DNA of 63,797 bases from Dendrobates tinctorius (lineage: Eukaryota), in contig NW_027361898.1 in NCBI RefSeq assembly GCF_039654945.1, positions 1,178,204-1,242,000 of the forward strand, read 5' to 3'. Below the pieces are notes generated by a model. That model saw nothing but the letters and a program-made list of their open reading frames with translations, was not told the origin of the DNA and made no database searches. The position numbers were made by a program, and so were the translations under genes. Positions 1-63,797 of this stretch are shown piece after piece (position 1 is the stretch's first letter; each line of letters begins with the position of its first letter).

Positions 1-369
1 AAAACACAAATCACGACTGGAGCGCGCCAATGTCCCCAGGAAGCGGCTCGGAGAGCGCTGCTACTGCTCCACCATGGCCAGAATTCATGAGTGATTTATT
101 ATAAAGGTGTGTGACTGCATCCTCCGTCTTGGTTTGCAGTGCAACATGGTAGTTGTAGTTTACAGGTGGGATGATGGGTGCAGTATTGCTTGCTGTCAGT
201 GTATAGGTACAGGCTTGACTCTTCTCACACATGAATGGCTTGATACAATGTATCAGTTTGTGGCAGCAAAACTATTAAAAAAAAAAAAAAATGCAACTGG
301 GAGCTGGCATGTTGGTGGTTGTATCCATACAGGGTGGGTACATTTTCAGCTCTTTCTTTGCATTCTAAT

Positions 370-611
370 TAGTGATGAGCGAATGTGTTCAGAGAAGGTG
401 TTATCTGAGCATGCTCGGGTGCTAACTGAGTGTCTTCAGCGTGCTGTAATATGTTCCGAGACTGCATGTCTTGCAATCCCTGCTTGTGTTTAGGGCTGTT
501 GAACATCCACGAGTCATTCAGCCACGGGGGCTCGAACATATTTTCAAGCCCACCGAAGTCACTCAATTAGCACCCGAGCATGCTCAGACAACACCTATCC
601 ATGCATCACTA
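370..611. mobile_element. Palindromic MITE (non-autonomous DNA transposon)
   Basis: Ends TAGTGATG...CATCACTA; internal arm AGGTGTTATCTGAGCATGCTCGGGTGCTAA is mirrored by TTAGCACCCGAGCATGCTCAGACAACACCT. Confidence 0.75.
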
Positions 612-1181
612 TTCCTTAGAGGTTGGTATAGTGTATCACTCTGGATTCAGCTGAGACAGACCCTCAGCTGAAGAAGTATTGGGTCAGTATGGAGTAGTCC
701 GGCCGCGGGTACTGCAGGAGTTAGCTGCCTTTTACATTAAAACAAATTTGCCTTTTAGGTGACAACCCTATAGATGGCGGCCATATTGGTAGTCATCCGG
801 CTTTCCAGCCTGTTAGACTTTTTTGGCAGATGGCAGTCACAGGTCTTGTAAGCCGTTGTAACCCAGTAATCACAGATCCGCCAGCTCCAGGGGTCTCTGT
901 CTGTCTCTTGTTATTACTGCGCAGCATGCGGTTCTGTATGAGGGGGAGAGGGCCGCATTGAATTTCCTTTCTTCCGTTTAGTTCTGATTGGGTGATCTCC
1001 CACCAGCCACATCCTGGTGCGTGACCCATCTCTGCCAACCCCTCCTTTTCCACATTCTGTCTGGTAGAGTGGCACATAGGCTGATGATTGGGTTGGGCAC
1101 CTTACTACTGCCAGGGTCCCTGATGAAATGTGCCTGCAAGGCAGTGTCTCCTGACCAATCAAAATTCTCAAATGGCCCCAT

Positions 1182-1262
1182 AGCTCCAGAGTCATGGTGT
1201 GGGGGCTCCGAAGCTCCAGAGTCATGGTGTGGGGCCCTGTAGCTCCAGAGTCATGGTGTGGG
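1182..1262. repeat. Short tandem repeat, 3 x ~30 bp
   Basis: AGCTCCAGAGTCATGGTGTGGG occurs three times in tandem. Confidence 0.85.
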
Positions 1263-1355
1263 CATTTGTCTGTTCCACTTCTGATTTGAAATGCTCTGTT
1301 CTGCTTTGGGGCCCTACTCCCTCGGCTGTCTGTGAACTTCATCTTCTCCCCAGTC

Positions 1356-1731
1356 AAAATCTGCCAAAAGGACGGATGGCGGATCCGTTTTAGTACTGAT
1401 GACAACGGATGCCACCCGTCCGATTTGAGAGAGAGAGTGTTATTTTTTGTCCGGCACACAGAAAGAGTTAAATGAGTGTCTGGAGGATCCGCCAGAGAAA
1501 AAAACGTTGCAAGCTCCGTTTTGAAATCTTTGAGGATGCTGACGGACAGCAACTTTTGGCGGATCCGCAAAAAAAACGGATACAACGGACGGCAATCCGT
1601 CACAATCCGCCAATAATGGAAGTCAATGGGGAAAAAAAACGGATCCTCAAAAGAAAATTGAGGATCCGTTTTTTTCAAAACCTGGCGGATTGTGACTGAT
1701 TGTAAAAAACTGAAGTGTGAAAGAGGCCTTA
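1356..1731. mobile_element. Left-truncated MITE rich in CGGATCCG motifs
   Basis: Right end GTGTGAAAGAGGCC-TTA is the same terminus type as the complete MITEs at 21659 and 41397; no matching left TIR seen. Confidence 0.65.
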
Positions 1732-2249
1732 CAGGGACAGGAAAAGCACACGAGAGGTTAAAAGGTCCCATCCCACCCCATTTGTCTGTGTTTTTCCTGT
1801 GCCTGCATGGAGGGACACGCGAGAGGAAGCGCTGCAGAGCTTACCGGAGGGCTCAGGGGGATCGGGCGGCCAGTCCAAACCTTCCCCCTGTCAAGACGCC
1901 CAGGGCCGAAACTTCCCAATGGGGAGTCCCTCTGCCCCAAAGGCCAGGAGCAGGACGACGCTCCTGGAGTGAGCCGCTCCTTCCGGTGGGAGGCTCTCGG
2001 CTCCAGCTGGTGGCCGCCATGGCAGGTGAAGGCCGGTCCCCCTCAGGCAGCTGGCCAGGTGGGCGCCGGCATCACGAAGAGAGCGCCGTCAGAGGCGCAG
2101 GCGGGGCTAGCGGCGGAAGCGGCTGGAGCGATTTCCCGCGTATCGCGAGAAGACGTGCGTCACTTCAGGTGACGTTGCGCGCTGGGCTTGAATCTCAATG
2201 CGCGCTCCAGGAGCTCAGCGTCTCTCTGGAAGCGCAGACCGCGGCATGG

Positions 2250-3673
2250 ATGGATACAGAGGCTCAGGCGAATGGAGGGGTAAGTGCGCCTGGTGCAGAC
2301 CACCCTCCCCAAAGCCAGCCCCGCAGCCCAGGGCCTGACTACCCTATCTTAAATTAATAGGGTAAGGGAACCCCAGCAGCCCCCCGACAGTGACTAAGGA
2401 CCCTGCCAAGGCCGCATCCAAGTCGGTCAGATGCCCTGTATGCAGGGTAAAGCTGCCAGACACCTATGGCAAAACCCTCTGCAGACCCTGCACATCAAGG
2501 GTCGTAAGAGACGAGCAGCCATCCCCCCTCTCCGAGATGGGATCCTTGATACGGGAGGAAGTACTGGCCTCCAGAGTCAGCCTCGAACAGCAGCAGTCCC
2601 CCAGTCCAGGGCCAAGCCGCAAGCGTCCGAGGTAGGGAGCAGAGCCAGCGTCCGAAGCAAGCTCTATCAAGGGGTCAGAATCCTGGGACTCTGATCCAGA
2701 GGAGGAAGGAGAGATCCTGGCTGACAGACAGGATCGAGGCAGGAAATACCTATTCAGGCTAGAGGACACGGACGAGTTGGTCCAGGCGGTGAGGAACACC
2801 ATGCAGATTGAGGAAGTTCCTAAGCCGCAGTCTAGACAGGACCTGATGTTCGGAGGACTGGTGGCTCGGAAACAGACAGTTTTCCCCGTAAGTGAACACA
2901 TCAAAACAATGGTCCTTGAGGAGTGGAAGGAGGCGGAACGCCGACTCATACTATCCCGTGACTTTAAAAGTCGACTGCCTTTTGATCCCGAGGAAACACG
3001 ATCATGGGAGGAAGTACCGAAGATCAATGTTCCTGTAGCCAAGGACACCAAGAAGACCGCCATCCCGTTCGAGGACTCAAGTCTCCGGGACCCGATGGAC
3101 AGGAAGGCTGACGTTTTATTAAAAAGGACATGGGAGACTTCGACAGCCCTCATCAGGGCTAACATAGCAGCCACCTCGGTTGCCAGGTCTATGTTTTTGT
3201 GGATGGGGCAGTTGGAGGAACACCTAACCAACAAGACCCCTAGAACTGAGATCCTAGCATCCCTTTCCCTCATGAAATCAGCCACAGCGTTCCTGTCGGA
3301 TACGTCAGCCGAATCAGTAAGGTTTGCAGCCAGAAACGGCTCCCTTTCTAACGCAGCTAGAAGAGCGGTCTGGCTTAAATCCTGGTAAGGGGATAACGCC
3401 TCTAAGGCGAAGCTATGCTCCATCCCCTTCTCGGGCCTAAGGGTATTCGGACCAGCCCTAGATAACATTTTAGAGCTGGTGTCCGACAAAAAGGTTTCCC
3501 AGAACAAAAACTTAAGCGACCCCAGTCCTTTCGGAGCGGCCCCTCCTATAGGAGACAGGCCGACTTTAGGAGCCAAGCCAGGTCCAACAGAGGCTCCTAT
3601 AGGAGCTCCCACAGCCAAGGTGGGAGAAGCAAAGGCTCCCTTTTTGTGTTAACCTCCAGATCTAGGAGGCAAT
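2250..3673 (+). pseudogene. DIRS ORF1 (gag-like), disrupted
   Basis: CPVC-x12-CRPC zinc finger; PFEDSSLRDPMDRKAD and SNAARRAVWLKSW align with ORF1 of DIRS copy 2; internal stops and frameshifts. Confidence 0.8.
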
Positions 3674-3709
3674 GACGCCATAAGTATCGGGGGTAGACTT
3701 CGCCGTAAA

Positions 3710-5449
3710 TTGGGCCCGAGTCAGCCACAACCAGTGGGTCCTCAGAACCATTGCGGACATACAGGACATGATCAGTTCAGAGGTTATATTACCGGTTCCT
3801 CTGACAGAAAGGGGAAAGGGACACTACTCCTCCCTGTTCTCCATTGCAAAACCATCCGGCGAGGCCCGAACTATTATAAATTTAGAGCCTCTAAATGCGT
3901 GGGTCAGGTACAAGAGGTTCCGGATGGAGCCAATTCGGTCCGCAATACAGCTAATAGACAGGGACGCTGTCATGTGCACCCTCGACCTGAAGAGTGCGTA
4001 CTATCCGGTCCCTATCCATCCGTCATCCCAAAGCCTGCTAAGATTCGCAGTCAAATTACCAACCCGGACCTGCCAGTTCCAATGCCTTCCATTCGGGCTG
4101 GCATCGGCCCCCCCCGAATCTTCACAAAGCTGGTAGCGAAGGTAGTGGCCTACCTGAGAAGCCAAGGAATCGTGATCATACCATACCTAGACGATTTCCT
4201 CCTGGTGGCAGGATCCGAAGAAGCGCTCATTCGAGAAAGGAACCGGGCAATTACAGTAATCGAGTTCCTCGGCTGGGTGATCAACTGGCAGAAGTCAGAC
4301 CTCATACCAGAGTGCAGGCAGGTCTTCCTCGGAGTTCTCTTAGACTCACAAGACAGGATATCCTTGCTACCAAAAGGAAGGCAGAAGACTGTTCATGACC
4401 GAGCCAGGGACCGCTTGAAGCTTCGCTCCTCCATAACAAGCGCAATGGAGGTTCTGGGCTTAATGACTGCCTGCATTCCGTGCTTCAGATGGGCCCAGTT
4501 CCATTCGAGACCGTTACAAAAGGAGATCCTCGCAATATGGGACAGGAGTCAGGCTTCACTCGACAGACCCATAAGGCTGCCACGACTTGTTGAAAAATCA
4601 CTGTTGGTGGACACAGCCCAGGAATCTCCAGGTGGGCTTATTATGGACAACCTCTCCATACGTGGTACTCATCACAGACGCCAGTACGTGGGGATGGGGA
4701 GCCCATGTAAAAGGAAAAATCTTCCAGGGAAGATGGCCAGTAGACATCAGAAGCAGATCCTCTAACTTCAGGAAACTCTATGCGGTCTGGGAAACCCTGC
4801 GGCGGAACCGGGCGGTCCTGAAGAACCGTGACGTCCGCGTATTATCCGACAACGTAACAGCAGTGTCTTTCCTGAAGCACCAGGGAGGCCCCAGGCACCG
4901 ACAGCTCCAGGCCCTAGCAGGAAGAATATTCGCCTGGGCAGAGGGAACAGTCCTCTCAGTAACGGCAGTCCACCTAGAGGGTTCCCAGAACGTAGTAGCG
5001 GGCTACCTAAGCAGGTCTGCCAGACAGAGTGGGAGCTGAATGAAGAGATCTTTCTTCAACTGTGTCAGCTTTGGGGGACCCCCAGTATAGACCTGTTAGC
5101 AAGCCAAAAAAACTCAAAGGTCTCCAGATTCTACTCCCTGAATCCGGCGGACCACCCGGAAGGTGTAGACGCCCTGAGTCAGGCCTGGGAAGAACCCCTC
5201 TCTTACGTGTTCCCACCACTGGCGCTCATACTGGCGGTACTCGGGGAAAATCCGTGAGGACCGCACAAAGGTGATAATGGTCGTTTCATACTGGCCAAAG
5301 AGAAGCTGGTTTCTCCTACTGGGGGCATGCCAGTGGACAACCCAGTCGAGCTACCTCTGAAGAAAGAATTCATCCACCAGGGCCTGATCCGCCATCCGAA
5401 TCCAGCAAGACTCCACCTCTCGGCTTGGATTCTGAAAGGGACATCCTGA
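3710..5449 (+). pseudogene. DIRS RT / RNase H / methyltransferase-like ORF, frameshifted
   Basis: LDLKSAYY, CLPFGLASAP, PYLDDFLL, LITDASTWGWG, SDNVTAV, then WGTPSIDLLAS...YVFPP. Confidence 0.9.
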
Positions 5450-5571
5450 AGGCAAAAGGCTTATCAGATTAGGTCATATCTACCCTACAGGCCAGCAGGA
5501 AACCGGTTACGTCCTCAATATACCAGAGGATATGGAAGAGATTTTGTCTGGACGGTGGCAGGTCCGATCTC

Positions 5572-6654
5572 GTGGCGGGTACCCCTGACCTCCCTAGTGT
5601 CTTAAACTTTCTACAGTCAGGGTTTAATAAAGGTCTTAAGTCCAGCACTTTAAAGGTCCAGATTTCGGCCTTAAGCTCCTTCTTTGATTACCCGTTAGCT
5701 TCTCACCCTTGGGTAGCAAGATTTATAAAAGCCATGCAACGTCTTCGCCCCACGATTAGGCAGCTCACCCCGCCTTGGGACCTTGGCCTGGTACTCAGGC
5801 TCCTATGTAGGGATCCCTACGTCACCAGGGAAGAGATGACTATTTCAACTCTCACTCGCAGAACGGCCTTTCTTGTAGCCATTACCACAGCCAAGAGAAT
5901 AGGGGAAATCCAGGCCCTGTCCACTAGAGACCCGTATCTCCAGATCAGAGAAGATAGTATAATCTTGAGATTAGATCCGGCATTTATTCCAAAGGTAGCC
6001 TCTTGTCAAAATATAAACCAGGTGATAGTGTTACCATCCTTTTGCGACACCCCCTGTAATGAAAAGGAACAGCGTCTTTACTCACTGGATGTGAGACGCG
6101 CGGTTATAGTCTATTTGGAGGCCACCAGCAGCTGGTGTATTGACCAAAATCTGTTCGTCCTTTTTGGGGGTAAAAACAAGGGGGGAAAAAGCCTCTAAGG
6201 CAGTGTTTCTCAACTCCAGGCCTCACCACCAACAGGTCGTTTTCAGGGTTTCCTTAGTATTGCACAGGTGATAATTTCATCACCTGCTCAAGCATTAACA
6301 GCATCACCTGTGCAATACTAAGGAAATCCTGAAAACATGACCTGTTGGTGGGTCTTGAGAACTGGAGTTGAGAAACACTGCTCTAAGGCAACCATCGCAA
6401 GATGGATTACTTCAGTAATCTCAGACGCCTACCAAGCTGAAGGCCCCAACCCGCCAGATACTTTAATGGCCCACTCTACAAGGGCAGTATCGGCCTCGTG
6501 GGCCGAACGGGCAGGCGCCCCAGTTGACCAAATCTGTAGAGCAGCAACCTGGGCCAGACTTAATACATTCTGCAAGCACTACAAGCTTGATGTGCTAGCC
6601 GGTCAACAGACCGCATTTGGGAGAAAGGTTCTCCAGGCGGTAATACCACACTGA
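5572..6654 (+). pseudogene. DIRS tyrosine recombinase, interrupted by a hAT MITE
   Basis: TTAKRIGEIQAL (catalytic R), HSTR, TFCKHY (catalytic Y). Confidence 0.9.
6201..6380. mobile_element. hAT-type MITE, 180 bp
   Basis: TIR CAGTGTTTCTCAACTCCAG / CTGGAGTTGAGAAACACTG; perfect 8-bp TSD CTCTAAGG (6193-6200, 6381-6388). Confidence 0.93.
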
Positions 6655-7524
6655 GGAGGTAGGTGCTTTGGTACTCTCCATGGTGCTGTCAGGGGGACAT
6701 CCTGGAAAATAGATATTAGACCTACCGGTAATGATGTTTCCAGGAGTCTATCCTGACAGCACAGGTAGTTCCCTCCCTGTTTATATTATGTCATATGCTG
6801 TAATATGATTGTATCATTAAAGTGTTACTTGCATTATCCACGCTGTGGTACTTGTTAAATCACTGAGGGAAATGGGGTGGGACGGGACCTTTTAACCTCT
6901 TGTGTGATTTTCCTGTCCCTGTAAGGAGGAGGAGGTCGTCCTCCATGGTGCTGTCAGGATGGACTCCTGGAATCCTCATTAACGGTAGGTCTAATACCTA
7001 TTTTCTGCTATTTCTGCACATCCGATAGGAGGAAAGACATTTATATAGCAAGGTCCACTCAGCAGCACAAAGTATGTCAGGAAAGGAGTGTGGTGTTCTT
7101 TTTGGAGGTATGGTTCTGAGAGTTAGAGGAGAAACAAAATTCCCAGCAGCACAAAGTATTTAAGCAAAAAAAAGAAAATACTGATCTTGTAGGGAGTGAC
7201 AAACTGAGTCTTTCTTAGTGGAGCCCCCAGCAGCTCTGAGTACATCAGAACAGCAGTGTTAAGATGTGCTATGACAGTGTTCTCCTGATATACTCTGTGC
7301 TGCTGTGACAATTACTCTGTCCGTCATTTCCTGAAGATCTGATTACACCCTGACTATCGGAAGAACTTATTGAGTTTGTCGCTGTCATCGTACCTTTCGT
7401 CAGCTCCCATCTACTGTGATTGTGGTGGGGGTTACCTGCTCGGATTGTATCTGCACAGTTTCTGCATGCTGGCACATAACATGTGGCTTCTCACTGGTGA
7501 CTAGTGTCTCCTTCTCTTCCCCAG

Positions 7525-18847
<11,323 letters not shown>

Positions 18848-20780
18848 CACTTCAGTGCGGAAGACGGCACCGATATAAAAGCTATGCATCCCAGACTGGT
18901 GGTCTGCACCCTGCCCCCTGGTATTCACAGGTGACTGCACATGACCCCTGGCCTTCACTTTGGTTTCACTTGACACGGACCTCCAAGGTCTACAGGTTCC
19001 TTCCTCGCATTATGGACGCTTCGCAGCTCTGTGAGTGACCTCCACCCCTGCATCAGCCGCTCTGCCTGGTATCGGGGAGGGAGAGCGCCTCCCTTCACCA
19101 CTGCACATATGAAAGTGCCAAGGAGTTTCATAGCTCTTGAAACATTCCGGAACACGACCACTCGCACATCAGCGGTGCGGTCTTCCCTTAACCTTTCCTA
19201 TGTGTCACCCGGCCGCGCTCGTACGATGGTGCGAGATGCCGCCTTCAAGAAGCAAAAACCTTACAATTTTAAGTGCAATTTCCTTTCTTCCTTTTTCTAT
19301 TATTCTTTTTAAAACCAAAATCAAATGGACGGTGGTGCTCCACATGGCTGTATCAGTGGTCAGCGATGATCGGGGGCCCCGAATCTGTGCAATTGAAGCC
19401 CTTCTCCGCACAAGAGACTGAACCAGCAGTGCCTCCCCCTGACACCATCGTGCCCGTGTATTATACTGCAGCCCCTCTTTTTAGTCATTTCTATGTAGAC
19501 TTCTGGTTTGTCCTTGTTTCTTCTTCCCAAGCCTGTATGAGTTTTATCTATACATGTCTATATAACGTGCACACGTAGATGCCTTCTGTGAAGAGGTCCG
19601 CCTCTGGGGCTGAAAGGGGAAAGGTGCCTGTAATAATGGCGGCCGGGCTGCTGGACAAATCGTCCAGGTTCGGATGCTATTTATTACAATTTTTATTTAA
19701 TCGCCTTTCAGTGTCGAAGGTCGTGTCTGCCTCGCTGGTCACTTGGTAGGAGCCCCCTAGGGGACATTGGGCCTGCGCTAGTGTCGGCTGCCCGCGATGG
19801 TAATCGATGCATTTTTCAGTGCTTAGTACTGTTGCCTTAATTGTCTGCTCTTTGATAAGCCACGCCGTCCAAAGCTGAAGTGCGGCGATCGATAATATGA
19901 CCATATAACACATGAACTTGTCCATTACTTACCTTGTACTCTAGAGCTGCAATTGCCTTCTGCAGCTGCTGATTGATTCCAGAGTTGCTCCAACATCTTG
20001 AACTGAACCAATCAGATGATGCATGGCATCGCAGGATGCAAATTTTCAGTGCATACACTGAACAGATTTCAGCTCCTGAAGCTACAGAAAGCCGCTCTAG
20101 AGTGTGACGCCGGATGAGTACTGTTCACAGCTGGAGTTAATGTCACCTGTAATATGAAATGTGTTTTATAAGTTTTTCCGTTAAACGAGGTTTCACGAGT
20201 AAACTGCTTGAATTTGATTAGTGCGATGTGACAGCGATAGACACTCTGACCTATGGGCGTGTACAGATAGAGGATGGCACAGGCGTCTGCCTCATTACCA
20301 TGGTGGCAGCCATTGCTGGATAGCGGCTTTCTGCAAATCACTGGTCCATAGAATCAGAGAGGAGTCGCAGGTGTCCAGTCCAAGCCGGCAGCACATGGTG
20401 CAAGGTACGGCGTATACACACCTATATAGCATTCACCTCCGGGGGCCCCTCCTCCGCTCACATGTCACTTCCTGTACAGAACTTTAGGTTTCTGTGATGT
20501 CACATCTGTGGCAGTTTTAAAATTTCGTCAAAATACAAAACATTTACATATTCCCGCCTCCGCGTCTAATTTAAAGGGGTTGTGCAGAAATAGGTGTGTG
20601 GGGGGAGGGGGCAATTATTGCAGAAGCAATGCGACTCCTGACCACAGGTAACTTTTGGTATTGGAGATCAGTAACCTGAAAGTGATGGTGATTTGAAAAC
20701 TTTCTTTATGGTTGTCATCATTATACTCAAGAATTAAATCCTCCAATTTTTATACTGCAGGTTACAACCAGAAAACTAGA

Positions 20781-20786
20781 AATAAA
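20781..20786 (+). promoter_or_regulatory. Candidate abl1 polyadenylation signal
   Basis: First AATAAA I noticed after the stop codon, ~1.9 kb downstream; no transcript support. Confidence 0.3.
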
Positions 20787-20879
20787 ATTCTGTAAGTTAT
20801 AAACGAGGATTACTACAATCAGCCATAACTTTAATACCAGGGAAGAGCGAAGCATAATATCTGGTATGTGACACAGCCG

Positions 20880-21195
20880 GTTCCTGGTATACAGCGAGTC
20901 TCGTGAAGGTGTTCTCGGTACCTGGCGTGTTTTGTAGGGTGTTCCCGGTACATGGGTCTTGTGCGTTGTTCTGATATATGGTGGGTCTCGCAGGGTGTTC
21001 CCAGTATACGGCTGGTCTCGCAGGGTGTTCACAGTGTATGGCGGATCTCGCGGGGTGTTCCCGATACATGGGTCTTGTGCGTTGTTCCTAATATACAGCG
21101 GATTTCGCGGGGTGTTCTCAGTATACGGCGGGTCTCGCGGGGTGTTACCGGTACATGGGTCTTATACAGCGGGTCTCGCAGGGTGTTCTGGTGTA
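20880..21195. repeat. Degenerate ~25-bp tandem repeat
   Basis: Recurrent GTATACGGCGGGTCTCGCRGGGTGTTC and GTACATGGGTCTTGTGCG variants. Confidence 0.75.
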
Positions 21196-21658
21196 CAACA
21201 GTTCTATATTTGGCTGATTGGTCTCGCTCGCTGAGAGACGCTGCGCTGCAGTATATACATCATGTCACAAAGTAAATATTACCGCCTACCCTTTACTTGT
21301 TTGCAGATAAAGGGATGAGCAAGAGATGGCAGCCAATGTATCGTGTGCGCTATCGATCCGCCGCCTGTTGACTTTGGGTGGAGGGTGTGAGGGTATTTGG
21401 AATAAGGCGCTCACCGCTTAATCAGCCTGTAAAATCCATACTTTCCCATGATGGGGATGAGGAGGGGGAAGGAGGAAGATTGACGTTTGGTCTAATTACA
21501 TTAACTCTTTCACAGAGGATGTGGCCAAGTACGTTCAGGAGAGTAGAAAATAGAGACTCAGCAATCAAGTAGATAAAATACAACTTATTAATTAATTTGA
21601 AAATATGCCACTCTGGGTCATATTAAAAATAAACTACCACCATGACCAGTGTGCTTAA

Positions 21659-22037
21659 GGCTGTGTGCACACACTGCGGAGTAGGTGCGGATTCATCCGT
21701 GCGGATTTTGTAAAATCCGCAGGTGAAACCGCAGGTCAAAATACCTGCGGTTTTACCTCCGGATTGCTCTGCGGTTTTGCCCTGCGGTTTTTCATCTCCT
21801 CAATGGAGGAGATGGCAAACCGCAGCAGAATCCGCAGAAAGAATTGACATGTCAATTCTTTCTGCGGATTGAAAGCCGCAGATAATCCGCGCTGAAAATT
21901 CCGCACCGTCTGCATTGCGGTTTTTGATTCCCATAGGGAATCATGGTACTGTACACTGCAGCAAAAACTGCTGCAGGTCCGCAGCGGCCAAAACCGCTGC
22001 GGAACCACAGCAAAATCCGCAGCGTGTGCACACAGCC
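21659..22037. mobile_element. MITE with TWA flanks (possibly PIF/Harbinger-like), GCGG/CCGC-rich
   Basis: taa-GGCTGTGTGCACAC...GTGTGCACACAGCC-tta. Confidence 0.88.
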
Positions 22038-23222
22038 TTATTGTACTCCAAACCCTAAGATTAAACCAACATGCCATAGAATAGAACAGAATTGGGAACA
22101 GTCTGCCAGAACACATCATATATTAAGCAACATTCCCATAGAATAGAAATAGGACCAGTCTCATCAATGTGGCAGAGGACAATCCCTCCTGTTCCAAAAC
22201 ATGATCATCAGATAAATGGAGGCAGTTATTCCTGGTAATGCCCTAATGGCTCCTGCTCATCTACGTTAAAAATGGACTAGTGCAATCCAATAAACGGGAT
22301 GCACTTTTCCCAGTCTATTAATGTAATCTTACAGCTGTCTACTTGGCTTTTACTTGATTATTAACAAGGGGTGTCTACCCCATGGTTCCCCGTATTAATA
22401 ACCATCAAAGGCTAGGCAGACATCTTCAGGCTGATTTTAATAGTCTAAGAAGGGACCATGGATATTGTCCCCCTCCCAAACTAATTACATCAGCCCTCGG
22501 CTGCCCCAAAAGTGGTGCATCCATAAAATTCGCGCTGACAAAAAAATTGCACGTGAATATGGATTCTGACTAGTATTAGTCAATGATACTATGTTCATTA
22601 TCCCCATTCGCAGACTATAAACATCAGTCCCCAGCTGTCTGTTTTCCCTCAGCTGGATAAGAAAAATATAGGGGACCTACACCATCTTTCTTTCATTTAT
22701 TAGCTAAACATGTACAGTAACTGATTATATCTCTCACTGACATCTATCTAAATCTGTATATAAGATTGTTTTATTAGTAAACTAGCTTGAAATTAAAGAG
22801 AATTCCTGTATGTAAAACCTGATGTTAAAAGCGCATTGCATACGGATGGTCATACAGGTGCTAATTACTAAAAAAATTGCATTATACTTGCATAACAATT
22901 GTCCTACATTTCAGGGACAACATCGGACTGATTTTATTTATGCTGATGAGATCCAAGTCCGATAATTTTTCCTGGTTTTACTCCCTGGCTTATTCTATTC
23001 TATGGCATTTTGGATAAACATCTTAGGGTTTGGTGTACAGACAATTGAGCACAATGGTCATGGTGTTAGGGGCATATTAAAAACAAATAATGGAGTAGGA
23101 TATTTTAATATATTTTACTAACTTTATTGCCACGTTCCATAAGATCACAAACAGTGGGTATTTTGTGCATTAATCTATATCGTGCTGAATACAGAGAAAG
23201 TAAAGGACCAGCAGTGAGCAAT

Positions 23223-23989
23223 AGTCTCCTCTCCCCAGTATTGGCTGATAACAGGGAGTAATAGATTGTACTCACCTGTCCTACAGTCACCTCCCCCAGT
23301 AATGGCTGACAAAAGGGAGTAATAGATTGTATAGTCTCCTGTCCTACAGTCTCCTCTCCCCAGTAATGGCTAATAACAGGGAGTAATAGATATACTCACT
23401 TGTCCTACAGTCTCCTCTCCCCAGTTATGGCTGATAACAGGGAGTAATTGTACTCACCTGTCCTACAGTCTCCTCTCCCCATTAATGGCTGATAACAGGG
23501 AGTAATTGTACTCACCTGTCCTACAGTCTCCTCTCCCCAGTAATGGCTGATATCAGGGAGTAATAGATTGTACTACATTCTCCTCTCCCCAGTAATGGCT
23601 GATAACAGGGAGTAATTGTACTCACCTGTCCTACAGTCACCTCTCTGCATTAATGGCTGATAACAGGGAGTAATAGATTGTAGTCACCTTTCTTACAGTC
23701 TCCTCTCCCCAGTAATGGCTGACGATGCGTAATAGATGTACTCACCTGTCCTACAGTCTCCTCTCCCCATTAATGGCTGATAACAGGGAGTAATAGATTG
23801 TAGTCACCTTTCTTATAGTCTCCTCTCCCCAGTAATGGCTGATAACAGTGAGTAATAGATTGTTCTCACCTGTCCTACAGTCTAGTCTCCCCAGCAATGG
23901 CTGATAACAGGCAGTAATAGATTGTAGTCACCTGTCCTACAGTCACCTCTCCCCAGTAATGGCTGATAACAGGGAGTAATAGATTGTAG
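23223..23989. repeat. Minisatellite (57-62 bp unit, ~13 copies), target of the Tx1-like LINEs
   Basis: Unit GATTGTAGTCACCTGTCCTACAGTCWCCTCTCCCCAGTAATGGCTGATAACAGGGAGTAATA; period 62 between 23920 and 23982. Confidence 0.95.
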
Positions 23990-26900
23990 GTCTTTTTTAT
24001 TATAAAATACTTCACAACATAACAAAATAAAACACAACAGAACAAAACTCCAATAAAAAAACACTAACAAAATCAGACACAAAACACAAAGAAATAGAAC
24101 AGAAACGGAAACAATGAAGAAAGATTTCGACCTACAAATGGGAATATGAAAATAAAATTAAAGAAACAAATTAAAACGAAAAAGGAAAAAAAAACAACGA
24201 AATTACCATAATTACACGAGCACCCCCTTAAAATAATAAATATAAAATCATGTAAAACCCCCCTGACCCAGCTTCATTCTTACTATTATATACAACCCCA
24301 AGCTACATCTACACCGTCCTATATACAATATTTTATACACTGTATACAATATAAACATATGATATCAACCAGAATATCATACATAACATCAAAACACAAC
24401 AAATACCCACTGGTCCCACCGCCTTACCTCACAACCTCCCCCTTACTCCACCACATTCACACTTAAGACAAACCTATTACAAACATGATACAAAAATTAA
24501 CAAAATTTATTTTTCTATTTTTTGCTTTTTTTTTTTTAATTTACATTATACTATATAACTACACATCTACTCTAACTATCCCGCCACCCCTGATCCAGCT
24601 CTGGCCGCAAAGTTCAGGAATTCTCCGATCTACGATCAGGCCCCAAAGTCTTTCCCCAGGCGGGACCTGGGCCAGGCCAGACCAGTCTCTAATCACCACT
24701 GTTGAAACACCCCCATCCCCCCCACCCAACCTAACTGACCCTCTATTATACAAAATATATACAATACATACATTACACTATATACAATATACACATAAAC
24801 CAACGTTACAGAACACAACCTACATACTCACCACTTAAGGCTCAAGTTTGATGCATGCAAACCTTCTATTCAGGAGACAGAAATTAAAAGAAAAACTCTA
24901 GAGTGAAAAGACATGAGCCCACCACCAGGATGTAGTTGTACTAACGGACTAAGGCACCCCGAAGGAGAAACCCCTCCAGAAATAGGCCGCCCTCTGGGCA
25001 CCCAGTCTTTCTTACTCCAGAGAACGGACCTTCACCAGTGCACCTAGGATGCAGCTATAAACTTCGACTACGCGGAGGATTTTACTCTGCGTCGAAACTA
25101 AAACTCGTGCGTTCCACGTGAAGTACCTGACCACTGTGCTGACTATAAATAAAGTGACTCTGTCCCTTCTCCCGAAGTCTCCGAACGCTCCATAGGCCCA
25201 CTCGGCATAGGACAGAGGAGTAGCCAGCCACGGCCAACCAATGGAAGCTCCCACCCTGTTGTACACCTCTGCATTAAAGGGACAATGAAGTAGGAAGTGC
25301 TCCATGCATTCCAGCATGTTGGCACAAGCCTCACGGGGCAATTCCTGTCCTGTGAGCTCCTGTACTTAAGATTGCCCTTCACATACAACTTACCTTGGAA
25401 GCAGCGCCAAGTCAAGTCCCAGTACTTATTGGGGATCCTATTAGAATTTGACATACTCAACCCAACCTCTAGATCCTGACTTGGGGCAGTCCTTTGAGCA
25501 CCAGTGGACTCTGAAAATGCGAAAGCAAGACCCGCATGTCAAGGAGTTTCCTCGGGAGGGACCTCACCTCCCACATTCCCAGACCCCACCAGCACATCAT
25601 TTACAGAACTGGGGTATTAAAAGCCAGGAGATGCCCGTGCGGTGTGTGAAGATCCTTCAATCTTCCCCCTGACTCCCATTCCTGGAAGAAAGGCTGAAAC
25701 CATCCCTTGCAGGAGAATACCCACGGTGGAGCCCTCTCTTTCCAGAGGTTTGCCATGCTGACCTTCAAAAAGGTGTTCACTAGGAACACCACGGGGTTCA
25801 CCATATTCAACCCCCCTAGTCTCCTCGTGCGGTAAGTGACCTTCCGCTTGACTAGGTTGTCTATTCCCCCATAACATTTGAAAGAACAGACTGTAGACCC
25901 GAGTCCAGAGAGGCTCTGGCAAGACACAGACGCTGCCCAGGTAGATTAGCAAGGGGAGCAAGAAAGCCTTGCACAGGCCAACCCTTTCCCTCAGGGTCAA
26001 AGACCAACCCTTCCATTGGTCCACTCTTTGGGCGACACCTTTGGTTCTGCCTTCCCAGTTTTTCGTGGAGTAATCCCCCTGGCCAAATTCGATGCCTAGG
26101 ACTTTGACGTGTTCTTGGGTTCGGATAGGGTGTCCGGAAGATCAAACCCGGGATCCCTGCCTTCCAGCCAGAGACTCTCACACTTGTCCTGGTTGACCTT
26201 GGACCCGGAAGCCTCCGAGTAGCTCTCCACTTCTGACATCACCAACGCCTCCTCTCGTGAAGAAACAAAAACGGTGACCGTCCGCGTAGGCCACTACCCT
26301 CTGGATAGCCTCTGGCGCCACCCCGCCCATCCTCCTGCCAACGGTCCATAACCGTCCCTTTTGAGGAAGGGATCGATCGCAAACGCGTAATGCAAAGGGC
26401 TAAGAGGGCAGCCCTGGCGGACACCAGATCCTACCTCGAAGGGTTGTCCAATCCACCCGTTTACCAGAGGGAAAGTCTCAGCCCCAGAGTACATGGTCCT
26501 AAGCCAGTCCACAAACCCCCCAAGCACACTGTACCTCAAAAGAGTGGACCAGAGGTAATCGTGGTCAACTCAATTCAAAGCCTTTGCCTGATCCAGGGTC
26601 AGCAGGAACCCCTTCCAAAGGCCCGCCCTGCCTTGCTCCACGGCCTCTCGGACACCTAGAACAGCACTGAAAGTGCTACGGCAAGGAACGCAACAGTGCT
26701 GAGCCTCCGAAAGGAGCCACAATGCAAACTTCACCAGCCTGTTGAAAAGTATCTTAGCTAAAACCTTCCTGTCCACACTGAGAAGTGCTATGGGACGCCA
26801 ATTCTCAATGCGTGACGGATCCTTACCCTTTGACAAAATGATCAAAGCTGACCTCCTTAATGATCTCGGCAGAGTGCCGGAGGAGAGACACTCATTAAAT

Positions 26901-27141
26901 GCCTGAGTCAAGAGGGGGACCAAAGAGTCCCTAAAGGTCCTAAAGAACTCGGATGTTAAGCCGTCCGGACCTGGTGATTTTCTTGGGGCCCGAGACCATC
27001 GATCGCCAGTCTCTCTTCCTCTTCTTTGATCGCTTCTGCCAAAAAGTTCAGTGAGAGGTCAGCCCCTGGCTCAGGAACAGCTTCAGCCAGTAAAGCCGAC
27101 ATCCTGTCACGATCCAGTTCCCTCCTTCCCAAGAGGTGCGA

Positions 27142-27775
27142 TGAAACCAATTAACCTGTTTACAAACAATGCCACAAAGAAACGGTAGAAAAATAAATAA
27201 TATAACAGATATCATTTAAGGTTCCTATTTCCAACGTTTTTAAGTGGATGCTAATGGAAGAATGGTAGACCATTCGAGGGAAACTTCCATACCGAACCAA
27301 AAGAAAAAACCCGAATTTATGGTCAACAATAGGAATAATTAAAATATTAAAACATAAATGAGATTAAAATACCTTTATTATATAATAGTGGTACATATAT
27401 ATAGAAAAGCAATGTGTGCTCAGATTGATTAAAACATATACCTATATAGGTTTAGTAAACGGCATACACAACGGTCCACATATATGAAAAAAATGTAATT
27501 ACTCCTTCTTTATACTTGTCCTATGGGAAAGTGACATAAAATATAAAGAGCCAAACCTAATATATCTAGGCTCAAAAGAGTGTCTGTGTATTCAAGACAA
27601 AAGTACAAGAGTGAAATATAAACCAACAGCGGTGGAATATTCATACAAATATATAAAGTGCAGAGTGCAAAAAATAGCAATGGGAGTGAAAAAGGACAAA
27701 TGAGGGTGTATACCTTTAAGGACCGCTGGTAAACGAGCAACACAGCCCCGACGCGCGTTTCGGAATGAATCACAC
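27142..27775 (-). mobile_element. Penelope-like element terminal (pLTR) fragment inserted in LINE A
   Basis: ~630-bp AT-rich insert absent from copy B, replacing 184 bp; begins (minus strand) with a minimal hammerhead motif and contains AATAAA. Confidence 0.65.
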
Positions 27776-27783
27776 CTCTTCAG
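27745..27783 (-). ncRNA. Minimal hammerhead ribozyme motif (Penelope type); stem I probably broken
   Basis: Minus strand CUGAAGA-GGUGUGAUUCAUUCC-GAAA-C-GCGC-GUC-GGGGC. Confidence 0.65.
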
Positions 27784-28789
27784 CAAGGACTTCACACCGG
27801 AGATCTCCTTGCGGCTACCTCCAGTCGAGACAAGATGCTCGAGTCTCCTCAGGCTCTGATACAGGTGATCCCTGTTCAGGCTTCTGAGGTTCGAGAGTTG
27901 CCGGAAGAATCTCGCCACCCGATGTTTGAACATCTCCCACCACTCTGACTTAGTGCTACTTAGGCCCTGCAGCGGTACCTGGCTCTGAAGAAAATCCTCA
28001 AAGGACCATCTTACAGCTTCTTGCTGAAGGAGTGACGAATTCAGCTTCCAATAACCCCTTCCCATCCTAGGAGTCTCTGTAACGTTCAGAGAAAACATAA
28101 TCAAACAGTCATCGGAGAACTCCACAACCGACAACGGCTAGGAGACTGCTTCCTCCTTCAAATAAAACCTATCTATCCTAGACCTGCACTAACTACCTCT
28201 GGAAAAAAAAAGTGAATCCCGTGTTGCCTGTGTTGTGCCGGATGTGGACATCCACCAGGCGTGCATCGCTTACTATCCTGTTTAGCGCGACGCAGTCATA
28301 AGTCAGCCGTTCCCCAGAACCTCCTCTATCACAGGGTCTCGTGACGTTGTTGAAATCCCCTCCAAAGACCACCTGCCGACTCAAAAATAAAGATTTGATC
28401 TTCATGAAGAGACATTTGCGGTCCCACTTAAATTGGGGACCGTAGATGTTAATGAGCCGAAGCTCCTTTCCCCCCATGGAGATATCTAGGCATCTCCCCA
28501 TTTCTAGTTCAATTAATCGTCTGCATTCAACCGCTGCGGTCTTAAAAAGGACCGCCACCCCGCTATACGGCTCGGCCGCAAGAGACCAGTAGGAGGGCCC
28601 ATGCCTCCACTCCCGCCTTGCTTTATGCATGGTTGATAGGTCAGTCAACCTGGTCTCCTTCAAAAACAAAATTTCGGAATCAAGTTGGCCGAGAAAATGA
28701 AAGGCTGTGCACCTTGCCGATTCTGACTTTATGCTGGCAACATTAATGGTTGCCATCGTCAACGGTGTGGGTGCCGCCATCATGATTGA

Positions 28790-31700
28790 ATTAGTCTTTT
28801 TCTTCCCACCCCCAACAGTTTCACACTCTTCATCCGACAATGATGAGCTTTTAGTGCGCTTAAGACACACACTCATCCATTCTCTCCTTACATACACTCT
28901 GACCCTTGTCTGGTGGTCCTGAGGTAGTCCCCCCCCCCCTCCCCAGAGGGCCCTTTAATTGCTCCCTGAGAAGAAGACTCAGCGACCTCCTGAGCCCCAA
29001 CATCCTTGTCCGCAACCTCCGGCTCCGGGTTCCCGTCCTCCCCCTCTGTAGGGGAGTCCTGGAGGGCCCCGTACCAGTTGGAGAGATCCACCAGAGGGGG
29101 GGGCGGCTGGACCTTCCAATGGCACCTGGATCAGGGCTAGAGAATCAGAGGGGTAGCTCTCCATGGCGGAGGCTCGAGACCCGGACCCACTCTTACCCTT
29201 GGTTGTTTTCCTGTTACCCTTTTTCCTTTGTTTTGACCATTCCCCCTCTCCCTCATCCAGACTGTCACCGGATGAAGGTTCCTGGGAAGACATGGCGTCC
29301 GCCTGCTCCTCCCTTTCAAGTCTCCTGTCTTTAGGATCCTCAGCTGCGAGTGAAGTACCCGGGTCAGGGTTTAGGGTCATTACTCTCTGCCCCCTGTTCC
29401 CATGGCGCTGCTCCTGCCGCCTGATATTGGATGGCGGCAGCTTGCTTCTCACTGGTTCTCTGCCTCCTCCGCCCCTACTGGTCCCTTCACCAGCAAGATT
29501 AGTCCCGGCTTTTGCCTGTCCCGCACCTGCCGCTTTCAGGACCGCATTGGCAAAGGAACGCGGACAGCGACTGAACGGATGACTGAGGTCACCACACAAG
29601 TTACACCTAATCCTACCACAGGTAGCAGCGAAATGGCCGAGATCCCCACACAGTGTGCATTTCTGGGTGGTACACTGCGCACGAAAGTGTGTGGGGCTGC
29701 CACACCTGTGACAGACCTTACGCTGCCCATGGTAAAAAATCAGGGTCTTGTCCCTCTCCAAAAATGTTGACGAAGGTATATGGGTAACCGTGTTTCCTGA
29801 AACCTTCAATTTCACCATGAAGGTCCAGGCCCCTGACCTGAAACCATGGTTGTTGCGTGTCTTCTCAGGAATGCCGACGATGTCGCCATATCGACCAATC
29901 CAGGTGGAGATGTCCATACAGGAAAGTGACTTGTTGCTGGTCAAAGCGGTCACCTTCCTGACTGAGTTCTGGCGGGATATTGCGACAGGAACGAAACCTT
30001 GCCATTCTGGGCGACCCCAAGCCAGCTCATGGCGATACCAAAAGAGCTCAAGGCCCTCCGGTCTCACGAAGCGGACATCGGAGTAGGAGGTCCCATAGGG
30101 ATGGATCAAGGCAAAGATGTATGCCGCGAAGCCTATCCCCAGCAGGAGCTCAGCAACCTTTGACCGATCAGGACAGGCATCCTTGCTTACCCACTGGAAG
30201 GGGGCCACGTTCCTACGGTTACTCCTCTGCCCCGGTGTCGGCAGAGACCAGACAGTCTCCGCTCCTCTATCTCAGAAGGCAGAAAGACCATGTCTCTCTA
30301 TCCAGAAAGACAGATCAACCTCCCTCCCCTCTACATTGATGGAACGTTCCCCTTTCTTCAGGGCGCCCAGGAAGTGCTCCTGCAAGTCACTGTCCCCAGG
30401 GCCACCAGACAAGGGCGCACTACTACCCCCAGCAGTGACAGCTCCTGAATAGCTAGGGGCTGAAGCCCTCGCCACCACTGAGGGGGCAGTAGGACCACTA
30501 CCTACTTCCCCTCCACCAACACCAGTGCTGCTCTCCTCATTCACTCCACCACTACTCCCTCCATTCACTCCACCAATACTCCCACCATTTTCGGCACCAC
30601 AACTCCCATTATTCACTCCACAACTACTCCCATCATTCACCCCATTACCACTGTTCTCTACACCTTCCGTAGTCACATCCATTCCTTCCTCCCTTGTGTC
30701 TGCAGTCTCTGCACTCACACCTGCCGGGCCGGGGGAGGGGTGCAGCACCACACCCGTGTTAATAAGTTCAGTGTTAACTTTGTGCTGTGCTTTTGGATCA
30801 CCTGCTCCTTAATGCCCTGGGCAGAATGTTTGTCAGCCACCTGCCCTGTAGCCACAGACTATGGGGGTTTAGTGACTTTTTTTTGCCGCCGGGGCACACT
30901 GCGCCCAGTATTTTTGCTAGTTTGTTTTCCCTTGCTGCTTTTCTGCAGGAATATTCCTGACATGTGATTCCCCTGTTCCAGCTGCGCGCCTCTTCTCCTC
31001 TGTTGAGGCGTACTGCGCCCCTGTCACAACAGAGCTTCCCCCTTTCGCCGCATTCTCCTCGGCCCTGCCCCCCACAGCCTCAGCGTCGGCCGGGTCAGCT
31101 GCAGTGAGCAGGGATGGAGTCTGCCCACACCGTCCCCCTTTTGCAACGGCGTGGACATCCCCCCGCTCTCCTCGGCCACGGTGATAACCGGCTTAGCCGC
31201 AGGAGGCAGGGAGGGAAACTCCTCGGGGTCCCCTATGTCCGGCGCCGTGAGTACCTCCACAGCCTCACCCCCTGCATTGTTCCCCGCACAGATGGCAGCA
31301 TTGCCGGACGTCCTCATCCTCTCCACCTTGCCTATGCACCGGACCCACTGCAGAGCCCGTGCTTTTAGGTTTGGTGGGGTTTACACAGTAGGTGATAGGT
31401 GTAACATCACACATTGGTACATATTTGTAACTCGCCACCTCCCGTACAGTCTCCTTCGACTTCTTCCTCTTTTTCTTTGTTTCCTCCACTGGCACGTTCT
31501 CACCAAATGAAAGTCAGGTCTACAGGAGACTCCAGCTCTCGGATCTCCCTCAGTAGACCGCACTCCTCCTCTTCCTCCACTGACACTCCAGCCTGGGTTG
31601 TCGGAGTCCTCTGCCGTGCTGGGAGGCCGCTTCCTTGTTGGCTCTGCGACTATTTCTCCCGGATTGTTCCAGCACGTGGGACTCCAGCCACGACTTCATC

Positions 31701-32223
31701 GTCCTCCTCGCTTAGGACGCCGGCTGGCAGTTCTCCTGAGGTATTTAACCCCTTCATTTCTGAGAACCGCCGCTGGTTCTTAAACCTCTCCTGGAAGGGA
31801 TCTGTTTTCTCAATCCCCTCCCGGAGGAGCCCTAACCTGACCACCTCATCTCTGAGGACTTTAAATATCTGGGAGGTCGCGGGTCTTTCCTTGTTAAAGG
31901 CACGGGTGTACAGGATCCTGCAGCTGCTCCTTTAGCCCGGTCAGTGCTTTGCCGGTGTCCTCGTACTCTCGCAACATCGCGACCACTGGGGAGGAGAAGG
32001 AGCTCGTGGACTCGCTGGAGGTCATCTCCCCCCATGATGTTGCTGGGCTCTTCCTGGGGTGCCCCTGTCTCCCTCTCTGGGCGGACAATGAGCCGTCTCG
32101 GGGTTGGAGTAGATGGGTACGGTCTTTCTCATCCCACCAGGTCTCCTCACTCCCTCCTGGGCTGGTTGCTGCTGCTCTCTACCCCCTGCCGGCACAGACC
32201 GGGAAACAAGTCTGGGAAGCCAT
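28790..32223 (-). pseudogene. LINE copy A ORF1 (ZCCHC3-like domains + 3 zinc knuckles), disrupted
   Basis: CHRCGSPTHFRAQC, CTLCGDLGHFAATC, CNLCGDLSHPFSRC; upstream fragments match copy B. Confidence 0.8.
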
Positions 32224-32333
32224 GCCTGGCTCCCAGGAAGCCTGCCTCTGGGGAGAAGAGAGGCAGACTCTGGGCCTCCTCCTGGAAGTCCTGGAGCAAA
32301 CTGGACAGGTGCTGCTCTCAGCAGGGTGTGACT

Positions 32334-32403
32334 GATTGTAGTCACCTGTCCTGCAGTCACCTCTCCCCAGTAATGGCTGATAACAGGGAGTAATAGATTG
32401 TAG
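32334..32403. repeat. Single 62-bp minisatellite unit separating the two LINEs
   Basis: Nearly identical to unit 23920-23981, followed again by GATTGTAG. Confidence 0.95.
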
Positions 32404-33069
32404 GTCTTTTTTATTATAAAATCCTTCACGACATTACAAAATAAAACACAACAGAGCAAATGTAAGAAAAAAAACTCCAATCAGAAACAATATGACAAAA
32501 TCAGACACAAACACAAAGAAATAAACCAGAAAGGAAAACAAGGGAAATTCTCTCACCTATGACAGCACCACGGAGAGAGGGGATCCGCCTTTCAGGGACA
32601 GGAACCTACAGAAAAAGGGCGGTACCTCTCCTCCGCCTTCAGTTGGGTTCCTGTCCCTGACGGAGGGACCCACAGGACTGTACCTGTGCATCCAAGAGTC
32701 CGGGGCCGGCCTGTCCGGTAATCGGCAGCGGGGAGGCCCCTGTCGCGGCAGGTGCGGTGCCCGAAGCCGCCACTGCCGGGGCCGATGCGGGCTGCCGAGC
32801 GAGTGGGGGGGAAGACGTCTGAGTCGCCGCTCCGGAAAGGAGATCGGGGCTCAGCGGGACCCGGTGGAGCGTGGGCACCGCCATGGTACGGAGAGTACCA
32901 AGATGGCCGCTGCCCCGGAAGTAGAGCAGCGACTTCCGGGTCCCGGAACCGGGCGCATGCGCAGGAGCGCGCTCCCCGACCAGCGTGTGCAGGGGGAGCG
33001 GTGACATCACGGGGCTCTAAGTTTAAAAAGGTGAGGCGCAGAAACTCCTGGCTGGAAGCGATCCTAATA

Positions 33070-34552
33070 ATGGAGGATAGCGACCAGCAACAGGAGCAGA
33101 GGCAGCAGCTGAAACAGCAGCAACACCACCACCGACAAAAGGAACGAAACAGCGCCATTCCAGCAGTTTCTCCACGCGACGTAGTACGTCAGCGGCGAGG
33201 AGCAAAACGCCACCAGGAGATCAGCCAATACTGGACCTGACTCCGTCTACCGAACCGGTACCTGCAGCCGCGCGCCTTTTTTGGGGTAAGTGATCTTCGT
33301 GAATGTCACCCTTGTAATGCAATCCCTCTCCCTTATTAGGGAAAGAAGGCTAAAAAGAACAGAGAATGTCCCACTTGCACTAAACCCCTACCGGTATCAT
33401 GGGAGAAAAAACTATGCGAGTCCTGTACAAAAGAAATTGTTTGTCAGGAGACTCCGGATTTTGCATCTGACCTAAGGGCCGCAATTAAATCAGAGGTCCA
33501 GAGTGCCCTCGAATCCCTTAAACATAAGGATAAAACGAGGAAAAAAGACACGGTAGAAATCTCCCAGTTAGATTCTACCACATCGGGAGAAATCTCGTCT
33601 AAATCCTCAGAATCCGGCTCCTCAGACGAGGAAACAGGAGGGTGCCATTGTTTTCCCCTAGAAGAGGTAGACAAACTAGTGAAAGCTGTAAGGTCTACCA
33701 TGGGGGTATTGGACCTGAGGCCGGATAAAACAGTCCAGGACATAATGTTCGAGGGACTAGGCCAGAAAAAACGGAGAGTATTTCCGCTGAACGAAATCGT
33801 CAAGGGTCTAATCAAAAAGGAATGGGATAAGCCAGATGGGAAAAATACTACGGTCCCTTCCCTTAAAAGGAAATATCCCTTTGAGGAGGAGTCATCCACG
33901 TCGGGATAGAGCCCTAAAACTCGATGTAGCAGTTGCTAAGGCCTCAAAGAAATTCGCCCTTCCCTTTGAGGACATGGGCACCCTCAGGGACCCCCTAGAT
34001 AAGAAGACGGATACCTTTCTAAAGGGGGCTTGGGAGTCGGCAGGTGGTAACCTCAGGCCAGCGATAGCGGCGACATGTACCTCAAGAGCCCTAATGGTAT
34101 GGGTGGACCAACTTGAGAAACAGCTGAGGGAAGGGACACCTAGAGATAAAATTTTAGACTCTATCCCAGTAATAAGGGGAGCGGCTGCATTCCTAGCGGA
34201 CTCATCGGCCGATTCAGTCAGACTATCGTCCAAAACAGCAGCACTTTCAAACGCGGCCCGAAGGACACTATGGCTTAAAAGTTGGCCAGGGGACCTACAG
34301 ACCAAAATGAAATTATGCTCCATCCCCTGTGAAGGAAAATTTCTTTTTGGGGAAACGTTAGATGACATCCTCCAGAAAGTAGGGGACAAGAAAAAAGGAT
34401 TCCCAAATTTAGGGCCAGCGGCATTTAAGAGACCCTTTCGGAATGAGGTTTTTTCAGAGAAGACCACCAAGGGAACAAAAGTGGGATGATAAAAGAAGAG
34501 ATAGAGGCTTCTTCTTTAATAACTCTCCCTGGGACAAAAAGCCCTCCAAGTG
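33070..34552 (+). pseudogene. DIRS copy 2 ORF1 (gag-like), frameshifted
   Basis: CPTC-x12-CESC finger; LPFEDMGTLRDPLDKK; SNAARRTLWLKSW. Confidence 0.8.
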
Positions 34553-36389
34553 ACAGTACGCCCAGGGTGGGGGGAAGGTTATCCTTTTTCCTTCCAGCCT
34601 GGAGGAGAATTTCAACAAACCCATGGATAATAAACCTAATCCAGGAGGGCCTAAGGATTAGACTTTCTCTCCCGCCTCAAAAATATGTAACAACGCCGCT
34701 GAGATCCAGCATGCAAGAACAGGAAGCGCTAGAAAGCGAGGTTCTAGGCCTAGTAAAAAAAGGAGTCCTCCAGGAGGTTCCCTTGCAGGATATGGGCAGA
34801 GGGTTCTACTCCCCCCTTTTTCTAGTGACCAAACCAGACGGCACCTTTCGTACAATTATAAATCTGAGAAAGCTAAACAAATACGTCAAGAACCAGAGCT
34901 TCAAAATGGAATCGATCAAATCTACCACCAAAGTCCTGTTCCCAAACTGCTACATGACGGTGTTGGACCTCAGCGACGCTTATTATCACGTCCCTATCCA
35001 CAAAGACTCCAGGAAGTATCTAAGGTTAGCCGTCTCAATAAAAGGCAAGGTGAAAGAATTCCACTACAGAGCCCTGCCATTCGGAATGTCGATAGCCCCG
35101 CGAGTATTCACCAAAATAGTAGCGGAAATGATGGCTCATATAGGGGAACAAGATATAATAATCCCGTATCTAGACGATTTTATAATAGCAGGCAGCTCGG
35201 CTCAAAAAATGCAGGGAAAAGAGAGACAGGGTGATGAACACTCTACAAGACCTGGGCTGGCTTCTAAATCTAAAAAAAATCAAGATTGGAGCCTAGCAGG
35301 GTACAAGAATTCTTGGGCCTAACGCTAGACTCAAACATTCAGGAGTGTCGCCTCCCAGACCACAAAAAGATCGCTCAAATTACAGCAAGAGCAATCCAAA
35401 ATCCCTCCATGACACTAAGGAAGGCCATGTCACTGTTGGGTTCACTATCTGCCTGCCTGCCAGCAGTTCAATGGGCTCAGTTACACACGAGAAATCTCCA
35501 GTGGGACGTATTGGCCAACCAGGCAGTAATACGGGGACACCTAGAGGGTCGCATTACCCTAAATTCAAGCACTATTCATTCCCTAGCTTGGTGGGAAAAC
35601 CAGGAGAATCTATCCAAAGGGATCCCCTGGGCATCAAAGATAACACACACAGTGACAACGGATGCCAGTCCCACAGGATGGGGAGCGCACATGAACAACG
35701 AGGTGACTCAGAGAGTATGGGGAAATCAAGAACTAAAAGCCTCCTCAAATCAAAAGGAGTTCTAGCAGTAGGCTATGCCCTAACACACTTCCTACCCCTA
35801 CTCCAGAACCACCATGTCCGTATCCTTTCGGACAATCGGGTCACAGTGGCCTATATAAATCACCAGGGGGGAACCAGGTCCCGAGCCCTAACACAAACTA
35901 GCGGAGGCAAACCTGTTATCTCTGACAGCCCTACACATCCGCGGTACAGAGAATCAAAGGGCAGACTTTCTGAGCCGCACCCAATTACGACAGGGGGAAT
36001 GGGTACTAAAGCAGTCCATTTTTCGGCAGATTGTAAAAATGTGGGGGACCCCAGACGTAGATCTGTTCGCCGACTTCAAAAACAATCCCAGGGGGAATCC
36101 TCTAACTCTGGACGCATTTATGCTCCCATGGACACAGAGTCTAACATATGCCTTTCCCCCAATCATGCTCATTCCAGCGGTCCTAAAGAAAGTCAGGGAG
36201 GACAGGGCGAGAATGATACTGATAGCCCCCTTCTGGCCCAAAAGAACCTGGTTTTCCTGGCTAAGAATGCTCTCAGTAACAGACCCATGGGTCCTACCGG
36301 ATCTCCCGGACCTGCTATCGCAGGGCCCAGTGCTACATCCTCAGGCACCGAACCTCCATTTAACAGCATGGAATTTGAAAGGGCACTGA
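34486..36389 (+). pseudogene. DIRS copy 2 RT / RNase H / methyltransferase-like ORF, frameshifted
   Basis: LDLSDAYYH, ALPFG, PYLDDF, TTDASPTGWG, SDNRVTV, DVDLFA...YAFPP. Confidence 0.9.
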
Positions 36390-37401
36390 TGAGGGACAGG
36401 GATTTTTCAGAAAACCTGATAACTACACTACAAAAAAGTAGGAAACCGGTTACCATAAGAGCTTATGGCAGAACATGGAAAAAATTTCTATCCACCTCTA
36501 GGGCAAAGGTTCAGGACGGGGTTCAGATTGATAAGATCCTAGAATTTCTACAAAAGGGCCTAGAACAGGGTCTGGCGGTCAACACATTAAAAGTACAAAT
36601 AGCGGCGTTGGGCGCCCTCTATAACCATGATATGGCAGGTGACCCCTGGGTAGCACGGTTTATTAAAGCCGCAACCAGATCTAGGCCAATAGCCAGTCAA
36701 AGATTACCATCATGGGACCTGAATCTTGAACTTTCAACACTGACAGGCCCTCCGTTCGAACCAATTCACTCGGCACCCCTAAAAATCCTGTCTCTTAAAA
36801 CTGTGCTTCTGGTGGCACTAAACATCAGCCCGAAGAGTGAGCGATATTCAAGCCTTGTCAGCGGGACCTCCTTTTACAAAAATTCTAGAGGATAAAGTCA
36901 TCCTAAAACCTGACCCAGCCTATTTACCTAAAGTGTCATCACATTTTCACAGGTCCCAGAAGGTAGTCCTTCCTTCCTTTTGCCCAAATCCAAAAAATAA
37001 GGGGGAAGAAAAGCTCCACACTTTAGATGTTAAAAGGTGCCTAGTACAGTACTTAGAGGCCACCAAAAAGTGTAGGAAGGAAGGCTCTCTTTGTATGTTT
37101 CCAGGGTCCTCGGAAGGGGCTCAAAGCATCCAAGAGTACCCTGGCAAGGTGGATAAGGGATGCGATTGCCCTGGCATATTCATCCAGCGGGAATACCATC
37201 CCAGAGGGGCTGAGAGCTCATTCCACAAGGGCAATGGCGACCTCATGGGCTGAAAAATCTGAGGTATCAATAGAACAAATCTGTAAGGCGGCCACCTGGT
37301 CATCACCTTCGACCTTTTTTAGGCACTATAGATTAGATCTAGCCTCTACATCTGTCCTGACCTTCGGGAGAAGGGTCCTTCAAGCGGTGGTCCCTCCCTA
37401 A
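36389..37401 (+). pseudogene. DIRS copy 2 tyrosine recombinase, frameshifted
   Basis: WDLNL, SDIQAL, LDVKR, HSTR, TFFRHY. Confidence 0.88.
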
Positions 37402-38602
37402 GCTACCAATCTCTGTAATTCTCTCCGTGGTGCTGTCATGGGTGAGAGAGAATAGCTTAGTTACTCACCGATAACGGTGTTTCTCGGAACCCATGACAGC
37501 ACCCGCTTATTCCCCTCCCCTTCACGAGTATGGTGAGCACGTTTTACTGTTAGTAGAGTGTTTCCGTTTAGGCACGGTGCTTTGATAAGTAAGCAGTATT
37601 ATAATATTGTGTATATATTTCTGTTGTCTAACCTGGAGACCCTCTGATGCTCTGTAACCAACTGAAGGCGGAGGAGAGGTACCGCCCTTTTTCTGTAGGT
37701 TCCTGTCCCTGAAGGGCGGATCCCCTCTCTCCGTGGTGCTGTCATGGGTTCCGAGAAACACCGTTATCGGTGAGTAACTAAGCTATTCTCGACCTACAAA
37801 ACGGGAAAAGAAAATTAAAGAAACAAGAAATTAAGAAAAACAAAACTAAAAACGAAAAGGAACAAGATTACCATAATTACACCAGCACCCCCTTAAAATA
37901 ATAAATAAAATCATGTTAAACCCCCGATCCAGCTCCATTCTCACTATTATATACAACCTTGAACTACATTTACACCGTCCTATATACAATATTATATACA
38001 CTATATACAATATAACCATATGGCACCAGTCCGAATATTGTACATGACACCAGAACACACCTAATACCCTCTGGTCTCACTGCCTTACCTCAGCCTCCCC
38101 CTTACACCGCCACATTCACACGACAAACCTAATTACAAACATAGTATACAAAATTAACAAATTAATATATATATTTTTTTTTTCCATTTTTTTTTTTTTA
38201 TACTATATATAAAACACACATCTACTCTAACTATCCCACCACCTCTGATCCAGCTCTGGCCACAAAGTTCGGGATTTCTCCGAGCTAGGATCAGGCCCCA
38301 AAGTTTTTCCCCAGGCAGGGCATGGACCAGGCCAGATCAGTCTCTTATCACCGCTGTTGAAACCCCCAATCCCCACACCCAACCTAACTAAGACCCTCTA
38401 TTATACACAATATATACAATACATACATTACACTATATACAATATATACATAAACCAACGTTACAGAACATAACCTACGTACTCACCACTTAAGGCTCAA
38501 GTTCGATGCTTGCAAACGTTCTATTCAGGAGACTGAAATTCAAAACAAAACTCTAGAGTGAAAAGGCATCAGCCCACCATCAGGATTTGGAGTACTAACG
38601 GA

Positions 38603-41600
38603 CTAAGGCACCCCGAAGGAGAAACCCCTCCGGAGATGGGCCGCCCTCCGGGCACCCAGTCTTTCATACTCCAGAGAACGGACCTTCACCAGGGCACCTA
38701 GGATGCTGCTATAAACTTCGTCTACACGGAGGATTTTACTCTGCGTCGAAACTAAAACTCGTGCGTTCCACGTGAAGTACCTGACCACTGCGCTGACTAT
38801 AAATAAAGTGACTCTGTTCCTTCTCCCGAGGTCTCCGAACGCTCCATAGGCCCACTCTGCATAGGACAGAGTAGCCAGCCGCGGCCAACCAATGGAAGCT
38901 CCCACCCTGTTGTACATCTCTGTATTAAAGGGACAATGAAGCAGGAAGTGCTCCATGCTTTCCAGCATGTTGGCACAAGCCTCACGGGGGCAATTCCTGT
39001 CCTCGGAGCTCCTGTACTTTAGATTGTCCCTCACATCCAACTTACCTTGGAAGCAGCGCCAAGTCAAGTCCCAGTACTTCTTGGGGATCCTATTAAAATT
39101 TAACAAACTCAACCCAACCTCTAGATCCCGACTTGGGCAGTCCTTGAGTACCAATGGACTCTGAAAATGCGAAAGCAAGACCCGCATGTCGAGGAGTTTC
39201 CTCGGGAGGGACCTCACCTCCCACATTCCCAGACCCCACCGGCGCATCATCTTCAAAACCAGGGTAACATAAGCCGGGAGATGCCCATGCGGTGTGCGAA
39301 GATCCTTCAATCTTCCCCCTGTCTCCCACTCCTGGAAGAAAGGCTGAAACCAGGAGAATACCCATGGAGGAGCCCTCTGGTTTGCCACGTTGACCTTCAA
39401 AAAGGTGTTCACTAGGAACACCACGGGGTTCTCCATATTCAACCCCCCTAGTCTCCTCGTGCGGTAAGTGACCTCCCGCTTGACTAGGTTCAGTCTATTC
39501 CCCCATAACATCTGAAAGAACAGACTGTAGACCCGAGTCCAGAGAGGCTCTGGCAAGACACAGACGCTGCCCAGGTAGATTAGTAAGGGGAGCAGGAAAG
39601 CCTTGCACAGGCCAACCCTTTCCCTCAGGGTCAAAGACCAACCCTTCCATTGGTCCACTCTTTGAGCGACACCTTTGATTCTGCCTTCCCAGTTTTTCGT
39701 GGGGTAATCACCCTGGCCAAATTCGATGCTTAGGACTTTGGCGTGTTCTTGGGGTTCGGGGAGGGTGTCCGGAAGATCAAACCCGGGATCCCCGCCTCCC
39801 AGCCAGAGACGCTCTCACTTGTCCTGGTTGACCTTGGACCCGGAAGCCTCCGAGTAGCTCTCCACTTCTGAAATCACCACCATCGCCTCCTCTCGCAAAG
39901 AAACAAAAACGGTGACATCGTCCGCGTAGGCCACTACCCTCAGGATAGCCTCTGGCGTTTCCCCGCCCATCCTCGCCCCCGCCAACGGTCCACACTCGAC
40001 CCTTCTGAGGAAGGGATCGATCGCAAACGCGTAAAGCAAAGGGCTAAGAGGGCAGCCCTGACGGACACCAGATCCTACCCCGAAAGGTTGTCCAATCCAC
40101 CCATTTACCAGAGGGAAAGTCTCAGCCCCAGCGTATAAGGTCTTAAGCCAGTCCACAAACCCACCAGGCAGACCGTACCTCAAGAGTGGACCAGAGGTAC
40201 TCGTGGTCATCCCGATCAAAAGCCTTTGCCTGATGCAGGGTCAGCAGGAACCCCTTCCAAAGACCCGCCCTGCTTTGCTCCACGGCCTCTCGGACACCCA
40301 GAACAGCACTGAAAGTGCTACGGCAAGGAGCGCAACAGTTCTGAGCCTCCGAAAGGAGCCGCGGCGCAAACTTCACCAGCCTGTTGAAAAGTATCTTAGC
40401 CAAAACCTTCCTGTCCACATTGAGAAGTGCTATGGGACGCCAATTCTCAATGCGTGACGGATCCTTTACCCTTTGACAAAATGATCAAAGCTGACCTCCT
40501 TAATGATCTCGGCAGGGTGCCCGAGGAGAGACACTCATTAAACACCTGAGTCAAGAGGGGGACCAAGGAGTCCCTAAAGGTCCTAAAGAACTCTGATGTT
40601 AAGCCGTCGGGACCTGGTGATTTTTTTGGGCCTGAGCCCATCGATCGCCAATCTTACTTCCTCTTCTTCGATCGCTTCTGCCAAAACGTCCAGCGAGAGG
40701 TCAGCCTCTGGCTCCGGATCAGCTTCAGCCAGGAAAGCCGACATCCTGTCACGATCCAGTTCCCTCCTTCCCAAGTGGTGTGAGTAGTATGAACTGACGA
40801 CCTCCAAGATCCCTGATCTGGACCTCTTCAAGGATCCCGTACTGTCCATCCGCCCTGTCACTATCTTACTATTCACTGACATCTTGCAGCTTCTGTAAGG
40901 GTTGGGAGAGTAGTACTTCCCGTAGTCCCTCTCAAAAACCGAAGATGCGTGCCTATCGTACTGACAACTCTTCAGCAAGGACTTCACACCGGAGATCTCT
41001 TGACTACCTCTAGTCGAGACAAGATGCTCGAGTCTCCTCCTCAGGCTCTAATACAGGCGATCCCTGTTCAGGCTTCTGAGGTTCGAGAGTTGCCGGAAGA
41101 ATTTCACCACCCGATGTTTGAACATCTCCCACCACTCTGACTTAATGTTACTTAGGCCCAGCAGCGGTACCTGGCTCTGAAGAAAATCCTCAAAGGACCG
41201 TCTTACAGCTTCTTCCTCAAGGAGTGACAAATTCAGCTTCCAATAACCTTCCCATCCTAGGAGTCTCTGTGACGTTCAGAGAAAACAATCAAACAGTGGT
41301 CGGAGAACTACACCTCCACAACCGACAACGGCGAGGAGACGGCTTCCTCCTTCAAATAAAACCTATCTATCCTAGACCTGCACTGACTACCACTAAGGCT
41401 TGTTTCACACTAGCGTTTATTCGACGCAGCGCACGGCGACGCTAAGCCCCGCCCCCTGCGGGCTCCCTGCCCGCCCCACCCGGTCATCGCCGCCTACTAT
41501 CGCACATGGACGCTTTCGATCTGCGCACCCTATCTTTAGCATAGGGTGCGCTGGCCGTACGCTAGTAGGATTTTGGCGTGCGCTGCGTTCTTTTGAAGGT

Positions 41601-42322
41601 GCGCCGAAATGCAACATGCTGCGTTTGGCGTGCACGGGCGCACTTTCAAAAGTGCACAGCGCACGCCAAAATCCTACTAGCGCACGGCCAGCGCACGATC
41701 TGCGCACCCTATGCTAAAGATAAGGTGCGTAGATCGCAAGCGTCCATGTGCGATAGTAGGCGGTGATGACCGGATGGGGCGGGCAAGGAGCCGGCAGGGG
41801 GCGGGGCTTAGCGGCGCCGTGCGCTGCGTCGAATAAACGCTAGTGTGAAACTAGCCTTAAAAAGGTGAATCCCGTGTTGCCTGTGTTGTGCCGGATGTGG
41901 ACATCCACTAGGCGTGCCTCACTTACTATCCTGTTTAGCGCGACGCAATCATAAGTCAGCCGGTCCCCAGAACCTCCTCTATCACAGGGTCTCGTGACGT
42001 TGTTGAAATGCCCTCGAAAGACCACCTGCCGACTTAAAAATAAGAAAGGTTTGATCTTCATGAAGAGACATTTGCGGTCCCACTTGGATTGGGGACCGTA
42101 GATGTTAATGAGCCGAAGCTCCTGTCCCCCCATGGAGACATCTAGGATCAAGCATCTCCCCATTTCTAATTCAATTAATCGTCTGCATTCAACCGCTGCG
42201 GTCTTAAAAAGGACCGCCACCCCGCTATACGGCTCGGCCGCAAGAGACCAGTAGGAGGGCCCATGCCTCCACTCCCTCCCATTAATGGTTGCCAGCGTCA
42301 ACGGTGTGGGTGCCGCTATCAT
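38603..42322 (-). pseudogene. LINE copy B ORF2 (APE + RT), disrupted
   Basis: SPGPDGL, QAKAFD, GVRQGCPLSP, AYADDV, CPREAC..EHFLLHC; deletion and MITE in the endonuclease. Confidence 0.9.
41397..41856. mobile_element. 460-bp near-perfect palindromic MITE in the LINE B endonuclease
   Basis: taa-GGCTTGTTTCACACTAGCGTTTATTCGACG...CGTCGAATAAACGCTAGTGTGAAACTAGCC-tta; absent from copy A. Confidence 0.93.
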
Positions 42323-42333
42323 GATTGATTGGA

Positions 42334-45300
42334 TTAGATGGCCTTTTTGTTCCCACCCCCAACAGCTTCACCCTCTTCCTCAGACAATGATGAGCTTTTA
42401 GTGCGCTTAAGACACACAGACACATCCATTCTCTCCTTACATACACTCTGGCCCTTTTCTGGTGGTCCTGAGGTAGTCCCCCCCCCCCCCCCCAGAGGGC
42501 CCTTTAATTGCTCCCTGAGAAGAAGACTCAGCGACCCCCTGAGCCCCAACACCTTGTCCGCAACCTCCGGCTCCGGGCTCCCGTCCTCCCCCTCTGCAGG
42601 GGAGTCCTGGAGGGCCCCGAACCGGTTGGAGAGATCCACCAGAGGGGGGGCGGTTGGACCTTCCAATGGCACCTGGATCAGGGCTAGAGAATCAGAGGGG
42701 TCGCACTCCAGAGCGGAGGCTCGAGACCCGGGCCCACTCCTACCCTTGGTTGTTTTCCTGTTACCCTTTTTCCTTTGTTGTGACCATTCCCCCCCTCCCT
42801 CATCCAGACTGTCACCGGATGAGGGTTCCTGGAAGGACATGGTGTCCGCCTGCTCCTCCCTTTCAAGTCTCCTGACTTCCTCACTCAATTCGCTGTCTTT
42901 AGGATCCTCAGCTGCAAGTGAGGTACACGGGTCAGGGTTTAGGGTCATTACTCCCTGCCCCCTGTTCCCATGGCGTTGCTCCTGCCGCCTGATGTTGGAT
43001 GGCGGCAGCTTGCTCCTCACCGGTTCCCTGCCTCCTCCTCCCCTACTGGTCCCTTCACCGGCAAGATTAGTCCCGGCTTTCGCCTGTCCCGCACTCGCCG
43101 CTTTCAGGACTGCATTGGCAAAGGAATGCGGACAGCGACTGAATGGATGACCGAGGTCACCACACAAGTTACACCTCATCCTGCCACAGGTAGCAGCGAG
43201 ATGGCCAAGGTCCCCACACAGTGCGCATTTCTGGGTGGTACACTGCGCACTTAAGTGTGTTGGGCAGCCGTACCTGTGACAGACCTTTGGCTGCCCCTGG
43301 TAGAAAATCAGGATCCTGTCCCTCCCCAAAAATGTAGAGGAAGGTATATCGGTAAGTGTTTCTTGAAACCTTCAATTTCACCATGAAGGTCCAGGCCCCT
43401 GACCAGATACCATGGTCGTTGCGGGTCTTCTCACGAATGCCGACGATGTCGCCATATCGACCAATCCAGGTGGAGATATCCATGCAGGAAAGTGACTCGT
43501 TACTGGTCAAAATGGTCACCATCCTGACCGAGTTCTGGCGGGATATTGCGACAGGAACGAAAGCTTGCCATTCGGGGCGACCCCGAGCCAGCTTAGGGCG
43601 AGACCAAAAAAGCTCAAGGCCCTCCGGTCTCACGAAGCTGACATCGAAATAGGAGGTCCCATAGGGATGGATCAATGCAAAGATGTCATATGCCGCGAAG
43701 CCCATCCCCAGCAGGAGCTCAGCAACCTTTGACCGATCAGGACAGTCATCCTTGCTTACCCACTGGAGACGGTCCACGTTCCTACGGTTACTCCTCTGCC
43801 CCGGTGTCGGCAGAGACCAGACAGTCTCTGCCCCTCTATCTCGGAAGGCGGGAAGACCGTGTCTCTCTATCCAGAGAGACAGATCAACCTCCCTCCCCTC
43901 TACATTGATTGAACTTTCCCCTTTCTTCAGGGCGTCCAGGAAGCGCTGCTGCAAGTCACCGTCCTCGGGGCCACCAGACAAGGGCGCACTACTACCCCCA
44001 GCAGTGACAGCCCCCGAATAGCTAGGGGCTGAAGCCCTCGCCACCGCTGGGGGGCCAGTGGGACCACTACCTACTTCCCCTCCACCAACACCAGTGCTGC
44101 TCTCCTCATTCACTCCACCAATACTCCCATCATTTGCGGCACCACAACTCCCATTATTCACTCCACTACTACTCCCTTCATTCACCCCATTACCACTGTT
44201 CTCTGCACCTTCCACAGTCACATCCATTCCCTCCTCCCTTGTGTCTGCAGTCTCTGCACACACACCTGCACATTGTGCAGTTCTTTTGGAGCACTGTGCC
44301 CCTTATTGTCCTGGCCAGAATGTTTCTGAGCTGTCTGCCCTGTAGCCACAGACTTCGGGGTGCTGGTATCACGTTTAGGGGCATGCTGTCCCCCCCCCCC
44401 CGTCACGGCGGAGCGCACAGTGTTCCTTGCTGATGATGATCCCTGCTTTTGCTGTGTATTTTTTTTTCCTGTGGCTCTGTCTCAGCTGCGCGCCTCCTTT
44501 CCTCTGTTGAGGCGCACTGCGCCCCCGTCACAACAGTGCGCCCCCCTTTCGCCGCACCATGCTCCTCGGCCCAGCCCCCCTCGGCCCCAGCGTCGGCCGG
44601 CTCAGCTGCAGTGAGCAGGGATGGAGTCTGCCCACACTGTCCCCCTTTCGCAGCGGCGTGGACATCCCCCCCCCCCCCCCCCCCCGCTCTCCTCGGCCCC
44701 GGTGATAACCGGCTTAGCCGCAGCAGGCAGGGAGGGAAACTCCACGGGGTCCCCTATGTCCGGCGCCGTGAGTACCTCCACAGCCTCACCCCCTGCACTG
44801 TTCCCCGCACAGACGGCAGCATTGTCGGACGTCCTCCTCCTCTCCCCACCTTCCTTATGCCCCGGACCCACTGCAGAGCCCGTGCTTTTAGGTTTGGTGG
44901 GGTTTACACAGTAGGTGGTAGGTGTAACATCAGACATTGGTACATATTTGTAACTCACCACCTCCTGTGTCGTCTTCTTTGTCTTCCTCCTCTTTTTGGT
45001 ATCCTCTGCTGGCTCATCCTCCTCGAAGGAGAATCTGGTCAGATCTACAGGAGACTCCAGCTCTCTGATCTCCCTCAACAGGCCGCACTCCTCCTCTTCC
45101 TCCGCTGACACTCCAGCATGGGTTATCGGAGTCCTCTGCCGTGCCGGGAGGCCGCTTCCTTGTTGACTCTGCGATTATTTCTCCCGGATTGTTCCAGCAC
45201 GTGGGACTCCAGCCACGACTTCGTCGTCCTCGCTTAGGACGCCGGCTGGCAGTTCTCCCGAGGTATTTAACCCCTTCATTTCTGAGAACCGCCACTGGTT

Positions 45301-45767
45301 CTTAAACCTCTCCAGGAAGGGACCTGCGCTTTTCTCAATCCCCTCTCGGAGGAGCACTAACCGGACCATCTCATCTCTGAGGTCTTTAAACCTCTGGGAG
45401 GTCGCGGGTCTTTCCTTGTTAGAGGCACGGGTGTTCAGGATCCGTGCCTCCCGCAGCTGCTCCTTCAGCTCGGTCAGTGCTTTGCCGGCGTCCTCGTACT
45501 CTCGCAACATGGCGATCACTCGGGAGGAGAAGGAGCTCGTTGACTCGCTGGAGGTCATCTCGCCCCATGATGTTGCTGGGCTCTTCTTCCTGGGGCCTGG
45601 GGTGCCCCTGTCTCACTCTCTGGGCGGACGATGAGCTGTCTCGCGGTGGAGTAGGTGGGTACAGTCTTTCTCATCCGACCAGATTTCCTCACGCCCTCCT
45701 GGGCCGGTTGCTGCTGCTCTCTGTCCCCCGCCGGCACAGAGCGGGGAACAGAATCCTGAGAAGCCAT
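42334..45767 (-). pseudogene. LINE copy B ORF1 (long; coiled-coil, low-complexity, ZCCHC3-like, zinc knuckles), disrupted
   Basis: Consecutive minus-strand ORF fragments from MASQDSVPRS to ...GGGNKKAI*. Confidence 0.8.
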
Positions 45768-45881
45768 GCCTAGCTCCAAGGAAGCCTGCCTCTTCCTGGG
45801 GAGAAGAGAGGCAGACTCTGGGCCTCCTCCTGGAAATCCTGGAGCTCATAAGACAGGTGCTGCTCTCAGCAGGGTGTGACT

Positions 45882-45928
45882 GATTGTGGGCACCTGTCCT
45901 ACAGTCTCCTCAGTAATGGCTGATAACA
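45882..45928. repeat. Partial 62-bp minisatellite unit flanking the LINE B 5' end
   Basis: GATTGTGGGCACCTGTCCTACAGTCTCCTCAGTAATGGCTGATAACA. Confidence 0.85.
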
Positions 45929-46542
45929 CAGCCTTCCCGCCTCTCTCCACGCTCTCGTTCCCAGTAATCCTTTGCGAAAATGCCCGCGATGTCGTCCGTT
46001 CTCTCGGGATCGCGACGTCTCGCGGTCATTCGCGATGACATCGCGCGAATGACCGCGAGACGTCGCTATCCCGCGAGAATGGACGTCATCGCGGGCATTT
46101 TCGCAAAGGATTACTGGGAACGAGAGCATGGAGAGAGGCGGGAAGGCTGCGTGGGACGTCGAAAGGTAAGAATAACACCATTTTTTATTTTAAATTCTAT
46201 TTTTTACATGGATATGGTACCCAAAGACAGTCTCCTCTCCTCCGGACCATGGGTACCATCCGCAATTGTTCTGCTTACTTTTCGCATGGTGTGCACAGCC
46301 ACATGCGGGAAGTAAGCGGAACAATGCATTCCTATGAGTGCGGGATCGCCGCGGTTCCGCAAAATTAATGAGCATGCTGCGTTTTTTTACCGTGAAGCGA
46401 TTCCGCCGCGGTAAAAACCGCAGCATTAGCACAGCATTGCGGAATCCCATAGGAATGCATGGGATGCTTATTTTTCGCGGCAAAATCGCGCGGTTAAACC
46501 CGCAGCGGAAATGTGAAAAAAACGCCACGTGTGACCTCAGCC
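45929..46542. mobile_element. Left-truncated MITE with a 221-bp central palindrome
   Basis: 45929-46149 is self-complementary; right end CACGTGTGACCTCAGCC-tta. Confidence 0.75.
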
Positions 46543-46941
46543 TTACCGCTTTGACCTTTCTTACGGTCTTCTCCGAGCTCGGTCCTTTGTAGCATCATTA
46601 TGAGTGCAGGGTTTCGGCCCTATTAGATGATATGACGTAGTATACACTCACTTTCCTTTCATTTTCATGGGGCAATACAGACGCTCAGTCTTGTATATTC
46701 TCAACCATATGTCATCAATGTCCTTTCTGGGAGTTTGATTATAATGACATAATTCCTTCAGCGGCCCTCAGGTCGCTGTATGGGCCGGCGATGTTACATT
46801 TATGTAATCACCCCCGAGTTTCCACCTTTCACAGTGGCTGATGCCCAAATCTCCCAGGAGCAGATACAGCTCCACATCCATCACCAGCCGGGCACTGCAC
46901 CACCGCCACATGGTGACATCACAAGAAATATGGGACATTAA

Positions 46942-47343
46942 AGGGAATCTGTCAGCAGGTTTTTGCTGTCCCATCTGAGAGCAGACAATATAGATAAAGA
47001 GAAGCTGAATCCAGCGATGTATCACTTAGATTACTGGGTGCAGCCGTTCTGACCAAATCAGAGCTTTGAGATTTAGAATGAAGTGGAGCAGACCCCGCCC
47101 ACACCACAGCGGACCCACGCCCACATCGATCTCTGTGTACAAAATTAAATGGTGAGGTGCCTATCACTGGAGGGGGCTTTGCTGCATTAGTGTAGTCCCC
47201 AATGGTAATCTCTTAGTGATTAAATCCTTCAGTTAGTAAACCGTTCACACTTCAACATGTAACACATCCCTGAGTTCTGTGTTTCAGCCTCTACCTCCTG
47301 CTGTCTTTAGATTACATAGCAAAAACCTTCTAGCAGATTCCCT
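46942..47343. mobile_element. T2/Kolobok-type MITE
   Basis: TTAA|AGGGAATCTG...CAGATTCCCT|TTAA. Confidence 0.88.
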
Positions 47344-47399
47344 TTAACCTTTACATTCTGAGACAATAATGGTAATCCCTGGTGATCGACTGATAGAGA

Positions 47400-48362
47400 T
47401 TCCACCAGTAGAATAGTGAGCGCAGCTCTGGAATATAATACAGGATTTAACTCAGGATCAGTACAGGATAAGTAATGTAATGTATGTACTCAGTGACTGC
47501 ACCAGCAGGATAGTGAGTGCAGCTCTGGGGTATAATACAGGATGTAACTCAGGATTAGTACAGGATAAATAATGTATGTACACAGTGACTCCACCCGCAG
47601 AAGTGAGTGCAGCTCTGGGGTACAATACAGGATGTAACTCAGGATCAGTGCCAGATAAGTAATGTAATGTATGTACACAGTGACTTCAGCAGAATAGTGA
47701 GTGCAGCTCTGGGGTATAATACAGGATTTAACTCAGGATCAGTACAGGATCAGTACACAGTGATTGCACCAGCAGAATAGTGAGTGCAGCTCTGTAGTAT
47801 AATACAGGATGTAACTCAGGAACAGTAATGTAATGTATGTACAGTGACTGCACCAGCAGAATAGTGAGTGCATGTCTGGAGTATAATACAGGAGGTAACT
47901 CAGGATCAGTACAGGATAAGTAATGCAATGTACAATATATACACTGACTCCACCAGCAGAATAGTGAGGGCAGCTCTGGGGTATAATACACAATGTAACT
48001 CAGGATCAGTGAATAGTGAGTGCAGCTCAGAAGTATAATACACAATGTAACTCAGGATCAGTGCAGGATAAGTAATGTATGTACACAGTGACTGCACCAG
48101 CAGAATAGTGAGTGCAGCTCTGCGGTATAATACAGGATGTAACTCAGGATCAGTACAGGGTCAGTAATGTATGTACACAGTGACTGCACCAGCAGAATAG
48201 CGAGTGCAGCTCTGGAGAATAATACAGGATGTAACTCAGGATCAGTACAGGATAAGTAATGTAATCTATGTACACAGTGACTCCACTAGTAGAATAGTGA
48301 GTGAAGCTCTGGAGTATAATAGAGGATGTAACTCGGGATCAGCACAGGATAATAGTGTAATG
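47400..48362 (-). repeat. Minisatellite, same family as abl1 intron 5, opposite strand (left part)
   Basis: CAGTGACTGCACCAGCAGAATAGTGAGTGCAGCTCTGG...GGATGTAACTCAGGATCAGT units. Confidence 0.93.
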
Positions 48363-49191
48363 TGTTTTGAGCTCATTTTCTCCACCTTTGATGTCCGATG
48401 AATTCCCTCTGCTGGTGAAAGGAGGTAGTGAAATTGATTTGGATGGGAAAAACCTGTCATCTGAACAGGTGGAGTGTGATTGGACATCCGGAATCTCTGA
48501 GTGGATATAAGGCTGCCGACGCCCTGCTGGGTTGCTGGTGATCCTCTCTGCTCTGAGCTGTGGCCTCCAGTTTAGTCCTGTCTACTAAAGCTAAGTTTTT
48601 GCTCTGCTATTGTTCCATGAGATTTTGTCTGGTTTACTTAGTGTTTTTGTTCAGCCAGCCCTGGTTGGGACTGGCTGAACTCCATTTTTGTCTCTGATCA
48701 GTTGATCTCTTTGCTCTGTTTTCAGAATATACCTGAGTGCTGATATAGTGATTTTGAAGTCTAGTGACTTCAGGGCCTTTTCTATCAGACGTGTTGGACA
48801 TTTTTTTTGGCAGGGTTTTTGTGTGATTGCAGACAGTTGCTTTTCTTTCCTGTCCTATCTAGTTAGTGAGGGCCCCATCGTTTGCTCAGCCTGTCTTTCT
48901 GTTTGTGTTTGTGTTTTCATCTGTTTTCACCGTCAATACATGTTGGGGGCTGTCTATTGCTTTGGGGTCTGCTCTGGGGCAGTTTAGATTTCCCCTTTCT
49001 TTCTTTAGGTTTATTTAGTTCTCCGGCTGTGAACGAGGTGTCTAGAACCACCGTAGGAACACCCCACGGCTACTGTTAGTTGTTGTGAATAGGATCAGGG
49101 GTCTGCAATCCCCTAGCTAACAACCTCTCCGGTTTTCTGGACTTATGCTTGTATTTTTGTTTTTTCCTCCTCCGGTGACTCATTCATAACA
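48363..49191. mobile_element. Probable solo LTR inserted in the minisatellite
   Basis: Termini TGTTTTGA...TCATAACA (TG..CA, inverted); GTAATG on both flanks (also a satellite motif, so a weak TSD); TATAA near 48505; no coding capacity. Confidence 0.6.
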
Positions 49192-50400
49192 GTAATGTAT
49201 GCACACAGTGACTGCACCAGCAGAATAGGGAGTGCAGCTCTGGGGTATAATACAGGATGTAACTCAGGATCAGTAAAGTAATGTATGTACACAGTGACTG
49301 CACCAGCTGAACAGTGAGTGCAGCTCTGGGGTATAATACAGCATGTAACTCAGGATCAGTAATGTAATGTATATACACAGTCTGCACCAGCAGAAAAGTG
49401 AGTGCAGCTCTGGAGTATAACACAGGATGTAACTCAGGATCAGTATAGGATCAGTAATGTGTATATACACAGTGAGTACACTAGCAGAATAGTGAGTGCA
49501 GCTCTGGAGTATAATATAGCATGTAACTCAGGATCAGTACAGGATAAGTAATGTAATGGATGTACACAGTGACTGCACCAGCAGAATAGTGAGTGCAGCT
49601 CTGGTGTATAATACAGGATGTAACTCAGGATCAGTACAGGATAAGAAATGTAATGTATGTACATAGTGACTGCACCAGCAGAATAGTGAGTGCAACTCTG
49701 GGGTATAATACAGGATGTAACTCAGGATTAGTACAGGATAAATAATGTATGTACCCAGTGACTCCACCAGCAGAAGTGAGTGCAGCTCTGGGGTATAATA
49801 CAGTATGTAACTCAGGATAAGTAATGTATGCACACAGTGACTGCACCAGCAGAATAGTGAGTGCAGCTCTGGAGTATGATACAGGATGTAACTCAAAATC
49901 AGTACAGGATCAGTAATGTATGTACACAGTGGCTGCACCAGCAGAATAGTGAGTGCAGCTCTGGGATATAATACAGGATCAGTACAGAATAAGTAATGTA
50001 ATGTAATTCACACAGTGACTGCACCAGCTGAATAGTGAGCGCAGCTCTGGAGTATAATACAGGATGTAACTCATAGTGTAATGTATGTACACAGTGACTG
50101 CACCAGCAGAATAGTGAGTCCAGCTCTGGAGTATAATACAGGATGTAACTCAGGATCAGTAATGTATGTACACAGTGACTGCACCAGCAGAATATTGAGT
50201 GCAGCTCTGGAGTATAATACAGGATGTAACTCAGGATCAGTACAGTGTCAGTAATGTACCGTATGTACACAGTGACTGCACCAGCAGAATAGTGAGTGCA
50301 GCTGTGAAGTATAATACAGGATGTTATTCAGGATCATTACAGGACAAGTAATGTATGTGTACAGTGACTGCACCAGCAGAATAGTGAGGAGTATAATCCA
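49192..50400 (-). repeat. Minisatellite, same family (right part)
   Basis: Array resumes in register after the insertion. Confidence 0.93.
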
Positions 50401-50790
50401 GGATGGTTTTTTTTTGGCCAAATATTTCCAAAACCTTTAATCTCTGTTTAGGTTTTACTTTGCTTTTTTTTTAATTTAATGCAGCATATGAGGGGCGCTC
50501 CATGTGAGGACTGTTGGTCGCTGCTGCTTCTCTCACGTATCAGTACAATGTTGTTTTTGCACTGCTTCTCTTCTGTGCCCAGACACTGCGCTGGAGAGTG
50601 TGTGATTGCCTCTTCCGATGCTCTCCTCTCCATGCTTTTTGCTTAGCCTCTGTGATCCATCCTCTTCACCCAGACCTTGTGCCTCCTCTACTTTCATCTA
50701 CTTTGTCATCTGCCCTTCCTAAAGACTTGGATGCTTTTCCTCCCTTTTCACACTCTGATCTGTCTACCTGATACTGTGAAAGGAGGGTAA

Positions 50791-51246
50791 AGGGCCTGTC
50801 ACACTAAGCGATATCGCTAGCAATATAGCTATAACGTCACTGGTTTTTGTGACGTTATAGCGATATTGCTAGCGATATCGCTATGTCTGATACTTACCTA
50901 CTTACCTCCGACCGCACCCCGCTGGTTATCGCTGATCGCGCGAGAACGTCCTGGGCCGTTTCTCGTCGTCACAGCAGGTAGCCCAGCAGGATGCTGACGA
51001 CGAGAAACGGCCCAGGACGTTCTCGCGCGATCAGCGATAACCAGCGTGGGAGCGGTGGACGCGGGCGGGAGGACGCAGGATCGCCTGATGTGACAGGTAA
51101 GTAGCGACCCCCGTCCCCTGCGATGTCGCTGGTGAGATCTGCCTATGTGACAGCTCACTAGCGACCACTTAGCGATGTACCAGCGATCCTGACCGCGTCA
51201 TATAGCTGGACGGGATCGCTGGTACATCGCTAAGTGTGACAGTAAC
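50791..51246. mobile_element. Palindromic MITE (AGCGAT/ATCGCT-rich)
   Basis: CTGTCACACTAAGCGAT...ATCGCTAAGTGTGACAG; central inverted repeat ~50921-51045. Confidence 0.8.
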
Positions 51247-51467
51247 TTGAGAGTAGATCAGTCCAGCCGTAAAAAGCACATTAATTATACGAAGGAGCTG
51301 TTCAGATTATAGTAGCAGAGCAGATAATGTAGATGAGCTGCACAGCCGGCTATTGTCCACAAACTACACAGACAATAGAACGAATTACATACAGACACTA
51401 CACAGAAGCTACAACAGCACAGCTGGTTATGTACAGGCGTTAGAGACTACAGCAGCACAGCTGGTTA

Positions 51468-53490
51468 CAGTTGTGCTAAAAAAAAAAAAATTCGTACCAC
51501 GGCAGAATTTTTGCTTTTTTGGCCTTTTTTCAGAGAACATGAATAACACCAAAACTGTTTCTCCACTTATGGTTAGCGGTTGGGTGAAGCCATTTATTGC
51601 CAAACTACTGTGTTTTCTCTTTTTAAATCATAATGACCACCCAAAACATCCAAATGACCCTGATCAAAAGTTTACATACCTCATTTCTTAATACCGTGTA
51701 TTGCCCCTCTAAATAATAACAGCTTGAAGTCTTTTGTGCTAGATGTGGTTCTTTATTTTCTCAGATGCTAAAGCTGGCCACTCTTCTTGACAAATAGTCT
51801 CCAGTTCCTGTAAATTCCTGGGCTGTCTAGCATGAACTGCACGCTTGAGATCTTCCCAGAGTGGCTCAATGATATTGAGGTCAGGAGACTGAGATGGCCA
51901 CTCCAGAACCTTCACTCTGTTCTGCTGTAGCCAATGACAGGTCGACTTGACCTTGTGTTTTGGATCGTTGTCATGTTGGAATATCCAAGTACGTCCCATG
52001 CGCAACTTCCGGGCTGATGATTGCAAATTTGCCTCCAGTATTTGCTGATAATGTGCTGCATTCATCTTTCCTTCAACTTTGACCAAGTTTCCTGTGCCTT
52101 TGCAGCTCACAAATCCCCAAACATCAGCGCTCAAAGTACGTGCTTCACAGTAGGAATGGTGTTCCTTTCATCATAGGCCTTGTTTACCTCTCTCCAAATG
52201 TAACGTTTACGATTGTGGCCAAAACGTTCAATTTTGGTCTCATCACTCAATATTACCTTATTCCAGAAGTTTTGAGGCTTGTCTCTGAGCTGTTTTGCAT
52301 ATTGCAGGCGAGATACTTTGTGGCATTTGCATAGTAATGGCTTTCTTCTGGCAACTCGACCATGCAGCCCATTTTTTTTTTTCCAAGTGCCAACTTTTTG
52401 TGCATCTTGAAACCACCACCACACCGTGAGTTTTCAGAGAGTCCAGTATTTCAGCTGAGGTTATTTGTGGGTTTTTCTTTGTATCGTGAACAATTTTCCT
52501 GGCAGTTGTGGACAAAATTTTTGTTGGTCTACCTGACCGTGGTGTTTTTTTTTTTTTTTACAGAGCCCCTGAGTTTTCCACTTGTTAATCACAATTTAAA
52601 TGCTGTTGACTGGCATTATCAATTTCTTGGATATCTTTTTGTATCCCTTTCCTGTTTTATACAGTTCAATTACCTTTTCCCGTAGATCTGTTGACAATTC
52701 TTTTGTTTCCATAACTCACAATCCAGAAACGTCAATGGCTGGATGAAAGATGCAAGAGTCTGTCTGGATCACAGAAACTCACTCAGCTTTTATGCACACA
52801 TTGATTACAAAAAAAAACAGGTCACAGGTGAGGAGGCTACCTTTAGTAGCCATTCAAACCCATGTGTGTCAACTTCTGTGCATGTTATCAGGCCAAAATC
52901 ACAAGTGTATAGGCCCCGTCACACACAACGAGATCGCTGATTTTGTGACGCCACAATGTTCTGGCCAGAGACACTTCTGTGTGTGACATGGATCAGCGAC
53001 CGGCCCCCCTGCTGGGTATCGCTGATCGCGCTGGAATGTCCTGGGCCATTTTTTGATCATTGGTCTCCCTCTGGCCAGCGCGCATCGCTGCGTGTGTCAG
53101 CGAGAGACCAGCGATCAACGACTCTGGTTTCCAATTTAAACAGCGGGTATCCAGGAGCTGCGCGGCTCTTAGATACCCGCTGTTTACATTGAAAACCAGC
53201 TTGCTCGCTGGTGGATCTGTCTATGTGACAGCTCACCAGCGATCACCTATGTCACAGCGATCCCATCCATGTCGGATCATTGGTGGGATCGCTGGGACAT
53301 TGATACGTGTAACGGGGTATGTGAAATTTTGATCAGGGTCATTTGGATGTTTTGAGTTGTCATGATTTACCCAGCCACTAACCATGAGTGGAGAAAAAGT
53401 TTTGGTGTTATCATTCATATTCTCTAAAAAAAAAAAAAGGCCAAAACAGCAAAAACTCTGCCGGGGTATGTAAACTTTTGAGCACAACTG
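51468..53490 (-). mobile_element. Tc1-family DNA transposon (IR/DR type), decayed transposase
   Basis: TA|CAGTTGTGCT...AGCACAACTG|TA; ~200-bp TIRs; SDETKI, FQHDNDPKH, SPDLNIIE DDE motifs in broken frames ~51690-52690. Confidence 0.93.
52911..53316. mobile_element. MITE related to the 50791 element, nested in the Tc1
   Basis: CCCCGTCACAC...GTGTAACGGGG; shares GCTATGTGACAGCTCAC-like and ATCGCTG motifs with 50791-51246. Confidence 0.7.
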
Positions 53491-53547
53491 TATGAACGTG
53501 AGTTACTCAGACTCTACAGCAGCACAGCTGCTTGTATACAAGAATTA

Positions 53548-54590
53548 CACAGAGACTACAGCAGCAGTGCTGGTGATGTATGCAAGTTACACAGAGACTG
53601 CAGCAGCAGAGCTAGTGATGTATGCAAGTTACACAGAGGCTGCAGCAGCAGAGCTGGTGATGTATGCAAGTTACACAGAGGCTGCAGCAGCAGAGCTGGT
53701 GATGTATGCAAGTTACACAGAGACTGCAGCAGCAGAGCTGGTGATGTATGCAAGTTACACAGAGGCTGCAGCAGCAGAGCTGGTGATGTATGCAAGTTAC
53801 ACAGAGACTGCAGCAGCAGAGCTGGTGATGTATGCAAGTTACACAGAGACTGCAGCAGCAGAGCTGGTGATGTATGCAAGTTACACAGAGACTGCAGCAG
53901 CAGAGCTGGTGATGTATGCAAGTTACACAGAGACTGCAGCAGCAGAGCTGGTGATGTATGCAAGTTACACAGAGACTGCAGCAGCAGAGCTGGTGATGTA
54001 TGCAAGTTACACAGAGACTGCAGCAGCAGAGCTGGTGATGTATGCAAGTTACACAGAGACTGCAGCAGCAGTGCTGGTGATGTATGCAAGTTACACAGAG
54101 ACTGCAGCAGCAGAGCTGGTGATGTATGCAAGTTACACAGAGACTGCAGCAGCCGAGCTGGTGATGTATGCAAGTTACACAGAGACTGCAGCAGCCGAGC
54201 TGGTGATGTATGCAAGTTACACAGAGACTGCAGCAGCCGAGCTGGTGATGTATGCAAGTTACACAGAGACTGCAGCAGCCGAGCTGGTGATGTATGCAAG
54301 TTACACAGAGACTGCAGCAGCCGAGCTGGTGATGTATGCAAGTTACACAGAGACTGCAGCAGCCGAGCTGGTGATGTATGCAAGTTACACAGAGACTGCA
54401 GCAGCCGAGCTGGTGATGTATGCAAGTTACACAGAGACTGCAGCAGCCGAGCTGGTGATGTATGCAAGTTACACAGAGACTGCAGCAGCAGAGCTGGTGA
54501 TGTATGCAAGTTACACAGAGACTGCAGCAGCAGAGCTGGTGATGTATGCAAGTTACACAGAGACTGCAGCAGCAGAGCTGGTGATGTACT
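53548..54590. repeat. 42-bp minisatellite, ~25 highly homogeneous copies
   Basis: Unit GAGCTGGTGATGTATGCAAGTTACACAGAGACTGCAGCAGCA. Confidence 0.97.
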
Positions 54591-55104
54591 GGAGCTATAC
54601 CCATGCTACACGGCTTCAGCCAGCTTTTTTCTATGAACTATAGAGTCTCTACAGCAGTACAGCTGTCTGTTTACAGGAGACGCTACAAGATAGTAGGAAA
54701 TTTTTAATGAATACTTAAGTTGCCTAATTTTGCATTTAGGACTTAAAGAAGCATTGAGACATAATCCTGGGCAAAGGGTGCCTAGCCTTCAGGATGATTG
54801 CGTGCGCACTCCTGTTGGATTAACACACATCTTGTCCATTTTGCTGCACAATGGTGATCTGCGAGTGTACTCCATCCTCTGCCCCCAGCTTGTTCCAGAT
54901 GTTTGGTGAAATAAAGCACAAAAGTAACATAACACTGTGCTGCTGTAACAGACATTACTATATATTTAAAAGTACAATATACAAAAAGAAATCTCTTATC
55001 CAATAAGTAACAATTGATGATAAATTGTTGCATCTCTTGTCCAAAATGAGCCCTGCTCCCGCAAGGTTCATGGCTGTACAGTGATCATAGAAGGGGGATG
55101 TTAA

Positions 55105-55332
55105 AGGGAAACTGCAGTCAAGTCCTTGATAACACCCCGTACCCATGACTGGACTGTAAATGGCCAAAAGGGTTGGAGTGTGACACAGGCGCATGGTTGT
55201 CATGTGGAGACTACCGTCCCAGCGACTGCAGAACGGAGAGGAGACTTATTTTTTACTGGACGCTTCCTTTAATAACCGCTAAAATATTAGTGAACTGATT
55301 GATGTAAAAGGACAAAAAAGTGGCGTTCCCCT
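55105..55332. mobile_element. Degenerate T2-type MITE downstream of the qrfp stop codon
   Basis: TTAA|AGGGAAAC...GTTCCCCT|TTAA. Confidence 0.5.
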
Positions 55333-55582
55333 TTAATCTAGCAATACTTCTAAGTAGGGAGCGTGCAGACGTCGTGTCTTCCTTTCTGCGGATCTGTTGC
55401 CCTTTAGTGTTTGCTACAGAAGAAGTTATCGACTTGTTTGAGATTGGATTCTGCCGGTGTTTGCGCAGCTGTTCAGGTTGCAGGATGACTCCGCAGCGGA
55501 GACTCGGAGGGGATGAACAGGAGATAGAAAACTGATTAGAAAGGTTCCCGCTGGGAACGCGATGGAACGCGCAGAGCGCAAC

Positions 55583-55996
55583 CTATCGTCGGCCAAAGCG
55601 GAAGCTGAAGCCGCCTTTCTTTCGGTTGTATCCGTTCAGTTCCTCGGCCAGAGATCCGAGGGCACTGGCGCTGCGCTTGTCCAGTTCTGGCTCCAGGTTT
55701 TCCACTTCGTTCCCTTCTTCTCTCCTTCCAAACCTGAATCGGAATCCAGCCCTCTCCTTCCCGAAGCCCTGCAGCTCCTTGGCCACACTGAATAATGAGG
55801 CCAGGTCTGTGGACTTCTTATCTCTGGGGCCGTCGTCTTGTAGGAAAGGTCCAGGGAGGGCTGCGGCCGGTTCAGGCAGGAGCTGCCACAAGCGGACCCT
55901 CTCCCAAGGCACAGGGTCCTCCATCATCTCCTGCAGACAGCAGCGGGACCCCCAGACGAGGAAGAGCAGAAGGGAGACGCCGTGTGCACCGCGCAT
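55583..55996 (-). CDS. qrfp: Orexigenic neuropeptide QRFP / 26RFa precursor (137 aa)
   Basis: Hydrophobic signal peptide; C-terminus KR-SASALGSLAEELNGYNRKKGGFSFRF-GRR*; convergent with abl1 as in mammals. Confidence 0.97.
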   Translation of the reverse strand: MRGAHGVSLLLFLVWGSRCCLQEMMEDPVPWERVRLWQLLPEPAAALPGPFLQDDGPRDKKSTDLASLFSVAKELQGFGKERAGFRFRFGRREEGNEVENLEPELDKRSASALGSLAEELNGYNRKKGGFSFRFGRR

Positions 55997-56016
55997 CTAG
56001 GACAGAGGATGGCATG

Positions 56017-59000
56017 GGGTTAGATACAGAGCTCAGCAGGCAGTATCACACAGGATAGGGTTAGATACAGAGCTCAGCAGGCAGTATCACACAGGATAGG
56101 GTTAGATACAGAGCTCAGCAGGCAGTATCACACAGGATAGGGTTAGATACAGAGCTCAGCAGTCAGTATCACACAGGATAGGATTAGATACAGAGCTCAG
56201 CAGGCAGTATCACACAGGATAGGGTTAGATACAGAGCTCAGCAGGCAGTATCACACAGGATAGGGTTAGATACAGAGCTCAGCAGGCAGTATCACACAGG
56301 ATAGGGTTAGATACAGAGCTCAGCAGGCAGTATCACACAGGATAGGATTAGATACAGAGCTCAGCAGGCAGTATCACACAGGATAGGGTTAGATACAGAG
56401 CTCAGCAGGCAGTATCACACAGGATAGGGTTAGATACAGAGCTCAGCAGGCAGTATCACACAGGATAGGGTTAGATACAGAGCTCAGCAGGCAGTATCAC
56501 ACAGGATAGGGTTAGATACAGAGCTCAGCAGGCAGTATCACACAGGATAGGGTTAGATACAGAGCTCAGCAGGCAGTATCACACAGGATAGGGTTAGATA
56601 CACGGCTCAGCAGTCAGTATCACACAGGATAGGGTTAGATACAGAGCTCAGCAGGCAGTATCACACAGGATAGGGTTAGATACAGAGCTCAGCAGGCAGT
56701 ATCACACAGGATAGGGTTAGATACAGAGCTCAGCAGTCAGTATCACACAGGATAGGGTTAGATACACAGCTCAGCAGCCAGTATCACACAGGATAGGGTT
56801 AGATACAGAGCTCAGCAGTCAGTATCACACAGGATAGGGTTAGATACACGGCTCAGCAGTCAGTATCACACAGGATAGGGTTAGATACAGAGCTCAGCAG
56901 GCAGTATCACACAGGATAGGGTTAGATACAGAGCTCAGCAGGCAGTATCACACAGGATAGGGTTAGATACAGAGCTCAGCAGGCAGTATCACACAGGATA
57001 GGGTTAGATACACAGCTCAGCAGGCAGTATCACACAGGATAGGGTTAGATACAGAGCTCAGCAGGCAGTATCACACAGGATAGGGTTAGATACACAGCTC
57101 AGCAGGCAGTATCACACAGGATAGGGTTAGATACAGAGCTCAGCAGGCAGTATCACACAGGATAGGATTAGATACAGAGCTCAGCAGGCAGTATCACACA
57201 GGATAGGGTTAGATACAGAGCTCAGCAGGCAGTATCACACAGGATAGGGTTAGATACAGAGCTCAGCAGGCAGTATCACACAGGATAGGGTTAGATACAG
57301 AGCTCAGCAGGCAGTATCACACAGGATAGGGTTAGATACAGAGCTCAGCAGGCAGTATCACACAGGATAGGGTTAGATACAGAGCTCAGCAGGCAGTATC
57401 ACACAGGATAGGGTTAGATACACGGCTCAGCAGTCAGTATCACACAGGATAGGGTTAGATACAGAGCTCAGCAGGCAGTATCACACAGGATAGGGTTAGA
57501 TACAGAGCTCAGCAGGCAGTATCACACAGGATAGGGTTAGATACAGAGCTCAGCAGTCAGTATCACACAGGATAGGGTTAGATACACAGCTCAGCAGCCA
57601 GTATCACACAGGATAGGGTTAGATACAGAGCTCAGCAGTCAGTATCACACAGGATAGGGTTAGATACACGGCTCAGCAGTCAGTATCACACAGGATAGGG
57701 TTAGATACAGAGCTCAGCAGGCAGTATCACACAGGATAGGGTTAGATACAGAGCTCAGCAGGCAGTATCACACAGGATAGGGTTAGATACAGAGCTCAGC
57801 AGGCAGTATCACACAGGATAGGGTTAGATACACAGCTCAGCAGGCAGTATCACACAGGATAGGGTTAGATACAGAGCTCAGCAGGCAGTATCACACAGGA
57901 TAGGGTTAGATACACAGCTCAGCAGGCAGTATCACACAGGATAGGGTTAGATACAGAGCTCAGCAGGCAGTATCACACAGGATAGGATTAGATACAGAGC
58001 TCAGCAGGCAGTATCACACAGGATAGGGTTAGATACAGAGCTCAGCAGGCAGTATCACACAGGATAGGGTTAGATACAGAGCTCAGCAGGCAGTATCACA
58101 CAGGATAGGGTTAGATACAGAGCTCAGCAGGCAGTATCACACAGGATAGGGTTAGATACAGAGCTCAGCAGGCAGTATCACACAGGATAGGGTTAGATAC
58201 AGAGCTCAGCAGGCAGTATCACACAGGATAGGGTTAGATACAGATCTCAGCAGGCAGTATCACACAGGATAGGGTTAGATACAGAGCTCAGCAGGCAGTA
58301 TCACACAGGATAGGGTTAGATACAGAGCTAAGCAGACAGTATCACACAGGATAGGGTTAGATACAGAGCTCAGCAGGCAGTATCACACAGGATAGGGTTA
58401 GATACAGAGCTCAGCAGGCAGTATCACACAGGATAGGGTTAGATACAGAGCTCAGCAGGCAGTATCACACAGGATAGGATTAGATACAGAGCTCAGCAGA
58501 CAGTATCACACAGGATAGAATTAGATACACGGCTCAGCAGACAGTATCACACAGGATAGGATTAGATACACAACTCAGCAGTCAGTATCACACAGGATAG
58601 GATTAGATACACAACTCAGCAGTCAGTATCACACAGGATAGGGTTAGATACACAGCTCAGCAGACAGTATCACACAGGATAGGGTTAGATACAGAGCTCA
58701 GCAGGCAGTATCACACAGGATAGGGTTAGATACAGAGCTCAGCAGACAGTATCACACAGGATAGAATTAGATACACGGCTCAGCAGACAGTATCACACAG
58801 GATAGGATTAGATACACAGCTCAGCAGACAGTATCACACAGGATAGGATTAGATACCCGGCTCAGCAGACAGTATCACACAGGATAGGATTAGATACACG
58901 GCTCATCAGTCAGTATCACACAGGATAGGATTAGATACACGGCTCAGAAGACAGCATCACACAGGATAGGATTAGATACAGAGCTCAGCAGGCAGCGTCA

Positions 59001-62000
59001 CACAGAATAGGATTAGATACACAGCTCAGCAGTCAGTATCACACAGGATAGGATTAGATACATGGCTCAGCAGACAGTATCACACAGGATAGGATTAGAT
59101 ACACAGCCCAGCACTCAGTATCACACAGGATAGGATTAGGTACATGGCTCAGCAGGCAGTGTCACACAGGATAGGATTAGATAGAGAGCTCAACAGGCAG
59201 TATCACACAGGATAGGATTAGATACAGAGCTCAGCAGGCAGTATCACACAGGATAGGATTAGATACAGAGCTCAGCAGGCAGTATCACACAGGATAGGAT
59301 TAGATACAGAGCTCAGCAGTCAGTATCACACAGGATAGGATTAGATACACGGCTCAGCAGTCAGTATCACACAGGATAGGATTAGATACACGGCTCAGCA
59401 GTCAGTATCACACAGGATAGGATTAGATACACGGCTCAGCAGTCAGTATCACACAGGATAGGATTAGATACACGGCTCAGCAGTCAGTATCACACAGGAT
59501 AGGATTAGATACATGGCTCAGCAGACAGTATCACACAGGATAGGATTAGATACACAGCCCAGCACTCAGTATCACACAGGATAGGATTAGATACACAGCT
59601 CAGCAGACAGTGTCACACAGAATAGGATTAGATACACAGCTCAGCAGTCAGTATCACACAGGATAGGATTAGATACATGGCTCAGCAGACAGTATCACAC
59701 AGGATAGGATTAGATACACAGCCCAGCACTCAGTATCACACAGGATAGGATTAGGTACATGGCTCAGCAGGCAGTGTCACACAGGATAGGATTAGATACA
59801 GAGCTCAACAGGCAGTATCACACAGGATAGGATTAGATACAGAGCTCAGCAGGCAGTATCACACAGGATAGCATTAGATACAGAGCTCAGCAGTCAGTAT
59901 CACACAGGATAGGATTAGATACACGGCTCAGCAGTCAGTATCACACAGGATAGGATTAGATACACAGCTCAGCAGTCAGTATCACACAGGATAGGATTAG
60001 ATACAGAGCTCAGCAGACAGTATCACACAGGATAGAATTAGATACACGGCTCAGCAGACAGTATCACACAGGATAGGATTAGATACACAGCTCAGCAGTC
60101 AGTATCACACAGGATAGGGTTAGATACACAGCTCAGCAGACAGTATCACACAGGATAGGGTTAGATACAGAGCTCAGCAGGCAGTATCACACAGGATAGG
60201 GTTAGATACAGAGCTCAGCAGACAGTATCACACAGGATAGAATTAGATACACGGCTCAGCAGACAGTATCACACAGGATAGGATTAGATACACAGCTCAG
60301 CAGACAGTATCACACAGGATAGGATTAGATACCCGGCTCAGCAGACAGTATCACACAGGATAGGATTAGATACACGGCTCATCAGTCAGTATCACACAGG
60401 ATAGGATTAGATACACGGCTCAGAAGACAGCATCACACAGGATAGGATTAGATACAGAGCTCAGCAGGCAGTGTCACACAGAATAGGATTAGATACACAG
60501 CTCAGCAGTCAGTATCACACAGGATAGGATTAGATACATGGCTCAGCAGACAGTATCACACAGGATAGGATTAGATACACAGCCCAGCACTCAGTATCAC
60601 ACAGGATAGGATTAGGTACATGGCTCAGCAGGCAGTGTCACAGGATAGGATTAGATAGAGAGCTCAACAGGCAGTATCACACAGGATAGGATTAGATACA
60701 GAGCTCAGCAGGCAGTATCACACAGGATAGGATTAGATACAGAGCTCAGCAGGCAGTATCACACAGGATAGGATTAGATACAGAGCTCAGCAGTCAGTAT
60801 CACACAGGATAGGATTAGATACACGGCTCAGCAGTCAGTATCACACAGGATAGGATTAGATACACAGCTCAGCAGTCAGTATCACACAGGATAGGATTAG
60901 ATACACGGCTCAGCAGTCAGTATCACACAGGATAGGATTAGATACACAGCTCAGCAGTCAGTATCACACAGGATAGGATTAGATACACGGCTCAGCAGTC
61001 AGTATCACACAGGATAGGATTAGATACATGGCTCAGCAGACAGTATCACACAGGATAGGATTAGATACACAGCCCAGCACTCAGTATCACACAGGATAGG
61101 ATTAGATACACAGCTCAGCAGACAGTGTCACACAGAATAGGATTAGATACACAGCTCAGCAGTCAGTATCACACAGGATAGGATTAGATACACGGCTCAG
61201 CAGACAGTATCACACAGGATAGGATTAGATACACAGCCCAGCACTCAGTATCACACAGGATAGGATTAGGTACATGGCTCAGCAGGCAGTGTCACACAGG
61301 ATAGGATTAGATACAGAGCTCAACAGGCAGTATCACACAGGATAGGATTAGATACAGAGCTCAGCAGGCAGTATCACACAGGATAGCATTAGATACAGAG
61401 CTCAGCAGTCAGTATCACACAGGATAGGATTAGATACACGGCTCAGCAGTCAGTATCACACAGGATAGGATTAGATACACAGCTCAGCAGTCAGTATCAC
61501 ACAGGATAGGATTAGATACACGGCTCAGCAGACAGTATCACACAGGAAAGGATTAGATACACGGCTCAGCACACAGTATCACACAGGATAGGATTAGATA
61601 CACAGCTCAGCAGACAGTATCACACAGGATAGAATTAGATACACGGCTCAGCAGTCAGTATCACACAGGATAGGGTTAGATACAGAGCTCAGCAGGCAGT
61701 ATCACACAGGATAGGATTAGATACACAGCTCAGCAGGCAGTATCACACAGGATAGAATTAGATACACGGCTCAGCAGTCAGTATCACACAGGATAGGATT
61801 AGATACACGGCTCAGCAGTCAGTATCACACAGGATAGGATTAGACACATGGCTCAGCAGTCAGTATCACACAGGATAGGATTAGATACACGGCTCAGCAG
61901 ACAGTATCACACAGGATAGAATTAGATACACGGCTCAGCAGTCAGTATCACACAGGATAGGATTAGATACACGGCTCAGCAGACAGTACCACACAGGATA

Positions 62001-62845
62001 GGATTAGATACACGGCTCAGCAGTCAGTATCACACAGGATAGGATTAGACACATGGCTCAGCAGTCAGTATCACACAGGATAGGATTAGATACACGGCTC
62101 AGCAGACAGTATCACACAGGATAGGATTAGATACACGGCTCAGCAGACAGTATCACACAGGATAGGATTAGATACACGGCTCAGCAGTCAATATGACACA
62201 GGTTAGGATTAGATACACAGCTCAGCAGTCAGTATCACACAGGATAGGATTAGATACACGGCTCAGCAGACAGTATCACACAGGATAGGATTAGATACAC
62301 GGCTCAGCAGTCAATATGACACAGGTTAGGATTAGATACACAGCTCAGCAGTCAGTATCACACAGGATAGGATTAGATACACGGCTCAGCAGACAGTATC
62401 ACACAGGATAGGATTAGACACATGGCTCAGCAGTCAGTATCACACAGCATAGGATTAGATACCCGGCTCAGCAGACAGTATCACACAGGATAGGATTAGA
62501 TACACGGCTCAGCAGACAGTATCACACAGGATAGGATTAGATACACGGCTCAGCAGTCAATATGACACAGGTTAGGATTAGATACACAGCTCAGCAGTCA
62601 GTATCACACAGGATAGGATTAGATACACGGCTCAGCAGACAGTATCACACAGGATAGGATTAGATACACGGCTCAGCAGTCAATATGACACAGGTTAGGA
62701 TTAGATACACAGCTCAGCAGTCAGTATCACACAGGATAGGATTAGATACACGGCTCAGCAGACAGTATCACACAGGATAGGATTAGACACATGGCTCAGC
62801 AGTCAGTATCACACAGGATAGGATTAGATACACGGCTCAGCACAA
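56017..62845. repeat. 41-bp minisatellite, ~166 copies, immediately upstream of the qrfp coding exon
   Basis: Unit GGRTTAGATACASRGCTCAGCAGDCAGTATCACACAGGATA; period 41. Confidence 0.98.
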
Positions 62846-63797
62846 TGTATCACACCATTTCTCATGCTCAGTAGCACCTTCTTAATGCCGGCTGTTTGTC
62901 GCTTTAGAAGCTGATCCCTTCTGCTTTGGTAGAACATTGTGGGTGACATGTCAGAGGACCGGAGGGTCAGTGGTGTGCGGTGACTGTCGCCTCAGGGTCC
63001 TAACACTGCACCCCCCTCAACGTTACTATTCTGTGTGCACCGAGTCCTCAGACCCCCGGGAGACCCCGACCTTTGTGGCTGGTCTTGTCTTTTTATTAAG
63101 GATGACTACTTTGCTGAACTTCTTGTAGAATTAATGTTGGGGTTAATCTGGGCTGATAGGAGGAGGCAACTGCTGGGAGTGCTGCCATGGAGCAAAAATT
63201 GTGGAGAACAAGCCAGGATGAGTCCATACAAAAAACAAACAAACCCTGAGCTGTGATGGCTAAGTGTGCAGGACCTTGTCCACAGAGGAGGAGAAGGGGA
63301 GCTGCAGTGTAGGGGTCTGCATTTGGGGGTGTGATTTGAGAGGGCTGCAGTTGGGGGTCAGTATTTTGGGGTACATTCCAGGGTTATTCGTTACCCATTA
63401 TGTATACCCCTTGTGAATTGAAATTACGTTATATGTGATGGGGCGACACTTACCCATCTCTTCTCAGCATCTCCGGACCCGCTGTCACCAATGAGCACTG
63501 TCCGTATCCCACCGTCTCCGCACCCCCAGATCTGCGGGTGGTCAGTGATTGAGGCAGAGACCGCTCTGGAGGGTAGCATCCAGCCGACTCTGGGACCTGG
63601 ACTGAATGTGCCTATTGGGGGAAGGCGTCTTTCACAATTTTCCTGTTCTGCTCCATCCACCACAGTAACTTGGGTCAAATAATGTTCTAATCATTTCCAT
63701 TAGGAATTATTTCTGTCACATTCAGAGCTGGAATCACAATTCTGCCAAGAACCTGACAGCACCTAGGTTTAGGTCAGACACAGTTTACTTAGGTGTA

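What the first reader, a model, noticed from the sequence alone, without database searches (positions are those of the whole stretch)
23223..45928. Minisatellite-targeting Tx1-like retrotransposon: two full-length copies head-to-tail at the same base of consecutive 62-bp units
Seen: array - LINE A - exactly one unit - LINE B - partial unit. Both 3' junctions read GGGAGTAATAGATTGTAG|GTCTTTTTTATT and both 5' junctions read CAGGGTGTGACT|GATTGT, giving an apparent 8-bp TSD GATTGTAG (the junction GTC could be element or target). The orientation is the same, but the copies differ by many substitutions, indels and nested inserts. Established: Tx1-clade APE elements are often sequence-specific (Xenopus Tx1L inserts in internal tandem repeats of Tx1D; others target snRNA/tRNA genes or microsatellites). 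Inference: this family uses a dispersed 62-bp minisatellite as its dedicated landing site, possibly an undescribed element-target pair. Alternatives are an old tandem duplication, or the unit travelling with the element.
Basis: partly seen in the sequence, partly recalled or inferred. Interest (0 to 1): 0.85.

Follow-up and report, generated by a model that had tools for sequence, protein, structure and literature searches.

The report
Frog LINE that targets a 62-bp minisatellite
Two old, broken copies of an L1/Tx1-type jumping gene entered the same base of two neighbouring units of a 62-bp tandem repeat at different times, so this poison-frog element is a real site-specific retrotransposon: a known kind of element with a new target.

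Summary
The layout is array 23223-23989, LINE A 23990-32333 (-), one unit 32334-32403, LINE B 32404-45881 (-), partial unit 45882-45928. Both junction strings occur exactly twice, with a 7-8 bp target-site duplication.

A and B are not a local duplication:
- They share no stop or frameshift.
- A has 112 private ORF2 changes, spread evenly over codon positions.
- B has 63, and 33 of them are at third positions.
- The relative-rate test gives p = 2e-4. A is the older insertion.

Public contigs of the same and related species show empty arrays diverging at exactly 32403|32404. One contig from another species joins the LINE 5' end to the unit at the same base.

Relatives behave alike. Two Phyllobates copies sit at one base of a 37-bp unit. 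Four Anomaloglossus and two Engystomops copies share one 3' junction in an 86/100-bp unit, and the four Anomaloglossus copies also share their 5' junction. One Anomaloglossus copy lies in 18S rDNA.

All share the 3' end AATAAAAGAYY, a T-N-C-A-R target flank and a nearly invariant endonuclease hairpin stretch. The nuclease alone therefore may not set the target.

Assignment to Tx1 rather than L1 by RT tree could not be tested.

This scan had already reported similar LINE-minisatellite pairs (35/36-, 55-, 61-, 81/86-bp units) on other DNA of this genome.

The parts
23223..23989 (.). 62-bp minisatellite array (about 12.7 units), the target. Its last unit ends in GATTGTAG, the 3'-side copy of A's target-site duplication (23982-23989).
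23990..32333 (-). LINE A, full length and dead. Its 3' end is ...AATAAAAAAGAC(C) at 23990 and its 5' end AGTCACACCCTGCTGAGAG... at 32333. ORF2 remnant is about 24952-28783 and the ORF1 RNA-binding part 28979-30208.
27142..27771 (.). Private 630-nt foreign segment in A, replacing about 180 nt of ORF2.
32334..32403 (.). Exactly one unit (62 + 8 nt) between the two LINEs. It starts with A's 5'-side duplication copy (32334-32341) and ends with B's 3'-side copy (32396-32403).
32404..45881 (-). LINE B, full length and dead, younger than A. ORF2 remnant is about 38606-42322 and ORF1 remnant about 42961-45767.
32542..37788 (+). Nested 5.2-kb retroelement inside B's 3' UTR, with a LAP2alpha-like domain and an RT, so DIRS-like. 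It is not part of the LINE.
41395..41858 (.). Private 464-nt insert in B's ORF2.
45882..45928 (.). Partial unit on B's 5' side. It starts with GATTGTGG, B's 5'-side duplication copy with one mismatch. The array ends here.

Best explanation
A and B are two separate retrotransposition events of one lineage of an L1/Tx1-group non-LTR retrotransposon. ORF1 has two ZCCHC3-like RNA-binding domains and a CCHC knuckle behind a long disordered N-terminus. ORF2 has an AP-type endonuclease, an RT and a zinc-binding C-terminus. This lineage homes to one position of a 62-bp minisatellite unit.

Inferred mechanism (target-primed reverse transcription): the endonuclease nicks the window's + strand at ...ATTGTA^G. 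The freed 3'-OH primes cDNA synthesis at the RNA 3' end (...AAUAAAAAAGACC, no poly(A) tail). The second strand is cut 7-8 bp away, which gives the GATTGTA(G) duplication. Each unit of the array offers the same harmless site, so a later insertion (B) into the unit next to an earlier one (A) leaves two head-to-tail LINEs one unit apart.

Shown: identical junctions, the duplication, different ages of A and B, empty arrays that diverge at the junction base, and the same behaviour in relatives. Inferred: the nick position, the priming step, and which part of the element reads the target.
For: Junction strings are each exact and occur twice only, and the anatomy was read directly.

Independence of A and B:
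- Against intact relatives they share no premature stop or frameshift.
- With the Phyllobates copies as outgroup, over 3002 ORF2 sites: A private 112 (43/35/34 by codon position, neutral); B private 63 (17/13/33, third-position excess p = 0.002); shared 127 (82 at third positions). Tajima relative-rate chi2 = 13.7, p = 2e-4.
- A copy sitting in place is not under selection, so B's third-position excess must have arisen in an active lineage after A's branch.

Public contigs:
- 22 contigs of run X1 leave the window at 32403|32404 and continue as array. These are empty sites.
- A 1154-nt contig of another species (X5, record 24) runs from the LINE 5' end through the whole unit (32208-32402).
- A 326-nt contig of a second sample of the same species (X21, record 13) covers 32053-32363.
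- Five contigs in X1 and two in X21 carry a TTA indel only 7 nt inside the LINE 3' end.

Relatives:
- L003 and L004 (Phyllobates, two chromosomes, 92-93% identical to B in ORF2) have the same junctions in a 37-bp unit.
- L001, L008, L009 and L010 (Anomaloglossus, four loci) have the same junctions in an 86-bp unit.
- Two Engystomops copies have the homologous 3' junction.
- L002 lies in 18S rDNA.

Architecture comes from Pfam. The best solved relative is human L1 ORF2p, E = 7e-73.
Against: Only two copies of this lineage could be read in full. The table of contigs was cut (4239 pieces and 746 loose ends not shown), so insertions with other flanks cannot be excluded. The X21 contig has 30 letters on the unit side, one short of the tool's own bridging rule. 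No copy of this lineage is intact, so activity and nuclease specificity are untested. The endonuclease is 93% identical to that of the lineage that sits in the 37-bp unit, and its hairpin stretch is nearly invariant, which sits awkwardly with a purely nuclease-encoded 62-bp specificity.
Confidence: 0.8

Rival explanations
1. The target is inherited through RNA rather than read by the endonuclease alone. The nuclease recognises only a short motif (bottom strand YTGNA^, i.e. T-N-C-A-R after the junction). The choice of repeat comes from co-transcribed flanking unit sequence pairing with the target, or from some other part of the element. A copy that lands in a new tandem repeat could then found a lineage specific for it. 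This rivals the mechanism only, not the site-specificity.
For: Four different targets (62-, 37- and 86/100-bp units, 18S rDNA) are used by lineages whose endonucleases are 77-93% identical. The stretch FT(F/Y)(F/H)RGSCRSRID is nearly invariant. The endonuclease is no more diverged than the RT between the 62-bp and 37-bp lineages. T, C and A at +1, +3 and +4 of the target flank are invariant across all targets. From the literature: Kojima 2015 (PMC4494074) states that cotranscription with the target can strengthen target-specific integration.
Against: No read-through transcript was seen, and no RNA data were examined. The element ends hold no match to their own target longer than chance. Eight endonuclease positions, each supported by both A and B, do differ between the two lineages, and few changes may be enough to retarget a nuclease.
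Confidence: 0.3
2. Local tandem duplication: one LINE plus one unit was copied as DNA (unequal crossing-over in the array), and the copies then decayed.
For: Same orientation, same junctions, exactly one unit apart. A and B are each other's closest relatives among the sequences I hold.
Against: No shared disabling lesion. Private changes are unequal, 112 against 63, p = 2e-4. B's private changes are enriched at third codon positions (p = 0.002), which cannot arise in a copy sitting in place.
Confidence: 0.04
3. The unit travels with the element (transduced flank), or the array grew out of the LINE's own end, so the shared flanks say nothing about targeting.
For: Both copies carry unit sequence on both sides. 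Another note of this scan (s1-362251) describes an array that grew out of a dead retrotransposon end.
Against: The unit has no match inside A or B. Contigs in three species show arrays without the LINE (22 loose ends that continue as array, and 'goes back' joints). The 7-8 bp duplication brackets each LINE precisely. Relatives with the same 3' end sit in unrelated units and in 18S rDNA.
Confidence: 0.03
4. There is no sequence specificity: the LINE prefers tandem repeats in general (open chromatin, DNA structure) and landed twice in one array.
For: Related lineages are found in several different tandem repeats.
Against: Both insertions are at the same base and in the same orientation, 1 of 124 positions and orientations per unit. 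Each related lineage has one fixed junction: 4 of 4, 2 of 2 and 2 of 2 copies.
Confidence: 0.05

Closest known systems
Tx1L of Xenopus laevis (Tx1 clade), which inserts at one site in the Tx1D DNA transposon
   Same: A frog non-LTR element with an AP-type endonuclease, inserted at a fixed site of a repeated, harmless target. Its endonuclease is reported to be site-specific (PMC1950540, PMC4494074).
   Different: The target here is a free-standing 62-bp minisatellite with no sign of a surrounding DNA transposon (no terminal inverted repeats). Kinship with Tx1L was not tested for lack of a labelled sequence. By my reading the hairpin stretch (FRGSCR) is shorter than the 11-residue Tx1L loop with its RDGH tip described in PMC1950540.
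Kibi and Koshi, and crocodilian Tx1 families that target (TC)n, (TTC)n and (TTCC)n microsatellites; Tx1 families marked 'Sat' in Kojima 2015
   Same: Tx1-clade elements that use tandem repeats as landing sites (PMC4494074).
   Different: Those targets have units of 2-4 bp, or are satellites not specified in the text I could read. Here the unit is 62 bp with one defined insertion base, and sister lineages use 37-bp and 86/100-bp units and 18S rDNA.
R1 and R2 and other rDNA- or telomere-specific LINEs (R1Bm, TRAS, SART)
   Same: A fixed insertion point in a multicopy target, and head-to-tail accumulation in arrays. The relative L002 sits in 18S rDNA.
   Different: They belong to other clades (R1: AP-type endonuclease but a different RT lineage; R2: restriction-like endonuclease). 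Here the best solved relative is L1 ORF2p.
Vertebrate L1 (promiscuous)
   Same: ORF2 architecture (APE, RT, zinc-binding C-terminus). Human L1 ORF2p is the best PDB match (E = 7e-73).
   Different: No poly(A) tail, no TTTT/AA target, and ORF1 of the RNA-binding-domain plus CCHC type.

Membership tests
Target-specific Tx1-clade non-LTR retrotransposons | ORF2 with an N-terminal AP-type endonuclease, an RT and a C-terminal zinc-binding region | tested here: met
   Pfam finds Exo_endo_phos, RVT_1 and zf-RVT in the intact relatives L003 and L002. A and B align to these over the full ORF2, and zf-RVT is found in B's own ORF.
Target-specific Tx1-clade non-LTR retrotransposons | Independent copies inserted at one position of a repeated target sequence | tested here: met
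   A and B have identical junctions and are independent events. A contig from another species has the same 5' junction. A full census was not possible.
Target-specific Tx1-clade non-LTR retrotransposons | RT domain groups with Tx1L, Keno, Kibi and similar elements rather than with the L1 clade in a phylogeny | not testable with these tools
   No labelled Tx1 sequence could be obtained: names are all generic, and the atlas gave no name. Only L1-group kinship is shown.
Target-specific Tx1-clade non-LTR retrotransposons | The endonuclease cleaves the target site specifically | not testable with these tools
   This needs a biochemical assay. The sequences show only a shared T-N-C-A-R flank and a conserved hairpin stretch.
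L1 clade, promiscuous type | Poly(A) tail and A/T-rich nick site (TTTT/AA) with dispersed insertion | tested here: not met
   The 3' end is ...AATAAAAAAGAC(C), joined directly to the unit, and the nick context is ATTGTA^G.
Segmental or tandem duplication | Copies of equal age with shared disabling mutations | tested here: not met
   No shared stops or frameshifts. Private changes 112 against 63, p = 2e-4; B is biased to third positions.

The most novel reading that the evidence does not exclude
Hyloid frogs carry a radiating group of L1/Tx1-type LINEs. Its closely related lineages share one short nick motif and a nearly invariant endonuclease hairpin stretch. Yet each homes faithfully to a different tandem repeat: 62-, 37- and 86/100-bp minisatellites and 18S rDNA here, and 35-, 55- and 61-bp units in other notes of this scan. 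Target choice would then be heritable but not written in the nuclease alone, for instance guided by co-transcribed target RNA, which would allow quick target switching.
Probability: 0.3. Interest if true: 0.75.

Novelty: new member of a known kind. Interest (0 to 1): 0.5.

Why it matters
Site-specific LINEs are natural examples of safe-harbour insertion and are models for programmable gene insertion. This group offers several closely related lineages with different, well-defined targets of 37-100 bp, and some relatives in other frogs are still intact. It is therefore a good system for asking which part of a LINE reads the target and how targets switch. For the frog genome, it explains how minisatellite arrays become nests of head-to-tail retrotransposons in a repeat-rich, very large genome.

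Tried and rejected
- **Other copies of the A/B lineage.** Protein searches found no copy of the window's own species. The best hits were 80-84% identical proteins of other frogs, and one look-up failed.
- **Metagenome scan.** A scan for the LINE 3' end gave three chance bacterial matches.
- **Tx1 or L1 label.** Cluster names, atlas names and PDB names gave no labelled Tx1 reference. The Tx1L endonuclease paper PMC85248 is not held.
- **Guide-like sequence.** The element ends hold no match to their own target beyond chance.
- **ORF1 N-terminal extension as a DNA-reading module.** It is low-complexity (Gly/Ser/Asn-rich) with no Pfam domain, so I dropped the idea.
- **Array as the inside of a DNA transposon, like Tx1D.** No inverted repeats between the flanks.
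- **Rfam.** No RNA family at gathering score in 23000-46500. Two Rfam calls on whole L002 failed internally.
- **LINE ends at the window's 86/97-bp arrays.** None found.
- **Contig depths.** The depths were not used as copy numbers, as the tool instructs.
Full report
**What is there**

Tandem Repeats Finder reports a 62-bp array at 23223-23988. The sequence shows the following layout:
- The array ends in ...GGGAGTAATAGATTGTAG and is followed at 23990 by GTCTTTTTTATTATAAAAT...
- At 32333|32334 the text ...CAGCAGGGTGTGACT meets GATTGTAGTCACC...
- One 70-nt unit follows, and at 32403|32404 the same 3' junction recurs.
- At 45881|45882 the same 5' junction recurs, followed by a 47-nt partial unit.

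Each junction string is found exactly twice with no mismatch, and none is expected by chance. Both elements lie on the minus strand. They align end to end at 87-94% (80% over the terminal ~125-nt 3' block), apart from private inserts:
- A: 27142-27771.
- B: 32542-37788, a nested DIRS-like element with a LAP2alpha-like domain and an RT.
- B: 41395-41858.

Without the inserts, A and B are about 7.7 kb, the length of intact relatives (7.6-7.9 kb).

**What kind of element**

ORF1 remnants carry two ZCCHC3-type RNA-binding domains and a CCHC knuckle, and B's largest ORF2 piece carries zf-RVT. Intact relatives fetched from other frogs have:
- an ORF1 of 973-1053 aa, with a long low-complexity N-terminus, the two RNA-binding domains and a knuckle;
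- an ORF2 of 1132-1135 aa, with Exo_endo_phos, RVT_1 and zf-RVT.

The best solved relative is human L1 ORF2p (E = 7e-73). The element therefore belongs to the L1 group. Whether its RT branches with Tx1L could not be tested, because no labelled Tx1 sequence was reachable. It has no poly(A) tail. Its 3' end is ...AATAAAAAAGAC(C).

**Are A and B one event or two?**

I aligned the ORF2 DNA of A and B with intact relatives.
- Frameshifting indels and premature stops are all private. A has stops at codons 215, 397, 590, 917 and 1112; B has stops at 223, 311 and 723. The only indels shared by A and B are two in-frame 3-nt ones also present in L002.
- With the two Phyllobates copies as a close outgroup (3002 sites), A has 112 private substitutions spread evenly over codon positions (43/35/34).
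- B has 63, of which 33 are at third positions (p = 0.002).
- The 127 changes shared by A and B against the outgroup are 82 at third positions.
- Tajima's relative-rate test gives chi2 = 13.7, p = 2e-4.

A copy sitting in the genome is not under selection for coding capacity. B's third-position excess must therefore have arisen in a transposing lineage after A's branch. A DNA duplication would also give equal private counts. So these are two insertions, A the older and B the younger, into neighbouring units.

**Is it a property of the lineage?**

I could lay contigs of four public runs on 31300-33300 once. The runs were two samples of organism A, one of organism B and one of organism C, under coded names. 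The table was cut, so I report only where pieces lie.
1. 22 contigs of X1 leave the window exactly at 32403|32404 and continue TCTCCTGTCCTACAG..., i.e. as uninterrupted array. Several 'goes back' joints also show tandem units. Empty sites therefore exist, and they diverge at the junction base.
2. A 1154-nt contig of organism B (record 24) runs from the LINE 5' end through the whole unit (32208-32402; 126 and 69 letters on the two sides).
3. A 326-nt contig of a second sample of organism A (record 13) covers 32053-32363.
4. Five contigs in X1 and two in X21 carry a TTA indel only 7 nt inside the LINE 3' end. This is hard to align unless they extend into the unit.

The LINE 5' part and the unit are covered in all four runs. 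This is support, not a census.

**Relatives**

A protein hit led to Anomaloglossus baeobatrachus.
- L001 holds an intact LINE, 78% identical to A and B in ORF2. It is flanked on both sides by an 86-bp minisatellite.
- Three more copies at other loci (L008, L009, L010; 98-99% identical to L001) have the same two junctions...GCAGCTCT|GCTCAGCTGC and AATAAAAGAT(C/G)|TACAGGAGG.
- Two copies in Engystomops pustulosus (L011) have the homologous 3' junction in a 100-bp version of that unit.
- L002 holds a LINE inside an 18S rRNA gene. Rfam SSU positions 4-605 lie upstream and the rest downstream, followed by 5.8S and 28S. About 7 bp of the target are missing at the insertion.

A second hit led to Phyllobates terribilis. 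L003 has both ORFs open; L004 is broken. They lie on different chromosomes, are 95% identical to each other, and are 92-93% identical to B in ORF2 but only 80-83% in the 5' 1.2 kb. Both have the same junctions in a 37-bp minisatellite...GGAGT(G/C)GT|GCTGAGAG and ...AAAAAAAAGACC|TGCAGTGTATATA.

Counting A and B, eleven copies were examined. All sit in a tandem-repeat target, and each lineage has its own fixed junction.

**What reads the target?**

- All lineages end in A(A/T)AAAAGA(C/T)(C/T).
- The first target letters after the junction are TACAA (62-bp unit), TGCAG (37-bp), TACAG (86/100-bp) and TCCAG (18S). T, C and A at +1, +3 and +4 are invariant in the alignment. On the primed strand this reads YTGNA^.
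- The endonuclease domain is 77-93% identical across the four targets. The stretch that I take for the DNA-contacting beta-hairpin, FT(F/Y)(F/H)RGSCRSRID, is nearly invariant. Placing the hairpin there is my inference from the description in PMC1950540, not a structural alignment.
- Only eight endonuclease positions, each supported by both A and B, separate the 62-bp lineage from the 37-bp lineage. The endonuclease is no more diverged than the RT.
- The element ends hold no match to their own target beyond chance.

A four-letter motif cannot explain homing to one repeat. Either a few nuclease changes retarget it, or a second determinant exists, such as co-transcribed target RNA. Kojima 2015 (PMC4494074) discusses that idea for other target-specific elements. 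I give the second-determinant reading about 0.3.

**Comparison with what is known**

According to PMC4494074 and PMC4640811:
- Tx1-clade elements are typically target-specific.
- Their reported targets are the Tx1D piggyBac transposon (Tx1L), U2, U5, 5S, microsatellites, satellites ('Sat' in that paper's tree legend), and Mariner, Harbinger and LTR elements.
- The endonuclease is taken to set the target.

No paper in the library combines Tx1, minisatellite and frog, and the papers that mention Tx1 and poison frogs do not treat this question. The finding is therefore a new member of a known kind, with a target not described in the papers I could search.

**Earlier notes of this scan**

This scan had already reported similar LINE-minisatellite pairs on other DNA of the same genome: units of 35/36, 55, 61 and 81/86 bp. 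I treated those notes as leads. My own loci bear out the 36/37-bp and 86-bp pairs in other frogs. The 61-bp note (s1-389247) may be another copy of the present lineage, but I could not check it.

**Verdict**

- Observation: confirmed.
- Interpretation: supported. Site-specific insertion 0.8; local duplication about 0.04.
- Novelty: new member of a known kind.
- Interest: 0.5. It would rise if target choice proves not to be encoded in the nuclease.

Noticed in passing
L002:3423-13359 (Anomaloglossus baeobatrachus): A LINE of the same group, with ORF2 open, is inserted in an 18S rRNA gene at about Rfam SSU position 605 and about 7 bp of the target are missing there; 5.8S and 28S follow downstream. 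I know of no described 18S-specific element of the L1/Tx1 group, but I did not search the papers for one.
   Followed up: partly
window 11155-11949 and 47687-50388: Arrays of an 86/97-bp minisatellite that is the same unit as the target of the Anomaloglossus and Engystomops LINE lineage (L001, L008-L011). No LINE end is joined to them in this window.
   Followed up: yes
window 32542-37788 (+): A 5.2-kb nested retroelement in B's 3' UTR with a LAP2alpha-like domain and an RT, so probably DIRS-like. Its first ~130 nt (32506-32639) are matched by very many public contigs in three species.
   Followed up: partly
window 45929-46150: A long perfect-looking palindrome (foldback, MITE-like) directly after the partial unit where the array ends.
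   Followed up: no
window 32322-32333 and 45870-45881: A and B share 11 extra 5' letters (AGTCACACCCT in element orientation) that the Phyllobates lineage lacks. The first six resemble an inverted copy of the adjacent unit (AGTCAC), which may be chance.
   Followed up: partly
L001, L011 and protein cluster of P0001: C-terminal ORF2 pieces from Anomaloglossus (Aromobatidae) and Engystomops (Leptodactylidae) fall in one 90%-identity cluster. The ORF2 DNA is 89% identical and the target minisatellite is homologous. So the LINE-target pair is long-lived or has moved between frog families.
   Followed up: partly
window 53501-54588 and 56020-62842: Two further large minisatellite arrays (42-bp unit, 26 copies; 41-bp unit, 166 copies). 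The whole window is saturated with tandem repeats.
   Followed up: no
L004 (Phyllobates terribilis ninjurin-2 gene): Annotated 'ninjurin-2 isoform' proteins (P0137, P0144) include an exon taken from the LINE ORF1 N-terminus, probably an artefact of the gene model.
   Followed up: no
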